Of a stretch of 64,000 nt of DNA, positions 1-64,000 are shown piece after piece. This DNA is from Escherichia phage fEgEco12: the sequence record PP777464.1; one strand, given 5' to 3'. The translations under genes and the position numbers were made by a program. The notes beneath the pieces were generated by a model. It worked only from the letters and a program-made list of their open reading frames with translations. It searched no databases and was not told where the DNA came from. Positions within the stretch are counted from its first letter, which is position 1. Each line of letters starts with the position of its first letter.

Positions 1-26
1 AAACTTGTTTATGATAAGGTTGAATA

Positions 27-242
27 ATGACTACCAATGAAATGATGCAGGTTATTTGGGATAAAGGTTGCGATCTTAAAATCACCAGTACTGATGTTCG
101 TGTATTCAAAACTGAATATATGGAGTACTTGGACCTTGATACTTATAATAATATTGTATCAATTGAACACAAAGGTGCAGTACTGGAAACAATTGACGTA
201 GTACTGAAGAAAGCTACCGACCTATTAGGAGCGGCAGTGTGA
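27..242 (+). CDS. hypothetical protein (71 aa)
   Basis: ATG ORF at head of + strand gene series. Confidence 0.45.
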   Translation: MTTNEMMQVIWDKGCDLKITSTDVRVFKTEYMEYLDLDTYNNIVSIEHKGAVLETIDVVLKKATDLLGAAV

Positions 243-395
243 ATAACAAAGAGTGGGAAGAGTACCGTAAGAAGTGCAGGGAGTTTGATAAAGAACTAAC
301 TGGTACAGTGAATGCAGTAATGTGGGTATCTGTAATTATTGCAGTTCTTGCGTTGGGTGCTATTATTATTAATAAATTATTCTAAGGCGAATATC

Positions 396-596
396 ATGTT
401 TACTTTATATCTCGCAGTAGTTCTCACCAATGGTGAAATCACTCGTACTATTGGTGAAGGTGTATATAAAACACCAGACCAGTGCTACTCTGCTACTCAT
501 TGGCCTCGCGATAGTGGGGATGAAACACGCACTGAATTCAAATGCATGAAAGTAAAAGGTGATTTTGTTAACCTTAAGGTTATCGAGGCGAAATAA
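396..596 (+). CDS. hypothetical small protein, hydrophobic N-terminus
   Basis: in-frame ATG at 396; the track ORF at 339 begins with TTG. Confidence 0.4.
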   Translation: MFTLYLAVVLTNGEITRTIGEGVYKTPDQCYSATHWPRDSGDETRTEFKCMKVKGDFVNLKVIEAK

Positions 597-1111
597 TGGA
601 TATTAATGAGTTGTTGATCTTATTGTTTAATCGTGGAAATGATGTAAGACGTTCTGAATATCAAGACAAAATTCACATTGAAACTGATAAATGTTATGGT
701 AAAACAACTCATGAGATTTTGAAGCCAAATGGCAAACGATATGCCGATGTATGTTTTCATGAACGAAGTGATGGTAGTGAAATAATCAGTACTGAAATTG
801 TGTTTTATGATAGATCCTCGGCAGGTTCGTATGAAATAGAACTTATATATTGTCCTGGTTCAGAAACACACAATAAACGTCAGATATTATATGATGTTTA
901 TTCACCTCCAGGTGTAGCTGAATATTTTGTTATTGATTACAGTACTGAAGAAAGTGTGTTTCAACAGAGCTTGATTCATAACTTCCAGTTGAATGATCCA
1001 AATGTACCAAAGTTGTTCAAACTACTCGATACTATCGATGTTGATTTTGAATTTGTTATGTGCATTAGAACTTCCTTGATCGATGAATTTATGGAACTAC
1101 TTAATATATGA
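596..1111 (+). CDS. hypothetical protein (171 aa)
   Basis: ATG overlaps upstream stop (TAATGG), translational coupling. Confidence 0.5.
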   Translation: MDINELLILLFNRGNDVRRSEYQDKIHIETDKCYGKTTHEILKPNGKRYADVCFHERSDGSEIISTEIVFYDRSSAGSYEIELIYCPGSETHNKRQILYDVYSPPGVAEYFVIDYSTEESVFQQSLIHNFQLNDPNVPKLFKLLDTIDVDFEFVMCIRTSLIDEFMELLNI

Positions 1112-1329
1112 ATCGTTACTACATTGTGTATGAGCATGTATCTGAGTTTAATAATGTACGTGGTTATAAGAAAGAAGTACAGAAGATTGATGTATTTGTT
1201 CGTGCATTAAGTCCAACACATGCACTATTTAAATTGTTTGATGAAGTAACTAAGTACAACACACCAAAAACACAACGCTATATTGAAACAGTACATAGTG
1301 TAATACTCACTGAATATGATGGAGAATGA
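1108..1329 (+). CDS. hypothetical protein (73 aa)
   Basis: ATGA stop/start overlap with upstream gene. Confidence 0.5.
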   Translation: MNRYYIVYEHVSEFNNVRGYKKEVQKIDVFVRALSPTHALFKLFDEVTKYNTPKTQRYIETVHSVILTEYDGE

Positions 1330-1332
1330 CAA

Positions 1333-1551
1333 ATGAATTTATATCTAGTTGAAGGGTCAGTACAAGTATCCAAGCAAGACGGAGAAGGGTATCGTTTTTC
1401 ACATGTAGAATATTTTAAGTACGTAGTAAAGGCCGATGGTCAGTACGACGCAGAAATTCAGGTTGAAGAATCATTCCGTAAGAAGAATGATATTGGTAAA
1501 TTTGAATACCAAGACTTACAATTCACTGTATGGCCTAGCATTAATGACTAA
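1333..1551 (+). CDS. hypothetical protein (72 aa)
   Basis: ATG 4 nt after upstream stop. Confidence 0.5.
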   Translation: MNLYLVEGSVQVSKQDGEGYRFSHVEYFKYVVKADGQYDAEIQVEESFRKKNDIGKFEYQDLQFTVWPSIND

Positions 1552-1552
1552 G

Positions 1553-1759
1553 ATGTGGTGGTGTCATGGTGTCTACAATGTCTATGAATATGGTAGATTC
1601 AAAATGAGCAGTACCTATGCCAGACGTGTTAATGCGAAAACCCAAGTTGATGCTGCTTGTGAGATTGTAGAGTGGTATGCAGAGTTCAATGCAATTGAAT
1701 ATATGTACGAAATAGTTACAATAAATGTTGTACAAATTGACACGTCTTTGATACAATAA
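1553..1759 (+). CDS. hypothetical protein (68 aa)
   Basis: in-frame ATG just after upstream stop; longer track ORF 1436 overlaps the previous gene. Confidence 0.4.
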   Translation: MWWCHGVYNVYEYGRFKMSSTYARRVNAKTQVDAACEIVEWYAEFNAIEYMYEIVTINVVQIDTSLIQ

Positions 1760-1792
1760 CTACATCAAAAAACAACTGCAACTGAGGATACT

Positions 1793-2455
1793 ATGTTAGT
1801 AAATCTTAATTTCATCACTTCTCCTGATTGGGCATTGCGTGGTGTTTCTTTGAACTTTAAAGAAACTAATTTCGACTACATTGGTGATTGTACTTTAGTT
1901 AATGCTACATTTGATCCTCATCATCCTTTTTGGGCTGAAATTCATGATCCTAATGTAAACAATAGTACATCTGTTATGACTATTGTACAGACGAAACATA
2001 CAGGTATCCTCGCAGGTTACAGACCAGGACATGCGATTGAACACTTCACTGATTATGATGTAGTAGATGAGTATCCAATGATCCATGAAGATGGAAGTTT
2101 ATACACGTCAGAAGACTTCCGTGCTATCTTTAATAGTACTGATGACATTCTACCAAGTGGTCGTCCACGCCCTGAGTCTTATCTTATGCACCCGTCTTAT
2201 GGTGTAGCAGATACGCTTGAACAGATTTTGACGAAGTACAAGAACCTTATTGAAGGTCCAGAAGAAATTGTCTTGTGCTATCATCCAGTACTGAAGTCTG
2301 ACCAACCAGAGAGTGGTGGGTGGCGTTGGCATAAGAATGGTGAGTACATCGGTACTAAGCGTAGTAAAGAACGCTTTGAGTACTTGTATGATGAGCCAGA
2401 TGTTGAGGTTGTTTTATGTTATAATTTTCTTAAGGTGAAAAAGAAATGTATCTAG
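1793..2455 (+). CDS. hypothetical protein (220 aa)
   Basis: ATG with GAGGA RBS upstream. Confidence 0.55.
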   Translation: MLVNLNFITSPDWALRGVSLNFKETNFDYIGDCTLVNATFDPHHPFWAEIHDPNVNNSTSVMTIVQTKHTGILAGYRPGHAIEHFTDYDVVDEYPMIHEDGSLYTSEDFRAIFNSTDDILPSGRPRPESYLMHPSYGVADTLEQILTKYKNLIEGPEEIVLCYHPVLKSDQPESGGWRWHKNGEYIGTKRSKERFEYLYDEPDVEVVLCYNFLKVKKKCI

Positions 2456-2688
2456 TATTGAGTTTTGTAGTTGCATTATTGTTTATGTTCTACCCTACAC
2501 TAGTAGCAGTAGCCACTAAACGAAAGCTGGTGGATATCACTACTGTATTCTTGCTAAACGTGGCACTCGTTCTAGTGTCTATTATCATTCCCGTGAGCTT
2601 TACGGTTATTGATATGGCATCTGTATTACTATTCGTCTTCAGTTATCTTATGCTTATTGAAGAAAAACCTGTTGACAAACGTTTGTAG
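2446..2688 (+). CDS. small hydrophobic membrane protein
   Basis: ORF; two predicted hydrophobic helices. Confidence 0.5.
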   Translation: MYLVLSFVVALLFMFYPTLVAVATKRKLVDITTVFLLNVALVLVSIIIPVSFTVIDMASVLLFVFSYLMLIEEKPVDKRL

Positions 2689-2746
2689 TACTGTATAATG
2701 GTTCTTGTAGTCTGAAACTTAACACTTAAACTTGAGGATATAAAAC

Positions 2747-3073
2747 ATGTTATCAGTTCTAATTTCAATTCCTGCTCTAATTCTTTTATGGGTTATGGTT
2801 TTCGAATTCTTCATTAAAGACGAAACCGAGCGTGATGAGTTTCGTGAGTTGTTTATGTTAGACTCACCCATTGCACGAATCTTCTTCGTTGTAGTACTTA
2901 TTTCAGTACTGTCATGGTTAGTAAGTTTTGTATTACCAATTGGACCATTTGTTTCAATTATGAATTTAGTTGAGAACATTGTTGGTATTGTGTGGTTTAC
3001 TAATGCATTGTTTGCTGGTAAAGTTTCCATTTGGTTTGATATCTTGAAAGATAAACTAACTAGTAAGAAGTAA
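2747..3073 (+). CDS. small membrane protein
   Basis: ATG with GAGGA RBS; hydrophobic segments. Confidence 0.5.
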   Translation: MLSVLISIPALILLWVMVFEFFIKDETERDEFRELFMLDSPIARIFFVVVLISVLSWLVSFVLPIGPFVSIMNLVENIVGIVWFTNALFAGKVSIWFDILKDKLTSKK

Positions 3074-3099
3074 CGTTCAAAAAGTCTCTAATAGTATTA

Positions 3100-3134
3100 A
3101 ATACTTCTGTACAAATAATATGTGCAGAAGTATT
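3100..3134 (+). other. intergenic hairpin (10-bp perfect inverted repeat AATACTTCTG/CAGAAGTATT)
   Basis: inverted repeat between stop 3073 and ATG 3152; no T-run. Confidence 0.5.
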
Positions 3135-3151
3135 ACTCGTTAGAGGTTATA

Positions 3152-3517
3152 ATGAAAAAATATATAAGAATGATAATGGTGTTTGTAGTATTCATGCTTT
3201 ATTCAAGGTTCAGTACAGCCGTACCTGCTTACCTTGATTGTATGGGAAACGATGGAACATGGCATGTACTTTCTAATGACCCACAAAATGGAAACAATAT
3301 TGTCGTAGATAATGAGGTTTACCGTTTCAGGGCCGAGAGTTTGATTGGGAATAAAAAGGTATCGACATATAAATCAGATGCTGGTATAATAGCAAATGTA
3401 ATATTGATAGTGGACCCCAAGACAAAGGATGGGGATATTTACATAGTCATTTATCAAGATTCGTCGAACAAACGCGATCAGGATATTGATAAATTGAATA
3501 TTCATTGTGAACTTTAA
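3152..3517 (+). CDS. putative secreted protein (signal-peptide-like N-terminus)
   Basis: ATG with GAGG RBS; N-term MKKYIRMIMVFVVFML. Confidence 0.5.
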   Translation: MKKYIRMIMVFVVFMLYSRFSTAVPAYLDCMGNDGTWHVLSNDPQNGNNIVVDNEVYRFRAESLIGNKKVSTYKSDAGIIANVILIVDPKTKDGDIYIVIYQDSSNKRDQDIDKLNIHCEL

Positions 3518-3527
3518 GGTATAACAA

Positions 3528-3911
3528 ATGATAAACGATGTAATGCTTTATGTATTAATTACTCCGATTCTTATTAACTCAGTAATAACTATTTCAATGG
3601 CATTATTTGGTATAGTAGCAATTGTTTATGCTGTTAGTACTGGGAAGTATACTTTAATTAGTAAGGTTGATTCATGGTTCGCATCTGATAGTGTACCATA
3701 TTCAGCTAGTATGATTACGATTGGTATTCTAATCGTTGCATTTACACTGCACTGTATTGGTTTTATTAATACAAGTATTTTTTCAGTTTTTATTGGTCTA
3801 TCATTATATCCATCACTTTGGTACTTGATTTATGTAATCGATGTTTGGTATAATAACTACAAGCAGTACAAAGTGAAGAAATCCATTTTATCCAAAGGAA
3901 ACAAATCATGA
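3528..3911 (+). CDS. membrane protein (about 4 hydrophobic helices)
   Basis: ORF; strongly hydrophobic. Confidence 0.5.
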   Translation: MINDVMLYVLITPILINSVITISMALFGIVAIVYAVSTGKYTLISKVDSWFASDSVPYSASMITIGILIVAFTLHCIGFINTSIFSVFIGLSLYPSLWYLIYVIDVWYNNYKQYKVKKSILSKGNKS

Positions 3912-4258
3912 AAGTAATTTTGTTTTTTGTTTGTATGATTATATGTGGTATGTCTTATGCAGAACCATTACCTGGACTAGTCTGTACTGAAGGTGATATT
4001 AAACACATTTACCAAGGTGATAGCGATGACCATACTATCGTTTATATCGATGGTGAAGTGTATAATTTTGTTAAAGAACATACTGTAGGTGACATTAGTT
4101 TTACGCAGTACTCGAATGATACTGATCCCAATATGCTTGCATTTCTTCAAGTTGATGTATATGAAGAAAGTAATGGCGAACAGTATGTTAAACTTGTGAT
4201 GATGCGTAAGGCAGCAAAACAGGCAACATTCGGTGGCTTGTGTAAATATGAGGACTAA
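3908..4258 (+). CDS. putative secreted protein
   Basis: ATGA overlap with upstream gene; signal-like N-terminus. Confidence 0.5.
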   Translation: MKVILFFVCMIICGMSYAEPLPGLVCTEGDIKHIYQGDSDDHTIVYIDGEVYNFVKEHTVGDISFTQYSNDTDPNMLAFLQVDVYEESNGEQYVKLVMMRKAAKQATFGGLCKYED

Positions 4259-4454
4259 ACATATGTTGATTTATCAATGTGGTAACATTCGTGTTATGCA
4301 GCATCCCTACTTACAAATCTTTGATGTGCAGCAGTATATGGAAGGTGATGATCCAAGAACCTATGGTCGTAAGTATGATTACTTCACTGTAAAGCAGTGT
4401 CATAACATCAAAGAAGTACGACAATTAGTTCAAGAACTTCAAAATAAAGGTTGA
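4233..4454 (+). CDS. hypothetical protein
   Basis: ORF; start uncertain (alternative ATGs at 4248 and 4263). Confidence 0.4.
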   Translation: MACVNMRTKHMLIYQCGNIRVMQHPYLQIFDVQQYMEGDDPRTYGRKYDYFTVKQCHNIKEVRQLVQELQNKG

Positions 4455-4481
4455 CTTCGGTCAACCTTTTTTGTTATAATT
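4449..4481 (+). terminator. composite terminator-promoter: hairpin AGGTTGACTTCGGTCAACCT + T-run, TTGACT inside stem, TATAAT downstream
   Basis: 8-bp stem hairpin, T6 run, -10 TATAAT 4475-4480. Confidence 0.7.
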
Positions 4482-4509
4482 ATTTCATCAACTACTGGGG
4501 ATTTTAATT

Positions 4510-4950
4510 ATGTACGTATATCGTTTTGAACTTAAATTCAGTTATATTGAACCTAACTTAGATCCAGCAAAAACAGTAGGGCCGTTCGCACGGTACTCTT
4601 CACGATACAGTACTAAAAATGGATTTGACCGTTTGTGCATGACCACGCCTTCGCAATTCCAACCAGAACCAACTGAAGATGGAATCTATTCAATCAAACG
4701 TGGCTGGGCATTTGGCTGTCAGAGTTTGAATGATTTGTTTAAGTTCTTTACTATGGACTTGGGTAAATTACATCGTGCAGGGTTTGCTGTATCAGTATAT
4801 GAAGTTCCTGATAATCATGTTGACATTGGTCGTAGTCAAGTTCAGTACTATTGTGGTAGTGCCAATCTGGTTCGTATCATGTCAGTGAGAGAAGCAAAGG
4901 ATGAGTACCGCCAAAGTAAAAGAGTAATACATGAGGCTGTATATGGATAA
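4510..4950 (+). CDS. hypothetical protein (146 aa)
   Basis: ATG after conserved leader CATCAACTACTGGGG. Confidence 0.55.
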   Translation: MYVYRFELKFSYIEPNLDPAKTVGPFARYSSRYSTKNGFDRLCMTTPSQFQPEPTEDGIYSIKRGWAFGCQSLNDLFKFFTMDLGKLHRAGFAVSVYEVPDNHVDIGRSQVQYYCGSANLVRIMSVREAKDEYRQSKRVIHEAVYG

Positions 4951-5287
4951 GACACAAATAGAATTAAAAAAATTTGTATCGTTTTATCTACCCAATGACC
5001 CACGTTGTACACAATATGATGTTGCATATTACAATGCATTGACTACACAGTTAATGAAGAAATTCAAACAGTGTTTGACTGTATTCAATGATGATGGTAG
5101 ACGTAGATATAGAATCATTCCAATGAATGATGAAAACGATAACTACTTTGACTTTGATGTTGTTTTTCGAGCATACAATGATGATAGAATAAAATTAAAT
5201 TATGAGCAAATAATGCTTGACCTGAGTGTTATCTGTGTTATAATTACTCACATAGCCGAACTTGATGGTTTAAAAGAATGGTATTAA
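4931..5287 (+). CDS. hypothetical protein
   Basis: ORF; alternative ATG at 4943. Confidence 0.45.
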   Translation: MRLYMDKTQIELKKFVSFYLPNDPRCTQYDVAYYNALTTQLMKKFKQCLTVFNDDGRRRYRIIPMNDENDNYFDFDVVFRAYNDDRIKLNYEQIMLDLSVICVIITHIAELDGLKEWY

Positions 5288-5301
5288 CTTAGAGGATAAT
5301 C

Positions 5302-5568
5302 ATGAAGCTTAAATTACAATACAATGGTTTTACTTTGCGTAACGACACTGAGTTTGTCAATCGTTCACCAGGTGCTGAGTTGTTTTTGCGAGAGATGAAC
5401 ATTCCTTTCGTCATCACTACTGTTGGTGACCGTGAAGTGCTACAATACGCAGAGCATCCAGTTATTGATGTTCCGTGGTATTCTGAGCATATGTATATGG
5501 ATATGGCCCGTCGCTACGACTGTAAGTTCGTAGTTGAAGGTGATAAAATTACAGTCCAATTCAAATAA
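5302..5568 (+). CDS. hypothetical protein (88 aa)
   Basis: ATG with GAGGA RBS. Confidence 0.5.
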   Translation: MKLKLQYNGFTLRNDTEFVNRSPGAELFLREMNIPFVITTVGDREVLQYAEHPVIDVPWYSEHMYMDMARRYDCKFVVEGDKITVQFK

Positions 5569-5579
5569 GGTAACTTAAA

Positions 5580-5873
5580 ATGATCAGTACTTCAGTAAAT
5601 GCAAGCATCGTGGCAGACGTAGAAATGGTTAAAGAATGTACAGACGAAACCCTTCGCAACATGTACATCAATGATTTGATTTCAGAGTACGGAAGTCGTG
5701 GTGTTCATGAGTTTGTTCGCCTAAGCGGTGAATTGATGAAGAATCGCATTCGTATGAAGCTTAATGTGCATCCAAAAGCATGGGCGTTTACAATGAAGTA
5801 CGCTGAAGATATTGTTGAGTTGCGTCGCAATGATGTGTATAATCGTTTACACAATGGTACATTAAAGGACTAA
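5580..5873 (+). CDS. hypothetical protein (97 aa)
   Basis: ATG ORF. Confidence 0.5.
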   Translation: MISTSVNASIVADVEMVKECTDETLRNMYINDLISEYGSRGVHEFVRLSGELMKNRIRMKLNVHPKAWAFTMKYAEDIVELRRNDVYNRLHNGTLKD

Positions 5874-5879
5874 ATTATA

Positions 5880-5911
5880 GGAATCCGTAAAAGGATTCCT
5901 GTTCTTGTTTG
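5880..5911 (+). terminator. intrinsic terminator-like hairpin GGAATCC(GTAAAA)GGATTCC + T-rich tail
   Basis: 7-bp stem, followed by TGTTCTTGTTT. Confidence 0.55.
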
Positions 5912-5923
5912 TAAGGTAATAAA

Positions 5924-6148
5924 ATGAAATATCTAGTACTAGTACTGCTATTCTTGAGTACTGTTGTATGTGCTAAACCAAAGTATCATGTAGTGTGTAT
6001 CAACGAGATGGAAGGATATACTGAAACATATAAGAACCATATTGTTGAAGTTGCAGCCCAAGGTTCCTATGGGACCATCATCTTCCTTAAGAACAATGTG
6101 ATTGTTCAGTACAAAAAAGATTCAAATTGTAAAGTGACTAAAAATTGA
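5924..6148 (+). CDS. putative secreted small protein
   Basis: signal-like N-term MKYLVLVLLFLSTVVCA. Confidence 0.5.
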   Translation: MKYLVLVLLFLSTVVCAKPKYHVVCINEMEGYTETYKNHIVEVAAQGSYGTIIFLKNNVIVQYKKDSNCKVTKN

Positions 6149-6163
6149 TCTAGATCATTTTTT
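6146..6163 (+). terminator. palindrome TGATCTAGATCA + T6
   Basis: 12-bp perfect palindrome followed by TTTTTT. Confidence 0.35.
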
Positions 6164-6218
6164 CAGATATTCTCTGTAAATAATAGCAGTACAGAACATT
6201 ATTTTACGGAGGTGTAAT

Positions 6219-6455
6219 ATGGAAACTATAATCATCATATGTGCGTTGTTTGCATTTTTGGTAATGTGGTCACCAACATTCATTGCATATAAAATGAAAA
6301 ATAAAAATGCAGAAGCAATTATGTACGTAAACTTATGTTGCATACTAACTTATGGAATACTTTTATTCTTTACTGAATTTACATTAATCCCAGTAGTAGT
6401 TTGTTCATCAATGTTTATTTGGTTGTTTCTGCTTTATGAATCTATTAAAAAATAA
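6219..6455 (+). CDS. small membrane protein
   Basis: ATG with GGAGG RBS; hydrophobic. Confidence 0.5.
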   Translation: METIIIICALFAFLVMWSPTFIAYKMKNKNAEAIMYVNLCCILTYGILLFFTEFTLIPVVVCSSMFIWLFLLYESIKK

Positions 6456-6463
6456 AAGATATA

Positions 6464-6490
6464 GGGTTGGTAATATGCCATCCCTTTTAC
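6464..6490 (+). terminator. hairpin GGGTTGG..CCATCCC + T-run
   Basis: imperfect 7-bp stem then TTTTAC. Confidence 0.4.
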
Positions 6491-6509
6491 TTTATGTGGG
6501 GTTTAATTA

Positions 6510-7082
6510 ATGAATAGAAAAGGTAAGTTCAAAGTATCAAAGAAGAACAAAAGTTCTAGATTTAGACCTATAACTTTAACTTTTAAGGCTAAAGAAGAAT
6601 TAACTGCACTTAGTAAAAAGATAATTTCATCTAAGATTAAAGTATCATACGTAAATTCGTTAAAATTTCAGAAGGTTAAACCACAAGACAAACTCATTTC
6701 ACTTATATTTGAACGTAATGATTTTGAGATATTAGTAGATGATTATAGAGCCTATAATGCTGGATTCATCCATGTCACTTGTAATACCGAACTAACTGAG
6801 TTGGAACATTTGACATGTATCATAAGTGTAGATAACGGTGTGGTGAAGTACAAATTTTTACATTTTACCAATATCAATAATGGAATGGGTGTACAATCCA
6901 GAACTATAGTACCTACATGTGATGTGACTAATTTAGCAAAGCTCAATGAAGAAGAATATTTTCAAGAAAGCATTGTAACTGAGCATTTAGATGCTATAAT
7001 AGCAACTTACAAAGAATGCATATGGGTTTTGAATGCGATAAAGCCCAAATTGTGTTTAATGAATGTCGTTCGTGATTTATAA
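6510..7082 (+). CDS. hypothetical protein (190 aa), basic N-terminus
   Basis: ATG ORF. Confidence 0.5.
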   Translation: MNRKGKFKVSKKNKSSRFRPITLTFKAKEELTALSKKIISSKIKVSYVNSLKFQKVKPQDKLISLIFERNDFEILVDDYRAYNAGFIHVTCNTELTELEHLTCIISVDNGVVKYKFLHFTNINNGMGVQSRTIVPTCDVTNLAKLNEEEYFQESIVTEHLDAIIATYKECIWVLNAIKPKLCLMNVVRDL

Positions 7083-7095
7083 CTGGAGATGTAGT

Positions 7096-7539
7096 ATGGG
7101 TTGGATTAACGTTAATAGCATTGAGCTAAATGAGCAAGACATATTTGCCTTTGTTAATTTGGTAGAGAACATTGCTATTAAAGGTCGTCTGTTTAGTTCA
7201 TCGGACGGTAAAAAATGGATCTCTCTTATGAACGACAATGGCGAGATTTATGACGTTATGCAACTACCTCATTGGGCTTATAAGAATACATCTGATGATG
7301 TGATGGCTGCTGTTATGCGTGAGTTTGAGAAGCTGCCAGGTGGTGATATTAAGAACATCGTATTCAATGCAGAACGCATGAACTACACACCAGAGCAGCT
7401 TCAACAGTTGGCAATTGCTGCCTATCAAGCTGCCATTAAGAAACCTGAATGTGTGATATTAAAGTACACACCGGACTTGAAGTTAACACTAGAAGATATG
7501 GATTCCTTTATCTTCAGTTCAGAACTTAAACAGTACTGA
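7096..7539 (+). CDS. hypothetical protein (147 aa)
   Basis: ATG with GGAG RBS; track start 7063 overlaps the upstream gene. Confidence 0.5.
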   Translation: MGWINVNSIELNEQDIFAFVNLVENIAIKGRLFSSSDGKKWISLMNDNGEIYDVMQLPHWAYKNTSDDVMAAVMREFEKLPGGDIKNIVFNAERMNYTPEQLQQLAIAAYQAAIKKPECVILKYTPDLKLTLEDMDSFIFSSELKQY

Positions 7540-7577
7540 TTTGACTTTGGGACAACCATTTCTTACGTGATATAATC
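7540..7577 (+). promoter_or_regulatory. candidate promoter with TGATATAAT -10 region
   Basis: TG immediately upstream of ATATAAT at 7568-7576. Confidence 0.3.
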
Positions 7578-7650
7578 TTAAGTGTCTGTAGAAATAAACA
7601 GCACATGAAGTATAAATATTAAAGTAATTTATCTCTTTAAGGAGTATGAA

Positions 7651-8034
7651 ATGGTTGATAAATGGAATAAGAAAGATCCATCGCATGATGTGGATATTTC
7701 TGGAATTGATAATGCACATAAGCATAAGTATCTTGATTCACTAGGTCTACTAAAGCCTGACCAAAGTCTTGCACATGATCGTCCTTCACGTGAAAAAGCT
7801 TTCAGTCTAGAATCACTAGGTCATGAATTGAATCGTGTATTTGAAGATCATCCAATTTATGTACGTGATATCATTGAGAAACTTAAAGTGACTCCTAAAG
7901 AGCACTTCAAGGCAACAGTACACGCAGCATTCCGTGCACTACATGAAGCACTAAAGAAAACTCATAACCTTCGTAAGATTCATGATGATATCGTGAACTC
8001 TATTGAAGGTGAAAAACATAAGTTTAAAAAATAA
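7651..8034 (+). CDS. hypothetical protein with SLGLL motif
   Basis: ATG with AAGGAG RBS. Confidence 0.55.
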   Translation: MVDKWNKKDPSHDVDISGIDNAHKHKYLDSLGLLKPDQSLAHDRPSREKAFSLESLGHELNRVFEDHPIYVRDIIEKLKVTPKEHFKATVHAAFRALHEALKKTHNLRKIHDDIVNSIEGEKHKFKK

Positions 8035-8040
8035 TTAAAA

Positions 8041-8074
8041 GGGGTTGACTTCAGTCAGCCCTTTGTCGTATAAT
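8041..8074 (+). terminator. composite terminator-promoter (GGGGTTGACTTCAGTCAGCCC hairpin, TATAAT 8069-8074)
   Basis: member of repeated hairpin family. Confidence 0.65.
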
Positions 8075-8121
8075 ATTTTCATCAAGTGATACAAAATACA
8101 AACAACGTGAGGTATTAAATT

Positions 8122-8235
8122 ATGCAAGGTACTAAATTCATCATCGCTGCCCTAATCGCTGCTGTTGTAGTGGGTACAGTATGTTATTCAATTGACACCT
8201 ATATCAATACACCTAGTGTTGAACAAACCAAATAA
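8122..8235 (+). CDS. very small membrane protein (37 aa)
   Basis: ATG with GTGAGG RBS; below the track length cutoff. Confidence 0.35.
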   Translation: MQGTKFIIAALIAAVVVGTVCYSIDTYINTPSVEQTK

Positions 8236-8243
8236 GGGATATC

Positions 8244-8507
8244 ATGGCTGAAACATTATCACTATATGCGTTAGTACTGTTATTTGTCGGATTTCTTCCC
8301 GCACTCATTACAGCCATTCGTGTTGTTAAACATGAAGCTGCATTGATTGTATGTAGTATTGGGTCGAACATTCTATTGTATTTCTTTTTGACAAATACTA
8401 TTGTACTGTTTGCTTTCTTTATCATGATTCTGTGGGTACTTGTAATTCTCGGATTCTTCATTTGGTCATTGGTTGATCCTAAGAAAAAAACAGGAGAAGT
8501 GAAATGA
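8244..8507 (+). CDS. small membrane protein
   Basis: ORF; hydrophobic. Confidence 0.5.
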   Translation: MAETLSLYALVLLFVGFLPALITAIRVVKHEAALIVCSIGSNILLYFFLTNTIVLFAFFIMILWVLVILGFFIWSLVDPKKKTGEVK

Positions 8508-8800
8508 AATTAATTATTGTAATGATGATGTGTTTGGCTTTCCCAGTACTGGCTACTCCTAATCTGGACTGCACACTGTTGCGTTCAGATGGTGACACAC
8601 TTGAAATCAACACATATGAACTCTTTGGTCCAAGTGTAGTGGAGAATGAAACCACCTACAATTTCAAAGCTATTGACTTTGAAGGTAATGTTCCAGTACT
8701 AACTACAATGACTATTGACAAAACTACTTTGCTCGGACGAATCACCACACAACGCGGAGAAAGTAAAACATTCACAGCGAAAGCTGACTGTAACTACTAA
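8504..8800 (+). CDS. putative secreted protein
   Basis: ATGA overlap; RBS GGAGAAG; signal-like N-terminus. Confidence 0.55.
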   Translation: MKLIIVMMMCLAFPVLATPNLDCTLLRSDGDTLEINTYELFGPSVVENETTYNFKAIDFEGNVPVLTTMTIDKTTLLGRITTQRGESKTFTAKADCNY

Positions 8801-8821
8801 TGGTATAGTACAGTGAAAATA

Positions 8822-8852
8822 GGGTTGACTTCGGTCAACCTTTTCTTTATAC
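8822..8852 (+). terminator. composite terminator-promoter (GGGTTGACTTCGGTCAACC hairpin)
   Basis: hairpin + T-run, TATACT downstream. Confidence 0.65.
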
Positions 8853-8881
8853 TATAAATATAGTCATAGAGAATAAACAAT

Positions 8882-10393
8882 ATGAAATCTATGGAGAGAA
8901 ATCAAATGCCAGGTCAATTTACTGATAAAAATGGCGGGAACATGGCAGGTCACTCTGATAAATGGAGTGAACGCAATCGTCGTCAAAATAGCTACCAAGC
9001 AGGACAGGGGTCACGTGGTTCACGTAATCAAGGGACAGGTTTAGCTGGTAAGGCAAACGCAGAAGCAGGTGAAGTTAAGAGTACTGAGAACATGACTGAG
9101 CTAGAAAAGCTACGTTATGTTAACTCATTAGGTCTTCTTAACGCAACACAGAAACAACGCCTTGCTGATATGGAACGTGCTGAGAAAGAACAAGCAGTTC
9201 CTAAAGAAGAACCAAAACCAGAAGCTCCTAAAGCAGCTAACCCTGTTAAAGAGTTATCTGATAACTTAGGTAAGATCTTTGCTAACAAACCACAGTTGAT
9301 TCAGGGTATTGTCAAAGCACTACAGGCAGTTCCTAAAGAAGAACTCAAAGGTAAAGCACAAGCTGTACTTGATGCAATGAAAGGTAATAAGAGCACTGAA
9401 CCTACTGAAGTATTCAGTACTATCATGCGTGCACTTGAAGGTACACACAAAGAAGATTCGAAAGAACCTGAACAGGGTGAAGCAAGTCTTGATGGTATTC
9501 TTAAAACTTTTGATAGTATTGGTAAAGCAGACCGTGCTAATGCCCAGCAAGTCAAGAATGTACTGGCTAAACTTGAAAACCGTTTAGAAGGTAAAGACGA
9601 TAAGGTTAAGCTCGTATCAGATGCAGTTAACAGTGCACTTAAATCTTATGTACAAGGTGAGAAAAGTCGCTTCGTAACAGCTATGGATGCTGCATTCAAC
9701 ACTATGAAAAAGTATGAAGCAGAACATGGTGAGAAAGTGACACCTGATGGATATCTACTACGTAAAGATGAAGAAGGTGCAGTTGAACAGAAAGATGTTG
9801 AGCCTGAGCAAGAAGATCTACCTGATACCGTTGATATGGATGGATACATTCATCGTCCTGAGATGGAAGAGTTTGGGTCAGATAAAGAAGGTTTTGAACA
9901 TGCAATGGCAGTATATAAAGCATTAGTTAAAAATCCAGATTATGCTAACCGTTTTGTTGACGAGTTTGATAGTGCATGGAATAACTATAAAGACAAAGGT
10001 TATGACTTCCCTGCTGAAGCTGCATTCTTTGAACTTGGTAAACTATTAGCTAAACATGGAATTGACGTTGGTTCATCTGATTCTGATGGTATGGAAGAAG
10101 AACATCTTGAAATGACTGATAAATCAATTCATGAACTTCAAAAGTTAATGATGTGGATATCCGAGATTGGTAAAAAAGCAGGTGCTGATAGTAAAAGTAT
10201 CAACAAAAATATTAGTTGGATTAAAGATAATGTTGGTAACAATGCTCGTAAACTTCAAAAGGCTTGGGCTGATTTAGTAAATGGTGCAGATGATGTTGAC
10301 ATTGAATCACCAGAAGCATATGAGTATGCACTAACTACACTTGATAACTCATTCAAAGAGTACGACCGTGGTGTTGGAAAGGATAAAAAATAA
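8882..10393 (+). CDS. large acidic/lysine-rich low-complexity protein with SLGLL motif
   Basis: longest ORF; better RBS (GGAGAG) favours ATG 8906. Confidence 0.6.
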   Translation: MKSMERNQMPGQFTDKNGGNMAGHSDKWSERNRRQNSYQAGQGSRGSRNQGTGLAGKANAEAGEVKSTENMTELEKLRYVNSLGLLNATQKQRLADMERAEKEQAVPKEEPKPEAPKAANPVKELSDNLGKIFANKPQLIQGIVKALQAVPKEELKGKAQAVLDAMKGNKSTEPTEVFSTIMRALEGTHKEDSKEPEQGEASLDGILKTFDSIGKADRANAQQVKNVLAKLENRLEGKDDKVKLVSDAVNSALKSYVQGEKSRFVTAMDAAFNTMKKYEAEHGEKVTPDGYLLRKDEEGAVEQKDVEPEQEDLPDTVDMDGYIHRPEMEEFGSDKEGFEHAMAVYKALVKNPDYANRFVDEFDSAWNNYKDKGYDFPAEAAFFELGKLLAKHGIDVGSSDSDGMEEEHLEMTDKSIHELQKLMMWISEIGKKAGADSKSINKNISWIKDNVGNNARKLQKAWADLVNGADDVDIESPEAYEYALTTLDNSFKEYDRGVGKDKK

Positions 10394-10402
10394 ACATTTA
10401 AA

Positions 10403-10428
10403 AGGTTGACTTCGGTCAACCTTTTTTT
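10403..10428 (+). terminator. terminator hairpin AGGTTGACTTCGGTCAACCT + T7
   Basis: same hairpin family. Confidence 0.7.
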
Positions 10429-10464
10429 GTAAATATTGTAGAGGGTTTTATAAGAGGTAATGCA

Positions 10465-10716
10465 ATGTTTAAATATGTTTTATTTTCACTTGTATTGTTT
10501 ACTGATATAGTTTATAGTACTGAATACCAGTGCTCCATTGCTAGACAGGAGTTTAGAAACGGTGAGTTCTATACCAAGTCTTACACTAGAGGATTGGTAC
10601 ATGACAATAATAAAACTATAGGGTTCAATGCATTTGATAACAAAGATCGATATACGTCTGGAATACTATCTGAACGTAAGTCGGATGTAATAGGTATCGA
10701 GCATGAATTCCGGTGA
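10465..10716 (+). CDS. putative secreted small protein
   Basis: signal-like N-terminus. Confidence 0.5.
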   Translation: MFKYVLFSLVLFTDIVYSTEYQCSIARQEFRNGEFYTKSYTRGLVHDNNKTIGFNAFDNKDRYTSGILSERKSDVIGIEHEFR

Positions 10717-11077
10717 CACAGTTGCAATGTGTAATGATATTGAGAGTACTAAGAAAGTATATACTAATGGTGAAACTACCTTTAGATTCCACAATCTTAC
10801 TACTAATGAAAGTTTATACTTCTACAACTGTAAAGAGTTCATTAAACCTGTGGATAACTCATGTGATATGCCGGAGCCAAAAGCTGCTGTATGTGAGGAA
10901 CCACAATCCAAAGCTGACAAAGATTCAAAAGATAAGAAAGACAAAGCTGACAAATCGGATAAAAAAGAAAACAAAAAGAAAGCTAAAGATGATAAAGATA
11001 AAAAGTCCCCTAAGCCAAATCCATTTGAAAAGCCAAAGAATGAAAAGCCAAAACCAGACATGACATGTAAAATATAA
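10703..11077 (+). CDS. hypothetical protein with lysine/aspartate-rich C-terminal tail
   Basis: ORF; KDKKDKADKSDKK low-complexity tail. Confidence 0.5.
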   Translation: MNSGDTVAMCNDIESTKKVYTNGETTFRFHNLTTNESLYFYNCKEFIKPVDNSCDMPEPKAAVCEEPQSKADKDSKDKKDKADKSDKKENKKKAKDDKDKKSPKPNPFEKPKNEKPKPDMTCKI

Positions 11078-11084
11078 AAGAAAA

Positions 11085-11117
11085 GGGTTGACTTCGGTCG
11101 GCCCTTTTTGCTATAAT
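11085..11117 (+). terminator. composite terminator-promoter (GGGTTGACTTCGGTCGGCCC, TATAAT 11112-11117)
   Basis: hairpin family; conserved leader CATTTCATCAACTACTGGAGG follows. Confidence 0.7.
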
Positions 11118-11143
11118 CATTTCATCAACTACTGGAGGCAAAC

Positions 11144-11557
11144 ATGTTAAAAGTTATTTTCCGTTCTATCAGTTCATTACTTCTTATGATTAGTTCAGTT
11201 TGTTATGCAAATGAAGTATCTGATTTATTTGAGAAGAATTACCCAACTGCACAAGAGATGGGTGTTTTAAAATGCAAGCTAACTTCGTACAACATCATCG
11301 GCAGTAAACTTGTACTGGAACATGAACGTAGTACACCAATCCCTCTAGTGGAAGAAGGTAGTACCTTTAGCTTCAAGTACGGGGTGAATGTAACATCTGG
11401 TGTAATGAACAATGTTGATGCAGAGACTGGTTCAACATGGAGTACTAGCGGTAAAGATGTGTTTCATCGTATGCGTGAAAATGGTAAACTGAAGTACGTA
11501 TATGAAAGTTCATTCATGAAACGTGTATTCATTATAAAAAATTGTGTACCAGCATAA
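11144..11557 (+). CDS. putative secreted protein
   Basis: signal-like N-terminus; RBS GGAGG. Confidence 0.55.
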   Translation: MLKVIFRSISSLLLMISSVCYANEVSDLFEKNYPTAQEMGVLKCKLTSYNIIGSKLVLEHERSTPIPLVEEGSTFSFKYGVNVTSGVMNNVDAETGSTWSTSGKDVFHRMRENGKLKYVYESSFMKRVFIIKNCVPA

Positions 11558-11568
11558 GGAACAACATC

Positions 11569-11844
11569 ATGCGTTCATTTGAAAACTTAATCGGTAAACT
11601 TCGCTTACAAGAAATTGAAGCTGATGTGAAGGAATTATCTGAAACTAAGAGTTACATTCATTTAGATGAACTGTTTATTAAGTACGGTGAGATTGGTTTT
11701 AAGTCATTATTTGTGTTTGTCATGAAGGTGCATAGTTTAAAGTACTTTGATTTGAGTTCAAAAGACGGACAACCAAATCTGTATTACATGTATTATCTTA
11801 AGAACATAGACGAAGCTAATACATTATTCTTAGAATATATGTAG
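11569..11844 (+). CDS. hypothetical protein (91 aa)
   Basis: ATG with AAGGAAC RBS; track start 11542 is TTG. Confidence 0.5.
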   Translation: MRSFENLIGKLRLQEIEADVKELSETKSYIHLDELFIKYGEIGFKSLFVFVMKVHSLKYFDLSSKDGQPNLYYMYYLKNIDEANTLFLEYM

Positions 11845-11853
11845 GGGTAAAAA

Positions 11854-12192
11854 ATGGAACAACATTTTGAATTAATTAATAAGGTATCATTTTATGTAGT
11901 ATCGTTAATTTGGGTGTATTACATGTTTTGTTACATTATTGCATTCTTCCGATACACGACCTTGTATCAACGCATATACTACGATGCACCAATTTCATTT
12001 TTGATGTTCAGTGCATGTACGTGGGGGATAATTGAAGCACTGGCATGTGGATATAGTACGGACGAATTAAATCTCGTATCGGTGTTGACATTACTAACAA
12101 TTGCTACTATGATAGCTACAGTTCCGATATTTTTGCTCTTTAAACTGCTTCATCGCATCGATGAGTGGCGTAATAAAATCCCTGAAAAGTAA
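11854..12192 (+). CDS. small 3-helix membrane protein, paralog family
   Basis: hydrophobic; C-terminal R..KIPE-type tail. Confidence 0.55.
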   Translation: MEQHFELINKVSFYVVSLIWVYYMFCYIIAFFRYTTLYQRIYYDAPISFLMFSACTWGIIEALACGYSTDELNLVSVLTLLTIATMIATVPIFLLFKLLHRIDEWRNKIPEK

Positions 12193-12201
12193 GGATTGAT
12201 A

Positions 12202-12543
12202 ATGATTTTTTACACTAATGCGTTTGCTTATGCCGTTGCATCAATCTACATTGTGTACTTCTTATTTGGTGGAGTACTGTACTTCTTTAAGTACAAAACA
12301 TTGTTTAACCGAATGTATCCAAATCATCCAATTGTAGTAGTACTTTTGATTATTTCTGTTGCTCACATCATTGTAGAAACAATAATGGGTATTAGTGCAG
12401 TACATTACAGTCTAGGTACTATTGTGATTATTACTATGATCATCGCATACATTTTAGTAATGGGTTCTGGTTTATTTGGGAATGTAGCAATGAAATTGTA
12501 TAATCGAATTAAAACCTTACGTGATAATCTACCGGAGCGTTGA
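12202..12543 (+). CDS. small 3-helix membrane protein, paralog family
   Basis: ATG with AAGGA RBS; track start 12196 is TTG. Confidence 0.55.
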   Translation: MIFYTNAFAYAVASIYIVYFLFGGVLYFFKYKTLFNRMYPNHPIVVVLLIISVAHIIVETIMGISAVHYSLGTIVIITMIIAYILVMGSGLFGNVAMKLYNRIKTLRDNLPER

Positions 12544-12544
12544 G

Positions 12545-12889
12545 ATGTATAATTTAAATTTAATCTCATATATCATAACAACACTGTTTACTTTCTATAC
12601 CTTTGTTGGTATACTCCTACTGTACTTTAAATTTTATAAACTCTTTGACCGTTTATATCCATCATTGGAACATGAATTCTTATTGGTGATGTACATCTGT
12701 TTAACGTGTATGTCTACATTTTTCACTGTATTTGATGGTATCATCGGTATTAAAGCTGAAGATCCAAATGGTAGTACACTTGTTGCCTTTATCCTGGTAG
12801 GATTCTTCGGTACTTATATCACTTTCATTTCAACATGGTCTGTGGTTGATTATCTCATTAGATTACGAGATAAAATGCCAAATCGATAG
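12545..12889 (+). CDS. small 3-helix membrane protein, paralog family
   Basis: ATG with GGAG RBS; track start 12521 is GTG. Confidence 0.55.
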   Translation: MYNLNLISYIITTLFTFYTFVGILLLYFKFYKLFDRLYPSLEHEFLLVMYICLTCMSTFFTVFDGIIGIKAEDPNGSTLVAFILVGFFGTYITFISTWSVVDYLIRLRDKMPNR

Positions 12890-12898
12890 GGGGTTGCT

Positions 12899-13156
12899 AT
12901 GTTTGCATTGCGTAATAAAAATACAAAAGAGATTCTATGTATCTCAACAGTATGGGATTGTGCAGGAAGTGAAATGATTCTCGAAGAAGGTTCAGGTGAT
13001 TGTGTTTATGTTGTTCAGGATCGTCGCGAACTGGAATCATTACTTGACGAATTTAATGCTGGTGGAAATCCTAAAAGTACTCAATTCCCTGAGATCAGGA
13101 ATCCAGCACCACCAGGCTCTTATGAAATTCTACAACTGTGGGAGATGGATAAGTAA
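12899..13156 (+). CDS. hypothetical protein (85 aa)
   Basis: ATG ORF. Confidence 0.5.
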   Translation: MFALRNKNTKEILCISTVWDCAGSEMILEEGSGDCVYVVQDRRELESLLDEFNAGGNPKSTQFPEIRNPAPPGSYEILQLWEMDK

Positions 13157-13536
13157 TGCGTCAAATGCACAAAGTAACCGAGCTAAACAAGCGTCTGATT
13201 AAACAATCAATGTTTGAGGATAAAGAGTCTTACTATAACTTCAAACGTGCTGTAGAGGCTGCTATCCACATTCAGAAGCTTAAAGATAGTGGATGTATTA
13301 TTCTCGAAAATGGTTCTGACGTTGTTACTGATGACTTCAGTGTAGCGTTTGATGTTTCACCTGATGGTTCGCTATCAATGCCACGCTTAGGGACTGGTGA
13401 CATGACTGTGTGGGTAGGTTTCACTATGGGGAATGTACCAGGTACGGTGTATGTAGATGATGCTGAGTTGAAAGAAAGCTTCAAAAACTTATCGCATCTT
13501 GAACCACAATACGCACATGAAATGAATTTATTTTGA
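13156..13536 (+). CDS. hypothetical protein (126 aa)
   Basis: stop/start overlap. Confidence 0.5.
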   Translation: MRQMHKVTELNKRLIKQSMFEDKESYYNFKRAVEAAIHIQKLKDSGCIILENGSDVVTDDFSVAFDVSPDGSLSMPRLGTGDMTVWVGFTMGNVPGTVYVDDAELKESFKNLSHLEPQYAHEMNLF

Positions 13537-13537
13537 G

Positions 13538-13595
13538 TTGACAAACTCATTCAGTACTGTATAATGTTTATCAAGGGGATGAACTTCTCATCCCC
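13538..13595 (+). promoter_or_regulatory. sigma70-like promoter with leader hairpin
   Basis: TTGACA 13538-13543, TATAAT 13560-13565, hairpin GGGGATGAACTTCTCATCCCC. Confidence 0.6.
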
Positions 13596-13612
13596 ACAAT
13601 CGAGGAATTGTC

Positions 13613-14167
13613 ATGATTACTTTTAAGAAAACTGCTAACCACATCCATGAGATCTACATTAACGGTCACAAAGCTGGCCTTCTTCGTTTACTCGCCCATC
13701 ATCCGAATATTACCGTATCTGATAATGAACCTAAAGATTGGCGTGTATTTTTCTTTGGAAAGTACAGTGATTTTCAAGTATCAAACCTGAAGAACATTCG
13801 TTCAGTATGCACGTTAACTGAAATTAAAGAAAAGTTAACCAAAGCATTGAAAACTAATCCAGATAGTGTTCTTCCACCTGATAACTTTGTAGAGAAAGGA
13901 TATGCCTTAGCTCATTTCAAAGATGGTACTATTCAATCTATCAGTACTGAATATGAATATCAATGGACTGAGTACTTCACTTATGGATCGCGTAATACAT
14001 TGATGGCTTCACGTAGTAAATTGGAAGAAGTACTGACTCGTATGAATGAACGCGAGCGTCAATTTTATGACAAACCAGAAATGTGGAGTTCAACTTACAT
14101 TGACCGTATTGACTATGTTATTATGACTCCAATCTTTGACACTGCTTACTATGATTCTTTGAAATAA
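13613..14167 (+). CDS. hypothetical protein (184 aa)
   Basis: ATG with GAGGAA RBS. Confidence 0.55.
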   Translation: MITFKKTANHIHEIYINGHKAGLLRLLAHHPNITVSDNEPKDWRVFFFGKYSDFQVSNLKNIRSVCTLTEIKEKLTKALKTNPDSVLPPDNFVEKGYALAHFKDGTIQSISTEYEYQWTEYFTYGSRNTLMASRSKLEEVLTRMNERERQFYDKPEMWSSTYIDRIDYVIMTPIFDTAYYDSLK

Positions 14168-14178
14168 GGATAACTTAT

Positions 14179-14355
14179 ATGAAACTACGTACTCGTAATC
14201 GACTGATGGATGCACTGTACCATGAACAGCTTTCACTGAATGAAGTGAAGCGACAGTTAATGTACACATATCTGTTACCCGCTCGCATTGCAAAACAACG
14301 TGCTAAAGAATTGCTGAAAGAAGCAATCGAGTACTGGGAATCTGATTCGTACTAA
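14179..14355 (+). CDS. hypothetical small protein (58 aa)
   Basis: ATG with AAGGA RBS; below track cutoff. Confidence 0.4.
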   Translation: MKLRTRNRLMDALYHEQLSLNEVKRQLMYTYLLPARIAKQRAKELLKEAIEYWESDSY

Positions 14356-14383
14356 TTGTCACGTTAATTAAGTGAGGCGATAA

Positions 14384-14635
14384 ATGAAAATTTTATTAGT
14401 TCTAATACTACTAATTGTTTTACCATTTACGTTAGTATCCCCTGAACTTGCATGGAATGTGTTTGTGTACTTACTATGTACTATTGTAGTAAATGGTATC
14501 TTGTTCTTAGTTCTATTCATAAATGGAATAGGACACGGTGGAGGATGGACCAGTACTGCTGATATTGTACATAAAACCACTATGTCTTTATTTGTAGTGT
14601 GGAATTTATTCTGGACTTGGTTTGTGTTCTTCTAA
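14384..14635 (+). CDS. small membrane protein
   Basis: RBS GTGAGG; hydrophobic. Confidence 0.5.
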   Translation: MKILLVLILLIVLPFTLVSPELAWNVFVYLLCTIVVNGILFLVLFINGIGHGGGWTSTADIVHKTTMSLFVVWNLFWTWFVFF

Positions 14636-14644
14636 TTAAAAAAT

Positions 14645-15016
14645 ATGAATATAGATTTGAAAGGTGCAACACGAACTGTCATACTCATTGGGGAATATGC
14701 TATCAAGATTCCAACCTTTAAAAGTTGGAAGCTATTCTTAACAGGGATGATAGCTAACCTCAATGAACGTTCGTGGATGCAGTACTCCAAGCGTAGTAAT
14801 AGTGGTATCTGCCCTACGTTGTGGTCATCATGTACTGGACTAGTAACTGTACAGAAGCGTTGTAAGCCAGTGCAACATAGGGGTTTATTTTGGGTGGAGT
14901 TGTGTGCTTTAGCATTGGATTCAGAGTTAAGTACTGACTTCTTCTATTCAGATGCGAAGCCAGAAAACTTTGGGTATCTGTGTGGTAAGTTGGTTAAACT
15001 TGATTATGGAGATTAA
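14645..15016 (+). CDS. hypothetical protein (123 aa)
   Basis: ATG ORF. Confidence 0.5.
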   Translation: MNIDLKGATRTVILIGEYAIKIPTFKSWKLFLTGMIANLNERSWMQYSKRSNSGICPTLWSSCTGLVTVQKRCKPVQHRGLFWVELCALALDSELSTDFFYSDAKPENFGYLCGKLVKLDYGD

Positions 15017-15017
15017 T

Positions 15018-15287
15018 ATGTACGCATTGTATAATAAAGAAAAGAAACGATTTGCTAAGGTTGAAATTTCGATTGATACATTTGACATGTTGGAGTACTG
15101 TATTGTAACGGATTTATATGCTAACTTGTATTACGTTCTTGATGACGTATCAGTACTGCAACGATTGCTTGAGAATTCCAAAAGTCAATGCCAGGGCATC
15201 CATGATGGTTCATCTTATGAAACACCTGAGTGTTCCTACGGCTATCTGGACGGGTATGAGATTGTGAAGTTGGGGATTGTTGAATAA
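15018..15287 (+). CDS. hypothetical protein (89 aa)
   Basis: ATG with GGAG RBS; track start 14952 overlaps the upstream gene. Confidence 0.45.
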   Translation: MYALYNKEKKRFAKVEISIDTFDMLEYCIVTDLYANLYYVLDDVSVLQRLLENSKSQCQGIHDGSSYETPECSYGYLDGYEIVKLGIVE

Positions 15288-15299
15288 ATGGATTAAACA

Positions 15300-15713
15300 A
15301 TGAAGAAGTGTATCACGTGTAATATTGAAAAAGACATTAGTGAATTTGGTATAAGAAAAGATACTGGGAAACATAGAAATACATGCAAAGGTTGTAGTAA
15401 TATTACCAGTAAGAAAACCAGAAATAAAAAAACTGATGTCAAAAAACTTGAAGAAATCAAAAGAAAAAATAAAGATTTCATGACCAGAGTTAAATCATTT
15501 TATGGTTGTAGTATTTGCATGATGAAGTATCCAGAATGTTTAGACTTTCACCATCTTGATCCTAATACCAAAGAACATACACCAAGTTCTATGTTCAGTA
15601 AAAGTCGAGAATCTATCAAAGATGAAATTCGAAAGTGTATGATTCTTTGTTCTAATCACCATCGCATGGTACATTCTGGTAGACTATGTTTGATTGAAAG
15701 AAAAAAGGGTTGA
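15300..15713 (+). CDS. HNH-family endonuclease (putative homing endonuclease)
   Basis: paired CxxC motifs and DFHHLDP...N...CSNHHRMVH His-Asn-His signature. Confidence 0.65.
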   Translation: MKKCITCNIEKDISEFGIRKDTGKHRNTCKGCSNITSKKTRNKKTDVKKLEEIKRKNKDFMTRVKSFYGCSICMMKYPECLDFHHLDPNTKEHTPSSMFSKSRESIKDEIRKCMILCSNHHRMVHSGRLCLIERKKG

Positions 15714-15739
15714 CTTCGGTCAGCCCTTTTTGCTATAAT
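15707..15739 (+). terminator. composite terminator-promoter (GGGTTGACTTCGGTCAGCCC, TATAAT 15734-15739)
   Basis: hairpin overlaps the HNH stop codon. Confidence 0.7.
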
Positions 15740-15767
15740 CATTTCATCGAAACGAGAGGATGAATAC

Positions 15768-16283
15768 ATGACACGCATTAACTTAGTACACGTTAAAGAA
15801 CTTGCTGACCAACATCTGATGGCTGAATATCGTGAACTCCCACGTGTGTTTGGTGCTGTACAAAAACATGTTCAAGCACGTAAGCGAGTCCGTGATTTCA
15901 AAATTAACAGTACTTATCTGTTAGGTTCAGGTCATGTAACATTCTTCTACGACAAGTTATTGTACTTACAGAAGCGTCATATTGAAATTGTTAACGAATG
16001 TTTGCGTCGTGGGATGAAGATTCAAAACACTGAAGTAAACGACATTAGCGGCATCCCTGCTGAGTTTTGTAATGACTACGCACCATCGGAGTCAGAGATT
16101 AAAATGTCTCGTGAGCGTTTGATTGAGAAGCTCCAGATGAAGCCTACTTGGTATAAATTTACTGACGTTGAACGCCCAGAGTACGTTAAAGATATGCAGG
16201 ACGTAAGTAGTAATATAGAATCTAGTACTGATATGTTCGACGAAATTGAAGAACAAATCAAAGATGAAATGAATAATTATTAA
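15768..16283 (+). CDS. denV: pyrimidine dimer DNA glycosylase (T4 endonuclease V homolog) with C-terminal acidic extension
   Basis: N-terminal block [30 protein letters not shown]...KRVRDFKI.....[12 protein letters not shown] matches my recollection of T4 endo V. Confidence 0.85.
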
Positions 16284-16289
16284 AGGAAA

Positions 16290-16322
16290 GGGTTGACTTC
16301 GGTCAGCCCTTTTTGCTATAAT
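16290..16322 (+). terminator. composite terminator-promoter (GGGTTGACTTCGGTCAGCCC, TATAAT 16317-16322)
   Basis: hairpin family. Confidence 0.7.
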
Positions 16323-16350
16323 TATTTCATCAACTGATGAGGATAACGAA

Positions 16351-17121
16351 ATGACCAGAGAAGCACGTAGCATTCAAATCCAGAAAAACTTCAACTCCAT
16401 GATGGTTGCTCTTGAGTGTTTGCTCGACGATAGCAGTACTGTAAAAAGTATGGTTGTCAGCGGTGCACCTGGTGTTGGTAAGACTTACACCCTGTCACAA
16501 CGCCTCCAGAAAGCTCATGACGCAGCAGAATGGAACGTAGCCACTATCAGTGGTAAGATGACTACTCTTGCTCTGTATGAAGTTCTGTACAAGAATCGTC
16601 ACAGCACTAATGTATTAGTACTGGATGATATGGACAGCATCTTTGATTCAGAAGACGGTATGAACCTGCTCAAAGCAGTACTGGACAGTGGTAAACGTAC
16701 TGTGTCTTACATGACTAGCTCTAAGTACTTAACTACCAACGGTATCCCTAACAGCTTTGATTTTAACGGTCGTATCGTATTCATTACTAACAAAGATTTA
16801 GCACTGAATGCTAAAGCTAAAACCAAAATGTCTGCTCACTATGCTGCTCTTATGTCTCGCTCTGTGTATGTTGACTTACAGATCCAGACTAAAAGCGATA
16901 TCATGATTCACATTGAAAACGTAATGAACAAGACCAACATCCTGTCAACTAAAGGTGTTAATAGTAATGGTAGCAAAGCAATCCTGAATTGGATGCTGAA
17001 ACATGAAGATGCACTTCGTGCTCCTTCACTGCGTATGCCTCTGTTGATTTCAGCAGTATACAACAACAACCCGTATGATTGGGAAGAGCAGTGCGAAAAC
17101 TTGTTCCTTGAGAAAATTTAA
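16351..17121 (+). CDS. P-loop NTPase (Walker A GAPGVGKT, Walker B VLVLDD)
   Basis: Walker A and B motifs. Confidence 0.65.
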   Translation: MTREARSIQIQKNFNSMMVALECLLDDSSTVKSMVVSGAPGVGKTYTLSQRLQKAHDAAEWNVATISGKMTTLALYEVLYKNRHSTNVLVLDDMDSIFDSEDGMNLLKAVLDSGKRTVSYMTSSKYLTTNGIPNSFDFNGRIVFITNKDLALNAKAKTKMSAHYAALMSRSVYVDLQIQTKSDIMIHIENVMNKTNILSTKGVNSNGSKAILNWMLKHEDALRAPSLRMPLLISAVYNNNPYDWEEQCENLFLEKI

Positions 17122-17130
17122 TTACATGTA

Positions 17131-17160
17131 TTGACAGTACTACCATAGTGTAGTACTATA
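17131..17160 (+). promoter_or_regulatory. candidate promoter TTGACA-17-TACTAT
   Basis: TTGACA 17131-17136. Confidence 0.4.
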
Positions 17161-17188
17161 ACTTAATATTCACCACCGGAGATACGAT

Positions 17189-17527
17189 ATGCTTGAGTTT
17201 TTTAATTCAGATACAATGCTTAGTATTACTTTGATTTATCTATTTGGTTTTTTCTTTTATCATGCACTAGTTGTAGTACTATGGTATTTTAAAAAGAAAA
17301 TCGTTTTCAAACTGTATCCTGATGGAAACATTTCACTACTTCTTTTCACTATTATCCAAGGTATGTTTGCAATTGTTGGTCTTATCGCACACTTAATTTA
17401 TTGTGCTAATCCACAGTTGAACTCAATATCACAATATATTGTATTCCTTGGATTACTAATTTGGGTGCTGATATACTTGTTTAATCTCATTATTAATGGT
17501 AGAGCAAAAATTCGTGGGGACTTCTAA
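17189..17527 (+). CDS. small 3-helix membrane protein, paralog family
   Basis: RBS GGAG; hydrophobic; basic C-terminal tail. Confidence 0.55.
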   Translation: MLEFFNSDTMLSITLIYLFGFFFYHALVVVLWYFKKKIVFKLYPDGNISLLLFTIIQGMFAIVGLIAHLIYCANPQLNSISQYIVFLGLLIWVLIYLFNLIINGRAKIRGDF

Positions 17528-17874
17528 TGTTTGAATCTTATCTTGAGTTTTTAAAGAGTAGTTCTGTTGCACATTCAATTGCAGGGATTATTCTAACAGG
17601 TTATGTAACATTTTGGGTGGTTATGTTTCTAGGATGGTATTTTAAACGACAATTCTATAAGCGTAATGGTGAAGATTTTATGAATTCTGTTATTAATCAA
17701 TCGTTGTTTGCATCAACATTGATAGCATGTATTGTAGCAACACTCACAGGAAAGGTACTGCCAGCATTCTCCGCAGTTTACGGTACATTGGGTATGATAT
17801 GTGTAGTTTTTTACTTGACCATTAAACTTTGTTGTGTTATGATTGACCTTCGAAACAAGATACCGGAGGAATGA
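17527..17874 (+). CDS. small 3-helix membrane protein, paralog family
   Basis: stop/start overlap; tail DLRNKIPEE. Confidence 0.55.
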   Translation: MFESYLEFLKSSSVAHSIAGIILTGYVTFWVVMFLGWYFKRQFYKRNGEDFMNSVINQSLFASTLIACIVATLTGKVLPAFSAVYGTLGMICVVFYLTIKLCCVMIDLRNKIPEE

Positions 17875-18209
17875 TGGAATATTTTTTACACTTACTGCCG
17901 TGGTATATGAAAGTTAGTACTATGTACTATATTCTTAGTGCTGGATTCTACTTTCTGATGTGGTTCTTCAAACGACCAATTTCAGTATTCATCTCTGATA
18001 ACATGCTGCAATTAAAATTACACGCATGGTTTTTTATGGCGATGTTTATGCCTATTATTCACTACTCAATGATTAGTAGAGGTTTACGTTCTAATGGTGA
18101 ACCAATTATATTAGTATTCTATTGGGGTTCAACTATTGCATATGTAAGTTTGTTGTTGATCCCAGCCGTTCATAAATTACGTGCTAAAGTTCCTGATGCG
18201 AGGTACTAA
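17871..18209 (+). CDS. small 3-helix membrane protein, paralog family
   Basis: ATGA overlap. Confidence 0.55.
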   Translation: MMEYFLHLLPWYMKVSTMYYILSAGFYFLMWFFKRPISVFISDNMLQLKLHAWFFMAMFMPIIHYSMISRGLRSNGEPIILVFYWGSTIAYVSLLLIPAVHKLRAKVPDARY

Positions 18210-18523
18210 TGGATATCGTAACATTGATTTACACGCTTTATTCATTCTATTTTATTATGTGTTGGGTTGGATTTTTATTTGTATTGAAGATGTTTGATTA
18301 TGTTGAAAAACAGATAAAAGAATTTTGTATTCCTTTTATTGGGTCAACCATAATTAGTATTACTTGTTTGTATTATTTGGTATGTGATCCACCTGTTAAT
18401 ACAGCAATGATTGACTTCATGTTATTACCAACAACTGTTATTTTTTTATGTAGTCTGATGCCACCGATTAGTCGTGGGCTAACCGAATTTAGACGCAATC
18501 AAAAGCGTAAACGAGGGATGTGA
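18209..18523 (+). CDS. small membrane protein, paralog family
   Basis: stop/start overlap. Confidence 0.5.
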   Translation: MDIVTLIYTLYSFYFIMCWVGFLFVLKMFDYVEKQIKEFCIPFIGSTIISITCLYYLVCDPPVNTAMIDFMLLPTTVIFLCSLMPPISRGLTEFRRNQKRKRGM

Positions 18524-18891
18524 TGGAAATTGCACTTATTATATTAACTGCTATGTTGTTTATTAGTACAATTGTTATTATTGGCAAGTTCTTCTGTGTA
18601 TCCTTCTTGGAAACCGTATACGATGAAATTGCTGATGATTATGAATTACATGCGGGATTTTTTACTACGTATTGGATTAGTTTATTACTACTTATCACTG
18701 TATGGATTTTACATATATTCAAATGGGGTATGGTAGATGGTGATCCAGTACTGGCAATTATCTGTGTAGTGTTTGGTCTACTCGGTGGTGCTGTCCATAA
18801 TCTGATGGTAATTTGGCAAACCGTACAATATGTATTAGTTCCACATTTTCAGAGAATGCACCAAAGCATCAAATACCGCAAACGAGGATAA
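18523..18891 (+). CDS. small membrane protein, paralog family
   Basis: ATG with GAGGG RBS; track start 18520 is GTG. Confidence 0.5.
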   Translation: MEIALIILTAMLFISTIVIIGKFFCVSFLETVYDEIADDYELHAGFFTTYWISLLLLITVWILHIFKWGMVDGDPVLAIICVVFGLLGGAVHNLMVIWQTVQYVLVPHFQRMHQSIKYRKRG

Positions 18892-18892
18892 C

Positions 18893-19255
18893 ATGAATAA
18901 TATTGAATTATCTTTTATTGGTCAATTAATGGTAATGGCGTATACATTTATCTTCTCACTGAATGCATTCGTGTGCATTGGGAAGTACTTCCATAAGCGA
19001 CCATTATCAAATATATATGATGTAATACAAAGGAGATATAGTCCAGCATATACTGTGTTGAGTACAGCATTCAATTTTGGTTTTATTCTAATGCTGGTTG
19101 CATTATTAACATCGAGTTCGAATTTTATAACATTTGGTATTATGGTATGTTCACTAACACTGTGTGTGGTTATTCTCTGTGCATCCGTTGAGTTGCTGGC
19201 ATGGATGTATAATAAGATTTCCGAAATCCATGAGCGTTTAGGTAAGAGGAACTAA
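18893..19255 (+). CDS. small membrane protein, paralog family
   Basis: RBS GAGGA. Confidence 0.5.
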   Translation: MNNIELSFIGQLMVMAYTFIFSLNAFVCIGKYFHKRPLSNIYDVIQRRYSPAYTVLSTAFNFGFILMLVALLTSSSNFITFGIMVCSLTLCVVILCASVELLAWMYNKISEIHERLGKRN

Positions 19256-19256
19256 A

Positions 19257-19628
19257 ATGAGTTATCGTGAAATATTTTCGATCATTACTATTATTGTGTT
19301 TAGTTTAGGTTCTTTGATTTGGTTATTGTATTACTTCTGTGTAACCCCAGTATATAATATGCTAAATTCAGTTCGCTCTGATGTTGGTATTGTTTCTTTT
19401 ATTATCTTCATGACATATTATATGCTAAGTATCACAGGTTTGGTTTTGGTTGTTATCTTTGACCTTGGACCGAATCAAGATGGCATGGAGATGTGGGAAT
19501 TGATAACGATGTTTGCATGTATGATACCTGCATTTGGTGTATGTGCTGGTGTATTTTATGGGTTGTGTAAAGGTGTGAACTACTTAAAAAATATCCACAA
19601 TACTATTCGTAAAAAACGTATGTTATAA
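19257..19628 (+). CDS. small membrane protein, paralog family
   Basis: RBS AAGAGGA. Confidence 0.5.
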   Translation: MSYREIFSIITIIVFSLGSLIWLLYYFCVTPVYNMLNSVRSDVGIVSFIIFMTYYMLSITGLVLVVIFDLGPNQDGMEMWELITMFACMIPAFGVCAGVFYGLCKGVNYLKNIHNTIRKKRML

Positions 19629-19632
19629 TAAA

Positions 19633-19660
19633 AAATCCAGTACTATAATAGTACTGGATT
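19633..19660. terminator. bidirectional terminator hairpin (ATCCAGTACTATAATAGTACTGGAT) between convergent genes
   Basis: perfect inverted repeat flanked by A/T runs between + gene end 19628 and - gene end 19665. Confidence 0.7.
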
Positions 19661-19664
19661 AATT

Positions 19665-20789
19665 TTAATTATCTAAGCCACCAATTACACTGAACTGTGT
19701 GGTAACGTCTGAACTATTATCTATGTAAGTTCTTCTACCAACATAATATAGTTGTCCTTTTGCTTGAATAAAAGTTACGGTCCCTGTATTGAATGTTATA
19801 ATATCATTGTATGTAATGTCAGGTGGTAGTGCTGCTGATAACGCAGTAACTTTACTTAATGCAGCACTAGTACTACCATTTATACCAGCAGCAATACTAC
19901 CAGTACCATAGAACTTATTATCTTTACCAATGAATACGTTGGCTGATGCTTGTGTAGCTGATGTTATTGCCTTACCAATTTGGAATGCGGTTCCTATGGT
20001 GTATGGTGTGCTCCTGGCTGCGTCTATGCTTTGTGTATATCCATCCCCTAGCTGACCATTAACTTTGTCACCACATGAGTATAGAGTACCATTGAGGCTG
20101 TATATGATCCCACGGTTAGAGAAGCTAACAGCTTCTGCATTAGTCCATACTGGTGCGGTGTATGAGTTTACACGACTAGCGGTAGTTCCTAGACCTAGTA
20201 TACCATATGTGTTATCACCACATCCAAACCATTGTCCAGAACTGTTTTGATAGAACACTGAACGTTCTGTTGATTCCATGCGTACAGCATCCACAGCACC
20301 ACTTTTAACGAACGAAGTTGATGAGGATGTAGTACCAGTACCCAATGCACCATAAGTGTTTGTACCAATCGCATAGATTGATCCTAGTGGTGTCATAACA
20401 CGTATGCAGTTATATCCCAATTGAACTTTACATTCAAATAGGTTGTCCCATATTTCAGGAACAGCAGAAAATAAATTTGTAATTTCGAACCATGATGTTG
20501 TCGAATCAGTTAATCCAATACTGCTTTTGTTTCCTAAAATGAAAACAGTTTTGTCCTTCTTAATTATCCATGATGATAGGAAACCTATCTCACAGCTATG
20601 AACATTTGATTCTATTTGGGTAATATAATACTTAACTGTGTTATCACCCATGAATGCCGCAGCACCGGATGCAAAAAGGTTTCCAGTTTGTTTATTTAAA
20701 ATGTAGTTATTGTTTCCATATACACTAACATCATAAGAACTTTCTTGTTTTTCGTTCCCATAATCAAATAACAATACGAAAGGTAACAT
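19665..20789 (-). CDS. RCC1-like repeat protein, array member 1 (leader MLPFVLLFDYGN)
   Basis: repeated G.N..GQLGDG-type motifs; shared N-terminal leader. Confidence 0.75.
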   Translation of the reverse strand: MLPFVLLFDYGNEKQESSYDVSVYGNNNYILNKQTGNLFASGAAAFMGDNTVKYYITQIESNVHSCEIGFLSSWIIKKDKTVFILGNKSSIGLTDSTTSWFEITNLFSAVPEIWDNLFECKVQLGYNCIRVMTPLGSIYAIGTNTYGALGTGTTSSSTSFVKSGAVDAVRMESTERSVFYQNSSGQWFGCGDNTYGILGLGTTASRVNSYTAPVWTNAEAVSFSNRGIIYSLNGTLYSCGDKVNGQLGDGYTQSIDAARSTPYTIGTAFQIGKAITSATQASANVFIGKDNKFYGTGSIAAGINGSTSAALSKVTALSAALPPDITYNDIITFNTGTVTFIQAKGQLYYVGRRTYIDNSSDVTTQFSVIGGLDN

Positions 20790-20866
20790 GATAAAATCTC
20801 CTTGTGTTATACTTTATTTAATCATTTTATAATGTACAATTTTACAGCGATTTAATTGAGGTACTC
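20790..20866. promoter_or_regulatory. divergent promoter region (array member 1 and + gene 20867)
   Basis: AT-rich; TATAAT-like boxes on both strands. Confidence 0.4.
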
Positions 20867-21517
20867 ATGAATAAAAGAAGTAAGTTCTATCAAGAATATT
20901 TCACTAAACAGAAACGATTCACAAAAAAATACTTTACATCATCCCACCGACCAGTTGCAAGTTACAAACGTCCTAATACTAACTATCTTACTGGTGGCAA
21001 GTTTAGTGCAAAGTTCGAATTACTTATGCGTGAAAAGAATATCAAGATGCATTACGCAGAGACGAGAAAAAACTCATCAATTATTTGTTCTGATTTTCTT
21101 GAGTACGGTTGTTTAACTTATAAATTCAACGATGTATATTTGTATATTGATGTTGATTGTAACAGTACTCGTATGTTTGAGATTTCAATTCACCCAAATC
21201 ACAACCGTTATATAAACATTAACTTGGTTGATAAAGTACTGATTGGTATATCTAGTACTGATGGTGGTGGATTTGAATTTATTGCTTCAAAATATGATGA
21301 GGACTTTGTACTGTTCCCAGTACTTGATGATGTGAAAGATATTCTCAATTCATTAAAAGGAAGTCAATACAAATTATCTGAAGAACAGCTATTTCAGTAC
21401 TCACTTATTCATGATGATATCGAGATATACTTAGAGTGTGCGAGAATATTGGAGTATCTTTATAATGAACTAACAACAACTGGTAAAGTGACAGCATTCA
21501 CATTATATAATATGTAA
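20867..21517 (+). CDS. hypothetical protein (216 aa) embedded in the array on the opposite strand
   Basis: ATG with GAGG RBS. Confidence 0.55.
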   Translation: MNKRSKFYQEYFTKQKRFTKKYFTSSHRPVASYKRPNTNYLTGGKFSAKFELLMREKNIKMHYAETRKNSSIICSDFLEYGCLTYKFNDVYLYIDVDCNSTRMFEISIHPNHNRYININLVDKVLIGISSTDGGGFEFIASKYDEDFVLFPVLDDVKDILNSLKGSQYKLSEEQLFQYSLIHDDIEIYLECARILEYLYNELTTTGKVTAFTLYNM

Positions 21518-21549
21518 AAGAAAAGCCAGTACATAGTACTGGCATTATA
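21518..21549. terminator. bidirectional terminator hairpin GCCAGTACATAGTACTGGC
   Basis: inverted repeat between convergent genes. Confidence 0.6.
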
Positions 21550-22686
21550 TTAAACTGGTGGAGAATTATATGGCTCAAATTTATAAGTTGTCGTAGCAGT
21601 ACCAGCAATGGCGTTGTTAGCTAGTATGTACATAGTCCTGTAGTCGATTACCACTACAGTAATACTACCACCAAAAGCATAGTCTGTTATGTTATTAGTG
21701 TTGAATGGTAAATTAGATGAACTGGTCCATGTATTAGCTGTTGTGCTATTTGTACCATTGGAATAACCTACACTAGATGCACCAGTTGTCCATAAGTTTC
21801 CATCATTGAACAAGGAGACATGGTTAGTTGTATATGATTTATTAGGTATAGAACTATCAATTGGTGTATTCCAAACTTTAGTAACCCATGTTGTAACTGC
21901 TGTATTATTAGTAACGCCATTACCTAATGAACCATTTATTGGTATACCTCTTATATAAGAAGTGTTAGTACTAGGGTCAACATATCCAAATGTATATGTA
22001 TCAAATGCAAATTGAAAACAATCAGAACTCGGTAATGTGTACAGTAATGTATATGAAGACGTGTTTATTGATGAATTTGTACCGTTCACGCCTTGGTATA
22101 AAATACCACTAGCCAATATTTGATTATTATTTTTTGTTATAGTGTTCATTGATGGATATGTTTTCACATCACGCACATCATTAGTCACATATGTTTGTGT
22201 TGATAATGCAACGTTACTACCATTACCTATAACCCCTGTATTTGCACCACTCCCATAAAGTGAACCATCATTCAAAAGAACCATTGTAACATTACCATTT
22301 CCCGTAATTGTTTTAATATTACTAACATCCACCGCAGCAAATACAGTTGATGTTAAATCAGTGAAACGTGTATAATGTGATGTTGTGCCATTGATTGGTG
22401 TCGCAAAACCAGAATACAAAATTCTATTTTCTTTGGTAATAAGGAATGTGCCAGTAACACCATTTGAATGGATATCAACAATATTATCGCCCATTAATAC
22501 CCAATCACTTACGAATGTTGTTGTACCAGTACCCAACCCATATGTCGTATTGTATCCACGTCCATACACTCTACCATCACTGAGTAATGTTACCACACAT
22601 TGACCACCACCACCAAGGATAACTTTTTGGATAGTACTCTTTACTTTTATATTCCCGTACTTAACCATTCTTGCAAAAGGTAACAT
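21550..22686 (-). CDS. RCC1-like repeat protein, array member 2 (leader MLPFARMVKYGN)
   Basis: GYNTTYGLGTGTTT-type motifs; only RBS upstream, co-transcribed with member 3. Confidence 0.75.
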   Translation of the reverse strand: MLPFARMVKYGNIKVKSTIQKVILGGGGQCVVTLLSDGRVYGRGYNTTYGLGTGTTTFVSDWVLMGDNIVDIHSNGVTGTFLITKENRILYSGFATPINGTTSHYTRFTDLTSTVFAAVDVSNIKTITGNGNVTMVLLNDGSLYGSGANTGVIGNGSNVALSTQTYVTNDVRDVKTYPSMNTITKNNNQILASGILYQGVNGTNSSINTSSYTLLYTLPSSDCFQFAFDTYTFGYVDPSTNTSYIRGIPINGSLGNGVTNNTAVTTWVTKVWNTPIDSSIPNKSYTTNHVSLFNDGNLWTTGASSVGYSNGTNSTTANTWTSSSNLPFNTNNITDYAFGGSITVVVIDYRTMYILANNAIAGTATTTYKFEPYNSPPV

Positions 22687-22700
22687 TCTTTTTCTCCTTG

Positions 22701-23849
22701 TTATATTGATGGCATATCCAACACATATGAGTTGCTAGTGATTGATGAATATGTAGAATTTAAACCTGTACTATAAACATAATCACCTGCCCATAAGAAT
22801 GTTCTATCCAATGTTGTATGTATTTCAATATCATCATATGATGATAATGATATTTGTGCCAGTGTATATGTAGTAGCATCAATGTTTGAACCAATACCCA
22901 AAGTACCATTGTATTGTGATTGGGAGTTTTGACCAGTTGCATATATACCAGATTTGGTTATTAAATGCTGATTGTACATTGACGTACCTTTAAACAATTT
23001 AATTAAATTAGAGTTGGGTGTTGTTATTTGTGCAGGAGCAAGTATTGTTGTTGTAGTGCCACCATCACCCAATTGACCATATCGTTGGTAACCACCAGCG
23101 TATACCTGTTTAACTCCAGCAGTAGTTTCTATAATAAAGAATGAACCATAGCCAGTAGTATTAAAGTCTATTATTTTATTTGTACTCAAACCAACATTAT
23201 ATCTAGTAAATGTTGTTGCATTTGCTGAACCACCAGCATTCCCACCGACCATTTGACCACTATAATAAAATGCACCAGTACTGTCAGTATAAGCCATACA
23301 GTTTTCACTACCATATATTTTCACTGGTGTACTGGGGAAACTAGAGGTTATATTCACACATGTATTATATTTTGCAGTAGTTCCAGTAATTTCACCATTG
23401 TTGTTTTGACCAATGACCCAAACTGTGTCATCTGAACGTATAGCCATTGAGCTATAAAACGAGGATACAAATTGTTTAATAAAGGAACCAGGGAGAGAAG
23501 TAAGCATACTATTGATTTGTGCACTCACATTGGTCCATGTATTCACAACTGAATTGACACCTGCTGCTGCACCGGAACCAGAACTCCACCATGATTCATC
23601 ATTCTTTTTAATCAATGTACCGTTAGCAGAGCAATAAACATCAGCAACTGAACTATTAACTAATATCCATTCCCTCGCTGCTGTTGTATTACCAGTACCT
23701 AGCTGTCCTGCTGCATTACTACCCTTAGCATATAAATCGCCATTCTGCGTTAAAAGCATAGTATGTTGGTATCCAGTTGACAATTTCTTTATTTTTGGTA
23801 ATGCTGGTGCTTCATTTCCATAATCAAACATTCTAACAAAAGGTAACAT
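22701..23849 (-). CDS. RCC1-like repeat protein, array member 3 (leader MLPFVRMFDYGN)
   Basis: GSNAAGQLGTGNTT, YQRYGQLGDGGTTT motifs. Confidence 0.75.
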   Translation of the reverse strand: MLPFVRMFDYGNEAPALPKIKKLSTGYQHTMLLTQNGDLYAKGSNAAGQLGTGNTTAAREWILVNSSVADVYCSANGTLIKKNDESWWSSGSGAAAGVNSVVNTWTNVSAQINSMLTSLPGSFIKQFVSSFYSSMAIRSDDTVWVIGQNNNGEITGTTAKYNTCVNITSSFPSTPVKIYGSENCMAYTDSTGAFYYSGQMVGGNAGGSANATTFTRYNVGLSTNKIIDFNTTGYGSFFIIETTAGVKQVYAGGYQRYGQLGDGGTTTTILAPAQITTPNSNLIKLFKGTSMYNQHLITKSGIYATGQNSQSQYNGTLGIGSNIDATTYTLAQISLSSYDDIEIHTTLDRTFLWAGDYVYSTGLNSTYSSITSNSYVLDMPSI

Positions 23850-23926
23850 AATTCCCTCCTTTATTCATTATACTATATTTAATCAAAAAGAAAAGCCAGC
23901 ACTCTGTACTGGCATAGTATTAAGGT
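23850..23926 (-). promoter_or_regulatory. array cassette: terminator hairpin + TATAAT + AAGGAGG RBS
   Basis: conserved about 75-bp cassette. Confidence 0.6.
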
Positions 23927-25057
23927 TTAAATATTTTTATAATTAATTTCTACATAGTTACGTTGTGTTCCAGTATATCCTGGAACATTACCTATATTTC
24001 CATTACCTGCACCAAACAGACGTTCTCCGACTGCAAAATATGTCCCATAGAAACAACCATCAAACACAGGAACATCATTATAATTTGATATGTAATTATC
24101 CATAGAATCCATTCTAGTGTATACTGTCAGAGCTACATTCGTACCCATACCATATGCACCATACGGGTTAGTACCAGCAACATAATACCCAGTGGGTGTA
24201 CATATTACTGGTGAATTTGCCCCTGATCTCGTGTGGATAAATCTAAATGTACCTTCAGGTACTGGTGCTTCTTTACTGAATAATGTTGTAGCTACTACTG
24301 GGTAATCAATACCATAACTATTACCACTCAACCACGTTTTACCATCACTATCTTTGAATAATGAACAGGATTGTGTGCATCCGAACAGATTCAAATTGGT
24401 TACATTTGGAAATTTACTAATTTGTGTATATACCAGAACTGTGGTTGCGGCAGCACTACCAAGTTGTCCACGACCATTATCACCCGCACTGTACATGTAC
24501 CCATCGGTCTTTAATATTATACTAGCGTTTCCTAAAATATCAAAATCAACAACATCCGTTTGTGTTAATGTAGCTATAGGATAACGAAAATTCACTGCCT
24601 CACCAGTACCAAATTGACAATTGGTGTTTGCCCCACATCCATATAAGTTGCCGTTTTGCATTAATATAAACAAACCTGTTGTCATTTTAATTTTCTTAAT
24701 ATTAAGAATATCTATATCTTGGAATATGTGTGTTACATTTACAAATGTGGTTGAGTTAACAGCACTTGAACCATAATAAGAACCGTTCCCGCTGCCAAAG
24801 AATTCATCGCCTTTTCTGTACATTGCACATAGACTACCACCCCATACATCATCAACCCCAGTGTCAATTTGAATAACAGAAGTAACACTAGTTGTTGTAC
24901 CAGTGCCAAGTTCACCACCTGAATTGTATCCAAAACCATACAAATCCCCACTTTCTGTTAGCACCAAAACACTGTTATTGGTTGTGCATGAAATCTTTTT
25001 GATATTATTAGATGGTCTTTTATTTCCGTACTTAACCATTCTTGCAAAAGGTAACAT
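23927..25057 (-). CDS. RCC1-like repeat protein, array member 4 (MLPFARMVKYGN)
   Basis: GYNSGGELGTGTTT, GDNGRGQLG motifs. Confidence 0.75.
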   Translation of the reverse strand: MLPFARMVKYGNKRPSNNIKKISCTTNNSVLVLTESGDLYGFGYNSGGELGTGTTTSVTSVIQIDTGVDDVWGGSLCAMYRKGDEFFGSGNGSYYGSSAVNSTTFVNVTHIFQDIDILNIKKIKMTTGLFILMQNGNLYGCGANTNCQFGTGEAVNFRYPIATLTQTDVVDFDILGNASIILKTDGYMYSAGDNGRGQLGSAAATTVLVYTQISKFPNVTNLNLFGCTQSCSLFKDSDGKTWLSGNSYGIDYPVVATTLFSKEAPVPEGTFRFIHTRSGANSPVICTPTGYYVAGTNPYGAYGMGTNVALTVYTRMDSMDNYISNYNDVPVFDGCFYGTYFAVGERLFGAGNGNIGNVPGYTGTQRNYVEINYKNI

Positions 25058-25136
25058 ATTTCCCTCCTTTATTCATTATACTATATTTAATACAAAAAGA
25101 AATGCCAGTATCAAGTACTGGCATAGTTTTATAGTA
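25058..25136 (-). promoter_or_regulatory. array cassette: terminator hairpin GCCAGTA(CTTGA)TACTGGC + promoter + RBS
   Basis: conserved cassette. Confidence 0.6.
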
Positions 25137-26246
25137 TCATTTCGGCATTGTAATTGCAGACCATGAGTTCGTGGTAATAGGACCTGGCACATACAAAAAA
25201 GAACCACAAGCATAAATTTGATTATTACCATCAAATACTATACTAAAATGTGCACATGTGTATAATGCTGATTTTTCTGGGTTGTAATTATCTAAAGTTA
25301 GTGTATTGGTGAATCTACTCAAACCACCACCAGAACCATTTCTACCAAATTCACCAGTACTATATATCTTTCCTTCGGTTGTTGCGTACATATTAACATA
25401 TGAAGTTGCACTTGATTTTGATATTTTATGTATCTTACTATCAATAGTAGTGGAGTTAAATGCAAATGGATATACTTGTGTGTTCGTTGTAATACCGTTA
25501 CCAAGTTGACCAACATACTGCCAACCTGCGTTGTATATATTGCTGGCTGAATAAGCAAGAGTACCAGTACTGTTACCACCAAACAGTTTAACACTGGTTA
25601 ACCTGCTTACTAGTGTAGTATACTGTCCTGGACTTACGCCAAGTGAACCATACCCACTACTCCCACAACCGAGAAGTTCACCATTTGATGTTAATATTAA
25701 TGTGTTATTCTGTGTACCCAATATATCAAGGACTGTATTAGCTCCGGTATTAATAACTGAAACAAAAGTACTCTGAGCCGTGGAATACCCAGCACCGAGT
25801 GAATAGTTACCATTCATGCCTCTACCATAAACAATCGAACCACTAGCATCAACGTAGTGCATTGTATCTACACCAATTGATATCATTTTAATATTAGATA
25901 TATGTGGAAATGAAGAAGTAACATTCAAACCACCCAACTGAATCGTAGTATTTCCTGTGCCTAATTGTGTGGTAACTCCATGCATTATGAATTCTTCACC
26001 CTTGAGATAAAGAATATTGTACGCCCCAGCCCATGCATCAGTAACACCTTCTGAAATTAATATCCAAGTATTTCTTGTTGCTGTATTTTCAACGTTTAAC
26101 TGAAAATAAGTATTAACCCCACAACCATAAAGTGAGCCATCGCCATAGAGGACGTACAAATTATCAAGACCGCACAGTACTTTCTTTATCTTTGGATCTT
26201 CAGGTGCAATATTCCCGTAATCAAACATTCTAACAAAAGGTAACAT
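25137..26246 (-). CDS. RCC1-like repeat protein, array member 5 (MLPFVRMFDYGN)
   Basis: start set at the MLPF Met; track ORF extends through the cassette. Confidence 0.75.
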   Translation of the reverse strand: MLPFVRMFDYGNIAPEDPKIKKVLCGLDNLYVLYGDGSLYGCGVNTYFQLNVENTATRNTWILISEGVTDAWAGAYNILYLKGEEFIMHGVTTQLGTGNTTIQLGGLNVTSSFPHISNIKMISIGVDTMHYVDASGSIVYGRGMNGNYSLGAGYSTAQSTFVSVINTGANTVLDILGTQNNTLILTSNGELLGCGSSGYGSLGVSPGQYTTLVSRLTSVKLFGGNSTGTLAYSASNIYNAGWQYVGQLGNGITTNTQVYPFAFNSTTIDSKIHKISKSSATSYVNMYATTEGKIYSTGEFGRNGSGGGLSRFTNTLTLDNYNPEKSALYTCAHFSIVFDGNNQIYACGSFLYVPGPITTNSWSAITMPK

Positions 26247-26318
26247 ATTTCCTCCTTTATTCATTATACTATATTTAATACAAAAAGAAAAGCCAGTACT
26301 CAAGTACTGGCCTATATT
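26247..26318 (-). promoter_or_regulatory. array cassette (terminator hairpin + promoter + RBS)
   Basis: conserved cassette. Confidence 0.6.
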
Positions 26319-27056
26319 TTAGACTGAATTGTTAGGATAATATCTCCCACGTCCCCATATTATTCGCACAGCACCACCACCAGCAGCAGTATAAGAAGAA
26401 TTATCCCATATACTACCACCACCACCATACCTCTTACCAGCACCACCACTACCAGCACCACCATTATATGAACCACCGTAGCTACCACCAATACCATTAG
26501 CACCTTGAACAATGATACCAGTACCACCACCCGTACCAATGAACGAGGTACTATAGAATGTACCACCCCCACCGCCGCCGCCAGCACCATTTTCACCAGT
26601 GATTGCATCTCCGTTACCACCTTTACCAGTGTAGCCACCAGCACCACCACCAATGACTGCACCACCACTTACACCAGTGTTGCCACCATTACCACCACCA
26701 TCATTAATAGCGTTAGCAGCTTTTCCACCTAGTCCACCAACCGTATATGCACCAGTGAAGCTAACACATAGTTTTTCAGTTCCACGGTATAAACCGTTTT
26801 CAACTGCTGTAGTAGTGTTGGAATGTGTAAGAGAAACACTTAAGTACTCACCACCAGAAACTGGAATATTATTACGCCACGATAAGCCGCCACCAGCACC
26901 ACGTTGACCACCCGGTGAAATAACACATACTGATATTTCGGTAACGCCAGCAGGAACTGTAAATTGTGTTGTTCCTATTGCCGTGATTAATTGTTCACCA
27001 TGTGGCTTATATTCAATTTTATTCCCGTACTTAACCATTCTTGCAAAAGGTAACAT
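26319..27056 (-). CDS. glycine-rich protein carrying the array leader (MLPFARMVKYGN)
   Basis: same leader and cassette, body replaced by poly-Gly low-complexity sequence. Confidence 0.7.
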   Translation of the reverse strand: MLPFARMVKYGNKIEYKPHGEQLITAIGTTQFTVPAGVTEISVCVISPGGQRGAGGGLSWRNNIPVSGGEYLSVSLTHSNTTTAVENGLYRGTEKLCVSFTGAYTVGGLGGKAANAINDGGGNGGNTGVSGGAVIGGGAGGYTGKGGNGDAITGENGAGGGGGGGTFYSTSFIGTGGGTGIIVQGANGIGGSYGGSYNGGAGSGGAGKRYGGGGSIWDNSSYTAAGGGAVRIIWGRGRYYPNNSV

Positions 27057-27128
27057 AATTCCCTCCTTTATTCATTATACTATATTTAATACAAATAATA
27101 ATGCCAGTATCAAGTACTGGCATTATTA
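27057..27128 (-). promoter_or_regulatory. array cassette
   Basis: conserved cassette. Confidence 0.6.
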
Positions 27129-28319
27129 TTACAATTGTCTAGGTGTATCCAGAACATATCTATTTGTTTTAGGACCACCATCATCATAAGTTCCGGTTGA
27201 ATATATATTTTTCATATCAGCAGTCAGGAAAGTACGCAACGAACCGCGATATATTTTTATTTTATCATACATAGAATATGTTATTTCTGACGGCAATGGA
27301 CATGCAGTAAATTTACCAATGGTAGCATCATAACCAACACCCAATGTGCCAGCATAACTACTCGCATTTAAACCAGTTGCATATACACCTGTACTCGTAA
27401 CTAGTATACTAGATTGTGCTGGGTATCCAGTATGGATTGAATAATAAGTACCGGGTGGTAATGTAGCACTATTATTTCCTAAAACTCCATTAACAGTGCT
27501 AGATGTAGTTTTATTTCCCCATGCTCCATTATTAGCTAATCCACCAACTAGAAACTGACGTGCTCCTGTATTTGGATTCTCCACTAAAGCACTGACAGCA
27601 CCAAATGAACAAACAGTATATTGTAATGTTTTTGTATATGTGGTACTTGGCTTATACAAAGTATATTCATTAAATGGTGTCCATGTGGTACTAGTACTTA
27701 TGCCAGATGTACTACCACCAATATATAAATTATTTTGTGTATCATAAAACATTACACAGCTATTTGTTGACTGTATTCGTGCAATATCAACATTAGGCGT
27801 GACAGCTTTTACAAATGAACCATCTGATATTTGATAAGTAGTTCCTGTACCATCTGCGAATTGTCTAGCACTATTCCACCCTGTACTCCATATTGTATTA
27901 TTATCCATTAAGAAAGTAAACCACGTAGTACCTGCATACATCTGTTTAATTGAAGTACTTGAACTTTGTGTGTACAAATTTTCAATATATTGGTTATAAC
28001 TTAAAAATGATGTAGTACTAGTTTCTAAACCAATATGACTACCATATCCACAATAAAAATAATTTAAGTCCTTATCTTGAACTAACAAAGTTCCTTGTGT
28101 CATCCAGCAATCTTTGACATTTTCTCTAATTAATGTCCACGACCTTACTGCATTATTATTTCCTCTACCAAACTTCCCATAACTATTACTACCTCGTGCG
28201 TATAGTTGACCGTCGGTATAAAGTACAACAACCTCAGTATCAGTTGGTATTATTTTCTTAATTTGAAGAGGTTCAGGTGTGATATTCCCATAATCAAACA
28301 TTCTAACAAAAGGTAACAT
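27129..28319 (-). CDS. RCC1-like repeat protein, array member 7
   Basis: GSNSYGKFGRGNNNAVRSW motif; leader. Confidence 0.75.
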   Translation of the reverse strand: MLPFVRMFDYGNITPEPLQIKKIIPTDTEVVVLYTDGQLYARGSNSYGKFGRGNNNAVRSWTLIRENVKDCWMTQGTLLVQDKDLNYFYCGYGSHIGLETSTTSFLSYNQYIENLYTQSSSTSIKQMYAGTTWFTFLMDNNTIWSTGWNSARQFADGTGTTYQISDGSFVKAVTPNVDIARIQSTNSCVMFYDTQNNLYIGGSTSGISTSTTWTPFNEYTLYKPSTTYTKTLQYTVCSFGAVSALVENPNTGARQFLVGGLANNGAWGNKTTSSTVNGVLGNNSATLPPGTYYSIHTGYPAQSSILVTSTGVYATGLNASSYAGTLGVGYDATIGKFTACPLPSEITYSMYDKIKIYRGSLRTFLTADMKNIYSTGTYDDGGPKTNRYVLDTPRQL

Positions 28320-28390
28320 AATTCCCTCCTTTATTCATTATACTATATTTAATCAAAAAAGAAAAGCCAGTATCAAGTACTGGCGTAATG
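28320..28390 (-). promoter_or_regulatory. array cassette
   Basis: conserved cassette. Confidence 0.6.
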
Positions 28391-29533
28391 TCAATAAGTA
28401 TCCCAAGGTAATGGTGTCTTCCTAAATCCATACCTGGTTGTGCTCGCACCATCACCAGCAATGTATCTACCTATACCACATTGGTATAACTCTGTACTAC
28501 TACATATAGCACCACCAATAGTACCACTACTCCACTGAATTATATTAGAATATGTTATTGGTAAATCACTACATTTAGTATATATTCCAACAGTAGCACC
28601 ACCACTAATACCACCAAACATACTTCGGTTAGCACCAGTGTAATATATACCATCTGGACTCATAAATGCAGAGGTGTAAGTTGTACTGCAATCCACTGGA
28701 CTTCTTATTGTATTAAGATCGCCTGGGTATGTCCTGACACCAAAGGTGTATACATTACCATCAGTTGTAATACCATTACCTAACTGCCCACTGTTTTGTC
28801 CACCACATGTAAGCAACAATGCAGAACCAGAAACAATTGCAGTAGCATTATACGAAGTACCCATTGCAATAGAAGCACCAGACAATAGTTTTGGAGTAAC
28901 AATAGCTGTTGTATTACCCTGGCCTAATTCACCATTGATATTTCGTCCCCATGCGTATATAGAAGTCGTGTCCAATCGACATAGTACTGAACCATAACTA
29001 AACGTATATCGCATGTCAATTACCGCATTAGGCAAATTAACCTTAGTTGCAACACTAATAACACCACCAGTAACACCACTGTTTGCGTTCATGTTACGAC
29101 CATATGCATATAAAGAACCATCTGAAGTTTTAATATGCATCATACCATCTGTACAATATAATGCATCTATACTCTCCACCGCAACCGGACCCATACTGGT
29201 AGTTATATCGGTCCACCCAAGAGAGGTAGTACTAGAAATTAAGTTATTTCCGGCGTATAGTATTCTATTATTATTAGTAACTACAACTGTATATCTGGTA
29301 GTAACACCAATTAATCGAACATCAGTATATATCTTAGACCACGCACCTAATGAATTGGTGTTTGCATCCAAAAAGCCCAACTGCCCATCTGTATTGTATC
29401 CAATACCCCATACATCACCTGCACTGTCCAATAACACTTCATGTGAAAATCCAATCTTAAAATCTTTTATTGTAGGAACTACCGGAACTGGTGCAATATT
29501 CCCGTACTTAACCATTCTAGCAAAAGGTAACAT
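28391..29533 (-). CDS. RCC1-like repeat protein, array member 8
   Basis: GYNTDGQLG, GQNSGQLGNG, GRNINGELGQG motifs. Confidence 0.75.
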   Translation of the reverse strand: MLPFARMVKYGNIAPVPVVPTIKDFKIGFSHEVLLDSAGDVWGIGYNTDGQLGFLDANTNSLGAWSKIYTDVRLIGVTTRYTVVVTNNNRILYAGNNLISSTTSLGWTDITTSMGPVAVESIDALYCTDGMMHIKTSDGSLYAYGRNMNANSGVTGGVISVATKVNLPNAVIDMRYTFSYGSVLCRLDTTSIYAWGRNINGELGQGNTTAIVTPKLLSGASIAMGTSYNATAIVSGSALLLTCGGQNSGQLGNGITTDGNVYTFGVRTYPGDLNTIRSPVDCSTTYTSAFMSPDGIYYTGANRSMFGGISGGATVGIYTKCSDLPITYSNIIQWSSGTIGGAICSSTELYQCGIGRYIAGDGASTTRYGFRKTPLPWDTY

Positions 29534-29607
29534 AATTCCCTCCTTTATTCATTATACTATATTTAATACAAATAAGAATGCCAGTACTCTGTACTGGCAT
29601 TTTAATT
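29534..29607 (-). promoter_or_regulatory. array cassette
   Basis: conserved cassette. Confidence 0.6.
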
Positions 29608-30762
29608 TTAACTCGGTGTAACTATTTTTTTAAATAATCCTGTATTTCCGGCATTTTCTTCTTCATACGGAATTGTACCCATACCAGCAGTTCTACTACC
29701 ATTCCCTGAACCATATAATTCACCGTTTTTTAACATGAATGTTATCATATAACCATGTGTCATTTTATCATATGGAACTGGTTCAGTTATATTAGTACAT
29801 GCACGCCATGTTTTAATAACATTAGAGTTCGTTATTCCATCTCCAGAAGCGTTTCCACGCCCAGCGAAATACCATATACCACCTGCTCTAACGTGTGCTT
29901 CATAATTAGAACCACCTATGTAATCAATCGCAGTACTAGGAATACTAGAAGCTGGTATCTTTGTGATTGTTCTAAGACTGTTAATAGTGCCATCAGTGCC
30001 ATCACCCAACTGTCCATCTATTTGTGAACCGAATACATATAGCCCATCACTCTTTAATACGTAATTAGCACTATATGCATTTTCTGAATTTATCTGTAAT
30101 ACTCCAGTAGTAACAGTAGTCAATGTGGTAGTTGTACTAGTCGTACCAGTCGAACCAATACTAGATTTATTCCCACTGTACTTTAATGTCCCATCATTGT
30201 ATAATACAAATGAAGCATTATTCGCGGTTACACCAATATCTTTAACATCAACTTCAGGTGTCAATGTCAGTACTGATACTCTTTGTCCAACAGCCCCAGT
30301 AAAAACTTCACCGTTGTTATTGTCACCCATCTTATATAATTTATTATCTATTGTTAATAATAATGTAACGCCGTTTCCTATAACTATTTTACTATATGTG
30401 TCATTCACATTATTAAAAATACCAAGTATTTCTGTCCATACACGATAAGTAGTATTAACACCACGATAGATTTGAGTACCAGTACTCCACCATGTGCCAT
30501 CATTTTTACGTACTAATATTCCTTGTGTATCACCAGTAGTCCAAAATTCCTTTACATCAGTTAAACATAAAACCCACTCTTCAACTATAGTAGGAGAACT
30601 ACTACCAGTACCTAATTGATAGTAAAAATTATGCCCTCTGCCATATAATCTTCCGTCTTCTAATAAAATAAACACATTATTCTGTAAAACTTTTACCATC
30701 TTTATACCAACTGGCACAGGTGCTTCATTCCCATAATCAAACATTCTAACAAAAGGTAACAT
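29608..30762 (-). CDS. RCC1-like repeat protein, array member 9
   Basis: GHNFYYQLGTG, GSQIDGQLGDG motifs. Confidence 0.75.
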   Translation of the reverse strand: MLPFVRMFDYGNEAPVPVGIKMVKVLQNNVFILLEDGRLYGRGHNFYYQLGTGSSSPTIVEEWVLCLTDVKEFWTTGDTQGILVRKNDGTWWSTGTQIYRGVNTTYRVWTEILGIFNNVNDTYSKIVIGNGVTLLLTIDNKLYKMGDNNNGEVFTGAVGQRVSVLTLTPEVDVKDIGVTANNASFVLYNDGTLKYSGNKSSIGSTGTTSTTTTLTTVTTGVLQINSENAYSANYVLKSDGLYVFGSQIDGQLGDGTDGTINSLRTITKIPASSIPSTAIDYIGGSNYEAHVRAGGIWYFAGRGNASGDGITNSNVIKTWRACTNITEPVPYDKMTHGYMITFMLKNGELYGSGNGSRTAGMGTIPYEEENAGNTGLFKKIVTPS

Positions 30763-30832
30763 ATTTCCCTCCTTTATTCATTATACTATATTTAATCAAA
30801 AAGAATGCCAGTACTTGAGTACTGGCATTATG
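30763..30832 (-). promoter_or_regulatory. array cassette
   Basis: conserved cassette. Confidence 0.6.
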
Positions 30833-31942
30833 TTATTTTGGTAAATCAATTTTAGCAAAGACTGCAACATCTGCACTTGCACCTGGAATGGCGTAATACG
30901 ATCCAGTACTATATACATTCCCGTCTTTGGTTAATAATGATGTTAATCCGTCACTAAAAGCAACATCACTAATCTCACTAACTTCTACAGGTAATTGTAA
31001 ATTAGCAGCACTATAGATAGCACCCGTTTGAGAATTGTTTAATCCCAAACCACGGTTTCCCCCAATACCTTTCTGATATGCACTAGTTAATATAATTTGC
31101 GTAGCCGTGCTTGTTGCCTCTGAATTTGTCATAAACAAAGGTGAATTATTAGGTAAAGTACTTACAGGAACTGCTTTGAATGTAGTTGAATCTGAACTAA
31201 GAAAGTTTGGAGTTGTACCACATGTGAAATATGATGTACCATTATAGTAATTGAGTGTATGTCCACCAATAGCTGCATCTATTACACCAGAACTACGCAG
31301 TCCCCAAATGTTAACTTGTGTTCTGTTCCCTGTGCCATGTAATCCACGGTCATTCCACCCTGAACTATATAACTTATTATCTATGCTAATATACATACTA
31401 TCATTAGGAGTAGACATAACTTTACGCACATTAGAAGCACATAGTGTTAATGTATATATTGATGAAGAACCAATCCCCAATACACCACGGTATCCATTAG
31501 CCCCAGCACCATAGAGTACTGAACTTGAACTGAGTACAAATATTACACCACCATTGCATACAATATTAGCAATTTGATTCACAGGAATTGTATTTGTAAA
31601 CCACTCCGTTCTATCAACTAATGTAGTACTGTAAGAAGTTGTTGTTGATGATGTGAACCAATATGTTTCACCTGATGTCCATATCGTATTGTCATTTTTA
31701 ATAATAACAAGTGTTCGTCCTCCAGTGAAAAAATTAGAAACATCTGCACTTACTAATGTCCAAGAAGATACCGTGTTTTTATTACCATTTCCAGATTCAC
31801 CACCTTGATTTCTGCCTATGTAATATAATTCATGTGAATCAGTCAATACGAATTGACCTTGTGTAGAAGCACCAACTTTTATTATATTTTTAGGACCAGG
31901 TGTAATATTCCCATAATCAAATAGTCTTACAAAAGGTAACAT
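30833..31942 (-). CDS. RCC1-like repeat protein, array member 10
   Basis: start at MLPF Met; 8-nt gap with GGAGGAAT RBS, co-transcribed with member 11. Confidence 0.75.
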   Translation of the reverse strand: MLPFVRLFDYGNITPGPKNIIKVGASTQGQFVLTDSHELYYIGRNQGGESGNGNKNTVSSWTLVSADVSNFFTGGRTLVIIKNDNTIWTSGETYWFTSSTTTSYSTTLVDRTEWFTNTIPVNQIANIVCNGGVIFVLSSSSVLYGAGANGYRGVLGIGSSSIYTLTLCASNVRKVMSTPNDSMYISIDNKLYSSGWNDRGLHGTGNRTQVNIWGLRSSGVIDAAIGGHTLNYYNGTSYFTCGTTPNFLSSDSTTFKAVPVSTLPNNSPLFMTNSEATSTATQIILTSAYQKGIGGNRGLGLNNSQTGAIYSAANLQLPVEVSEISDVAFSDGLTSLLTKDGNVYSTGSYYAIPGASADVAVFAKIDLPK

Positions 31943-31950
31943 AATTCCTC

Positions 31951-33144
31951 CTATTGTTGCCATAACTGCGTTGGCATTAATGTTAATGTTTTAATTAAGT
32001 AAGTACCATCCGGTAATTTACTACCTGAACCGTTAAAGCCCCCACATGCATATAATTTATAATCTTTAGTTATAATTATTGTTCTGGACCAGTCTTTGGA
32101 TGCCATAAGAACATTGTCATATCCACCCTGTATCGCACTTAAAGAAAACGCCCCCCACGAAGTAATTATTGTTGTATTTCCCGTCCCTTCTTGACCATAT
32201 GTATTGATGCCTGCACTCCTGACATATGATGGGTATTGAGCCATAGGTGCACCAATTGTTGAGTTACCCATATTACTAGGACACAGGAAACCATCACTAA
32301 TATTCACTATAACCTGTGAATTCTGAACTGTAGTTAATTGGTTTGTAGTTGAAGTAGTACCATTCCCAGCTTGTCCAGAATTGTTTCTACCACTCCAGTA
32401 CACCCTACCGGCAGTAAACCACCAGGTAACATCATAAGTAGTACTTATATAATCGACGTTGGTTCGTATTAATTTATTAGTAAAAACGTATGAGCTAGTC
32501 CCACCACCACTTTCACCAAAGTTATCCTTACCACAAAACCATGCTTCTTTATTTGTTTTGAGATAGTGCGTACCCTGTAATGAACACGCCAATTGAGAAA
32601 CTTCACCCATACCAGTAACAACTGTTAGTACTGGAATGGGATTTTGGTTACCTGTTCCACATTCGGCATTTGCATTTTTACCACAAACAACGACTCTTCC
32701 ATCGTGTAGTAATATTCTAGTACTTTCACCTATATGTACACTCTTGATTAAATTAGCGTGTATATTTATTTTGTTAAATGCGGCAGTAACATCAGTCCAT
32801 GTTCTAAAATAACCATTAACTGGAGTTGCATCTCCATAATCGGGGAATGCTACTGTATTCCCTGTGAAATATATTCTATTATCCAAGTCAATCATCAATG
32901 ATCCATGAACGCCTAACCAAAAGGCTGCACAGTGCGTTGCCAGTACTGTAAAAGTTGAAACTGCCGATTGATTCCCTAGACCTAATTGGCTCAAGTTATT
33001 ACCACCATAACCGTATAGTGTATTCGTGGGCTTATGTAGATACATAGCATTAGTATAATGTTGCTGTAAAACATCAGTGAACTCAACTGGTTCAGGAATA
33101 GGCAGTTTATTCCCGTACTTAACCATTCTTGCAAAAGGTAACAT
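31951..33144 (-). CDS. RCC1-like repeat protein, array member 11
   Basis: GGNNLSQLGLG, GRNNSGQAGNG motifs; start at MLPF Met (alternative 33159). Confidence 0.7.
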   Translation of the reverse strand: MLPFARMVKYGNKLPIPEPVEFTDVLQQHYTNAMYLHKPTNTLYGYGGNNLSQLGLGNQSAVSTFTVLATHCAAFWLGVHGSLMIDLDNRIYFTGNTVAFPDYGDATPVNGYFRTWTDVTAAFNKINIHANLIKSVHIGESTRILLHDGRVVVCGKNANAECGTGNQNPIPVLTVVTGMGEVSQLACSLQGTHYLKTNKEAWFCGKDNFGESGGGTSSYVFTNKLIRTNVDYISTTYDVTWWFTAGRVYWSGRNNSGQAGNGTTSTTNQLTTVQNSQVIVNISDGFLCPSNMGNSTIGAPMAQYPSYVRSAGINTYGQEGTGNTTIITSWGAFSLSAIQGGYDNVLMASKDWSRTIIITKDYKLYACGGFNGSGSKLPDGTYLIKTLTLMPTQLWQQ

Positions 33145-33159
33145 AACTAAAATCTCCAT

Positions 33160-33219
33160 ATAATAATTATAATGTATTTACAAAAAAATACCAGTACGTA
33201 TTTCAGTACTGGTATAATG
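33160..33219 (-). promoter_or_regulatory. variant array cassette (hairpin ACCAGTAC..GTACTGGT, TATAAT, GGAG)
   Basis: diverged cassette. Confidence 0.5.
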
Positions 33220-34401
33220 TTATGGTAAAATAATAGCTTGTAACGAACTCATACCCAATGTTGGAACACTCGCCTGTGGTGCTGGTGCATTCACTTTTGG
33301 TGATGAAACCGCATATGTCATTCCTGAACCCAAATCTGGATCAAAAACTACAGCACAATAATTCCCACTATATATAAGTCCATTCTTGTATCCTTGTGCA
33401 CTTTGAATGCATTTCGTGAACGTCCCAATATCTGTAGTGGCATTTATTAAGTTCCTCCCACGATAACCGCAGGTGTATATGAAATTATCATCGCCTATGT
33501 ACATACTAGAATCCCCAGCAGAACTACATAGATACGACATATAAGCACGCATGTTTTTAGGAGCAACTGACAATGTACCAGCATAGAATTTATTATTCGA
33601 ACCCGAAATATCACCATCACCCAAAGCACCAAAACTCCCCCAACCAGTACCATAATATCTCTTATCACTCAAGAATATAATACAGTTGTTATTACACATC
33701 TTGACTTGATATATCAATGAAGGATCAACCCCAGGGAATGATTCAGTGTATGTTAGAACAGCCAGATCAGTACTAGCATTACATTGATGATATGTATTAG
33801 TACCAGAGGACAATATTGTACCATCAACTAATAGAATCCTCGAAGTGCCAGTACCAGCAGTACAAGCAACTGCACTTCCTGCACTTCCGGTGTATATTTG
33901 TCTGAAAGTAAAGAAACCAACAGTCTTACTCCCTTGTCCACTCCAACCAGTATTATCAACACCACACGCCCATACTGAACCATCTTCCATGATCATCATT
34001 ACACCATAACGTTCTATTGAAATATAAACAATCTTTTTAGTATCAACTGCACTAAATCTAGAAGTTATATCCGTCCAAACCTTTACACTTACCGCCGTCG
34101 CACTGGAAGTAGGATCTTCACCTGCTATCATTATCCTACCATTGTTAGTCAGATACATTGTCTGACTATAACCAGTACTACAAAACTTAACACTATCAGT
34201 CTCTGGAACTTTTAACCACTCGTTGTAACGTGTTACGTTAGTGTTATTACCTAACTGATAATAGTTATTCATCCCAGATACATATAACACACCATCCTTT
34301 ATTAAACTATAAGTCGCACTATAGTCACTACAGGTATAACGTGTACCCACAGGTGGCTCAACGACGTTCCCATAATCAAACATTCTAACAAAAGGTAACA
34401 T
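33220..34401 (-). CDS. RCC1-like repeat protein, array member 12
   Basis: GMNNYYQLGNNTN motif; leader. Confidence 0.75.
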   Translation of the reverse strand: MLPFVRMFDYGNVVEPPVGTRYTCSDYSATYSLIKDGVLYVSGMNNYYQLGNNTNVTRYNEWLKVPETDSVKFCSTGYSQTMYLTNNGRIMIAGEDPTSSATAVSVKVWTDITSRFSAVDTKKIVYISIERYGVMMIMEDGSVWACGVDNTGWSGQGSKTVGFFTFRQIYTGSAGSAVACTAGTGTSRILLVDGTILSSGTNTYHQCNASTDLAVLTYTESFPGVDPSLIYQVKMCNNNCIIFLSDKRYYGTGWGSFGALGDGDISGSNNKFYAGTLSVAPKNMRAYMSYLCSSAGDSSMYIGDDNFIYTCGYRGRNLINATTDIGTFTKCIQSAQGYKNGLIYSGNYCAVVFDPDLGSGMTYAVSSPKVNAPAPQASVPTLGMSSLQAIILP

Positions 34402-34474
34402 AATAAAATCTCCGTAATTAAATTATATAGTATTTACAAAAAATACCAGTACATATTTCAGTACTGACCTATTA
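34402..34474 (-). promoter_or_regulatory. variant array cassette
   Basis: hairpin + TATAAT + GGAG. Confidence 0.5.
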
Positions 34475-35596
34475 TTAAAAGGGCAACGGTAACTCAGTAA
34501 AAGTACTTACGTCCGGTAAACCATACATTGAATTAGCATCACCACAGTAATACCACTTCGTAGAATCATGTACCACCGATAAACGCTGTGCACATAACAC
34601 TTCCTGTATGTCATTAAACACCATCGGGACTAACTCATATGTATCCGCAAATGAAGATACACCACCACTCGCATGAAAAGTATTCGTCCCAGCATAAAAT
34701 AACTGATTAGTGTTCTTACCCACAGCAAATGTCATCAATATCCCATCATTCTCCCATAAAGAAGAAAACTTATCAACACTACCAGAAAGCTCTGTGTAAG
34801 TACTCGTAATGGCACTCGCAGCCGCCGCATTACCCATCTGTTTATTCAAGTTCTGTCCAGCAATAAAATATCTCGTTCGTGCACTAGAATCAGTATATAA
34901 TAACCCAGTGTTCGTAGTCATCATACCAATGTCCTTAATCGTCATACCAGTCTGTGAATAACTTAGATACGAAGTTAAATTAACATTATTACCCAACGAA
35001 CCGTTATCACTCATGCCACAACGATGTAATATACCACTTGTATCAACGTAGATTGTACTAACTAAACTCGTATACAACTCTTGTACATTATTCGCAATAA
35101 ACACAGCAGTCGCCTTATTACTAACCCCACCAAATGATAGGTTATTATCAAATCCCTTAGCGTATAATTGATTATTAGTAGTCAATAATCCAATCGTGAA
35201 ATAAGACATTTTCATATCCCTTACTGTACTCAAATCTACTGCCCCAAATTGGTGCGTAACATCTGTCCATGTGAAAATCTGTGCACTACCAACACCACCC
35301 GTTTCAAACCATTTGTCACCACAGTACAATATGCGATTACCCTTAGTAAAGATAACTGTTACCAATCCACTACCACACGCAAACTTTACATCACTTCTAA
35401 CCTTCGTCCAATCAAGTACATAGGTAGTGGTGTTATTACCTATACCTAACTTGCCATAACGGTTATAACCACGCACCCACAAATCACCACTCTTAGTAAT
35501 TAATAGTAATGCGTCTCCTGTACTTATTATTCGAAATCCCGAACTAGGATCAGGTACTTCATTTCCATAATCAAACATTCTAACAAAAGGTAACAT
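34475..35596 (-). CDS. RCC1-like repeat protein, array member 13
   Basis: GYNRYGKLGIGNNTT motif. Confidence 0.75.
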   Translation of the reverse strand: MLPFVRMFDYGNEVPDPSSGFRIISTGDALLLITKSGDLWVRGYNRYGKLGIGNNTTTYVLDWTKVRSDVKFACGSGLVTVIFTKGNRILYCGDKWFETGGVGSAQIFTWTDVTHQFGAVDLSTVRDMKMSYFTIGLLTTNNQLYAKGFDNNLSFGGVSNKATAVFIANNVQELYTSLVSTIYVDTSGILHRCGMSDNGSLGNNVNLTSYLSYSQTGMTIKDIGMMTTNTGLLYTDSSARTRYFIAGQNLNKQMGNAAAASAITSTYTELSGSVDKFSSLWENDGILMTFAVGKNTNQLFYAGTNTFHASGGVSSFADTYELVPMVFNDIQEVLCAQRLSVVHDSTKWYYCGDANSMYGLPDVSTFTELPLPF

Positions 35597-35668
35597 ATTT
35601 CCCTCCTTTATTCATTATAATATATTTAATACAAAAAAGAAAAGCCAGTACAGAGTACTGGCATAGTA
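35597..35668 (-). promoter_or_regulatory. array cassette
   Basis: conserved cassette. Confidence 0.6.
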
Positions 35669-36778
35669 TTACTTGGGTAATGGAATTGTAGTCCATCTAT
35701 TAGCGGCAACGCCCCCTGGTACATATGTAGGACTACCACTTACAGCAATAGTTTCATTACCATCATACACAACACTGAAGTTTGTGCACGTATACAACGA
35801 GGCGGTATCTGGATTGTAATTTATAAGTGTTAATGTATTGGTGAACAAATTCAATGCAGTAGTTGACCCGTTTTTACCAAACGAACCTGTCGTATATATC
35901 TTTCCTTCTGTTGTTGAGTACATGTTAACATATGACCCAGATGATGATTTGGCAATTTTATCTATCTTGCTATCTATCGTTTTAGAGTTAAATTGAAATG
36001 GATATACCTGTACGTTAGTATCTAAACCATTTCCTAGTTCCCCATTTAACTGCCACCCTGAGTGGTACATTCCCGAATTTGTATATGCAAGCGTACTATA
36101 CCCATTACCACCCATTATTTTAGTGCCAGATAATTTTAAACCAAACGATGTCCACTTACCAGTTTCATTTCCTATAGAACCATAAGCACTTGTCCCACAT
36201 GCTCGAAGCTCACCATTCGATGTTAGAAGCACTGTATTATTAACGTTACCAAATATATCAATAACCTGATTAGTTCCATTATTCAGTACTGAAGTGAAAG
36301 TACTCTGTGAGTAAGTACTACCTGAACCAACAGAACCATTTGTGTTCATACCTCTTCCATATACAGTTGTACCATCAGCACTAACATAGTGCATTGAATC
36401 AAAACCAATGGATATCATTTTAATATTAGAGATATCTGGGAATGAAGAAGTTACATCTACTCCACCTAATGGAATTGTAGTATTTCCTAAACCTAATGAG
36501 ACATTAGTTCCGTGCATTATAAATTTATCTTCTTTCAAATATAAAATATTGTATCCACCAGCCCATGCATTACTAACACCATTGGTAATTAGTACCCAAT
36601 TATTTTGTGTAGCAGTTCCATCAATATTTAACTGTTGATAGTTATTGATTCCACAACCATATAGCGAACCATCACCATATAGTACATATAAATTATCATA
36701 TCCTGCTATAACTTTCTTTATTTTTTTCGGTACTGGTGCAATATTCCCGTACTTAACCATTCTTACAAAAGGTAACAT
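35669..36778 (-). CDS. RCC1-like repeat protein, array member 14 (close paralog of member 5)
   Basis: start at MLPF Met. Confidence 0.75.
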   Translation of the reverse strand: MLPFVRMVKYGNIAPVPKKIKKVIAGYDNLYVLYGDGSLYGCGINNYQQLNIDGTATQNNWVLITNGVSNAWAGGYNILYLKEDKFIMHGTNVSLGLGNTTIPLGGVDVTSSFPDISNIKMISIGFDSMHYVSADGTTVYGRGMNTNGSVGSGSTYSQSTFTSVLNNGTNQVIDIFGNVNNTVLLTSNGELRACGTSAYGSIGNETGKWTSFGLKLSGTKIMGGNGYSTLAYTNSGMYHSGWQLNGELGNGLDTNVQVYPFQFNSKTIDSKIDKIAKSSSGSYVNMYSTTEGKIYTTGSFGKNGSTTALNLFTNTLTLINYNPDTASLYTCTNFSVVYDGNETIAVSGSPTYVPGGVAANRWTTIPLPK

Positions 36779-36850
36779 ATTTCCTCCTTTATTCATTATA
36801 CTATATTTAATACAAAAAGAAAAGCCAGTATCAAGTACTGGCATATTAAA
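36779..36850 (-). promoter_or_regulatory. array cassette
   Basis: conserved cassette. Confidence 0.6.
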
Positions 36851-37999
36851 TCACTGCCAAAATGACATATCAACTTCTGTGAAATTAAGCACGCTCTGCG
36901 TAGAAAGACCACCCATTGCTACCATCGCAATTCCACAATAATATAACTTCCCTTTGTCATTGAGTAACAATGTCCCAGATGGTGTTGTTACTAAATTGCA
37001 CGAAGTATTAAAAGAAGTATATGAAGGAGTATAGTAGTACTGATTAATGGTATTACCTACACCTAATTTTCCATACCCATTTTCTCCAGATGCGTAAAGT
37101 ACTTCATCACCTTTAGCAATATGTGATGCCATGTTACTAACACACGTGTATACAGCTCTAACTCCTGTACTCAATAATGTAGGAGTCTTGTATTGGATAT
37201 CAGTACTAGTAGATGTCCCACCTGTACCAAATTCATTACCGTATTGTGCACCGTATTGTTTACCACAAGCGTACAAATTATTATCCGATTTGATAAAAAA
37301 TGTACTCTGATAACTTACATTAAAATCTATAACATCCGAAGAAATCATCGTCACCCCAGTAATAGAAGTTTGATTACCCGTGCCCAACTGGTAGTAATAG
37401 TTAAAACCACAACCCCATAAAGTATTATCTTCTCGCAAATAAATGTTACCAACTGCCTTTTTAACCGAAGTTATAGTATCTACTCTTTTGAATGTGTTAA
37501 AAGAATTAATGTTTGTGCCATCACCAAATGATGATATGTTCGATATATTGTTAGTTCCACAACAATACAATGTACCATCGTTTGTTATCAAATTCACCTT
37601 CATATCATAAAAACTACTCATGTATTTTATATCAGAAACATTAATACCACTTGATGTTATCCACGTAGTACAGTCCGTCCACAAAGTTTTTCTATCAGTT
37701 ACACCAGTGAATGCCTTCGTGTTACCAGTGATAAAAACTTTTCCAGTACCTTTCTCTTCATACAATTGACAATCACTACTGTTATCTTCCAATAGAACTC
37801 GTTTAACATTCTCCGCACAAAGAATAAATTTACTCGATGCTACACCTGTACCAGTACCCCAATTCGTCGCAGAAGATGCATACAACTTGTCAGTATAAGT
37901 ATCATGAAGATACATAGAATCACTGGAATATATTTTATAACGACCAGAGTTGGTAGGAGCTTCATTCCCATAATCAAACATTCTAACAAAAGGTAACAT
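36851..37999 (-). CDS. RCC1-like repeat protein, array member 15
   Basis: GFNYYYQLGTGNQ, GENGYGKLGVGNT motifs; start at MLPF Met. Confidence 0.75.
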   Translation of the reverse strand: MLPFVRMFDYGNEAPTNSGRYKIYSSDSMYLHDTYTDKLYASSATNWGTGTGVASSKFILCAENVKRVLLEDNSSDCQLYEEKGTGKVFITGNTKAFTGVTDRKTLWTDCTTWITSSGINVSDIKYMSSFYDMKVNLITNDGTLYCCGTNNISNISSFGDGTNINSFNTFKRVDTITSVKKAVGNIYLREDNTLWGCGFNYYYQLGTGNQTSITGVTMISSDVIDFNVSYQSTFFIKSDNNLYACGKQYGAQYGNEFGTGGTSTSTDIQYKTPTLLSTGVRAVYTCVSNMASHIAKGDEVLYASGENGYGKLGVGNTINQYYYTPSYTSFNTSCNLVTTPSGTLLLNDKGKLYYCGIAMVAMGGLSTQSVLNFTEVDMSFWQ

Positions 38000-38047
38000 A
38001 TTTCCTCCTTTATTCATTATATCATATTTACCCCAAAAAGAAAACCC
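38000..38047 (-). promoter_or_regulatory. promoter/RBS cassette of array member 15
   Basis: same cassette sequence. Confidence 0.5.
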
Positions 38048-38094
38048 TTGACAACCTTTCAGTACTGGTGTACTATAGAAGGAATATAAGGAGA
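38048..38094 (+). promoter_or_regulatory. promoter of tiny-protein array (TTGACA-17-TACTAT, RBS AAGGAG)
   Basis: TTGACA 38048-38053, TACTAT 38071-38076. Confidence 0.6.
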
Positions 38095-38101
38095 ACTGTA
38101 C

Positions 38102-38329
38102 ATGACAACTACACTTAAGTACTACATTAATACTCTAACTGAACTAGAGTACGCGAAGTTTCTCGCGGATAGTTCGTGGCTAATTGAGCTAAAAACACAT
38201 AACAGTACTGGATGTAACCTTATGCTGAACAATGCACTTGATACCCTTGTAGTGAGTATTTTACACAGCAACATCTGCGGGAATAGCAATAAACAATTAT
38301 CAAAAATCTTAGTACTGGTAGCTCTATGA
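38102..38329 (+). CDS. tiny-protein family member (75 aa)
   Basis: first gene after promoter. Confidence 0.5.
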   Translation: MTTTLKYYINTLTELEYAKFLADSSWLIELKTHNSTGCNLMLNNALDTLVVSILHSNICGNSNKQLSKILVLVAL

Positions 38330-38538
38330 ACACTATGAACATTGAACAGTACTACATCGATGCACTACCAACAAAAGGTCTACGAGAAAGCCTACTGTAT
38401 ACACAAAATAATTATATAAACTTCAAACATTGTCCTAAACTCTTGAACTCGTACAGGAATAATAAAATAAGAAATGCTGTACAAGGGGTAGAAAGTATGC
38501 AATACTATTACATCCTAACCCTTTTAATCGAGCACTAA
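38326..38538 (+). CDS. tiny-protein family member (70 aa)
   Basis: ATGA overlap. Confidence 0.5.
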   Translation: MNTMNIEQYYIDALPTKGLRESLLYTQNNYINFKHCPKLLNSYRNNKIRNAVQGVESMQYYYILTLLIEH

Positions 38539-38539
38539 T

Positions 38540-38725
38540 ATGTATAAAGAATTCTACTGTAGTAAGCTGCACAAACAATACAGAGATTCATTTCCCAATG
38601 AACCTATGGATATGAATAGTCCCTTTTATAAATTTGACTTCAGACTGGAGACACGTTATGCAATAGAACATCAATTTCCTGAAACTAAGTACTTATCTAT
38701 CATGAACCTCATCTTTAAGTTCTAA
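38540..38725 (+). CDS. tiny-protein family member (61 aa, MYKEFY..)
   Basis: tandem paralog. Confidence 0.5.
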   Translation: MYKEFYCSKLHKQYRDSFPNEPMDMNSPFYKFDFRLETRYAIEHQFPETKYLSIMNLIFKF

Positions 38726-38736
38726 AAGAGTACTAT

Positions 38737-38949
38737 ATGAAAACTATGAACATACACCAGTACTACTTAGATATTCTCCCTAAAGATGTACAGTTCATCC
38801 TTAAACAAGAATACAGTACTTTAAAAAACCTTAAAAGAACCGCACCGAATGTATTAATCCTGCACCAAGAAAATGTAGTTGATAATATTCTACAAGGTGT
38901 ACCAGGGACCGAGTACTTTAACATAATAAGGCTAATTACATTACCATGA
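38737..38949 (+). CDS. tiny-protein family member (70 aa)
   Basis: tandem paralog. Confidence 0.5.
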   Translation: MKTMNIHQYYLDILPKDVQFILKQEYSTLKNLKRTAPNVLILHQENVVDNILQGVPGTEYFNIIRLITLP

Positions 38950-39131
38950 ATCATATATTATACTATTACCTAAATCTATCCGACAGGGACAAGTACACCC
39001 ACAACTCCAATGTATGGTACTACAAACGCGGTAGTATAAGAGACAAACAACATTACTTCTGTATTGCTATAAAAGAAGCACTAACAACTAAGTACACGTA
39101 CAGAGCAGTACTGAAACTTATTGATATGTAA
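38946..39131 (+). CDS. tiny-protein family member (61 aa, ..YRAVLKLIDM)
   Basis: tandem paralog. Confidence 0.5.
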   Translation: MNHILYYYLNLSDRDKYTHNSNVWYYKRGSIRDKQHYFCIAIKEALTTKYTYRAVLKLIDM

Positions 39132-39141
39132 AGAGAATACT

Positions 39142-39324
39142 ATGAGCATTGAATTGTACTTAAGTAAATTACAGCCTGGCGATAGATTCATCTACAATAA
39201 GTTCGAATTCAACTACAAGAACGGGAGCAACAAATATCGTCGAGGATACCTATATACAAGCACAAGAGATGCACAAAACGAAAAGTACACATACAGAGAA
39301 GTACTTAAACTAATCTCTATTTGA
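39142..39324 (+). CDS. tiny-protein family member (60 aa, ..YREVLKLISI)
   Basis: ATG start; track start 39121 is TTG. Confidence 0.5.
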   Translation: MSIELYLSKLQPGDRFIYNKFEFNYKNGSNKYRRGYLYTSTRDAQNEKYTYREVLKLISI

Positions 39325-39332
39325 GGTAATAT

Positions 39333-39518
39333 ATGAATACATTTGAGTACTATACAAATAAACTATCTATGCCTGAAAGATCTCATCTCTATGTGTGGAG
39401 AAATGCGTATAAAAGCGGCAATAAACTTATACAAAGAAATTCCCTTACAGTGTGTACAAATTTAATTAAAGCAGAGTACCGCACATATATTGAAGTACTC
39501 AAACTGATAGCAATATAA
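39333..39518 (+). CDS. tiny-protein family member (61 aa)
   Basis: tandem paralog. Confidence 0.5.
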   Translation: MNTFEYYTNKLSMPERSHLYVWRNAYKSGNKLIQRNSLTVCTNLIKAEYRTYIEVLKLIAI

Positions 39519-39526
39519 GGTACTCT

Positions 39527-39706
39527 ATGCAAGAATTCTATATCTATAACCTCCAGCACAAAGATAGATACAACTATAATAAATTCCAAAGGTACTACAC
39601 AGTCGGGAACAAAAGAGATAAAAAACGATACCTACTATCATGTACAGTAGAAGCACAAAACGAAAAGTACACGTACAGAGAAGTACTTAAACTAATCTTA
39701 ATCTAA
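39527..39706 (+). CDS. tiny-protein family member (59 aa, ..YREVLKLILI)
   Basis: below track cutoff; ATG ORF with family C-terminus. Confidence 0.45.
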   Translation: MQEFYIYNLQHKDRYNYNKFQRYYTVGNKRDKKRYLLSCTVEAQNEKYTYREVLKLILI

Positions 39707-39713
39707 GGTAGAC

Positions 39714-39902
39714 ATGAACACTTTTGAGTACTACTTCAATAAACTAAACCACATAGAACAAAGTATGCACAACTCATTTATTCAGCACCATCAATCATCT
39801 GCACATGGAATTAAAAATATATCGATTGAGATTATCACTACCCGTGTACTGTCATCTGAACGTTATATGTATATTGATGTACTGAAACTCATCTCTATGT
39901 AA
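39714..39902 (+). CDS. tiny-protein family member (62 aa)
   Basis: tandem paralog. Confidence 0.5.
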   Translation: MNTFEYYFNKLNHIEQSMHNSFIQHHQSSAHGIKNISIEIITTRVLSSERYMYIDVLKLISM

Positions 39903-39910
39903 GGAATAAT

Positions 39911-40090
39911 ATGCAAGAATACTATATAGAACACATAAGCATTAAAGACCGTTTCATGTACGACACCTTCGTGAAGTACTACAACCTGGCAACTAATAGT
40001 ACTAAAAATATTAATCTCAATAGCTGCATTCATCACGCACTAACAAAAGATAATCCCTTCAGGGAAATCCTCGCTCTCGCATCTGTATAA
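39911..40090 (+). CDS. tiny-protein family member (59 aa, MQEYYI..)
   Basis: below track cutoff. Confidence 0.4.
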   Translation: MQEYYIEHISIKDRFMYDTFVKYYNLATNSTKNINLNSCIHHALTKDNPFREILALASV

Positions 40091-40100
40091 AGGAAACCAA

Positions 40101-40760
40101 ATGAAACTTAATGCACACAGCAAACAATACCTTAAGCACTTTAAATACCTCAACAGTATTCAAGCAGAATCTTTTACACCAGCATATACTTACGACCCGT
40201 GTGTACTAAAGAAACGAAATAAAAAGAAAAAATCCAGAAATGTTCTCGTATCTAAGAACCTCAAATCGTACTTGAAGAAAAATAATATAGCTCTTGCTTT
40301 TATTAATATCTATAATACTGATTTAAAAGTATTGAGTACTAATACCAGCACAAAAGCACTAAAGAATGCATCTATCTATATACACATGGATAATATCCCG
40401 TGCACTATAATTCTATCTTTCGGGAATGTATACTTCTTCGGGAATTGTAATAGCACCCATGATATCAGTACTGCACAATTCCAAATCGGCGATATGTACT
40501 GCATGGGTTCAGAAAAAATACACGATAACATGCACTTCTTCCAAAAGCAACGTACTAACGAAACTGATACAGTACTGCAATTCCTCAAAGAACTAGAACA
40601 CAAAGAATTATCCGAGGAAGAAGAATTCATGTACAGTACTGTAATCGATAATCCAGGACTCTATAAAAACGCGTACAAACTAACAAAACATGTACAGGAA
40701 CTTATCAGTACTGATAAGAAATTTCATCACCTCATTACGTATATTTCAAACTATGTATAA
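40101..40760 (+). CDS. hypothetical protein (219 aa) inside the tiny-protein array
   Basis: ATG with AGGAAA RBS. Confidence 0.55.
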   Translation: MKLNAHSKQYLKHFKYLNSIQAESFTPAYTYDPCVLKKRNKKKKSRNVLVSKNLKSYLKKNNIALAFINIYNTDLKVLSTNTSTKALKNASIYIHMDNIPCTIILSFGNVYFFGNCNSTHDISTAQFQIGDMYCMGSEKIHDNMHFFQKQRTNETDTVLQFLKELEHKELSEEEEFMYSTVIDNPGLYKNAYKLTKHVQELISTDKKFHHLITYISNYV

Positions 40761-40926
40761 AGAATTCTACCTCTCGTACCTTAATTCCGATATAGTAACA
40801 TCCAATACATTCAGTACTAAAATTATCTATAATGAAGTAATGAAAGAATGTATTAAAGGTGCTATTAACCCTAAAGATACGTATGACTTGTACTATGCAG
40901 TACTAACCCTTGTTTTCACGAAATAA
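40753..40926 (+). CDS. tiny-protein family member (57 aa, MYKEFYLSYL..)
   Basis: in-frame ATG; track start 40690 overlaps upstream gene. Confidence 0.45.
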   Translation: MYKEFYLSYLNSDIVTSNTFSTKIIYNEVMKECIKGAINPKDTYDLYYAVLTLVFTK

Positions 40927-40934
40927 CACATAAT

Positions 40935-41126
40935 ATGAATAACCACAAAGAATACTACATAGAGAAACTCCCAATGTATCTCCAACACCTTCTACCAACA
41001 GAACCATTGGGTATAGAAAAAAACTACGAAAAAGACTACTTCATTCAGTGCACTAAATCCTCGATATATATTGAAGACTATAATCGAGTACTGTATCACA
41101 TCCTTTTACTAATATATAGGTACTAA
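40935..41126 (+). CDS. tiny-protein family member (63 aa, MNNHKEYY..LLIYRY)
   Basis: tandem paralog. Confidence 0.5.
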   Translation: MNNHKEYYIEKLPMYLQHLLPTEPLGIEKNYEKDYFIQCTKSSIYIEDYNRVLYHILLLIYRY

Positions 41127-41127
41127 T

Positions 41128-41310
41128 ATGCACAAAGAATACTACACACAATTTCTCCCCAGTATATTTGAACACTACGCCAGATATAAAGTCCCCCTGG
41201 ATAACGATTTGGCAGTACTGGGATTCAATAATTGCATAGAACGCAGTATAGAAAATAGTAGTAGCTATGACCAATTATATAACACTATCCTACTTATATT
41301 CAGGTACTAA
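41128..41310 (+). CDS. tiny-protein family member (60 aa)
   Basis: tandem paralog. Confidence 0.5.
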   Translation: MHKEYYTQFLPSIFEHYARYKVPLDNDLAVLGFNNCIERSIENSSSYDQLYNTILLIFRY

Positions 41311-41311
41311 T

Positions 41312-41500
41312 ATGCATAAAGAATACTACACAAAATATTTCCCAATGTACCTCAGTACTAATCTATTAGATAAACCTCGCGGTATCAATGCACAAAACGA
41401 TAAAGTGTACTTTACTATGTGCACTAAAGCATGTATACTAGATTTTGATAGCTATCATCGAGTACTGTATCATACCCTGTACCTAGCTTTCGTGTACTAA
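41312..41500 (+). CDS. tiny-protein family member (62 aa, MHKEYYTKYF..)
   Basis: in-frame ATG after upstream stop. Confidence 0.5.
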   Translation: MHKEYYTKYFPMYLSTNLLDKPRGINAQNDKVYFTMCTKACILDFDSYHRVLYHTLYLAFVY

Positions 41501-41510
41501 AGAGGCCAAT

Positions 41511-41717
41511 ATGAACGAACAGAAAGAATTTTACACCAAACACCTCAGTGCATCAGAACAAATGTTTCTAAGGAGTGTATCACCTTTACGTTTAGATACA
41601 CCACACGCCAGAGATTGCTTTAATAATTGTATACGTATTACTCTAGAAGCTTTAGAAAACAATAACAAAAATATTCAGTACTCAGGCGTAATGGGACTAA
41701 TATTTTTCTATGAATAA
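41511..41717 (+). CDS. tiny-protein family member (68 aa, MNEQKEFYTKHLS..)
   Basis: near-duplicate of 42094. Confidence 0.5.
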   Translation: MNEQKEFYTKHLSASEQMFLRSVSPLRLDTPHARDCFNNCIRITLEALENNNKNIQYSGVMGLIFFYE

Positions 41718-41901
41718 TTACAAAGAATTCTACTTAAGCCATCTCGATCTAAACTCCCAAATGCTTATACCACTAAACCCAATAGATATCAAGGATAAGA
41801 AAAATACCAAACAATTCCACTACCACACACTATGTGCTATCAACCCAGATTATAATACATATAAACTGTACTACATTCTCGCCCTAATATATAGGTACTG
41901 A
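41710..41901 (+). CDS. tiny-protein family member (63 aa)
   Basis: tandem paralog. Confidence 0.5.
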   Translation: MNNYKEFYLSHLDLNSQMLIPLNPIDIKDKKNTKQFHYHTLCAINPDYNTYKLYYILALIYRY

Positions 41902-41902
41902 T

Positions 41903-42088
41903 ATGCATAGAGAATACTATATACAATTTGTTAAAGGGAACTACAAACACGCCGTCCCCGTAAACCCCTTAAATTCTAATGACCCAAGTACTATATTCTT
42001 GTTCCATGACGCAATACGTACAGTACTCAATACTAAAGATGAACAGGTGCAGTACGTATTCTTACTATTACTTATATACAGACACTAA
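41903..42088 (+). CDS. tiny-protein family member (61 aa)
   Basis: tandem paralog. Confidence 0.5.
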   Translation: MHREYYIQFVKGNYKHAVPVNPLNSNDPSTIFLFHDAIRTVLNTKDEQVQYVFLLLLIYRH

Positions 42089-42093
42089 CTAAT

Positions 42094-42303
42094 ATGAATA
42101 AAGAACATAAAGAATTCTATTCCAAACACCTCAGCCCCACAGAACAAATGTTTCTAAGGACTACAGCACCTTTAAGTACTGATACTTATTTCGGCAGAGT
42201 ATGCTACAATAATTGTATTCAAATGACTTTAAACGCAAACGACAATAATAACAGTACTAATATGTACTCCGGCATCATAGGTATACTATTTCTATATGAA
42301 TAA
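42094..42303 (+). CDS. tiny-protein family member (69 aa)
   Basis: near-duplicate of 41511. Confidence 0.5.
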   Translation: MNKEHKEFYSKHLSPTEQMFLRTTAPLSTDTYFGRVCYNNCIQMTLNANDNNNSTNMYSGIIGILFLYE

Positions 42304-42487
42304 AGAACATAAAGAGTACTATATAAGTAAACTCAAAGAGAATGAACAAGCATGGGTTAACAATTTAATCCCCCTGGCAATGACTCAATACGAATTTAAT
42401 ATGTGTACAAAGATTGTTTTAACTACTAATGATATCTCTAATACGTACTACTTCCTATTAAGAGTACTATATGGTACTTTGAAATAA
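42296..42487 (+). CDS. tiny-protein family member (63 aa)
   Basis: tandem paralog. Confidence 0.5.
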   Translation: MNKEHKEYYISKLKENEQAWVNNLIPLAMTQYEFNMCTKIVLTTNDISNTYYFLLRVLYGTLK

Positions 42488-42498
42488 TAAGGTATACT

Positions 42499-42705
42499 AT
42501 GCAGAACATAAAAAACTATAAAGAGTACTATATAAGTAAACTACCACCGACTGACCAAGCATGGATTAGATCTATAATAGTACTGGCATTTAATAGATAT
42601 GCATTTAACAGATGTACCGAGATTGCTATAGACCCTTATAATATTAAAGAGAATGTACAGCATAATCAGTACTACTATATGTTAATGCTTATATATAGGA
42701 AGTAA
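42499..42705 (+). CDS. tiny-protein family member (68 aa)
   Basis: last array member. Confidence 0.5.
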   Translation: MQNIKNYKEYYISKLPPTDQAWIRSIIVLAFNRYAFNRCTEIAIDPYNIKENVQHNQYYYMLMLIYRK

Positions 42706-43372
42706 TTCAACATATAGACAGGGGAAGCTCCGCAGGGAAAGCATTGGACAGGCTTTAACAATTAGAAGAATTGTTAAAATTCAGCCTGGACAAATGCGAT
42801 CACTAGGATTCTCCCCAGGCTAAACCCCGTAATCATATGTAGTCATAAGTAATCATATATAAACATTTATATGAGCACCGTAGAATCACAGAATGATTAT
42901 ATATGATTCAGTACTGATTATTATAGACAAGATTACTCAAGAATGCTAGGGAAGGATTCAGTACTGCCCTAAAAGTATTCAGTACTGAAGGTGGCGATAT
43001 CCCACTAAGTAGGCAGAGGAAGTCTGCCGTACTTTGTAGTTTCCAAGCTCCTTTTCCATTTTGCAAATTACATCAAATGTAATCAAAAGTAATCACGCAA
43101 TGATTAGTACTGAATTATTACTTTCACCTTAATTACAATTACCCTTTTACCCTTCGGGGTAAAATTCCATTACCCCTTGAGGCTCCAGCAAAAAGTTGGT
43201 TAGTACTCCATCCTAAATCTCGATCCTAAAAATTTTGGAGTACCTATGAAATAAAAGTTGGATCTTCGAAAGTTGAAATTTACGTTGGGACGTTTATGAT
43301 TTGTGGGATATAATGATGTTTGTAATCGGGTAGTTCTCAAGAATATCAGTACTGAAAGATGAAAGAAAGTTA

Positions 43373-43400
43373 TTGACTTTATGATTCAGTACTGTATAAT
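43373..43400 (+). promoter_or_regulatory. orphan sigma70-like promoter (TTGACT-16-TATAAT) with no ORF downstream
   Basis: TTGACT 43373-43378, TATAAT 43395-43400. Confidence 0.45.
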
Positions 43401-43584
43401 GTTCTACATAGGGTGATGAGTTGCTGCGAACAATTCATTTACTCTACCTCCTGTCGTGAGACAGTACAGAAAAGATAGTTCCTCCTGTGGTGGTACATCT
43501 TTTTGAACCTCATATGAAAATCGTAATAACAGTACTGATATTAACAGAATGGTGTCAGTACTGATTTTAATCTAAAGCATTATG

Positions 43585-43604
43585 CCACCAGCTTGTGCTG
43601 GTGG
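43585..43604 (+). other. hairpin CCACCAGC(TTGT)GCTGGTGG containing a Chi octamer
   Basis: perfect 8-bp inverted repeat; GCTGGTGG at 43597-43604. Confidence 0.5.
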
Positions 43605-43740
43605 ATTCCCTCTAACAGTATTCAGTACTACATGATGGTCTTCATCCTCCTAGGGTAACATAGTGAGGGCTATGATGGCAGTACTGAATACTCCCTTTCA
43701 AAAGATAGATCTATGGTATAGTACTGACGGATTTTGGGTG

Positions 43741-43920
43741 TAGTTACCCTGGATGGATTTTGGGCGTAGATATGTCTAGCCCTCCAGAAGTCTGGAAGTA
43801 AAGATGGCTATCCATCTAGACGGCTAAACGGCTAGATTTCTGGATGGCTGGATGGCTGGATGGCTAGACGTTTGGACGGCTAAACGGCTAGATGGTTACA
43901 CGTCTGGAAGTATAGACGGC
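43741..43920. repeat. iteron-like repeat cluster (3x tandem TGGATGGC; 2x 19-bp GACGGCTAAACGGCTAGAT; 2x GTCTGGAAGTA) followed by AT-rich stretch
   Basis: direct repeats read from sequence; no ORF. Confidence 0.6.
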
Positions 43921-44551
43921 TAAATCAAAATTTTATTTTGTTTTTTCCAATAGTTCCCCTACCGCGTGGGGATAGTTTCCCCGCAGTATCTGGTGTTAGA
44001 TTTTTCTGAATCTGGAATCATTATCTTATAAACTGGGGGCAATGTCAACGGCCTGGACGGATATTTTTAAAAATTTTTTCAGTACTGAATTTTGGGCGTA
44101 ACTATGCACCCGGTGGGCTTGAGTCTTTCTCGACTTGATGGAACTATTATACAGTACTGAAAAAATAAAGCAATACCCTGGAAGCAAAAAAGTTTTAATT
44201 AATTTGCTTGCTATCCTGGGCCGGACTATGGTACTATATTTCAGTACTGAGAAAGTGCGTTTACCTGCTAGGGTGCGGGAGTGTATCCTTTTTTTATATC
44301 TTGAATTTTGGACGGATCTTCCCACCCCCTGGGGTATCCGCTTTCTCGCGTCTATGTAGTAATTATACGCTTTTTCAGGATCAAGTCAATACCTAAAAAC
44401 AAAATAATTGAAAATAATTTAACGCGTTTAAACGGCCTGTAAAGCCCTGGAATGATTGGAATGGTGCAAATGTATAGCTTATGTGTATTAATGCGTTAGA
44501 ATGCGTCTGAGGACGTTTTACGGGGTATAGGGATGATTTAGTGGATTGATT

Positions 44552-44638
44552 CAGTACTGAATAATAGTACTCCTATATAGAAAGATAGTTCCCCTGGATG
44601 ATTGCAGTACTGAATAATAGTACTCCTATATAGAAAGA
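44552..44638. repeat. 34-bp direct repeat CAGTACTGAATAATAGTACTCCTATATAGAAAGA x2 (period 53)
   Basis: copies at 44552-44585 and 44605-44638. Confidence 0.65.
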
Positions 44639-44666
44639 AAACTATTTTAAAAGTATTTGTAGAAAG

Positions 44667-44729
44667 TACTTGCACCGTACTGATAAAAGCGTATAATGTT
44701 TTACATCGAGAGCGGGAACACTTCCCGCT
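44667..44729 (+). promoter_or_regulatory. promoter + leader stem-loop module
   Basis: TTGCAC 44670-44675, TATAAT 44692-44697, hairpin AGCGGGAACACTTCCCGCT. Confidence 0.65.
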
Positions 44730-44752
44730 ACACATTAAGAGAGATTAAAACG

Positions 44753-45115
44753 ATGGCGACTCAAATCAATAAAATCATGCTTAACCTGGTAAACTTCCGC
44801 GATGAGATGAAAGGTCTTCCGGCTGAAACTGTAAAAATTCACATTGCAGCTTATCGGGAACTTATTGCAATGTTGCCGCTTAAGCGTGAACAATACGCCG
44901 CTACTTTGATGCTGGATTCAATGATCCATATAATGATCTCAAATGATTTGACGATGGTTTATCAGTATATGGGCGAAAATTTCGCGGTGTGTAGTAAGCC
45001 AGTACCAGGGATGGCAACAACTGAGGAATTGCACGGCTTAAACTTAAAACAAGATGCATGGGATAATATGCCTCGTTTCCTGGTATGGGCTGACAGTGGC
45101 AAAATTTACAAATAA
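44753..45115 (+). CDS. hypothetical protein (120 aa)
   Basis: ATG downstream of the module; track ORF N-terminus is promoter read-through. Confidence 0.55.
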   Translation: MATQINKIMLNLVNFRDEMKGLPAETVKIHIAAYRELIAMLPLKREQYAATLMLDSMIHIMISNDLTMVYQYMGENFAVCSKPVPGMATTEELHGLNLKQDAWDNMPRFLVWADSGKIYK

Positions 45116-45125
45116 GTTTAATAAA

Positions 45126-45188
45126 GTACTTGCAAACTATGTTTAATGGCGTATAATGTTTTACATCAGGTGGGGAATAGTTCCCCCC
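45126..45188 (+). promoter_or_regulatory. promoter + leader stem-loop module
   Basis: TTGCAA 45130-45135, TATAAT 45152-45157, hairpin GGGGAATAGTTCCCC. Confidence 0.65.
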
Positions 45189-45208
45189 TATATAAGAGGA
45201 TTAAAAAA

Positions 45209-45448
45209 ATGGCTAAATCAAAAATGTTCTTAGGTCACAAAAACAAAACTCATTGGAATGTAAGCCTGTGGATTAATAACGATGAGGGATTGTATCGGTT
45301 GGCCCTGGACTTTATTGCCGCCAATACTAATCGCAATGATGCGGCCCGTCATATGATGTTATTTTTAGAACAGACTGGACAAGATAAAACACCGGACGGA
45401 TTCAAATATAGCACTACTGCGATCCGTGCGGCGATGGTTGGAATGTAA
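45209..45448 (+). CDS. hypothetical protein (79 aa)
   Basis: ATG after leader hairpin and AGAGGA RBS. Confidence 0.5.
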   Translation: MAKSKMFLGHKNKTHWNVSLWINNDEGLYRLALDFIAANTNRNDAARHMMLFLEQTGQDKTPDGFKYSTTAIRAAMVGM

Positions 45449-45534
45449 TAGAATTTATTTAAAGTACTATCATTTTTTTGCGATAGTACTTTATAATAGT
45501 GTTTTATTCATACACCAACGATAAGGGCAACAGC

Positions 45535-45801
45535 ATGAATATTAAGTATTTTGCGACGCGTGAACAAGCTCGGATCGCCGCACGCCAGGACGGGGCAACG
45601 TTTAAAGATATGGGCGTACAATCGGAACGTGGTAAACGTTGGGCCATTGTAAAGCGTAGTACCGCCAGATCATTACAGTACTGGTTAGCGGCCTTAAAAA
45701 GTCCCGATAGTGTATCGCGTCGAGTGGTAGAAATAAAGCTCGACCGAAAGGGCAACCGCGTGACCGTGTACCGTACTAAAAAGATTGCAGTACTTGAATA
45801 A
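45535..45801 (+). CDS. hypothetical protein (88 aa), KYFATREQARIAAR family
   Basis: paralog of 57853-58248. Confidence 0.5.
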   Translation: MNIKYFATREQARIAARQDGATFKDMGVQSERGKRWAIVKRSTARSLQYWLAALKSPDSVSRRVVEIKLDRKGNRVTVYRTKKIAVLE

Positions 45802-45804
45802 AAA

Positions 45805-45868
45805 GTACTTGCAAACTATGTTTAAAGGCGTATAATGTTTTACATCGAGAGCGGGAACTCTTCCCGCC
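45805..45868 (+). promoter_or_regulatory. promoter + leader stem-loop module
   Basis: TTGCAA 45809-45814, TATAAT 45831-45836, hairpin GCGGGAACTCTTCCCGC. Confidence 0.65.
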
Positions 45869-45882
45869 TATAACCTGGAGTA

Positions 45883-46119
45883 ATGAAAATGACTAATATG
45901 TATATGACTGAAGTTAAAACCGTAAAAGATACTACCACGAATAAAACTACTTACTTACAGCGGATCTGTGGTGTATGGCAACGTATCAGCAAATCAAAGT
46001 ACTTTAAATTAACATCATATGCAAACCGTTCGGATTCATTCAGTACTGAAATAAAAGGTAATAAAGTACACCAATACGGCACTTATTATTATTATAGCCT
46101 GGACGCGATTGCAGTATAA
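45883..46119 (+). CDS. hypothetical protein (78 aa)
   Basis: ATG after GGAG RBS. Confidence 0.5.
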   Translation: MKMTNMYMTEVKTVKDTTTNKTTYLQRICGVWQRISKSKYFKLTSYANRSDSFSTEIKGNKVHQYGTYYYYSLDAIAV

Positions 46120-46149
46120 GCAGTTTACAAATCTTTACAATTGCCGGTA

Positions 46150-46178
46150 TTGACTTATTTTGTCAGTACTGGCATAAT
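46150..46178 (+). promoter_or_regulatory. orphan promoter TTGACT-17-CATAAT (rightward)
   Basis: TTGACT 46150-46155, CATAAT 46173-46178; no ORF downstream. Confidence 0.5.
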
Positions 46179-46293
46179 GTATTCATTGGCAGATAAGCCG
46201 TAGCCCATAGGGTGCGGGAGTGTATCTATAGAAAAAGTAGTTTATTACAGTTACAATTGTGCACCCGGTGGGTTAGCTGTTGTCATGGGGTAT
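46179..46293. ncRNA. candidate small RNA locus between convergent promoters
   Basis: contains TAGCCCATAGGGTGC (46201-46215) and its near reverse complement (46260-46276); no ORF. Confidence 0.3.
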
Positions 46294-46322
46294 ATTATGC
46301 CAGTACTTGATAATGCTGTCAA
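46294..46322 (-). promoter_or_regulatory. orphan promoter on minus strand (TTGACA-17-CATAAT), convergent with 46150
   Basis: reverse complement of 46294-46322 gives TTGACA and CATAAT boxes. Confidence 0.5.
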
Positions 46323-46364
46323 TACTTTTTTTTACTATTCAGTACTGAAAACTATTTTTAAAAA

Positions 46365-46396
46365 GTACTTGCAAACTATGTTTAAAGGCGTATAAT
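46365..46396 (+). promoter_or_regulatory. promoter (TTGCAA-16-TATAAT) upstream of a structured non-coding element
   Basis: TTGCAA 46369-46374, TATAAT 46391-46396. Confidence 0.6.
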
Positions 46397-46397
46397 G

Positions 46398-46486
46398 TTT
46401 TACATCAGGACGGGGAACGAAATAAGTAACTTCCCGTTAAGTAGCCCAGGAGTAAGGCACACGAAAAACTCCCCTGATAAAATAGT
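46398..46486 (+). ncRNA. candidate small RNA / structured leader (copy 1 of duplicated element)
   Basis: about 85 nt between two promoters, no ORF; near-identical copy at 56652-56738. Confidence 0.35.
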
Positions 46487-46514
46487 TTGACAAATGTTTT
46501 TAAAAGCGTATAAT
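46487..46514 (+). promoter_or_regulatory. promoter TTGACA-16-TATAAT for gene 46547
   Basis: TTGACA 46487-46492, TATAAT 46509-46514. Confidence 0.6.
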
Positions 46515-46546
46515 ACTTACATCAACTACTGAATGAGGGTTACAAA

Positions 46547-47158
46547 ATGAAAACTATCACTACTACTACTTTCGTTATGGATTTTTCTGAATTGAACGCA
46601 GAACAAAAAACGTCAGCTATCGAACTGGTTCGGGAACGTGAAAAAAACTCAAACGACAATTATTTTTCTGAAAGTGAAATTGAATACTATAAAGAAACAG
46701 TACTACCGGAATATGGCATTAATGACGCTGAAATACAATTCAGTGGCTTTTGGTCCCAGGGTGACGGTGCATCAATCAGTACTGACCACGTTGACGCAGT
46801 GAAGTTTTTACGCAAGGTAAGAGCATTAACTAAGTATCGCTCAATCCGTCACTTGCTGAATGAAGATGATTTGGCGATGAGTGTAAAGCGTTCGCACTCC
46901 CACTACTCGCATGAGAATACTGTAAGCGGGTACATTGAATCGGCTTACACTGATTTAACCGCAAAACAAGAAACGTTAGTTAATGAGCTTGAGGAACTAC
47001 TCACTGAAACTATTCGTGAATTATCCCGCAAGTTGTACCGTGATTTAGAGAATGCATATGAGGATCAATTCACTACTGAAAACATTACGGCACTGATTGA
47101 GGGTAACGAGTATCAATTCAATGTTATTGATGGCGTAGTGGAATCAATCGAATATTAA
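46547..47158 (+). CDS. hypothetical acidic protein (203 aa)
   Basis: ATG with GAGGG RBS. Confidence 0.6.
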   Translation: MKTITTTTFVMDFSELNAEQKTSAIELVREREKNSNDNYFSESEIEYYKETVLPEYGINDAEIQFSGFWSQGDGASISTDHVDAVKFLRKVRALTKYRSIRHLLNEDDLAMSVKRSHSHYSHENTVSGYIESAYTDLTAKQETLVNELEELLTETIRELSRKLYRDLENAYEDQFTTENITALIEGNEYQFNVIDGVVESIEY

Positions 47159-47166
47159 TTTAAAAA

Positions 47167-47230
47167 GTACTTGCAAACTAAGTTTAAAAGCGTATAATAC
47201 TTTATATCGAGAGCGGGAATAGTTCCCGCT
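47167..47230 (+). promoter_or_regulatory. promoter + leader stem-loop module
   Basis: TTGCAA 47171-47176, TATAAT 47193-47198, hairpin AGCGGGAATAGTTCCCGCT. Confidence 0.65.
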
Positions 47231-47250
47231 ACTAATGAGGAATACTACAA

Positions 47251-47415
47251 ATGAATACTTTTACCTTCGCTCAATTGAACGCCCTGGATGTATTGTCTGA
47301 TGCTTTGCGGGATGCAACTGAAAGCGGTTTATTTGACAATGTTGACATTCACCCTGATGTAATTAATAATTTTTGTGATGCTATCGCAGAAGTACTGGAA
47401 GATCTAAAAAAATAA
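47251..47415 (+). CDS. hypothetical small acidic protein (54 aa)
   Basis: ATG after module with GAGGAA RBS; below track cutoff. Confidence 0.45.
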   Translation: MNTFTFAQLNALDVLSDALRDATESGLFDNVDIHPDVINNFCDAIAEVLEDLKK

Positions 47416-47421
47416 TAGAAA

Positions 47422-47485
47422 GTACTTGCAATTAGTTTTCAGTACTGTATAATGGTTTACATCAAAGGGAGAAATGGTTCTCCCT
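47422..47485 (+). promoter_or_regulatory. promoter + leader stem-loop module
   Basis: TTGCAA 47426-47431, TATAAT 47448-47453, hairpin GGGAGAAATGGTTCTCCC. Confidence 0.65.
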
Positions 47486-47503
47486 GGTAATGAGGAAAAT
47501 ACA

Positions 47504-47725
47504 ATGGCTAATATCACTACTCTTTCCCAACTGGAAGCACTGGTTAAATCTATGCGGGAACATGCTGACAAAATCGGCGTACAAGATCCAGCCGTTTGCT
47601 TCTGCGACGAATTGAATGATGATACCCTGGTAATAGCAGAAGTCCAGGACGTTTCTAACTATTCCTCGCGTTACACTGGCGGCGTAGCAAATAAAGGTGA
47701 CTTCTGTTTATACCTTACAAAATAA
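47504..47725 (+). CDS. hypothetical protein (73 aa)
   Basis: ATG after GAGGAAA RBS. Confidence 0.5.
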   Translation: MANITTLSQLEALVKSMREHADKIGVQDPAVCFCDELNDDTLVIAEVQDVSNYSSRYTGGVANKGDFCLYLTK

Positions 47726-47728
47726 CAA

Positions 47729-47760
47729 CGCGGGGAGATAATAACTCCCCGTTACTTTTT
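47729..47760 (+). terminator. intrinsic terminator hairpin CGGGGAG..CTCCCCG + T-run
   Basis: 7-bp stem then TTACTTTTT. Confidence 0.6.
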
Positions 47761-47839
47761 CAGTACTGAATCATTTAATAGACGGATCTCGGCACCCGGT
47801 GGGTTAGTGACAGTTTCGTCTTGATGTAATAATTATGCC

Positions 47840-47876
47840 AGTACTGGATGCACTTGTCAACAACTATTTTTTCAAA
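47840..47876 (-). promoter_or_regulatory. orphan minus-strand promoter (TTGACA-17-CATAAT) reading into the 3' end of gene 47504
   Basis: reverse complement gives TTGACAAGTGCATCCAGTACTGGCATAAT; leader carries the TAACCCACCGGGTGC motif. Confidence 0.45.
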
Positions 47877-47890
47877 TACTTTTTATTAAA

Positions 47891-47950
47891 ATACTTGCAA
47901 TTAGTTTTTAAACGCGTATAATGTTTTGCATAGGGGGAGCGGTTCCCCTG
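47891..47950 (+). promoter_or_regulatory. promoter + leader stem-loop module
   Basis: TTGCAA 47895-47900, TATAAT 47917-47922, hairpin GGGGAGCGGTTCCCC. Confidence 0.65.
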
Positions 47951-47969
47951 GTAACTAAGGAATAAGAAA

Positions 47970-48206
47970 ATGCTTGAACAAATCAAATCAACGTCTGCGA
48001 ATGTAACGGGAACGGTAGTACACTTTACTAGTGATGAATCGCGGGGTGTACCCTATTGTGCTGTACATGTAAACACTGAGGGTAACTACTGGTTTACGGT
48101 TTACGGATCATATTCATTTGGACGGCCTGGGCATCAAAAAATTCTGGATAAAGTACAACCAACGGGTAAAAATATCACGGCTGAAATGTTTTATAAAAAA
48201 TCATAA
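47970..48206 (+). CDS. hypothetical protein (78 aa)
   Basis: ATG after AAGGAA RBS. Confidence 0.55.
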   Translation: MLEQIKSTSANVTGTVVHFTSDESRGVPYCAVHVNTEGNYWFTVYGSYSFGRPGHQKILDKVQPTGKNITAEMFYKKS

Positions 48207-48271
48207 AGTACTTGATAATAGTTTTTAGTACTGTATAATATTTTACATCGCAAGGGGGAGCGGTTCCCCCT
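48207..48271 (+). promoter_or_regulatory. promoter + leader stem-loop module
   Basis: CTTGAT -35, TATAAT 48234-48239, hairpin GGGGGAGCGGTTCCCCC. Confidence 0.6.
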
Positions 48272-48290
48272 GGTAACTAAGGATAATCAA

Positions 48291-48590
48291 ATGAAAATTG
48301 CAATCATCGCCCTGGCTTTATCTGTTTCCTCTTTCGCTGTTAATGCGTCATTAGATGTAAGTAGTGAAAAATTCATTCAGTGCACTGTTGCAATGACCGA
48401 TGAAAGAACTGGCGAGATTGTATTAAAGGATTTAGAGATCCAGCCGGAAGCATTTAAAAACGGCCCGTTCCATGAAGAAGACGAAAACGGTAGCACAACA
48501 ATTTATTATGATGCCAGTACTAAACGCGGTTCGGTCACTGTTATGGATACCGAGAAAGTAACTCATACCGGCGTTATTAATTGCCGTTGA
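48291..48590 (+). CDS. putative secreted protein (99 aa)
   Basis: signal-like N-term MKIAIIALALSVSSFAVNA. Confidence 0.55.
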   Translation: MKIAIIALALSVSSFAVNASLDVSSEKFIQCTVAMTDERTGEIVLKDLEIQPEAFKNGPFHEEDENGSTTIYYDASTKRGSVTVMDTEKVTHTGVINCR

Positions 48591-48611
48591 TAGATACTAC
48601 GGGGTAACATC

Positions 48612-48842
48612 ATGACTAAGCGAATTGTTTTACTTAACGAAAGCAGTACTACACAACTACTTAACGCCGTGCATTATGATATTGAAACGAGCGTTAATCT
48701 TATCAGTACTGTAGTTCTGTTGGACACTGGAAAGGTAGCCAATGATAAAGCGATTGCAGGTATACTAACGGATCTTGTGCCTGGTAGCAGTGCACCAATA
48801 ACGTTAAATGGTAAAGTGTTTAATATTTTACTCACTGATTAA
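48612..48842 (+). CDS. hypothetical protein (76 aa)
   Basis: ATG ORF. Confidence 0.5.
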   Translation: MTKRIVLLNESSTTQLLNAVHYDIETSVNLISTVVLLDTGKVANDKAIAGILTDLVPGSSAPITLNGKVFNILLTD

Positions 48843-48847
48843 GTACA

Positions 48848-48870
48848 TAGCCCACCTGGTGGGCTTTTTT
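48848..48870 (+). terminator. intrinsic terminator AGCCCACC/TGGTGGGCT + T6
   Basis: hairpin + TTTTTTG. Confidence 0.7.
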
Positions 48871-48924
48871 GTTTTTGTAGTATCGTAGTACTGAGATACT
48901 TTGAAAATAGTTTTAAAAAAGTAG

Positions 48925-48952
48925 TTGACATTACCACAGAAAAGCGTAGAAT
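48925..48952 (+). promoter_or_regulatory. promoter TTGACA-16-TAGAAT with long structured leader
   Basis: TTGACA 48925-48930; about 120-nt leader resembling the 46398 element. Confidence 0.5.
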
Positions 48953-49075
48953 GTATTACATCAAGACGGGGAGCACTAAGTAGACCGCCAGTAAGTCGAA
49001 CGAAAAACTGGACACGTCGAGAAAACTTTGATACACTAATAAACGTAAACTAAACTTTAATTGAGGATTTATAAA

Positions 49076-49558
49076 ATGGCTAATGTAAAATCATTCATCA
49101 AAGCACTGGTAGCAAATGAAACTAACGTCGCGGCTGAGATCCTGGCTGAACTGGATAACGATACCATGAAAGCGGTACGCAATAATTTTAACATCGCGTA
49201 CAGTACTGCGAAAGAACTACAAGCAAATAAAGCGGCAGAAATTGAAGCGGCAAAGGCGGCCCGTGAAGCAGAACTACAAGCAACAATCGAAAGTATTCAG
49301 GCGGCAGTAGTTGGATTGGATCTGGAAGTAGTTACAGAGATGGCACAAAAAGCCCTGGCGGTTAAGTATGGGGAAGACAAGCCAGAAGTAAAAGCCAAAA
49401 AATGGATTCAGGAACGCGTAGCGGTAGTACTGGACAACGGGGAAGAATATCTGATTCCGGTGCGTGGTAACTGTATTGCGGTAGTACTGGACGCGATTAA
49501 CTCCAGTGGTATGACTCGCGAGGAATGGATCGAAGCTCATCGCAAAGTTGAAGCATAA
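49076..49558 (+). CDS. hypothetical alanine-rich protein (160 aa)
   Basis: ATG after GAGGA RBS; track start 49061 is TTG. Confidence 0.55.
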   Translation: MANVKSFIKALVANETNVAAEILAELDNDTMKAVRNNFNIAYSTAKELQANKAAEIEAAKAAREAELQATIESIQAAVVGLDLEVVTEMAQKALAVKYGEDKPEVKAKKWIQERVAVVLDNGEEYLIPVRGNCIAVVLDAINSSGMTREEWIEAHRKVEA

Positions 49559-49578
49559 CAATTAAAGTACTGAATCAC

Positions 49579-49607
49579 TAGCCCACCTTAAACAGTGGGC
49601 TTTTTTG
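49579..49607 (+). terminator. intrinsic terminator GCCCAC..GTGGGC + T6
   Basis: hairpin + TTTTTTG. Confidence 0.7.
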
Positions 49608-49623
49608 TGTCTATAGTATTCCA

Positions 49624-49720
49624 GGCCACCAGCACCGCCTAGAAACGATTCTAACGCATTAAACTGATTATCTGATGCATCGCCCTAGCTGGTGGCGTTA
49701 AGGTCGTTAGAATGCGATTG
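49624..49720. repeat. interleaved inverted repeats (CCACCAGC/GCTGGTGG and TTCTAACGC/CGTTAGAATGCG)
   Basis: X-Y-X'-Y' arrangement; contains Chi octamer at 49688-49695. Confidence 0.4.
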
Positions 49721-49756
49721 AGAGCGTTTAAAGTATTTTGCAAAAAGTAATAAAAA

Positions 49757-49790
49757 GTACTTGCACGATTAAGAGATTAGCGTATAATTA
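49757..49790 (+). promoter_or_regulatory. promoter TTGCAC-16-TATAAT
   Basis: TTGCAC 49761-49766, TATAAT 49783-49788. Confidence 0.6.
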
Positions 49791-49833
49791 ATTACATCAA
49801 GGCGAGACACCTTAACTAACTGAGGATATAAAG

Positions 49834-49986
49834 ATGAATACTTATGAACTGGATTGTTTTACTTTACAAGTAATGTCAGTATGCAGTAAGAAAGATTGGT
49901 CATCAAAGGAATTTAAAGCAGTTATCGCGTGTGCAAAACACGGCAAGACTATCAATGAAACGGCATCAATCATTGATAAACTTTAA
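49834..49986 (+). CDS. hypothetical small protein (50 aa)
   Basis: ATG after GAGGA RBS; paralog of 53710-53853; below track cutoff. Confidence 0.45.
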   Translation: MNTYELDCFTLQVMSVCSKKDWSSKEFKAVIACAKHGKTINETASIIDKL

Positions 49987-49994
49987 AAAATAGT

Positions 49995-50023
49995 TTGACA
50001 ATAGTTTTAAGTACTGGCATAAT
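49995..50023 (+). promoter_or_regulatory. promoter TTGACA-17-CATAAT
   Basis: TTGACA 49995-50000, CATAAT 50018-50023. Confidence 0.6.
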
Positions 50024-50056
50024 ACATACATCAACTACTGAATAGGAATTAAAAAA

Positions 50057-50284
50057 ATGGCTATTATCATTACTCGCGTATCTGGTACTACTGGCAACGA
50101 ACAAGTAGTTGCAGTCATTACCAACAAGGAAGGTGCGGAATTGCAAAATGCAATGAATACCTGGGCCGTTAATGAGTTCGGTCAGTGGGCAAGTGTAGCA
50201 TACATTGAAACCTATCAAGTGCCGTCGATTAGTTTAACTGATTTGGGCGTTGAGCGTATCCTTTGCCTGGATGAATTAAATTAA
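50057..50284 (+). CDS. hypothetical protein (75 aa)
   Basis: ATG with AGGAA RBS. Confidence 0.55.
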   Translation: MAIIITRVSGTTGNEQVVAVITNKEGAELQNAMNTWAVNEFGQWASVAYIETYQVPSISLTDLGVERILCLDELN

Positions 50285-50288
50285 AAAA

Positions 50289-50352
50289 GTACTTGCAAAG
50301 TAAATCGAATAAAGTATAATACATTACATCAAGGGGAGAAATGATTCTCCCC
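50289..50352 (+). promoter_or_regulatory. promoter + leader stem-loop module
   Basis: TTGCAA 50293-50298, TATAAT 50315-50320, hairpin GGGGAGAAATGATTCTCCCC. Confidence 0.65.
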
Positions 50353-50369
50353 ACTACAAGGAAACTAAT

Positions 50370-50513
50370 ATGAAAACTTGTCAATGTGGTCAGAAATCTA
50401 TTACGGGTTTAAAGCGGGGCGTTGCTCTTTGCCAGTACCATTATAATTTACAAGTATGGGGTAAAGAATGGGCCGACCAGGTGGAAGCAGCAAAGAAAGC
50501 AAAAAGTAAGTAA
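50370..50513 (+). CDS. small cysteine-containing protein (47 aa; CxC..C..H)
   Basis: ATG after AAGGAAA RBS; below track cutoff. Confidence 0.45.
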   Translation: MKTCQCGQKSITGLKRGVALCQYHYNLQVWGKEWADQVEAAKKAKSK

Positions 50514-50525
50514 AAATATTATCAC

Positions 50526-50561
50526 AGTACTATTGACATAGTTTGATAGTACTGGCATAAT
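50526..50561 (+). promoter_or_regulatory. palindrome-embedded promoter (AGTACTAT-N12-ATAGTACT spanning -35 TTGACA; -10 CATAAT)
   Basis: TTGACA 50533-50538, CATAAT 50556-50561. Confidence 0.6.
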
Positions 50562-50602
50562 AGATTTTATCAAGACAACATATTAATTTAAGGAATACAA
50601 AA

Positions 50603-50926
50603 ATGGCTAAAACTATCATTAACACCGTTTCCCTGGCTGCAATCCGTGCAATCAATGTTGACGGTAAACGTTGGACTGATTCATATGGCAATACTTATCA
50701 TTCTTGTCATGTAAGCGTCGAACTGGATAACGGTTTGAATGATCTGGCGGTTGAATCATTTACTTATGGCTATGAAGATGCATATCAACAAACGGCGTTA
50801 GATCTATTAAAGGAATCAGTAGACGGGCTTAATACTGATGAAACCTCCCTTACTCGTTTGTGCAATGATCTTAATATCCCGTTGCATTGTACTGTACAGA
50901 ATGTTAAACGCAAAAAAGATCTTTAA
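50603..50926 (+). CDS. hypothetical protein (107 aa), RWTDSYGNTYHSC family
   Basis: paralog of 57434-57757. Confidence 0.55.
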   Translation: MAKTIINTVSLAAIRAINVDGKRWTDSYGNTYHSCHVSVELDNGLNDLAVESFTYGYEDAYQQTALDLLKESVDGLNTDETSLTRLCNDLNIPLHCTVQNVKRKKDL

Positions 50927-50940
50927 TTAGCTTTACTTTA

Positions 50941-50972
50941 TGCAGATACTTTGATATAGTGTCTGCATAGGG
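50941..50972 (+). other. intergenic hairpin TATGCAGATACT..AGTGTCTGCATA
   Basis: 11-bp inverted repeat with one mismatch. Confidence 0.45.
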
Positions 50973-51006
50973 GAAAGAAATTAAATTAACTTAAGAGGAA
51001 CGTATA

Positions 51007-51276
51007 ATGAAAAATATCAGTACTTTAATCGACGCAGGTACACATGTTCGGCGGTCTATGGTTGCAACCAGTACTACAAAACAAGTAGCGAGCGGTTATC
51101 TTGTATTTGTGCACGATGGTAAACTACTGGAACGTTCAATCAATTTTGATGTTAAAAACAATTGCCGTTTTATTATCTTTAAGCGTGAGCAATATAAAAT
51201 TGATTTACCAGCAAAGCCCATTAGTGGGGCGTACAACGTGCAATCATTGTTTGAACGTCAACCATACACCTATTAA
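51007..51276 (+). CDS. hypothetical protein (89 aa)
   Basis: ATG with GAGGAA RBS. Confidence 0.55.
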   Translation: MKNISTLIDAGTHVRRSMVATSTTKQVASGYLVFVHDGKLLERSINFDVKNNCRFIIFKREQYKIDLPAKPISGAYNVQSLFERQPYTY

Positions 51277-51327
51277 TCAAAACATCGTTAGCGGTCGATT
51301 CAGGCCGCTTATATTGGGGATTATACC

Positions 51328-51600
51328 ATGAACGTTAATCAAGTACTGAATGAAGTTGAAAGCATCATTAAACCAATGAAACGCATTGATGCTATGTTAA
51401 CACCGGAAGAATGCCGCCTATATGAGCGTTATAGCGTCGAACAAGTCCAGGCGATGGCTATGGCTACCCCAGCCGTTAAACCGCCTGAGAATGCGTTACA
51501 GGACGTTACAGGGGATTATATCATTAATCCAGTACTAGGGAAGATGGCTGCAATCACCGAAGATCAACAAGACTACTTAAGCCAGTACTTAAAAGGTTAA
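51328..51600 (+). CDS. hypothetical protein (90 aa)
   Basis: ATG ORF. Confidence 0.5.
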   Translation: MNVNQVLNEVESIIKPMKRIDAMLTPEECRLYERYSVEQVQAMAMATPAVKPPENALQDVTGDYIINPVLGKMAAITEDQQDYLSQYLKG

Positions 51601-51605
51601 TTAAT

Positions 51606-51815
51606 ATGCTTACTGTACAGGATAAGATCGACATCTTAAAGGTTAATATGTATGTGATTGATGCAGTACCTGGTAAAGTATTTGCATACGATGACACCAC
51701 TGTAAGCGATTTCTACTATAGCCAGGACGTGGGGGATCTTTCTGTACAGTCGGTTATTGAAAACGTAGTTAATGTAGCGTATGAGCATTTACTTTCAAAT
51801 AGTACTTGCAATTAG
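51606..51815 (+). CDS. hypothetical protein (69 aa)
   Basis: ATG 5 nt after upstream stop. Confidence 0.45.
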   Translation: MLTVQDKIDILKVNMYVIDAVPGKVFAYDDTTVSDFYYSQDVGDLSVQSVIENVVNVAYEHLLSNSTCN

Positions 51816-51866
51816 TTTTTAAACGCGTATAATGTTTTACATGAAGGGGAGAAATGATTCTCCCCA
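51802..51866 (+). promoter_or_regulatory. promoter + leader stem-loop module
   Basis: TTGCAA 51806-51811, TATAAT 51828-51833, hairpin GGGGAGAAATGATTCTCCCC. Confidence 0.65.
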
Positions 51867-51884
51867 CTAATTAAGGAATATGAA

Positions 51885-52031
51885 ATGAAAGCATCAAAAA
51901 AGAGTAATACTAAGAAAGCACGTTCACCTTTCGCTGGGGTATTCCCTTTACGTTTCGTTGATGAAGTAGTTTCCTACCCGCCGGGCCTTACTCCTGAGAT
52001 GGTAGAAAGTTTGCGTAAATCTAAAAAATAG
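51885..52031 (+). CDS. hypothetical small basic protein (48 aa)
   Basis: ATG after AAGGAA RBS; below track cutoff. Confidence 0.45.
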   Translation: MKASKKSNTKKARSPFAGVFPLRFVDEVVSYPPGLTPEMVESLRKSKK

Positions 52032-52094
52032 TACTTGCAATTAGTTTTTAGTACTGTATAATGTTTTACATGAAGGGGAGAAATGATTCTCCCC
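52031..52094 (+). promoter_or_regulatory. promoter + leader stem-loop module
   Basis: TTGCAA 52035-52040, TATAAT 52057-52062, hairpin GGGGAGAAATGATTCTCCCC. Confidence 0.65.
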
Positions 52095-52112
52095 AATAAC
52101 AGGAGAATCAAA

Positions 52113-52265
52113 ATGAAACAATACAACGCTCGGTTTGATGTTACTATCGGTAACGGCAAAGGTCAATTCTCTTTCAGTACTCGCAAAAGTTATACAGAAA
52201 ACTTCCTGCGTAATTGTGCACTGACCGCCGCACAAATTAAACATTACTTTCAGGCTAAAAAATGA
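52113..52265 (+). CDS. hypothetical small protein (50 aa)
   Basis: ATG after AGGAGAA RBS. Confidence 0.5.
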   Translation: MKQYNARFDVTIGNGKGQFSFSTRKSYTENFLRNCALTAAQIKHYFQAKK

Positions 52266-52351
52266 AATCATTAGCTTATTACAGTTCGGCCCTGGTCGGT
52301 GCATTGATCGCGGCGTTGTTAGTAACCTATCTATTCTTTATGGTGATTTAA
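52262..52351 (+). CDS. tiny hydrophobic peptide (29 aa)
   Basis: ATGA overlap; single predicted TM helix; speculative. Confidence 0.25.
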   Translation: MKSLAYYSSALVGALIAALLVTYLFFMVI

Positions 52352-52495
52352 ATGAATCCAACAGGTTTAAACTATAAAAGTTGTTCGGCGTTTACGAAAG
52401 CAAATAAAGCGAATGCACGTAAAGCGAAAGTACAGGAATACATCAAGCAAGGCATGACGCGAAAGGCGGCGATTCTAAAAGCTAAAAATAAATGA
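52352..52495 (+). CDS. small basic protein (47 aa)
   Basis: TAAATG overlap; speculative. Confidence 0.3.
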   Translation: MNPTGLNYKSCSAFTKANKANARKAKVQEYIKQGMTRKAAILKAKNK

Positions 52496-52501
52496 AAAAA
52501 G

Positions 52502-52533
52502 TGGTTGACTCCGGTCAGCCATTTTGCTATTAT
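52502..52533 (+). terminator. composite terminator-promoter (TGGTTGACTCCGGTCAGCCA; -10 TATTAT)
   Basis: right-arm variant of the left-arm hairpin family. Confidence 0.6.
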
Positions 52534-52622
52534 ATATTCATTGAGAGATAGCTCACTAGCCCACAGGGTGCATAAGTGTATCTATTATATAAGTATTGAG
52601 TACTGAAAACTATTTTTAAAAA
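52534..52622 (+). ncRNA. candidate short transcript carrying TAGCCCACAGGGTGCATAAGTGTATC motif
   Basis: between composite element and next promoter; no ORF. Confidence 0.3.
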
Positions 52623-52687
52623 GTACTTGCAAACTATCTCAATAAGCGTATAATGTTTTACATCGAAAGGGGAAACGGTTTCCCCTG
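52623..52687 (+). promoter_or_regulatory. promoter + leader stem-loop module
   Basis: TTGCAA 52627-52632, TATAAT 52649-52654, hairpin GGGGAAACGGTTTCCCC. Confidence 0.65.
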
Positions 52688-52705
52688 GTAATAAGGAAAC
52701 AAATC

Positions 52706-53047
52706 ATGACTATCTCAATTGCTCAATCTAACTTTGAAAATGAAATCATCGCCCAGGCACTGCGTTTAAATGATGGTCGGGCCGAAATTAATTACGGTTT
52801 CAATTCAGGCGGTTGTGAAAAATATCAGTACTTTGTAACGGCTGATGGCGGTGTCCTGGGTATCAATACAGTTATTGTAAACATACAGAAAATTAATTTC
52901 AATGATCCAGACGATAGCCAGTTTTACATCACTGGCGTAGACGTGAACTATGAGGATGACTCACTAACTGATGATCACACTGGCGAGCGGTTAGAAAGTG
53001 CATACGGTGAAGATGATTATCAGTCCGGTCCAGAAGATTTCGAATAA
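52706..53047 (+). CDS. hypothetical acidic protein (113 aa)
   Basis: ATG after AAGGAAA RBS. Confidence 0.55.
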   Translation: MTISIAQSNFENEIIAQALRLNDGRAEINYGFNSGGCEKYQYFVTADGGVLGINTVIVNIQKINFNDPDDSQFYITGVDVNYEDDSLTDDHTGERLESAYGEDDYQSGPEDFE

Positions 53048-53057
53048 TATAAAAAAA

Positions 53058-53121
53058 TAGTTTGACAATAGATTATAGTACTGTATAATAGTTTACATCA
53101 AGGGGAGAAAAACTTCTCCCC
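53058..53121 (+). promoter_or_regulatory. promoter + leader stem-loop module
   Basis: TTGACA 53062-53067, TATAAT 53084-53089, hairpin GGGGAGAAAAACTTCTCCCC. Confidence 0.65.
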
Positions 53122-53143
53122 ACTAACAGAGAGAAAAAACAAA

Positions 53144-53356
53144 ATGGCTAATATCTGCACTGTACTGAAAAATGCAAAACAAGTTTTATTTTCTGATCAC
53201 GATCATTTAAACAAGGATATTACTGGCGTTCGGAATATCAAAGATGTAAAAAGTGTTATGGGTATCTATTGCAATATGAAACGTGTTGGAACGTTCGGCG
53301 ACAAAGTACTATACCAGGCAGGGGATTACAATTTTACACTGACTATCATTAACTAA
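53144..53356 (+). CDS. hypothetical protein (70 aa)
   Basis: ATG after GAGAGA RBS. Confidence 0.5.
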   Translation: MANICTVLKNAKQVLFSDHDHLNKDITGVRNIKDVKSVMGIYCNMKRVGTFGDKVLYQAGDYNFTLTIIN

Positions 53357-53368
53357 AAATATTATCAC

Positions 53369-53404
53369 AGTACTATTGACATAGTTTGATAGTACTGACA
53401 TAAT
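53369..53404 (+). promoter_or_regulatory. palindrome-embedded promoter (near-duplicate of 50526-50561)
   Basis: TTGACA 53376-53381, CATAAT 53399-53404. Confidence 0.6.
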
Positions 53405-53439
53405 AACTTTTATCAACTACACTACTAAGGAATTAAAAA

Positions 53440-53619
53440 ATGGCTATCATCGCAAAAACTGAAATCGTTGGTCTGGATTCTATCATCATGACGTTTGAAG
53501 ATCAAAAAGGTATGTATGTAGTTTCATATGGTGATTATGTTCGGGAGTATGAAACGGTAGACGAAGCCTTTGAAAGTTATATTCGCCAGGTGAATAAAGC
53601 ATACGACGACTACCGCTAA
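53440..53619 (+). CDS. hypothetical small acidic protein (59 aa)
   Basis: ATG after AAGGAA RBS; below track cutoff. Confidence 0.45.
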   Translation: MAIIAKTEIVGLDSIIMTFEDQKGMYVVSYGDYVREYETVDEAFESYIRQVNKAYDDYR

Positions 53620-53630
53620 AATATATTACC

Positions 53631-53665
53631 AGTACTATTGACATAGATTGATAGTACTGTATAAT
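53631..53665 (+). promoter_or_regulatory. palindrome-embedded promoter variant
   Basis: TTGACA 53638-53643, TATAAT 53660-53665. Confidence 0.6.
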
Positions 53666-53709
53666 AAGTTTTATAAACAGTAGTTAACTTAACCTAAGAG
53701 AGAAATAAA

Positions 53710-53853
53710 ATGATCGCACTGGATTCATTCATCGACGCAGTACTGGCAAAAACTGGCGAGGATCTGACCGCAGAACAATACGCGATGATCGAGCAATGTC
53801 AGCAAAACGGTAAATCGGTGAAAGATACTGTTAAGATTATCCGCAAGATGTAA
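53710..53853 (+). CDS. hypothetical small protein (47 aa)
   Basis: ATG after AGAGAGAAA RBS; paralog of 49834-49986. Confidence 0.45.
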   Translation: MIALDSFIDAVLAKTGEDLTAEQYAMIEQCQQNGKSVKDTVKIIRKM

Positions 53854-53859
53854 TATTAT

Positions 53860-53890
53860 AGCCCACTGGTTAACGCTGGTGGGCTTTAAT
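53860..53890 (+). terminator. hairpin GCCCAC..GTGGGC containing a Chi octamer
   Basis: inverted repeat after stop; weak T-run; GCTGGTGG 53875-53882. Confidence 0.45.
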
Positions 53891-53958
53891 CATTTACCCT
53901 ATACAATGCCAGTACTAAACCGTTTATCTCGTTAGAATGCGTTACAGGACGTTTGACA

Positions 53959-54156
53959 ATGATTAGCATGAAATCAGTACAAAAACAAATAGAAACATTA
54001 TCAAAAATTAAACGTAAACAGTACTCGTTAGAATATACAATCAATGGTAACTATCATCTAATGAAAGAGAATAATTTCATTGTCATTGATGAATCATTGC
54101 AAGTTATTAGTATAGTACTGAAAGCATTAATCAATGACAGAAAAAAATTAAAATAA
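53959..54156 (+). CDS. hypothetical protein (65 aa), uncertain
   Basis: AT-rich ORF without a clear RBS; track start is TTG. Confidence 0.3.
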   Translation: MISMKSVQKQIETLSKIKRKQYSLEYTINGNYHLMKENNFIVIDESLQVISIVLKALINDRKKLK

Positions 54157-54160
54157 TCTA

Positions 54161-54189
54161 TTGACAATATCCTCCAGTACTGGCATAAT
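54161..54189 (+). promoter_or_regulatory. orphan promoter TTGACA-17-CATAAT
   Basis: TTGACA 54161-54166, CATAAT 54184-54189; leader carries AACCCATAGGGTGCAC. Confidence 0.5.
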
Positions 54190-54250
54190 ACTTACATCAA
54201 GACGAGAACGTCACTAACCCATAGGGTGCACAAATGTAACTATATAATAT
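54190..54250 (+). ncRNA. candidate short transcript with ACCCATAGGGTGC motif
   Basis: no ORF downstream. Confidence 0.3.
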
Positions 54251-54251
54251 C

Positions 54252-54324
54252 GATCAATAAATGATCAAAAAAGTACTGGATCAATTTAGCATAAGGCGTA
54301 TAATTCTGATCAATTCTTGATCAA
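54252..54324 (+). promoter_or_regulatory. cluster of five GATCAA repeats around a promoter (TATAAT 54299-54304)
   Basis: GATCAA at 54252, 54263, 54279, 54308, 54319; two pairs spaced 11 bp. Confidence 0.5.
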
Positions 54325-54485
54325 AGGCAATATACGCAGTTGAATTTATATAGACAGTACAAAGGCGTTACTATTCGTGGTAATGCTGGTGGATATGTAG
54401 TATCATATGGTTTGAATAAGATAAACACTAGTAGTATTATTGTAGCATTACAGTACTATAGTATTTTTATAATGAGGTTAAAATA

Positions 54486-54743
54486 ATGGCAGTAGGATAC
54501 GCGAAAGACGGGGCCGAACAAGACGAGATTCATGCAGTGATTCAGGCCGCCGTTAACCACGCTAGAAAGCAAATTAACGCACAAAGAGAATCACTTGTAC
54601 ATTGCCTCGACTGCGGCGATAAAATCCCTGAGAATCGACGCCAGGCCGTTATAGGGTGCATGTATTGTATTACTTGCCAGGAGGATCATGATAGTACTTT
54701 TAAAAGAGATCCGCGTAATTGTTGGCATAGATCTATGAGATAA
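54486..54743 (+). CDS. TraR/DksA-family C4 zinc-finger protein
   Basis: CLDCGDKIPENRR...CMYCITCQ C-x2-C-x17-C-x2-C motif. Confidence 0.7.
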   Translation: MAVGYAKDGAEQDEIHAVIQAAVNHARKQINAQRESLVHCLDCGDKIPENRRQAVIGCMYCITCQEDHDSTFKRDPRNCWHRSMR

Positions 54744-54748
54744 AAAGT

Positions 54749-54776
54749 ATTGACAGTACTGAAAGATAGTGTATAA
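54749..54776 (+). promoter_or_regulatory. promoter TTGACA-16-TATAAT
   Basis: TTGACA 54749-54754, TATAAT 54771-54776. Confidence 0.6.
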
Positions 54777-54806
54777 TGTTTTATATCTTAACTGAGGATA
54801 GTAATC

Positions 54807-55163
54807 ATGGGAATACAACATATCACGCGTACTACTGACAATGGCGAGATCACTGGCTATCAAGTACAGGGCAAAGTAGCACAATTGCAGTACTGGTTTG
54901 TTAAACGTGGAATCATTGCACCGGATCTTGATTATGACCGTGTAGCGTTTATTGATTCTCTTTATGTTGATCCTGATAGTCGGGGCAATGGTGAAGGTAA
55001 CGAATTAATGAATGCCTTTATTGATGCCGCCGATGATTCAGATTGTATCATCTTAGAATGCGATACGGGAGAAGATAACGCCTTTAATCTTAAAGAATGG
55101 TACGAAGGTTTCGGATTCGAGGTATTGATAGATAGTGAATATCCTATCATGATTTTATCATAG
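54807..55163 (+). CDS. GNAT-like N-acetyltransferase (small)
   Basis: VDPDSRGNGEGNELMNAF resembles GNAT motif A; C-terminal Y..GF. Confidence 0.5.
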   Translation: MGIQHITRTTDNGEITGYQVQGKVAQLQYWFVKRGIIAPDLDYDRVAFIDSLYVDPDSRGNGEGNELMNAFIDAADDSDCIILECDTGEDNAFNLKEWYEGFGFEVLIDSEYPIMILS

Positions 55164-55166
55164 TAC

Positions 55167-55223
55167 TTGCATTTAGTTTTCAGTACTGTTATAGTACTTG
55201 CATCAAGGGGAAACATCTTCCCC
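55167..55223 (+). promoter_or_regulatory. promoter + leader stem-loop module
   Basis: TTGCAT, TATAGT, hairpin GGGGAAACATCTTCCCC. Confidence 0.6.
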
Positions 55224-55241
55224 TACTAAGAGGAAATAAAA

Positions 55242-55430
55242 ATGGAAAACTTATCAAGTATTTTAGTACAAGATGATTTCGGTAATCCTGGAAGTGCTAT
55301 CATTGTTCGGGGCAATAAAGCAACGTTTGTTATTGCTGGTGGACCCGTACAGCGTAGCATTAAAAATAATGCTGTTACCATTAATAATGTACGCTATCGC
55401 TTAGATAAAGAATTAATTCATAAACTGTAA
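55242..55430 (+). CDS. hypothetical protein (62 aa)
   Basis: ATG after AGAGGAAA RBS. Confidence 0.5.
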   Translation: MENLSSILVQDDFGNPGSAIIVRGNKATFVIAGGPVQRSIKNNAVTINNVRYRLDKELIHKL

Positions 55431-55457
55431 TATTAATTTAATAGAGGATAACAATAA

Positions 55458-55781
55458 ATGTACATTCATACTACTGTCACAAAGGAAGTCCGTTGCCAGT
55501 TCGAAAGTATTCCGGGCGTATGTTTCATCACTGGTACGTTTTCCCCTGGTGATCGTGATAATCCAGTACTGTTACAGTTACGCCATCCATTATGGGATAA
55601 AGCATTTGATCTGCCGTTGAATGAATTCGCAACCACTGCTGATAAGTACATTAAAAATATTCGCGAGAATGATTGCCTATTCATTAATGCTTTTAGTGAT
55701 GCCGCGTTAAGTGAGATCCATGCTGTATTGGTTGCAATCATGGAATCAATGGAGAAAACTATATTCAAACAAGGTGAATAA
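55458..55781 (+). CDS. hypothetical protein (107 aa)
   Basis: ATG after GAGGA RBS. Confidence 0.55.
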   Translation: MYIHTTVTKEVRCQFESIPGVCFITGTFSPGDRDNPVLLQLRHPLWDKAFDLPLNEFATTADKYIKNIRENDCLFINAFSDAALSEIHAVLVAIMESMEKTIFKQGE

Positions 55782-55786
55782 AAACT

Positions 55787-55846
55787 ATTGACAATGCAAT
55801 CCAGTACTGTATAATAGTTTACATGAAGGGGAGAAATGATTCTCCC
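55787..55846 (+). promoter_or_regulatory. promoter + leader stem-loop module
   Basis: TTGACA 55787-55792, TATAAT 55808-55813, hairpin GGGGAGAAATGATTCTCCCC. Confidence 0.65.
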
Positions 55847-55864
55847 CACTAAGAGGAAAGAAAA

Positions 55865-56077
55865 ATGCAAGGTCAACTAATCGTTCGTAAATGGTCTGAT
55901 ACTAACGAAAAACCGTGGGATGTACAATACATCGCCCCAAATGGTGAATCCAGATATCAACCAGGTGTAACGCATAGTACTGAGCAATTCGCCGCCGCTC
56001 ATCGCGAACGTCTGTTACAATCAATGCAGCAAGGTTCCGGTGAAAAATTCATTCAGGATCATTGGCTGAAAGATTAA
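55865..56077 (+). CDS. hypothetical protein (70 aa)
   Basis: ATG after AGAGGAAAG RBS. Confidence 0.55.
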   Translation: MQGQLIVRKWSDTNEKPWDVQYIAPNGESRYQPGVTHSTEQFAAAHRERLLQSMQQGSGEKFIQDHWLKD

Positions 56078-56085
56078 AAAAGTAC

Positions 56086-56143
56086 TTGCACAGTACTGAA
56101 TAAAGTGTATAATGTTTTATATCGGAAGGGGAATAGTTCCCCT
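56086..56143 (+). promoter_or_regulatory. promoter + leader stem-loop module
   Basis: TTGCAC 56086-56091, TATAAT 56108-56113, hairpin AGGGGAATAGTTCCCCT. Confidence 0.65.
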
Positions 56144-56164
56144 CCTAACAAAGAGGAAAGTATA

Positions 56165-56338
56165 ATGGTCCAGGTAGAATTAACAGTACTGAAAGATCTG
56201 TTTTATCGGATTGGTACTACTGGCGAATATCCGAAGGGTGATAATGCAAAACTTTACGTATCACTCGACTTATGGCAACGCGAACAATTAGCAACGGCCT
56301 GGCGTAAAGGCAAAGCAGATCGAGAGGTGAAAGCATGA
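56165..56338 (+). CDS. hypothetical small protein (57 aa)
   Basis: ATG after AGAGGAAAG RBS. Confidence 0.5.
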   Translation: MVQVELTVLKDLFYRIGTTGEYPKGDNAKLYVSLDLWQREQLATAWRKGKADREVKA

Positions 56339-56484
56339 AAGAATTCTTATTTGAAGTAGTGTTTCAAGGTGTCGGTAATAACCAACTGATTCGATCAAGT
56401 GGTTATAATGTTAACCAGGCATGGAATAACATTAAACAAATGTACCCGAACGCTATCACATATCGCAACCCGAAAGAAGTTTAA
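56335..56484 (+). CDS. hypothetical small protein (49 aa)
   Basis: ATGA overlap; below track cutoff. Confidence 0.4.
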   Translation: MKEFLFEVVFQGVGNNQLIRSSGYNVNQAWNNIKQMYPNAITYRNPKEV

Positions 56485-56498
56485 AAATATTTGAAAAA

Positions 56499-56532
56499 GG
56501 GATTGACTCCGGTCAGTCCCTTTGCTATTATA
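56499..56532 (+). terminator. composite terminator-promoter (GGGATTGACTCCGGTCAGTCCC; -10 TATTAT)
   Basis: hairpin + TTTGC; TTGACT inside stem. Confidence 0.65.
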
Positions 56533-56622
56533 TACGCATAGAAACAAATTAGCCCACAGGGTGCATAAATGTATCTATTGTTTGCTGGTGGCTAGTACTG
56601 AAAACTATTTTTAAAAAAGTAC
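56533..56622 (+). ncRNA. candidate short transcript with TAGCCCACAGGGTGCATAAATGTATC motif and Chi octamer
   Basis: no ORF; GCTGGTGG 56584-56591. Confidence 0.3.
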
Positions 56623-56650
56623 TTGCATTGTACTTAGAATCAAGTATAAT
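56623..56650 (+). promoter_or_regulatory. promoter TTGCAT-16-TATAAT
   Basis: TTGCAT 56623-56628, TATAAT 56645-56650. Confidence 0.6.
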
Positions 56651-56651
56651 G

Positions 56652-56738
56652 TTTTACATCAGGACGGGGAACGAAATAAGTAACCCCGTTAAGTAGTCCA
56701 GGAGTAAGACATACGAAAAACTCCCCTGATAAAATAGT
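56652..56738 (+). ncRNA. candidate small RNA / structured leader (copy 2 of duplicated element)
   Basis: near-identical to 46398-46486; no ORF. Confidence 0.35.
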
Positions 56739-56766
56739 TTGACAATAGAAAGTAAACGAGTATAAT
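56739..56766 (+). promoter_or_regulatory. promoter TTGACA-16-TATAAT
   Basis: TTGACA 56739-56744, TATAAT 56761-56766. Confidence 0.6.
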
Positions 56767-56799
56767 ACTTACATCAACCACTGATAAGGAAACATTAAA

Positions 56800-57075
56800 A
56801 TGCGGACTTTACTTACAGCTAACGAAATCGAGCAAGTACTGACTACTAATCTGGAACAATGGAAACGTGAAGCAGATATCCAGGCGGTTCAATGCCTTAA
56901 CGATAAGTTAACGCCAGATGACTTAAGCACGATTGTTGATCCACAATTTTATGAAGATATTCACGACACGTCTTTAAGCGTCGAGGATGTACTTGATAAG
57001 CACTACATTGATACTGATTTACATGTTTACGGTCGTAAAAACTTTATCACTATTCACGACATTTACAATACTTAA
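56800..57075 (+). CDS. hypothetical protein (91 aa)
   Basis: ATG after AAGGAAA RBS. Confidence 0.55.
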   Translation: MRTLLTANEIEQVLTTNLEQWKREADIQAVQCLNDKLTPDDLSTIVDPQFYEDIHDTSLSVEDVLDKHYIDTDLHVYGRKNFITIHDIYNT

Positions 57076-57078
57076 GTA

Positions 57079-57140
57079 TTGACAAAGTATCTTAGTACTG
57101 TATAATAGTTTACATCAAGTGAGGGGAAACGGTTCCCCTC
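57079..57140 (+). promoter_or_regulatory. promoter + leader stem-loop module
   Basis: TTGACA 57079-57084, TATAAT 57101-57106, hairpin GAGGGGAAACGGTTCCCCTC. Confidence 0.65.
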
Positions 57141-57163
57141 CTAACAAAGAGAGAGAAATAAAA

Positions 57164-57346
57164 ATGGCTAAGTGCACTATCTGTAATAAAGAAATAGTAT
57201 TAGTTCCAAGTGCCCGTGAACGTGCCGCTCGGTTCGGTGGCAAAGCGTCAGACTATACAAAAATGTTTACTGCCCATACAGCTTGCCAGGTAGCAAAACG
57301 TTCACAAGAAAGCGTAGAATTAATGCGTAAACTTTCCAAAAAATAA
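57164..57346 (+). CDS. small protein with CxxC (60 aa)
   Basis: ATG after AGAGAGAGAAA RBS. Confidence 0.5.
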   Translation: MAKCTICNKEIVLVPSARERAARFGGKASDYTKMFTAHTACQVAKRSQESVELMRKLSKK

Positions 57347-57349
57347 GTA

Positions 57350-57411
57350 TTGACAAAGTATCTTAGTACTGTATAATAGTTTACATCAAGCGAGGGGAAT
57401 AGTTCCCCTCC
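57350..57411 (+). promoter_or_regulatory. promoter + leader stem-loop module (duplicate of 57079-57140)
   Basis: TTGACA 57350-57355, TATAAT 57372-57377, hairpin GAGGGGAATAGTTCCCCTC. Confidence 0.65.
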
Positions 57412-57433
57412 TAACAAAGAGAGAGAAATAAAA

Positions 57434-57757
57434 ATGGCTATGATCCTTGCCCAGAAAGTAGAATTGAAAATTGTAACCTCCTTTGACATTAACGTTAATC
57501 GGTGGACTGATTCACACGGCAATACTTACCACTCTTGCTACGTGTCTGCGTTAATTGGCGACCGCTGGGAAGACCTGGGACACGAAACCTTTACATACGG
57601 TTACGGTACACAAGGCGAATACACGGGCTTGGAGATCATTAAAGAAACCGTTATAGGTTTCAACCCGAAAGAAAAAGTTATTCATCGCATCGAGGAAGAG
57701 ATCAACAAAGAAATAACAGTTCGCTACCACGATGTAAAACGTAAGAAAGACATGTAA
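57434..57757 (+). CDS. hypothetical protein (107 aa), paralog of 50603-50926
   Basis: shared NRWTDSHGNTYHSC block. Confidence 0.55.
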   Translation: MAMILAQKVELKIVTSFDINVNRWTDSHGNTYHSCYVSALIGDRWEDLGHETFTYGYGTQGEYTGLEIIKETVIGFNPKEKVIHRIEEEINKEITVRYHDVKRKKDM

Positions 57758-57788
57758 TAGAATCCATTTAAAGTACTATTTGACATTG

Positions 57789-57817
57789 CCCAGATAGTAC
57801 TTTATAATAGACTCTAA
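57789..57817 (+). promoter_or_regulatory. promoter TTGACA-17-TATAAT
   Basis: TTGACA 57789-57794, TATAAT 57812-57817. Confidence 0.6.
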
Positions 57818-57852
57818 CTTGTAGTACTAACTCAACTAATAGGATGTATACC

Positions 57853-58248
57853 ATGATTACTAAATTCTACGCTACCCGTGAAGCTGCCCGTATTGTTGCA
57901 CGCGAGGAAGGAGCAGCATTTAAAGACATGGGCAAAGATGCAACGAAAGGACAACGCTGGGCCGTACAGTTCAAAGAAATCTCTGATATTGTGAATTCAC
58001 CTGAGCCAGTACTGACAGCAGCAGAACTAAAACGAGCGGATATGCTGGCGGCAATACTTGACGCACAAGATGAGTTTATCGCTGATTCTGATATCAAAGT
58101 ACAGGTAAACCACACCGCATGGACTCACGCGGATCACCTGGCAAACCTTAAGCGTCCAAGTGAACTGATTCGCAACCAGAAAGAGATCCGACATGATCGT
58201 AAGGGTAATCGTGTAACAGTATACAGTAAACGCCGCCAGGTTATCTAA
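57853..58248 (+). CDS. hypothetical protein (131 aa), paralog of 45535-45801
   Basis: shared KFYATREAARI...RKGNRVTVY blocks. Confidence 0.55.
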   Translation: MITKFYATREAARIVAREEGAAFKDMGKDATKGQRWAVQFKEISDIVNSPEPVLTAAELKRADMLAAILDAQDEFIADSDIKVQVNHTAWTHADHLANLKRPSELIRNQKEIRHDRKGNRVTVYSKRRQVI

Positions 58249-58270
58249 TAACTTGCAGTACTAACAACAC

Positions 58271-58295
58271 GGCGGGATCAGTTCCCGCCTTTTTT
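58271..58295 (+). terminator. intrinsic terminator GGCGGGATCAGTTCCCGCC + T6
   Basis: hairpin + TTTTTT. Confidence 0.7.
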
Positions 58296-58309
58296 ATAGG
58301 ACAAACAAA

Positions 58310-58564
58310 ATGATTAAGGTTCAACTATATAAAGATAACATCTTACGGGTACACTATAAAGCACCTCAGAGAATCATCACAAAGGCCGTACAGCTTGCTA
58401 ATGAGTTTATTAATGGTAACCTATTACCTAGGAAGTTAAGCAACGGGAAACTGCGTGTAATCGACGTGGACACTAACAACAGGATAGTAATCGAGAACAC
58501 AGGAAAGATAAACCTTTATGAGCATCAACAATACAATAAGAAAATAAAACTAATATCACGTTGA
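58310..58564 (+). CDS. hypothetical protein (84 aa)
   Basis: ATG ORF. Confidence 0.5.
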   Translation: MIKVQLYKDNILRVHYKAPQRIITKAVQLANEFINGNLLPRKLSNGKLRVIDVDTNNRIVIENTGKINLYEHQQYNKKIKLISR

Positions 58565-58589
58565 CAGTACTCAATTGTTTTAGTACTAT
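58561..58589 (+). promoter_or_regulatory. promoter TTGACA-17-TACTAT
   Basis: TTGACA 58561-58566; duplicated at 58837. Confidence 0.55.
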
Positions 58590-58617
58590 GTACACATACC
58601 AACACGGGAGAAACAAA

Positions 58618-58836
58618 ATGAAATTATCTAAAATCGAAAAGAAAACTATTGATGAAGCAGTTAAGCACGGTTATACCTTTCGTAATGATTCACATTTTAC
58701 CAATTTTCAACAAGGGTATCGTACTATTAAAAAACTAATTGACAAAGGTTTATTAGTTGAAGTCAATAACGGTAACGGTATCGAGTATCAACCAACACAG
58801 GACGCATTTTATTTTAAGAAATATAATATTATCTAA
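58618..58836 (+). CDS. hypothetical protein (72 aa)
   Basis: ATG after GGGAGAAA RBS; track ORF begins at TTG within the promoter. Confidence 0.5.
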   Translation: MKLSKIEKKTIDEAVKHGYTFRNDSHFTNFQQGYRTIKKLIDKGLLVEVNNGNGIEYQPTQDAFYFKKYNII

Positions 58837-58865
58837 TTGACAGTACTCAAATGTTTTAGTACTAT
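58837..58865 (+). promoter_or_regulatory. promoter TTGACA-17-TACTAT (duplicate of 58561)
   Basis: TTGACA 58837-58842. Confidence 0.55.
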
Positions 58866-58893
58866 ATGTACATACCAACACGGGGGAAACAAA

Positions 58894-59136
58894 ATGATTA
58901 CTTTAGAAAAACGTATCAAAGAAACTACATCGCTGGTGGAACTGTTAACAGTACTCAAATGTAAAACAACACCATTCAGCACGCCGGACTTTATTAATAT
59001 GGTTGATGTTAATGGTCGCTATCGTATCACGGTCGAACAAGGAGCGGCGAAAGTATTCAGTACTAAAAACACGAAGGAAGTGATCCACGCCGTTAATGTT
59101 AAAAAAGTAGTTGCCATTGATAGTAAAGTACTGTAA
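58894..59136 (+). CDS. hypothetical protein (80 aa)
   Basis: ATG after GGGGGAAA RBS. Confidence 0.5.
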   Translation: MITLEKRIKETTSLVELLTVLKCKTTPFSTPDFINMVDVNGRYRITVEQGAAKVFSTKNTKEVIHAVNVKKVVAIDSKVL

Positions 59137-59167
59137 TATAGTTTCATTAACTCAAGGAGAACATGCA

Positions 59168-59752
59168 ATGCGTAATTATACTAAATTCATCCGTACACTG
59201 TCAGAAATGGAAACCAACAAAGAGATCCTTTCAGCTTGTCGGTTAGCTGGCCTGGAGATCATCGGTGCTGGTTCTTCCCGTATAGTTTTCGCTTTAAATG
59301 ATCGGTTAGTGATTAAGGTCGCGAATTGTGATGCGGGTGTAGAACAAAATGAAACTGAATGTAAGGTATGGAATTTTTTAGACTATGACCGCCCTCAATT
59401 GAAACAGTACTTTGCAAAGGTGCATATGCATTTATGCGATCCTGATAATATGTTTATCGTTATGGATCGGTTGAGTACTGCAAGCAAAGGCAGTGTGAAG
59501 CACGTAAACGCGTGCAATGAATTAAAGTACAATATTAAACGTAATGCAATCGAACGCCAGCACCGCTTTGCTGATGCACTACAACACGTTGATGATACAT
59601 TATCAACACTAACGATAAGAGATATCAGAAAACAGAATATCGGCCAGGATCGTAATGGACTTATTAAAGTACTTGATTACGGTTTAACCAGCAATATCTG
59701 GAATCAGTACTATAAAAAGCGTGATGTGGCAGCAAGTAAGGTAACACGATAA
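59168..59752 (+). CDS. protein-kinase-like protein (ePK-fold motifs)
   Basis: GAGSSRIV glycine loop, VIKV lysine, IRDIRKQN catalytic-loop-like, DYG (DFG-like). Confidence 0.55.
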   Translation: MRNYTKFIRTLSEMETNKEILSACRLAGLEIIGAGSSRIVFALNDRLVIKVANCDAGVEQNETECKVWNFLDYDRPQLKQYFAKVHMHLCDPDNMFIVMDRLSTASKGSVKHVNACNELKYNIKRNAIERQHRFADALQHVDDTLSTLTIRDIRKQNIGQDRNGLIKVLDYGLTSNIWNQYYKKRDVAASKVTR

Positions 59753-59767
59753 AAAAAGATTAAAAAA

Positions 59768-59800
59768 GGGATTGACTCCGGTCAGTCCCTTTGCTATTAT
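59768..59800 (+). terminator. composite terminator-promoter (GGGATTGACTCCGGTCAGTCCC; -10 TATTAT)
   Basis: same element as 56499 and 62520. Confidence 0.65.
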
Positions 59801-59893
59801 ATATCCATTGAGAGATAACTCACTGACCCATAGGGTGCGGAAGTGTATCTATTATATAAGTATTCAGTACTGAAAACTATTTTTAAAAAAGTA
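59801..59893 (+). ncRNA. candidate short transcript with ACCCATAGGGTGCGGAAGTGTATC motif
   Basis: no ORF before next promoter. Confidence 0.3.
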
Positions 59894-59954
59894 CTTGCAT
59901 TGTACTTAGAATCAAGTATAATGTTTTATATCGAGAGGGGGAATGGTTCTCCCT
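59894..59954 (+). promoter_or_regulatory. promoter + leader stem-loop module
   Basis: TTGCAT 59894-59899, TATAAT 59917-59922, hairpin GGGGGAATGGTTCTCCC. Confidence 0.65.
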
Positions 59955-59973
59955 GGCAATAAGGAATAAAATC

Positions 59974-60195
59974 ATGACTACAATGACTTGCATTTACGCT
60001 TCTAATCTTCTGAATGATGCGGCCTTTAATGTTGATTCAGAATATCAATGTTATCGGGATGAAAATAAAAAAGTTTTTGTAGTTGATAATAATGGTTTCC
60101 ATATTGAATTACAATCCGGCTTCACTGGTGTTGATGGTAAATCAGTATGGGGCGTACAGGATGATAAAGGCACATATCATTTTAAACGTAATTAA
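59974..60195 (+). CDS. hypothetical protein (73 aa)
   Basis: ATG after AAGGAATAAA RBS. Confidence 0.55.
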   Translation: MTTMTCIYASNLLNDAAFNVDSEYQCYRDENKKVFVVDNNGFHIELQSGFTGVDGKSVWGVQDDKGTYHFKRN

Positions 60196-60198
60196 GTA

Positions 60199-60257
60199 TT
60201 GACAAAGTATATCAGTACTGTATAATAGTTTACATCAAGGGGAGAATAGTTCTCCCC
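60199..60257 (+). promoter_or_regulatory. promoter + leader stem-loop module
   Basis: TTGACA 60199-60204, TATAAT 60221-60226, hairpin GGGGAGAATAGTTCTCCCC. Confidence 0.65.
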
Positions 60258-60278
60258 GATACTAAAAGGAATAAAATC

Positions 60279-60683
60279 ATGACTACTACTAATCAAGCTC
60301 GGTCCATCGCCAACGATAAAAATCATGCTGCAATGGTCGCTGGTTACATTGAAGCTATGCAATTCAGTACTGTACACAATGAGAACGGCGATTACCTGGA
60401 AGATTATGAGTTATCTGATGAAGCACGTCAAGCGGCGGTGATTGCATGTTCTCGCTTCATTGAGAAACACGGTAATGATCTGGAAGTAGTTCGCGGTATG
60501 TTTATTGATTACGGTTATGAGCAAGCTGGTCATGATCTGTTCCTTACCCGCGAAGGTCACGGAACTGGTTTTTGGGATCGTGGTTTAGGTCACTATGGCG
60601 ATGTATTCACGAAGTACTGCGAAGAAATCAACGTTTGCGATCCCTATGTAGGCGATGATAATCTAATCTATATGGGCGAATAA
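60279..60683 (+). CDS. hypothetical protein (134 aa)
   Basis: ATG after AAAGGAA RBS. Confidence 0.55.
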   Translation: MTTTNQARSIANDKNHAAMVAGYIEAMQFSTVHNENGDYLEDYELSDEARQAAVIACSRFIEKHGNDLEVVRGMFIDYGYEQAGHDLFLTREGHGTGFWDRGLGHYGDVFTKYCEEINVCDPYVGDDNLIYMGE

Positions 60684-60689
60684 AAGTAT

Positions 60690-60748
60690 TTGACAAAGTA
60701 TATCAGTACTGTATAATAGTTTACATCAAGGGGAGAACTATTCTCCCC
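60690..60748 (+). promoter_or_regulatory. promoter + leader stem-loop module
   Basis: TTGACA 60690-60695, TATAAT 60712-60717, hairpin GGGGAGAACTATTCTCCCC. Confidence 0.65.
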
Positions 60749-60772
60749 ACACCAATAAAAGGAAACAAAATT

Positions 60773-61045
60773 ATGTCCAGCTACTCCGCTACTATGATCA
60801 TTAAAGATATGAACGGTAATCCTACTTCTGCTGGTGGATCATTTGGAAATATTAACTTAGATGGGCGGTTATCCATGCAATCAGCCATCGATACAGCGAA
60901 AGAAGTTTTTAAGAATGAATGTACTGTTAGTAAGCTGGATTATATGGGATTCGCTATCGAGAAAACTACTCGTTTTGTGAACTACAAAAATCCACTGATG
61001 ATTGATACTAACCTGAAAGCTAACGAAGTGGGGTACTTATTATGA
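60773..61045 (+). CDS. hypothetical protein (90 aa)
   Basis: ATG after AAAGGAAA RBS. Confidence 0.55.
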   Translation: MSSYSATMIIKDMNGNPTSAGGSFGNINLDGRLSMQSAIDTAKEVFKNECTVSKLDYMGFAIEKTTRFVNYKNPLMIDTNLKANEVGYLL

Positions 61046-61233
61046 CAGTAGAAGAAGTTAAAAAAGTACTGGCAGTACTACGATATCATAATCATTGCAA
61101 GGTGAAGAATGATCCTGATTATCTTGATTCATCCCTGGAGGAAGACACCTTGAACGCTATAAGCCATATGCAGACATTAGCAAAGCGTATGACTGAAAAG
61201 AACATGCCGGACTATATCGGAAATAAAATTTAA
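61042..61233 (+). CDS. hypothetical protein (63 aa)
   Basis: ATGA overlap. Confidence 0.5.
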   Translation: MTVEEVKKVLAVLRYHNHCKVKNDPDYLDSSLEEDTLNAISHMQTLAKRMTEKNMPDYIGNKI

Positions 61234-61239
61234 AAAGTA

Positions 61240-61302
61240 CTTGCATTGTAGTTAGATTAACGTATAATGTTTTATATCGAGAGGGGGAAATGGTTTCCCC
61301 TC
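61240..61302 (+). promoter_or_regulatory. promoter + leader stem-loop module
   Basis: TTGCAT 61240-61245, TATAAT 61263-61268, hairpin GAGGGGGAAATGGTTTCCCCTC. Confidence 0.65.
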
Positions 61303-61320
61303 AAGTCCAGGAGATACACC

Positions 61321-61584
61321 ATGAACACTATCGAAATCACTATCAATGCACACGTATACGACAACGTAGTACTGCAAACTACTATGACCGCCAATGATAC
61401 CAGTACTTTGCGGAATACTGTTATTAGTGCCGTATGTGCCGCTATCGGTGATGTCGCCCTGGAAAATGCAAAACACGTAAACGATGGTTTCACTATGTGC
61501 AAACGTGATAACGCAAAACATATCATCGTGGAAGGTTACGGCGGTGTAGAATTTAATGTTTATATGAAAAAAGTACTTGCATAA
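61321..61584 (+). CDS. hypothetical protein (87 aa)
   Basis: ATG after CAGGAGA RBS. Confidence 0.55.
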   Translation: MNTIEITINAHVYDNVVLQTTMTANDTSTLRNTVISAVCAAIGDVALENAKHVNDGFTMCKRDNAKHIIVEGYGGVEFNVYMKKVLA

Positions 61585-61632
61585 TAACTAAAACAAAGTA
61601 TAATGTTTTGCATAGGGGGAGATATCCTCCCC
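61577..61632 (+). promoter_or_regulatory. promoter + leader stem-loop module
   Basis: TTGCAT 61577-61582, TATAAT 61599-61604, hairpin GGGGGAGATATCCTCCCCC. Confidence 0.65.
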
Positions 61633-61651
61633 CACTAAAAGGAGTAATAAA

Positions 61652-61876
61652 ATGGCTAACTTTGATGAACTGATGCGGGAAGTAGCTAACCTGGCAGAAG
61701 AGAAGAAATCATTCGATTCTATCTATAACACCGCTCACCGTGATTCAGTACTGGCATGTAACCAGGATCAAAAAGATGAACTAATCGCCACCTATCATGA
61801 AGCATGGAAGTACTACCGACAATGGGAGAAAGAAGAAAGTGAGTCTACCATTGACGGCCTCAATAATCTAATCTAA
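61652..61876 (+). CDS. hypothetical protein (74 aa)
   Basis: ATG after AAGGAG RBS. Confidence 0.55.
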   Translation: MANFDELMREVANLAEEKKSFDSIYNTAHRDSVLACNQDQKDELIATYHEAWKYYRQWEKEESESTIDGLNNLI

Positions 61877-61888
61877 AAGTTTTATTTC

Positions 61889-61924
61889 AGTACTATTGAC
61901 ATAGCTTGATAGTACTGATGTAAT
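61889..61924 (+). promoter_or_regulatory. palindrome-embedded promoter (AGTACTATTGACATAGCTTGATAGTACT)
   Basis: TTGACA 61896-61901; weak -10. Confidence 0.5.
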
Positions 61925-61952
61925 AACTTTACTAACTACAAGGGGAAACATA

Positions 61953-62210
61953 ATGGATCAGTTCACACAATATCGGGTAAATCCACAAGCTATGGCCTAC
62001 GTAGAAGACCATAAAACGTTACCAGTACTGCAACCAGTTAAAGGCCATATCTATCGTGCAATGTCGTGGTGTACGGCCCAGGATGGCTATAAAACCGTAG
62101 CCGTGGGTATGTATTGCGGTGATGGTGAATGGTTTGATCCAAATAATCCGGTAGCCATTGACAGTACTGAAAAAATGAAATGGGCCGACTACATCGAAGA
62201 TATTTCATAA
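61953..62210 (+). CDS. hypothetical protein (85 aa)
   Basis: ATG after AAGGGGAAA RBS. Confidence 0.55.
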   Translation: MDQFTQYRVNPQAMAYVEDHKTLPVLQPVKGHIYRAMSWCTAQDGYKTVAVGMYCGDGEWFDPNNPVAIDSTEKMKWADYIEDIS

Positions 62211-62217
62211 AAACTAT

Positions 62218-62279
62218 TTGACAGTACTAACCAATAATGTATAATGTTTTACATAGAGCGGGGGAATAGTTCTCCCGCC
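62218..62279 (+). promoter_or_regulatory. promoter + leader stem-loop module
   Basis: TTGACA 62218-62223, TATAAT 62240-62245, hairpin GCGGGGGAATAGTTCTCCCGC. Confidence 0.65.
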
Positions 62280-62300
62280 AATAGTTTGGAGTAAAACATT

Positions 62301-62501
62301 ATGTCTATCGCTATCGCCCTGGTTGAAGTACTGAAAGAAGCTAAAGCCAACCAGATCGACGTAAAGATCCAGGAACTACAAAACGGCTTAATCGGCTGTA
62401 CTTGTACCGCTGGTGGAGCGGCAGACTATCGAGAACACGAATCACTCGAATCACTGGTTCGGTATCTTACCATGATCGTTGATGATTGGAGAATCATCTA
62501 A
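62301..62501 (+). CDS. hypothetical protein (66 aa)
   Basis: ATG after TGGAG RBS. Confidence 0.55.
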   Translation: MSIAIALVEVLKEAKANQIDVKIQELQNGLIGCTCTAGGAADYREHESLESLVRYLTMIVDDWRII

Positions 62502-62519
62502 CAAAAAAGAATAAAAAAA

Positions 62520-62552
62520 GGGATTGACTCCGGTCAGTCCCTTTGCTATTAT
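62520..62552 (+). terminator. composite terminator-promoter (GGGATTGACTCCGGTCAGTCCC; -10 TATTAT)
   Basis: third identical right-arm copy. Confidence 0.65.
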
Positions 62553-62660
62553 ATACGCATAGACAAAAACTAGCCCACAGGGTGCATAGGTGTATCCAAA
62601 ATATATAGTTAATAACGGTGAGTAACTATCTGCTGGTGGAACTAAAACTATTAATAAAAA
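62553..62660 (+). ncRNA. candidate short transcript with CTAGCCCACAGGGTGCATAGGTGTATC motif and Chi octamer
   Basis: no ORF; GCTGGTGG 62632-62639. Confidence 0.3.
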
Positions 62661-62664
62661 AGTA

Positions 62665-62692
62665 TTGACAAAGTATATCAGTACTGCAATAA
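62665..62692 (+). promoter_or_regulatory. promoter TTGACA with weak -10 (CAATAAT)
   Basis: TTGACA 62665-62670. Confidence 0.45.
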
Positions 62693-62746
62693 TGTATCTC
62701 GTAGGGCGGCAATGGTGCGACGGCCCACAAAGTTAGGAGATTCACC

Positions 62747-63079
62747 ATGAGTACTTCAATCGCTATCGTTAAAGCTTTCATCCGTACTAATGTTTCCTCT
62801 GTATTCATCGACGGCCTCGACCGTAACGTAGAATACTCAATCATTATCGCACAAACGGCAAACGGTTCTCGGTACATCCTGAATGATAGTGAAGCAAATC
62901 ACTACTACTTCACTAAAGCCACTGGCTTTAAACGCATCGATGCTGATGTAGTATACGCTAAGATGAATAAGCTGGTAGATAAGATTAACGCTAAAGGTAC
63001 TATAGATTTACAGTACTGGACCGAAACCGATCCAGAGTATGGATCTCACCGCTACCTGAATCCAGGTATCAAAATGTAA
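62747..63079 (+). CDS. hypothetical protein (110 aa)
   Basis: ATG after TAGGAGA RBS. Confidence 0.55.
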   Translation: MSTSIAIVKAFIRTNVSSVFIDGLDRNVEYSIIIAQTANGSRYILNDSEANHYYFTKATGFKRIDADVVYAKMNKLVDKINAKGTIDLQYWTETDPEYGSHRYLNPGIKM

Positions 63080-63086
63080 AAAGTAC

Positions 63087-63148
63087 TTGCATAGTACTTA
63101 GATTCATGTATAATGTTTTACATAGAGAGGGGGAAATGGTTCTCCCTC
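63087..63148 (+). promoter_or_regulatory. promoter + leader stem-loop module
   Basis: TTGCAT 63087-63092, TATAAT 63109-63114, hairpin GAGGGGGAAATGGTTCTCCCTC. Confidence 0.65.
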
Positions 63149-63168
63149 CTAAATTAAGGAGTTTTATC

Positions 63169-63570
63169 ATGACCTTCTCAATCACTTCCTTCGCTGACGT
63201 TTTAGTACTGGCCCGGACTTTTGGTAAAGATGCACTGGAGTACGCTGTAAGTAATGGCACTATCCAACCGGAACAGTGCCGCATCATTGGAAACTGCAAA
63301 CGTTGGGCGGTTTCCAATACTATTGCACTGGAAAACTTCCACGATGGCAACAATGAATATTCTGTTGATGTAGTATTCGAAGCCGTTGATCTCGGCGGTA
63401 TCTATAATACTAACCTGAATGATGTGCGTATCGTTCGCACTGGGTTCGGTGCTTATGATGTATCTATTCGTGAAGCTATGAACACCGGATACATTAGCAA
63501 GGACTTACTTGCTCACATCATGCAGCTGTGTACGGAACGTAACGAAGCACGCACTATCTTAGGACTGTAA
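63169..63570 (+). CDS. hypothetical protein (133 aa)
   Basis: ATG after TAAGGAG RBS; track N-terminus is promoter read-through. Confidence 0.55.
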   Translation: MTFSITSFADVLVLARTFGKDALEYAVSNGTIQPEQCRIIGNCKRWAVSNTIALENFHDGNNEYSVDVVFEAVDLGGIYNTNLNDVRIVRTGFGAYDVSIREAMNTGYISKDLLAHIMQLCTERNEARTILGL

Positions 63571-63584
63571 GCGTTACACATCAC

Positions 63585-63604
63585 CAAACATCATAGGCCG
63601 CCTT
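63585..63604 (+). other. hairpin AGGCCGC(CTTGTA)GCGGCCT
   Basis: 7-bp inverted repeat; no T-run. Confidence 0.35.
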
Positions 63605-63638
63605 GTAGCGGCCTTAACTATATCAGGAGTACATACAC

Positions 63639-63848
63639 ATGATCTATACAGTATACAACGTTCTAGGCACTATTGCAGGCGTACATGATAACGTCGATGG
63701 TGCTATGCGTACAGTACTGCAACAGGTTCCACTAAAGCCTAAGACCATTAAGCAGATGACAGCACGACTAACCAGGGCGACGGCTGGCGTGGAAGTATGG
63801 CAGGACTATGGGGATACACAGATAATCGTAAGCGTAACGAAGGATTAA
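63639..63848 (+). CDS. hypothetical protein (69 aa)
   Basis: ATG after CAGGAG RBS. Confidence 0.55.
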   Translation: MIYTVYNVLGTIAGVHDNVDGAMRTVLQQVPLKPKTIKQMTARLTRATAGVEVWQDYGDTQIIVSVTKD

Positions 63849-64000
63849 TGCGTAAAAGGATTTAGTACTGAATCATAAAAAAGTCAAGGCATTTTTAAAC
63901 TTCAGCGTTAAAAAAATGCATAGGTAATCCCTTGACTTTTATGAATAAAAAGGGATTGGACTATGGCAAAATGCGTAGGGGGCTAAAGGGCGGGTAACCT

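Follow-up and report, generated by a model that had tools for sequence, protein, structure and literature searches.

AGTACT, a highly iterated palindrome of RaK2-like jumbo phages, adjoins the core elements of early promoters in an Asteriusvirus terminal repeat

Four promoters in a 64,000-nt stretch of DNA (the window) from an Asteriusvirus, a 121Q/PBECO4-like jumbo coliphage, carry a perfect inverted repeat around TTGACA. Is this repeat the operator of one dimeric repressor, as its geometry suggested in the original prediction, or part of a wider signal? An exact search of the window with AGTACTAT-N12-ATAGTACT confirmed that the two inverted 8-mers lie 12 bp apart at all four promoters, and returned five perfect copies in total. 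Beyond the prediction are the fifth copy, at 45463, and a sixth site at 57772 with a 14-bp spacer (Table 1). The ORFs downstream of these two sites are paralogues. At three or fewer mismatches there were 8 matches; 100 dinucleotide-preserving shuffles averaged 1.02, and none had as many as 8. The four flagged sites all read AGTACTAT TGACATAG(T/A/C)TTG ATAGTACT, and their inverted arms are actually 9 bp long rather than 8 (CAGTACTAT ... ATAGTACTG).

Table 1. Features of the 64,000-nt window discussed in the text
Feature	Coordinates	Strand	Details
Promoter 1	50526..50561	+	AGTACT 50526-50531, 50548-50553; -35 TTGACA 50533-50538; -10 CATAAT 50556-50561, TG before -10; ORF 50603-50926; copy of the 67-nt repeat 50507-50573
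Promoter 2	53369..53404	+	AGTACT 53369-53374, 53391-53396; -35 53376-53381; -10 CATAAT 53399-53404; ORF 53440-53619
Promoter 3	53631..53665	+	AGTACT 53631-53636, 53653-53658; -35 53638-53643; -10 TATAAT 53660-53665; 16-bp spacer; ORF 53710-53853
Promoter 4	61889..61924	+	AGTACT 61889-61894, 61911-61916; -35 61896-61901; -10 TGTAAT 61919-61924; ORF 61953-62210
Fifth exact repeat	45463..45497	+	No -35 hexamer inside; TATAAT one base past second hexamer; upstream of ORF 45535-45801
Sixth site, 14-bp inner spacer	57772..57808	+	AGTACTAT-TTGACATTGCCCAG-ATAGTACT-T-TATAAT; upstream of ORF 57844/57853-58248
Direct terminal repeat/early region, about 21 kb	43008..64000	+	Every gene on + strand; at least 35 repeated sigma70-type promoter cassettes
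AGTACT palindrome, 290 copies	1..64000		Preferred form cAGTACTg; coding and intergenic, throughout window
Fifteen RCC1-repeat paralogues	19665..38017	-	Intergenic terminator hairpins gCCAGTAC-loop-GTACTGGc, then T run, made of AGTACT copies

Each flagged repeat encloses a TTGACA that is followed, after a spacer of 16-17 bp, by (C/T)ATAAT or TGTAAT, the arrangement of sigma70-type promoters (TTGACA-like and TATAAT-like hexamers 16-18 bp apart). In a promoter scan the first two, at 50533 and 53376, matched the consensus at 11/12 positions (TTGACA-17-CATAAT, with an upstream TG), and the third, at 53638, at 12/12 (TTGACA-16-TATAAT). The fourth, at 61896, was taken from the sequence itself (TTGACA-17-TGTAAT). 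Each promoter is followed at 30-45 bp by an ORF that has an ATG start and a ribosome-binding site; the four genes show no mutual relatedness. The flagged promoters are copies of one 67-nt repeat, family D8 (67-94% identity). D8 is one of eight families (D1-D8) in the window, in which a strong sigma70-like early promoter occurs in many dispersed copies with unrelated genes downstream. The flagged sites belong to a large group of early promoter cassettes, near-consensus and sigma70-type, in the terminal repeat.

The core of each arm is AGTACT, itself a complete six-base palindrome. The window contains 290 copies, about one per 220 bp, compared to 21.6 expected (13.4-fold), and the two most enriched hexamers are AGTACT and its overlapping fragment GTACTG. 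The longer CAGTACTG is found 73 times (0.7 expected), and G occupies position -1 of AGTACT at 9% of sites. Coding DNA has 3.4 copies per kb and intergenic DNA 10.5. A 50-kb E. coli sample has 3 copies, or 0.06 per kb, so that phage DNA is about 75 times denser. Genes contain 183 copies, compared to 53 ± 6 after synonymous-codon shuffling. These copies occur in all three reading frames, with a Poisson spread that is even along gene length. Counted in the window, AGTACT is at least 10-fold over-represented and occupies both coding and non-coding DNA, as do the highly iterated palindromes (HIPs) of cyanobacteria. The SlmA-binding site, in which GTG/CAC flanks surround AGTACT (GTGAGTACTCAC), had no match at one or fewer mismatches, and GAGTACTC was present at 0 of the 290 copies.

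The excess extends to related phages. Sampled stretches of RaK2 (9.8-fold), CBB (10.4-fold), Salmonella PHA46 (12.7-fold), Erwinia Kaldavass (17-fold) and Yersinia fHe-Yen9-03 (20-fold) all have it, as do loci of GAP32, Serratia BF and 121Q (10-21-fold). Summed over five phages, 776 copies were counted, compared to 56.7 expected under a dinucleotide model. No excess was found in Pseudomonas PA5oct (2 copies, 5 expected) or in the unrelated coliphage muut (2 copies, 6.8 expected). The enterobacterial RaK2-like jumbo phages have in AGTACT a highly iterated palindrome, with 10-20-fold over-representation in every sampled stretch. AGTACT sites are also kept by purifying selection. In G17 (84.6% identity), 31 of 38 sites are intact (82%), compared to 45% for hexamers of the same composition; in 121Q, 59 of 69 are intact (86%), compared to 64% for all hexamers. 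Conservation between diverged genomes above control oligomers is likewise a mark of HIPs. One-mismatch neighbours of AGTACT show no depletion.

Within promoters AGTACT takes three positions, singly or in pairs: just upstream of -35, overlapping the -35 end and just upstream of -10. In 19 promoters its start is 27 bases upstream of the first TATAAT base, and in 15 it is 7 bases upstream; lone copies number 19 at the upstream position and 15 at the downstream one. Among 32 scored terminal-repeat promoters, 19 have AGTACT just upstream of -35 and/or -10 and 3 more have it overlapping the -35 end (TTGAC[AGTACT]), giving 22 with a copy within -41 to -13 and 10 without any. Distances between copies peak at 20-24 bp (41 pairs, about 17 expected). 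This spacing, about two helical turns, is found in PHA46, Kaldavass, CBB and the window, and it varies since every copy is adjacent to a polymerase element of its own. The flagged promoters are the two-site version, in which one AGTACT abuts the upstream edge of -35 and the other abuts -10. Across an alignment of 25 promoters drawn from five phage genera, the two hexamers and TTGACA do not vary but the inner spacer does. The AGTACT, TTGACA, AGTACT architecture is invariant in Asteriusvirus, RaK2, CBB, GAP32 and a 366-kb metagenomic phage contig, and in IMG/VR multiple copies of it are present only in RaK2-like jumbo phages.

These observations bear on whether AGTACTAT and ATAGTACT are half-sites of one operator, read by a single dimeric repressor at just these four (to six) genes. 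The inverted repeat is perfect over 8-9 bp at five sites, and Asteriusvirus and RaK2 share the 8-bp arms and 12-bp gap around different inner spacers. However, the arm centres are 20 bp apart, whereas a simple helix-turn-helix dimer spans about half of this, and in relatives the spacing is not fixed. The two bases that extend AGTACT to 8 bp are kept in Asteriusvirus and RaK2 only and are missing in CBB, GAP32, PHA46 and Kaldavass. The arm core is a self-contained palindrome that is single at one or the other position in 34 promoters and abundant within genes, and no candidate repressor gene was found nearby by Pfam among the 46 terminal-repeat genes. The single-operator reading is thus highly improbable, and the claim that the 8-mers are half-sites for one dimer is not supported. 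As copies of an over-represented hexamer, the arms therefore point to a genome-wide signal and not to a repressor site private to these promoters.

RNA polymerase itself could instead be the reader of AGTACT, which would then be an intrinsic promoter element; the polymerase would be either the host enzyme modified by early phage proteins (for example, DksA/TraR-like) or a holoenzyme with a phage sigma70-like factor. Consistent with this, AGTACT keeps fixed distances to -35 and -10, AGTACTG provides the extended -10 TG in three of the four flagged promoters, a DksA/TraR zinc-finger protein is among the products of the terminal repeat, and the clade encodes a sigma70-like factor (PMC5259590). 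But one palindrome at three promoter positions is a poor fit to sigma contacts. The contacts of sigma regions 2, 3 and 4 are asymmetric. Promoters also reach consensus without AGTACT: at the two scored positions 13 of the 32 have none, and all promoters at 1-19.6 kb in the window lack it. The in-gene sites are left unexplained as well. We regard an intrinsic element as improbable.

The cassettes resemble the PeSLs of T4-type phages, which are near-consensus sigma70 promoters with a stem-loop. Both occur as many copies dispersed beside small ORFans in a hyperplastic early region, and both have an inverted repeat and upstream DNA that is AT-rich (PMC2839356, PMC4122927). The repeat may be the stem-loop of a PeSL-like mobile promoter cassette. 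Its RNA hairpin would attenuate upstream read-through, it would serve as a homology patch that shuffles small early genes, and copy identity would come from copying or gene conversion instead of a shared operator. The flagged four are one family among at least 35 cassettes in 21 kb, located before unrelated ORFan genes, and in RaK2 the same cassette is located before non-orthologous genes. A 0.5-kb patch including an AGTACT promoter cassette is common to the window and muut, and the repeat folds as RNA at -12 to -15 kcal/mol (z -3 to -5). On the other hand, the PeSL stem-loop is a G/C-rich terminator beside the promoter, whereas here the arms bracket -35 and the hairpin has no U tract, and is therefore probably not an intrinsic terminator. 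Single-hexamer promoters have no hairpin at all, and the selected in-gene sites are not accounted for. This reading is unlikely, although it is compatible with the occlusion explanation given below and does not exclude it. PeSL-like terminator/promoter composites are present elsewhere in the window (for example, at 4450 and 52498), without AGTACT.

A close parallel is HIP1 (GCGATCGC) of cyanobacteria, a short perfect palindrome that is 15-300-fold over-represented within and between genes across a lineage and whose function is not known; its conservation at orthologous positions indicates selection rather than biased repair (PMC5861425, PMC4390886). AGTACT is likewise over-represented inside and between genes and conserved at orthologous positions. 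It differs from HIP1 in being viral, AT-rich and 6 rather than 8 bp long, without a known cognate methyltransferase, and in taking fixed core-promoter positions, whereas no gene-level role has been found for HIP1.

As proposed for HIPs, AGTACT could be the target of a phage orphan DNA methyltransferase or other base modification. Early promoter strength would then follow methylation state, differing for example between fully modified incoming DNA and newly replicated DNA, and the genome-wide copies would mark self. The six-base palindromic form fits, being typical of type II methyltransferase sites, and so does the density of AGTACT in phage relative to host DNA. Cyanobacterial HIPs each co-occur with a methyltransferase specific for them (PMC4390886). 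RaK2 has genes for two putative DNA methyltransferases, and methylation of its DNA has been reported, but only at CpG, which AGTACT does not contain (PMC3622015). The Sharanji annotation includes three methyltransferases; the window has no methyltransferase gene. There is no sign of repair-driven conversion, as the deamination product AGTATT/AATACT shows no depletion (observed/expected 1.33), and methylation alone leaves the selection for extra sites unexplained. We consider the methylation reading unlikely.

Our preferred explanation, to which we tentatively give slightly less than an even chance, is that each AGTACT is the site for one dimer of a putative clade-specific factor that occludes RNA polymerase and also occupies the genome-wide copies. 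The recognition unit would be the single hexamer, not the 28-bp repeat, and its reader a two-fold-symmetric dimer of a sequence-specific factor. If present, the factor would occupy the DNA at about -38 and/or -16, sterically exclude host RNA polymerase and thereby switch off otherwise constitutive early promoters, of which the flagged four would be the doubly guarded version. The same factor would occupy the remaining sites, extrapolated to roughly 1,000-1,600 per genome, and the occupied sites may mark phage DNA for a second, global role. We favor occlusion over geometry-dependent activation because all three alternative positions are within the polymerase footprint and the promoters are already consensus. 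The predicted overlap with polymerase contacts is upheld to this extent: the promoters are strong and sigma70-type, the palindromes are located where a bound protein would hit polymerase, and the elements are under selection. Several observations speak against the occlusion reading. The Poisson, even spread of coding sites has nothing specific to transcription, and AGTACT doubles as a terminator stem sequence, so general copy-number pressure could have put it wherever promoters tolerate it. The 20-24 bp spacing speaks against strict cooperativity between paired sites.

A precedent is YefM-YoeB, in which YefM dimers bind paired TGTACA hexamers over the -10 box, one dimer per hexamer, and the pair covers polymerase contacts and represses by occlusion (PMC1802561). 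Both systems place two GTAC-core hexameric palindromes in a promoter. They differ in spacing (12 bp there, 20-24 bp here), in the outer hexamer bases, and in that the YefM-YoeB site is private and autoregulatory whereas AGTACT is genome-wide. The sites here do not have the form of a YefM/Phd-type paired-hexamer operator, with hexamers 12 bp apart and an antitoxin gene downstream, and searches did not detect a Phd/YefM-like protein. In mycobacteriophage L5 (stoperators) and SPO1 (TF1), a phage protein acts as a repressor of transcription and binds many sites across its own genome, early promoters among them. L5 stoperators are asymmetric 13-mers in about 30 copies in temperate phages, TF1 prefers hydroxymethyluracil DNA over a defined palindrome, and both are below the density of AGTACT.

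Pfam detected no protein with a DNA-binding domain (HTH, RHH or similar) among the terminal-repeat genes, and Pfam and PHROGs identified no cognate regulator there. The conserved family of the gene at 57844 had no fold match and no profile match. An annotated HTH regulator of CBB is present in CBB and GAP32 only. The literature searched contained no transcriptome, expression-timing or binding reports for any phage of this clade, and no earlier description of the AGTACT signal. From the stretches sampled, AGTACT is apparently an undescribed genome-wide DNA signal.

The four downstream genes may be co-regulated, as originally proposed, but so may the genes of about 20 other promoters that carry AGTACT. 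More broadly, it is possible, though doubtful, that AGTACT serves these viruses as a signature of "self". The RaK2-like jumbo phages would have a factor dedicated to it, in the form of a DNA-binding dimer or of a reader and writer of methylation, that recognizes the extrapolated genome-wide copies. This factor would time early transcription from the terminal repeat and also distinguish, organize or protect phage versus host DNA. If true, this would be the first HIP system of a virus, and would provide a model amenable to experiment for the HIP phenomenon, which has long been unsolved.

Four promoters had been described in the original prediction as carrying the -35 hexamer between two perfectly inverted 8-bp arms. 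Direct reading of the window found all four sequences exactly as described, and a consensus scan gave 11-12 of 12 sigma70 matches for three of these TTGACA-centred promoters. An exact search of the window for AGTACTAT-N12-ATAGTACT returned five perfect copies. At the four promoters the repeat arms reach 9 bp (CAGTACTAT ... ATAGTACTG). With up to three mismatches allowed, the window contains 8 matches; dinucleotide-preserving shuffles averaged 1.02, and all stayed below 8. The four promoters form a single 67-nt direct-repeat family (D8, identity 67-94%). The four ORFs downstream of them are mutually unrelated, and no Pfam domain was found in them.

The core of both arms, the palindrome AGTACT, is present in all parts of the window, with 290 copies vs 21.6 expected. 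AGTACT and its overlapping fragment GTACTG are the two most enriched hexamers of the window. The longer ATAGTACT occurs 51 times (4.3 expected) and CAGTACTG 73 times (0.7 expected), and the bases flanking AGTACT are only moderately biased, towards cAGTACTg. By our own heuristic, ATG-only gene calls, 183 sites are genic, spread over all three reading frames (3.4 per kb; 53 +/- 6 after synonymous-codon shuffling), and 107 are intergenic (10.5 per kb). The genic sites are Poisson-distributed among genes, with roughly exponential spacing and an even spread showing no position bias along genes. No regular AGTACT spacing was found (coefficient of variation 0.8-1.0). Totals per genome are extrapolated from densities of about 3 per kb (window 1-38 kb) and 4.5 per kb (whole window). 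A 50-kb sample of E. coli K-12 contains 3 sites, about 75 times sparser than the phage, and this difference suggests a possible means to tell phage from host DNA. SlmA nucleoid-occlusion sites, which have an AGTACT core, were excluded, because the bases around AGTACT disagree with theirs and the window has no match with one mismatch or fewer.

The repeat could alternatively be a mobile cassette similar to PeSLs (PMC2839356, PMC4122927), the closest known kind for cassette behavior. Such a cassette accounts for the copy number and near-identity of the four promoters, and the repeat hairpin is stable as RNA. However, the hairpin lacks a U tract and the genic AGTACT sites are left unexplained. 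We consider this reading quite improbable.

The window is 91-97% identical to the Asteriusvirus jumbo coliphages 121Q, PBECO4, G17, JNE01 and vB_Ec-M-J (~350 kb). The AGTACT excess is also found in phages of little or no nucleotide similarity to it. In relatives sampled over parts of their genomes, observed vs expected counts are 183 vs 14.4 in PHA46 (Salmonella, 12.7x), 135 vs 7.8 in Kaldavass (Erwinia, 17x), 104 vs 10 in CBB (Pectobacterium, 10.4x), 64 vs 6.6 in RaK2 (Klebsiella, 9.8x) and 69 vs 3.4 in fHe-Yen9-03 (Yersinia, 20x). GAP32, Serratia BF, 121Q and a 366-kb metagenomic contig show excesses of 10-23x. PA5oct, a Pseudomonas phage further removed, shows no excess in its terminal repeat (2 vs 5 expected), nor does the unrelated coliphage muut (2 vs 6.8 expected), and the latter rejects a general coliphage or host-driven feature. 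Both muut sites fall inside a 0.5-kb patch common with the window. This patch, ~90% identical, contains an AGTACT-type promoter. Muut is a Justusliebigvirus, and further early genes are common to the window and Phapecoctavirus-like phages. These matches suggest that early-gene cassettes have recently been exchanged horizontally.

In IMG/VR, the contigs with more than one match to AGTACT-N0-3-TTGACA-N8-12-AGTACT all belong to RaK2-like jumbo phages (CBB 8, 121Q 4, GAP32 3, RaK2 2, the 366-kb contig 2). The ~30 single matches agree with a rough chance estimate, and their contigs have no AGTACT excess. An alignment of 25 of these promoters shows no variation in either hexamer or in TTGACA and hardly any in TATAAT; the inner spacer is variable. 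The 8-bp arms had been taken as the unit. The same AGTACTAT-N12-ATAGTACT is indeed present in RaK2, but the promoters of CBB and GAP32 have the form AAGTACT-TTGACA-N8-AGAGTACT-T-TATAAT, and those of PHA46 and Kaldavass have a hexamer spacing of 20-23 bp and different flanks. These differences indicate that the conserved unit is the hexamer. What stays constant for each copy is how far it lies from the nearest polymerase element, not how far from its partner. CBB also contains 1.2 kb without annotated genes (329400-330630), with sigma70-like promoters inside, upstream of an HTH regulator and a sigma70-like factor.

Alignment of position 1 of vB_Ec-M-J, whose bp 1-21,525 are annotated as direct terminal repeats, to window position 43008, together with the published ~21-kb repeats (experimentally confirmed in fEgEco12, predicted in Sharanji), identifies window 43008-64000 as the terminal repeat. 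It carries a block of small + strand genes, nearly each with its own promoter. Repeat finding recovered the family of the four promoters and others, among them AAAAAGTAC[TTGCAA]-N16-TATAATGTTTTACATC (17 copies) and TTGACA-N10-AGTACTG-TATAAT (11-13 copies).

Relative to exact TATAAT hexamers on the + strand, counted from their first base, AGTACT sharply prefers two offsets. It starts 27 bases upstream in 19 cases, overlapping the first T of TTGCAA, and 7 bases upstream in 15 cases (AGTACT-G-TATAAT). In a third form, TTGAC[AGTACT], it overlaps the 3' end of the -35. The 32 scored promoters of the terminal repeat include 5 with both sites, 9 with the downstream site only, 5 with the upstream site only and 3 of the overlapping form, placing the original four as two-site members of a larger set. 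Distances between AGTACT pairs in five phages peak at 20-24 bp (41 pairs, ~17 expected).

The two self-symmetric hexamers bracket the -35 and touch the extended -10, in promoters that already match the consensus. We propose that a two-fold-symmetric reader would bind each hexamer and, once bound, would sterically exclude RNA polymerase, shutting off early transcription. Activation needs a fixed geometry. The three alternative places of the hexamer, all within about -41 to -13, fit steric exclusion better than activation. The closest known kind for this geometry is the paired-hexamer operator, exemplified by yefM-yoeB, where YefM dimers on paired TGTACA hexamers over the -10 box repress by occlusion (PMC1802561). 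The fixed positions would also fit an element read by polymerase itself, but one palindrome at three positions and the genic sites do not, and we consider this very unlikely. The many sites outside promoters suggest that the proposed reader would be abundant and would have a global function as well; phage DNA may be marked, organised or protected by it.

Positions of features in the window
Feature	Position	Strand	Remarks
Perfect inverted repeat AGTACTAT-N12-ATAGTACT	45463, 50526, 53369, 53631, 61889
-35 of the original four promoters	50533, 53376, 53638		11-12/12 sigma70 matches
-35 of the original four promoters	61896		TTGACA-17-TGTAAT
TTGAC[AGTACT] form	54750, 58837, 62218
Composite terminator/promoter	4450, 8040, 8820, 10400, 11085, 15709, 16290; 52498, 56500, 59770, 62520		TTGAC of -35 within stem
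~30-nt leader TAGCCCACAGGGTGCATAAGTGTATC	52540-52575, 56545-56575, 59810-59844, 62560-62596 (also 46210, 54215)		3' of GGGATTGACTCCGGTCAGTCCC promoters, conserved
5'-UTR hairpin GGGGAGAA-loop-TTCTCCCC	43008-64000, e.g. 50332-50352, 53101-53121, 55827-55847		19 copies directly 3' of TATAATgTTTTACATCAA
15 tandem paralogues, 245-402 aa	19665-38017	-	RCC1 / regulator-of-chromosome-condensation repeat proteins by annotation in related phages
Non-coding stretch, 1.4 kb	42701-44142		across physical genome end (~43008)
Tandem repeats within this stretch	43816-43922		32-bp unit x3.3; CTGGATGG x3
Chi GCTGGTGG	2526, 13058, 43597, 49688, 53875, 54385, 55335, 56584, 58932, 60830, 62409, 62632	+
DksA/TraR-type and GNAT genes	54486-55163		adjoining
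Patch common with muut	57050-57440		muut 10001-10516
Orphan/ParE-like gene pair	57853-58564		clade-conserved

Several other elements occur in the window. Promoters in window 1-19.6 kb lack AGTACT and are composites of terminator hairpin and promoter (GGGTTGACTTCGGTCAACCC, T run, TATAAT), a PeSL-like layout conserved out to Yersinia, Erwinia and Aeromonas phages. The leader TAGCCCACAGGGTGCATAAGTGTATC, which has no match in Rfam, could be a small RNA or processing signal. The four original promoters lack the GGGGAGAA-loop-TTCTCCCC hairpin and share their own leader, ACTTTTATCAAC. Each RCC1-repeat paralogue has a promoter-like region and a terminator with AGTACT copies as its stem. The non-coding stretch across the genome end contains several AGTACT copies and could be the packaging or terminus region. 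The E. coli Chi sequence is present in 12 copies on the + strand and 8 on the - strand (~0.2 each estimated from base composition). Ten of the 12 + strand copies lie inside the terminal repeat, and Chi may shield the linear genome ends from RecBCD. The DksA/TraR-type zinc-finger and GNAT acetyltransferase genes lie among early genes, and their products plausibly modify RNA polymerase or further proteins of the host. A search of the entire window found no Rfam match, and a tRNA scan gave none.

The AGTACT sites are conserved. In an orthologous, largely coding region of G17 (13.2 kb, 84.6% identity), 31 of 38 are intact, compared to 45% of same-composition hexamers and 44% of all hexamers. In the terminal repeat of 121Q (90.8% identity), 59 of 69 are intact vs 64% for all hexamers, similarly in coding (24/28) and intergenic (35/41) DNA. 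No depletion of one-mismatch neighbours was found: the deamination product AGTATT has an observed/expected ratio of 1.33, and outer-base variants have ratios of 1.8-2.5. A repair-driven (VSP-like) origin was therefore rejected, and conserved sites with undepleted neighbours indicate that the excess is kept by selection, not by neighbour conversion. AGTACT could also be a site of methylation, a role proposed for cyanobacterial HIPs (PMC4390886). RaK2 DNA is methylated, but the methylation is reported at CpG (PMC3622015), and we regard this explanation as unlikely. Digestion of fEgEco12 DNA is normal with ten enzymes, ScaI not among them.

We searched for the reader among the phage proteins. Among 46 terminal-repeat proteins, Pfam analysis recognised no DNA-binding domain of the HTH, RHH or a similar type; the only matches were a DksA/TraR zinc finger, a GNAT acetyltransferase, a ParE-like domain, DUF7247, DUF7249 and a weak kinase. 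Ten terminal-repeat proteins compared to PHROGs fell into families that are all of unknown function, with no DNA-binding domain. CBB_511, an annotated HTH regulator, was rejected, its homologues being confined to CBB and GAP32. The best lead was the family of the paralogous ORFs g57844 and g45535, located downstream of two further inverted-repeat promoters (57772 and 45463). The family is limited to RaK2-like enterobacterial phages, and local tblastn of sampled loci found it in all other sampled phages of this clade apart from Serratia BF and the 366-kb contig, each time with a ParE-like gene next downstream. A Phd/YefM-like binder is not supported, with no Pfam match. A 96-sequence profile against PDB gave an S4-domain protein as best match (E = 0.15), and the AlphaFold model (pLDDT 79) had no fold match. 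The homologue's core promoter lacks AGTACT in both CBB and GAP32. The gene pair at window 57853-58564, in the terminal repeat, resembles a toxin-antitoxin module. Its first gene belongs to a ~130-aa orphan family with invariant T-R..AR and D.G.....G.RW motifs and a basic hairpin at the C terminus, and its second encodes a protein with a ParE-like toxin domain.

AGTACT is not mentioned in the examined papers on CBB, RaK2, Sharanji and fEgEco12. Among these, promoters are described for CBB alone, where the AGTACT architecture is not reported and AGTACTGGTGAAATATCCAGTACT is given in the terminator table without comment (PMC5259590). Searches of the literature library turned up no mention of AGTACT in these phages, no paper on AGTACT together with phage and promoter, and only primer sequences for CAGTACTG. 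The promoter observation itself is ordinary, and a hyper-abundant, selected, clade-wide palindrome is unusual in a virus. The closest known kind for its genome-wide behavior is the cyanobacterial HIP sequences. To our knowledge, these hyper-abundant palindromes have been known for decades with no assigned function. A lytic phage with a ~350-kb genome and AGTACT at defined core-promoter positions is a far simpler system for the role of such motifs. AGTACT density also provides a quick marker to assign metagenomic fragments to the clade, and the early promoters are compact, near-consensus parts that are potentially switchable. Proposals to use RaK2-like and 121Q-like jumbo phages in therapy are growing in number, and AGTACT gives a concrete handle on how early genes in their terminal repeats are regulated.

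Follow-up and report, generated by a model that had tools for sequence, protein, structure and literature searches.

The recurrent motif TAGCCCAYAGGGTGC of an Asteriusvirus jumbo coliphage is the core of a folded RNA of roughly 60 bases that opens the transcripts of one strong early promoter class, and the element matches no described RNA family. In the window, the whole stretch of 64,000 nucleotides that was analysed, nine matches with at most two mismatches were found against 0.10 expected, a count reached by none of 100 shuffles. They start at 46201, 52557, 54215, 56550, 59824 and 62571 on the plus strand, occupy 44106-44120, 46261-46275 and 47792-47806 on the minus strand, and include every copy listed in the preliminary description. 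With its filters switched off, a covariance model recovers the same nine copies (41-67 bits, E 1e-7 to 1e-13) and adds two degenerate, marginal ones at 44236-44300(+) and 44298-44361(-), with 17 bits each and E about 0.3; all window copies are confined to 44-63 kb, and this model found nothing credible in 1-44 kb. In the DNA examined there are 71 copies, carried by Asteriusvirus, Alcyoneusvirus (RaK2), Mimasvirus (GAP32, CBB), Eneladusvirus (Yersinia and Serratia phages) and two metagenomic jumbo contigs. The covariance model gave no copy in 1-24 kb of PA5oct, which includes both of its ncRNAs, and about 90 loci with a chance 14-mer match contained none; Rfam, tRNA, host genomes and the literature likewise yielded no match to the element.

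Each of the nine window copies is preceded by a sigma70-like promoter, among them all three minus-strand copies, of which only two had been so described. Every one of the 71 copies has a promoter that agrees with the consensus at 9 or more of 12 positions, its -10 ending 20-28 nt upstream; the -10 is extended in 47 of them, and the orientation of the element relative to the promoter is identical throughout. The earlier figure of about 25-30 nt after the -10 box is roughly right, the end of the hexamer lying 24-27 nt from the first stem base in six window copies and 20 nt in three. In the window no ORF of at least 40 aa occurs on the transcript strand between motif and next promoter, in line with the earlier description. 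The predicted transcription start is the A of a conserved YCAT, 7 nt past the -10 box, and the first 55-60 nt would fold into a hairpin at the 5' end (hp1), a linker and then either a second hairpin (hp2) or an alternative one (hp3). The window features, with bit scores from the covariance model, are as follows:

52498..52583 (+): copy 1, 66.6 bits; terminator hairpin 52498-52525 holding the -35 (52505-52510), -10 TATTAT 52528-52533, predicted start A 52540; hp1 TGAG-agatag-CTCA, hp2 52559-52569 (GCCCACAGGGT), hp3 52566-52583 (GGGTGC-ataagt-GTATCT)
56496..56576 (+): copy 2, without hp1, 60.5 bits; terminator/-35 hairpin 56496-56523, -10 56526-56531, predicted start 56538; hp2 56552-56562, hp3 56559-56576
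59765..59850 (+): copy 3, 67.1 bits; terminator/-35 hairpin 59765-59792, -10 59795-59800, predicted start 59807; hp1 TGAG-agataa-CTCA, hp2 59826-59836 (ACCCATAGGGT), hp3 59833-59850
62517..62597 (+): copy 4, without hp1, 62.1 bits; terminator/-35 hairpin 62517-62544, -10 62547-62552, predicted start 62559; hp2 62573-62583, hp3 62580-62597 with 3' box GTATCC
54161..54241 (+): copy 5, 54.6 bits; promoter TTGACA-N17-(TG)CATAAT 54161-54189, predicted start 54196; hp1 GACG-agaa-CGTC, hp2 54217-54227, 3' box GTAACT
46150..46227 (+): copy 6, plus member of a face-to-face pair, 51.2 bits; promoter 46150-46178, predicted start 46185; hp1 TGGC-agataa-GCCG, hp2 46203-46213, hp3 46210-46227
46249..46322 (-): copy 7, minus member of the pair with copy 6 (spacer 45 nt; predicted fold of the pair -39.5 kcal/mol), without hp1, 41.1 bits; promoter 46322-46294, predicted start about 46287; hp2 46273-46263, hp3 46266-46249
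47731..47860 (-): copy 8, free-standing antisense unit, 53.2 bits; promoter 47860-47832, predicted start 47825; hp1 GACG-aaac-TGTC, hp2 47804-47794, hp3 47797-47780; followed by CAGTACTG and the bidirectional terminator hairpin 47751-47731; predicted RNA about 100 nt
44094..44173 (-): copy 9, 46.6 bits; promoter 44173-44146, predicted start 44139; hp1 AGTC-gagaaa-GACT, hp2 44118-44108, hp3 44111-44094 with 3' box ACGCCC; transcription heads left across a second promoter and enters non-coding repeats
44236..44389: degenerate face-to-face pair, 17 bits each (marginal); 44236-44300(+) has lost the CCC arm, and the hp3 left over is scored, together with T7, as intrinsic terminator 44270-44289; 44298-44361(-), behind promoter 44389-44362, has the variant CCCCAGGGGGTGG
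52627..52654 (+): second promoter after copy 1, TTGCAA-N16-TATAAT behind an A/T tract
56623-56650, 59895-59922 and 62665-62693 (+), 44048-44020 (-): equivalent second promoters
48849..48865 (+): intrinsic terminator whose stem is the 5' half of the motif plus its own reverse complement (TAGCCCAC-ctg-GTGGGCT + T6)
49580-49601 and 53861-53886: terminators of the same build

Some 2-4 nt separate the first hairpin from the predicted 5' end; its position is fixed, its stem varies freely in sequence, and its loop is rich in purines and ends in AA. At least 12 different stem sequences occur, and the alignment-free stem score is 4.54, compared with 2.45 +/- 0.27 in shuffles. Double changes are found in all four pairs, with a score that 0 of 500 shuffles reached and that collapses in a slide control, in an alignment that had been fitted to the model, as it was for the hp2 covariation and hp3 register tests. 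hp1 is missing from three of the nine window copies and from nine of the 71 overall. Three nucleotides further on, hp2 has the form RCCC-loop-GGGU with CCC/GGG invariant, a closing pair of either A-U (36 copies) or G-U (31 copies), and a loop of 3-6 nt of free sequence between fixed flanks; the evidence for its pairing consists of the R:U alternation, the variation in loop length and a single double change (CCT/AGG), with hardly any covariation. In hp3, GGGUGC pairs with a 3' box GYRUCY, seen at the window motif as (G)TGTATC(T), and in the model-fitted alignment 89.6% of the cells pair in register as against at most 65.6% when slid. Variation in hp3 is one-sided only, the 3' box changing by wobble-compatible transitions alone, so that in the alignment each G faces nothing but C or U, and the U nothing but A or G. 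Since hp2 and hp3 share a strand, are mutually exclusive and are about equally stable (mean energies -3.8 and -2.6 kcal/mol, hp3 being more stable in 32 of the 71 copies), the module would be a bistable RNA.

Judged by its substitution patterns, namely the covariation of hp1, the loop-length variation of hp2 and the wobble-only change opposite GGGUGC, the element behaves as RNA. These patterns bear on the idea of a duplex-DNA operator, in which a phage or host protein would bind CCC-N3-GGGTGC at +14 to +35 and block or modulate the promoters, e.g. during early shut-off. The fixed distance between motif and promoter, the nearly invariant core and the inverted pairs, which look like dimer sites, would all suit such an operator, but the CCC-GGG spacing ranges from 3 to 6 nt within fixed flanks, the orientation relative to the promoter is strict, and both the covarying hp1 and the wobble-compatible 3' box are signatures of RNA, leaving this explanation quite improbable. 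Of the shared binding site that had been suggested, a version on RNA is plausible and one on duplex DNA is disfavoured. Nor is the motif an activator site for the promoter downstream of it, since anything from 37 to 79 nt may lie between the two.

CCC..GGGUGC is preserved from genus to genus while promoters, hp1 stems, loops and flanks have all diverged, indicating selection on the motif and not recent copying. Recent copying would have kept the motif if it were a passenger in a mobile promoter cassette, a terminator-promoter-leader block spread by recombination as for PeSL elements. Copies within a genome are closely alike, four window copies lie in PeSL-type terminator-plus-promoter composites (PMC2839356, PMC4122927), and the terminators made from motif halves, which are also found in G17 and RaK2, suggest recombination or deletion between copies; set against the divergence of everything else between genera, a passenger is nonetheless very improbable. 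Gene conversion among repeated cassettes could explain some of the cross-copy identity.

Three genomic contexts were observed. In 27 copies the element precedes a second promoter and a gene; 27 copies belong to face-to-face pairs, where a downstream ORF candidate exists mostly for the sense member only; and 6 are clear cases of a free-standing antisense unit closed by a terminator. About a third of all copies lack a downstream gene. The free-standing units, which run antisense to their neighbours and have a predicted length of about 100 nt, include two promoter-motif-terminator units with U-tails in RaK2 (L002 19982-20092 and 27048-27160), the window unit 47860->47731, which is of the same kind and recurs in G17 (L001 2019-2082), and one unit that is syntenic in GAP32, CBB and Yersinia (three phages, two genera). 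The family of non-coding small RNAs that had been proposed therefore holds as far as conservation, promoter attachment, action at the RNA level and these discrete units are concerned, but not for five of the nine window copies (52557, 54215, 56550, 59824, 62571), which have no terminator before the next gene, so that their transcripts must continue as mRNA 5' leaders, nor for a sixth, 44120(-), which runs into non-coding repeats. The tandem copies may also be read as plain 5' UTRs, as nothing stops read-through.

The free-standing units and the copies without a gene are what trans-acting small RNAs would be expected to leave, with the conserved 15 nt pairing with host or phage mRNAs, possibly together with Hfq. 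Such RNAs are unlikely, in that the conserved nucleotides are locked in hairpin stems and offer no free seed, and a terminator directly follows the copy in only 6 of 71. A search for complementary targets gave none either: the complementary sites in the window are solely the family's own reverse copies, and 5,426 E. coli genomes hold no match to the 71-nt element, a search in which a 10-15 nt seed match lies below detection. Cis-acting control of elongation resembling lambda nut or HK022 put, in which the nascent hairpins, alone or with a phage protein, would modify their own polymerase for read-through of terminators in the early block, is no likely account either. The hairpins are promoter-proximal with fixed orientation, their hp1 loops, purine-rich and ending in AA, loosely resemble those of boxB, and a partner as strongly conserved as RNA polymerase would account for the lack of change among phages that infect different hosts. 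Moreover, between the strong terminator 58271-58289 and the gene that comes 20 nt after it there is no promoter, so that read-through is needed there. Against this, there is no conserved boxA-like single-stranded sequence, each terminator already has its own promoter behind it, and roughly one copy in three has no gene ahead of it, or fires antisense into a terminator or another copy, where antitermination would make no sense. Least of all would we expect the transcripts to serve as primers or activators of DNA replication, in the manner of the R-loop origins oriF and oriG of T4 or of RNA II and its antisense RNA I in ColE1. The succession of strong promoter, G cluster and A/T-rich tract, the overlapping convergent pairs reminiscent of RNA I/RNA II, and the one copy that fires into an iteron-like repeat region (43.7-43.93 kb) would be in keeping with it, but ten or more copies in about 20 kb are many for origins.

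Our preferred reading, offered tentatively and at somewhat less than even confidence, places the motif at the invariant core of a structured module of ~60 nt tied to one class of strong early promoters of RaK2-like jumbo phages, used by the host RNA polymerase with sigma70, where it serves as a bistable recognition tag. hp1 may protect the triphosphate end against 5'-end-dependent decay, and the invariant hp2/hp3 segment would be the tag recognised by a strongly conserved protein, of host or phage origin, which could act jointly on all of these early transcripts. Where copies stand free or face to face, the product may be the short RNA itself, with its predicted ends and abundance, and it would work as a decoy or regulator present in high copy number, while in tandem copies the module would be the 5' leader of an early mRNA. 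A scan of the ten larger neighbouring ORFs for a binding protein gave one GNAT domain, otherwise sub-threshold matches, and no candidate.

Several known systems share individual traits with the element. The ompA-type 5'-terminal stabiliser hairpins of E. coli mRNAs resemble hp1 in its nearness to the predicted 5' end, free stem sequence and fixed position, but account for hp1 only, which nine of 71 copies lack, and not for the invariant hp2/hp3. Lambda nut (boxA/boxB) and HK022 put are likewise small, RNA-acting hairpins near the promoters of early phage transcripts, present in more than one copy per genome; here, however, there is no boxA, the conserved part is a stem and not a loop, and ten or more copies occur per genome, a third of them without an operon to antiterminate. 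As in the expression platforms of attenuators and riboswitches, two alternative hairpins of similar stability share one strand (GGGU), but a U-tract follows hp3 in few copies only (window 44270, GAP32 17320), and neither an aptamer-like domain nor an Rfam match is present. The related jumbo phage PA5oct has highly expressed terminal-repeat ncRNAs amounting to 2-5% of phage reads (PMC7318152), which are similar as non-coding transcripts of an early, terminal-repeat region but have no sequence relationship to the element. In T4-type phages, PeSL cassettes (promoter-early plus stem-loop) are repeated between small ORFs of the variable early region (PMC2839356, PMC4122927), and the window copies at 52.5, 56.5, 59.8 and 62.5 kb share with them a terminator stem-loop fused to a near-consensus sigma70 early promoter. 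Described PeSLs lead from the promoter directly to a Shine-Dalgarno sequence and start codon, whereas here a conserved structured leader of 60 nt and usually a second promoter come after the first, and many copies stand without the terminator part and some without any gene.

Searching the window with TAGCCCAYAGGGTGC at up to two mismatches gave nine matches, six plus-strand and three minus-strand, against 0.10 expected, and all copies of the motif in the preliminary description were found again. A covariance model built on 43 copies and run over the whole window with its filters off scored these nine at 41-67 bits and added two marginal, degenerate copies at 44236-44300 (+) and 44298-44361 (-), while it returned no credible copy in 1-44 kb, the window copies being confined to 44.1-62.6 kb. 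A sigma70-type promoter precedes each of the nine. At four of these promoters the -35 sits in a terminator hairpin (TTGACTCCGGTCA...TGCTATTAT; hairpins at 52498, 56496, 59765 and 62517); the remaining five have no terminator hairpin around the -35, and in four of them CAGTACTG or AAGTACTG adjoins the -10 hexamer (TTGACA-N7-CAGTACTGGCATAAT). The promoter at 44173-44146 carries CAGTACTG-TATAAT with a weaker -35 upstream. With the early promoters of phage T5 as the model for start-site prediction, the first base transcribed should be the A in a conserved YCAT, 7 nt past the -10, and this A is found in eight of the nine window copies. The absence of an ORF before the next promoter, as originally described, holds in the window, where no ORF of at least 40 aa lies on the transcript strand between motif and next promoter. 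A coding role was rejected, as there is no space for a ribosome site and start codon ahead of the motif, and the mini-ORF (A/G)TG-TAT-CTA-stop present in some copies was dropped because its NTG is replaced by ATC or ATA in about 45%.

The model found 71 copies in total, in the window and eight loci of matched phages, and in all 71 the end of the -10 hexamer lies 20-28 nt ahead of the first stem base. The first hairpin (hp1) has 3-5 bp and begins 2-4 nt from the predicted start, and exactly 3 nt separate its end from the second (hp2). Its stem sequence is free between copies (TGAG/CTCA, TGGC/GCCG, GACG/CGTC, AGTC/GACT, AGCA/TGCT, GCCA/TGGC, GGAG/CTCC, ACCAC/GTGGT, TCGAA/TTCGA), with an alignment-free score of 4.54 versus 2.45 +/- 0.27 for shuffles; in the model alignment all four pairs show both-side changes, none of 500 shuffles reaches the observed covariation, and the pairing is lost once the partner is slid. 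The hp1 loop is purine-rich with AA at its end. Nine of the 71 copies (three of the nine in the window) have an A-rich unpaired stretch instead of hp1, and here the -10 ends 20-21 nt ahead of hp2. In hp2 (RCCC-loop-GGGU) CCC and GGG are invariant apart from one CCT/AGG double-change copy, the closing pair is A-U in 36 copies, G-U in 31 and G-C in none, and the loop varies in length (3-6 nt) and sequence (ACA, AUA, ACC, AUU, UAUA, UCAA, UAGA, AAAA). Fixed halves around a gap of varying length are what a hairpin would show and a duplex-DNA site would not, and they speak against the motif being an operator read in double-stranded DNA, which we consider very unlikely.

A third hairpin (hp3), missed by the preliminary description, can form between GGGUGC and a 3' box (GTATCT and variants) over a 6-nt loop, with 89.6% of cells paired in register versus 35-66% when slid by 1-3 columns. 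The box column opposite U holds A (47) or G (24) only, two columns opposite G hold C or U only (17/54 and 64/7), in the other two opposite G, 65 and 67 of the 71 copies have C or U, and the loop columns beside the box use all four bases. Read from the alignment, this variation, limited to wobble-compatible transitions, is the signature of a predicted RNA helix facing a G/U-rich strand. Covariance and structure modelling, proposed initially as a check, thus found hp1 covarying, the hp2 loop varying in length and the hp3 box varying wobble-compatibly. Since hp2 and hp3 both need GGGU they are mutually exclusive, and with computed stabilities of -3.8 +/- 1.0 kcal/mol for hp2 and -2.6 +/- 3.1 kcal/mol for hp3, the stabler of the two in 32 of the 71, the module looks bistable as modelled. 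Two further proposals were rejected: an extra helix closing the module, or a pseudoknot between the hp1 loop and the 3' box, fits some copies by eye, yet RNAalifold predicts neither and both are inconsistent across loop types; and a Shine-Dalgarno or RegB-type GGAG in the hp3 loop occurs in about half of all copies and in one of nine in the window.

The copies occur in three contexts, tandem with a second promoter, face to face, and free-standing, of which the following are examples:

52557 (+), tandem copy
56550 (+), tandem copy
59824 (+), tandem copy
62571 (+), tandem copy
44120 (-), tandem copy leading to non-coding repeats, not to a gene
54215, tandem-like copy with a weak second promoter
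46201 (+) with 46275 (-), face-to-face pair
47860->47731 (-), free-standing unit whose end hairpin has a weaker U-tract and also terminates the upstream gene
RaK2 locus L002, 19982-20092 and 27048-27160, free-standing units with strong terminators
GAP32 12849-12912, CBB 10210-10273 and Yersinia 6478-6541, one syntenic free-standing unit

In the 27 tandem copies an A/T-rich tract and a second promoter (TTGCAA-N16-TATAAT) follow 37-79 nt after GGGTGC, and beyond these come the second promoter's own leader hairpin and then a gene; there is no terminator between, so that RNA started at the first promoter has to continue into the gene. The varying distance led to the rejection of the motif as an activator site for the second promoter. 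Another 27 copies form face-to-face pairs with quantised spacers of 45, 63 or 67 nt, most of which have a downstream ORF candidate for the sense member only; a transcript spanning both copies of the 46.2 kb pair is computed to form a long hairpin (-39.5 kcal/mol, z = -3.3). Free-standing promoter-motif-terminator units number six clear cases, antisense to flanking genes and with predicted RNAs of about 100 nt. The context scan left 11 copies unclassified, among them 47860->47731. A direct terminator follows six of 71 copies, plus a few weak ones, and a second promoter and gene follow 27. About one-third of copies have no gene to serve, which argues that the RNA, or making it, is a product in its own right. 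The initial view of a small-RNA family stands insofar as what recurs is a non-coding RNA element, with some copies forming discrete small RNA genes, and needs correcting for the five of nine window copies that are leaders into genes; the possibility raised with it, that the motif is merely the 5' UTR of the next gene, may hold for the tandem copies. In GAP32 (locus L003, 8821-9228) the DNA behind a promoter and motif has no annotated gene for about 350 nt, up to an annotated terminator (9199-9228), which hints at a longer non-coding transcript, about 390 nt in length, with the module at its 5' end.

That the copies act as classical base-pairing small RNAs appears unlikely. They share with Hfq-type trans-acting small RNAs a promoter of their own (sigma70-like and 20-28 nt upstream in 71 of 71), but such RNAs close with a U-tailed intrinsic terminator, found directly in only six of 71 here. 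The conserved bases sit in the hp2/hp3 stems, so the conserved part is structured and not a free seed. The window holds no complement of the motif beyond the family's own reverse copies, and E. coli genomes gave no match to the 71-nt element, short seeds lying below detection.

With Escherichia phage vB_EcoM_JNE01 the window shares 98% identity, and with PBECO4, G17 and UB 91-93%; all of these are Asteriusvirus jumbo phages, about 350 kb in size. Related records annotate the region solely with small hypothetical ORFs and ARNold terminators, and in some it falls within the direct terminal repeat. A 71-nt query picked up the element in 68 phage records, and the matching DNA was almost always intergenic and unannotated. 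These records are from Asteriusvirus, Klebsiella RaK2 and K64-1, Cronobacter GAP32, Pectobacterium CBB, Yersinia fHe-Yen9-03/04, Serratia BF, and Erwinia and Salmonella jumbo phages. In the RaK2 locus (L002) copies cluster at 13.4-29.9 kb of 40 kb. A 14-mer scan of IMG/VR gave mostly chance matches: only jumbo-phage contigs passed the covariance model, which found no copy in about 90 loci with a chance 14-mer. The model likewise found none in 1-24 kb of Pseudomonas phage PA5oct, and homology to the ncRNAs of that phage was rejected. Between genera, 12-15 nt of hp2/hp3 are unchanged while the rest of the cassette has diverged; that the element is a passenger in a mobile cassette is highly improbable.

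Several further features surround the copies. The palindrome CAGTACTG occurs 73 times in the whole window versus about one expected, in both gene arms (e.g. 86, 13552, 40466-40713, 43347-43686, 54175, 62679), often in promoter spacers where it abuts the -10 (CAGTACTGGCATAAT), or shortly before A/T-rich tracts. In GAP32, CBB and Yersinia, free-standing copies of the motif have hairpins made of palindrome pairs downstream of them. The palindrome may be the site of a regulator. Where the leftward arm meets the rightward arm, 1.3 kb without ORFs (43350-44700, especially 43700-43930) contain degenerate repeats in tandem (GGCTAGACGG, GGATGGCTGGATGGCT), together with several promoters, which lie on both strands, and the motif in three to four copies, and may be a replication origin or control region. 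As a role for the element's transcripts, replication priming is extremely unlikely. At 43374-43420 (+), the promoter TTGACT-N16-TATAAT has, at its predicted start, ATAGGGTGA, a sequence similar to the motif 3' half; the transcript would cross the repeat region and could end at the hp3-type terminator (44270-44289). Intrinsic terminators whose stem consists of the motif 5' half and its reverse complement (TAGCCCAC...GTGGGCT) lie at 48849-48865, 49580-49601 and 53861-53886, with others of the same build in G17 (L001; 2858, 3594, 7877) and RaK2 (L002; 12382-12405, GCCCATAGG...CCTGTGGGC); from their sequence they look as if a face-to-face pair had been collapsed by deletion. The second-promoter class has a 5' leader hairpin of its own (52655-52705, 44690-44745 and equivalents) with stems that differ by copy (GGGGAAAC/GTTTCCCC; GCGGGAAC/CTTCCCGC), which suggests that 5' hairpins are general among early transcripts here. 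Within 58271-58310 lies a strong intrinsic terminator (GGCGGGATCAGTTCCCGCC + T6); an 84-aa ORF begins 20 nt on with no promoter between, so that the next four ORFs need read-through or weak internal promoters. A 118-aa ORF (54807-55163) encodes a GNAT acetyltransferase (E 4e-9), a 213-aa ORF (59111-59752) has a weak, sub-threshold protein-kinase match (E 0.005), and related records annotate a DksA/TraR-type zinc-finger protein in this block.

Taken together, a conserved RNA-type structure is fixed at the 5' end of the predicted transcripts of one promoter class, at least ten times per genome and in three contexts. In E. coli, protection of the 5' end by 5'-terminal hairpins is well established, and hp1 would protect the transcript in this way. 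The 12-15 nt kept in hp2/hp3 point to a slowly evolving partner, which would recognise this invariant segment. We tentatively favour, short of thinking it probable, a protein-recognised bistable RNA tag that serves both as early-mRNA leader and as free small RNA; the outcome could be decoy, stability, processing or shut-off. A more specific version appears rather doubtful: the shared tag, on immediate-early transcripts and free small RNAs from at least ten promoters, would act in one of two ways, by titrating a conserved host factor, as an RNA decoy aimed at a nuclease, defence sensor or global RNA-binding protein, or by letting one phage factor turn the whole early class on or off together. 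Either option, if true, would amount to a phage RNA regulon of a new kind. Early gene control is unstudied in RaK2-like jumbo phages, several of which are therapy candidates against E. coli and Klebsiella. A 60-nt structure present at least ten times per genome on the strongest host-polymerase promoters, and invariant in at least four genera infecting different Enterobacterales, points to a conserved interaction required by the phage during the first few minutes of infection. As a bait for finding the partner the element is short and easily made, and the model can annotate these promoters and leaders in new genomes, in regions now blank.

Compared with known classes, Rfam 15 gave no match over the whole window at gathering thresholds and only three weak, unrelated matches at E<=10 in 44-48 kb, ARAGORN found no tRNA or tmRNA gene in the window, and the searchable full-text literature yielded neither an account of the motif nor a transcriptome from this group of phages. 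Likenesses of 7-8 nt to RNase P RNA, the 16S 530 loop and the MS2 operator are presumably chance. A CRISPR-repeat mimic (anti-CRISPR RNA), which should closely match the repeat in the host's array, was rejected: compared by hand, the element matches 16 of 28 positions of a type I-F repeat, stem and loop sizes differ, and phages whose hosts differ in CRISPR type carry an identical motif. An intrinsic attenuator has alternative hairpins, one of which is a terminator with a U-tract; the module has alternative hairpins as modelled, and a U-tract follows hp3 in few copies only. Column 67 is A in 57 of 71. The lambda nut site joins a conserved single-stranded boxA to a hairpin, and the HK022 put RNA has two promoter-proximal stem-loops acting on polymerase without a protein. 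Elongation control of this type would suit tandem copies, which lie upstream of terminators and genes, as in the 56.5 kb block with its strong internal terminator at 58271 and no promoter ahead of the next gene, but the position fails in the roughly one-third of copies that are antisense or free-standing, and we regard it as improbable. No boxA-like block is conserved upstream of hp2, where linker and flanks vary (CUA, UUA, GUA, UUG, CAA), and Pfam searches of ten neighbouring ORFs gave the GNAT acetyltransferase and otherwise sub-threshold matches, with no informative domain for an N-like partner. Two hairpins are predicted in the module. With the PeSL cassettes of T4-type phages, the composites at 52498, 56496, 59765 and 62517 share a terminator stem-loop and a sigma70-like early promoter amid small variable ORFs, the surrounding region consisting of small hypothetical ORFs. 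In PeSLs the next gene's ribosome site and start codon come immediately behind the promoter (PMC2839356; PMC4122927), whereas here a 60-nt leader, absent from that description, and a second promoter intervene. The element belongs to known kinds, structured leader or small RNA, as a family undescribed until now in a poorly studied phage group, and its unusual traits are its many copies, its fusion to promoters, the face-to-face pairs and the two competing hairpins.
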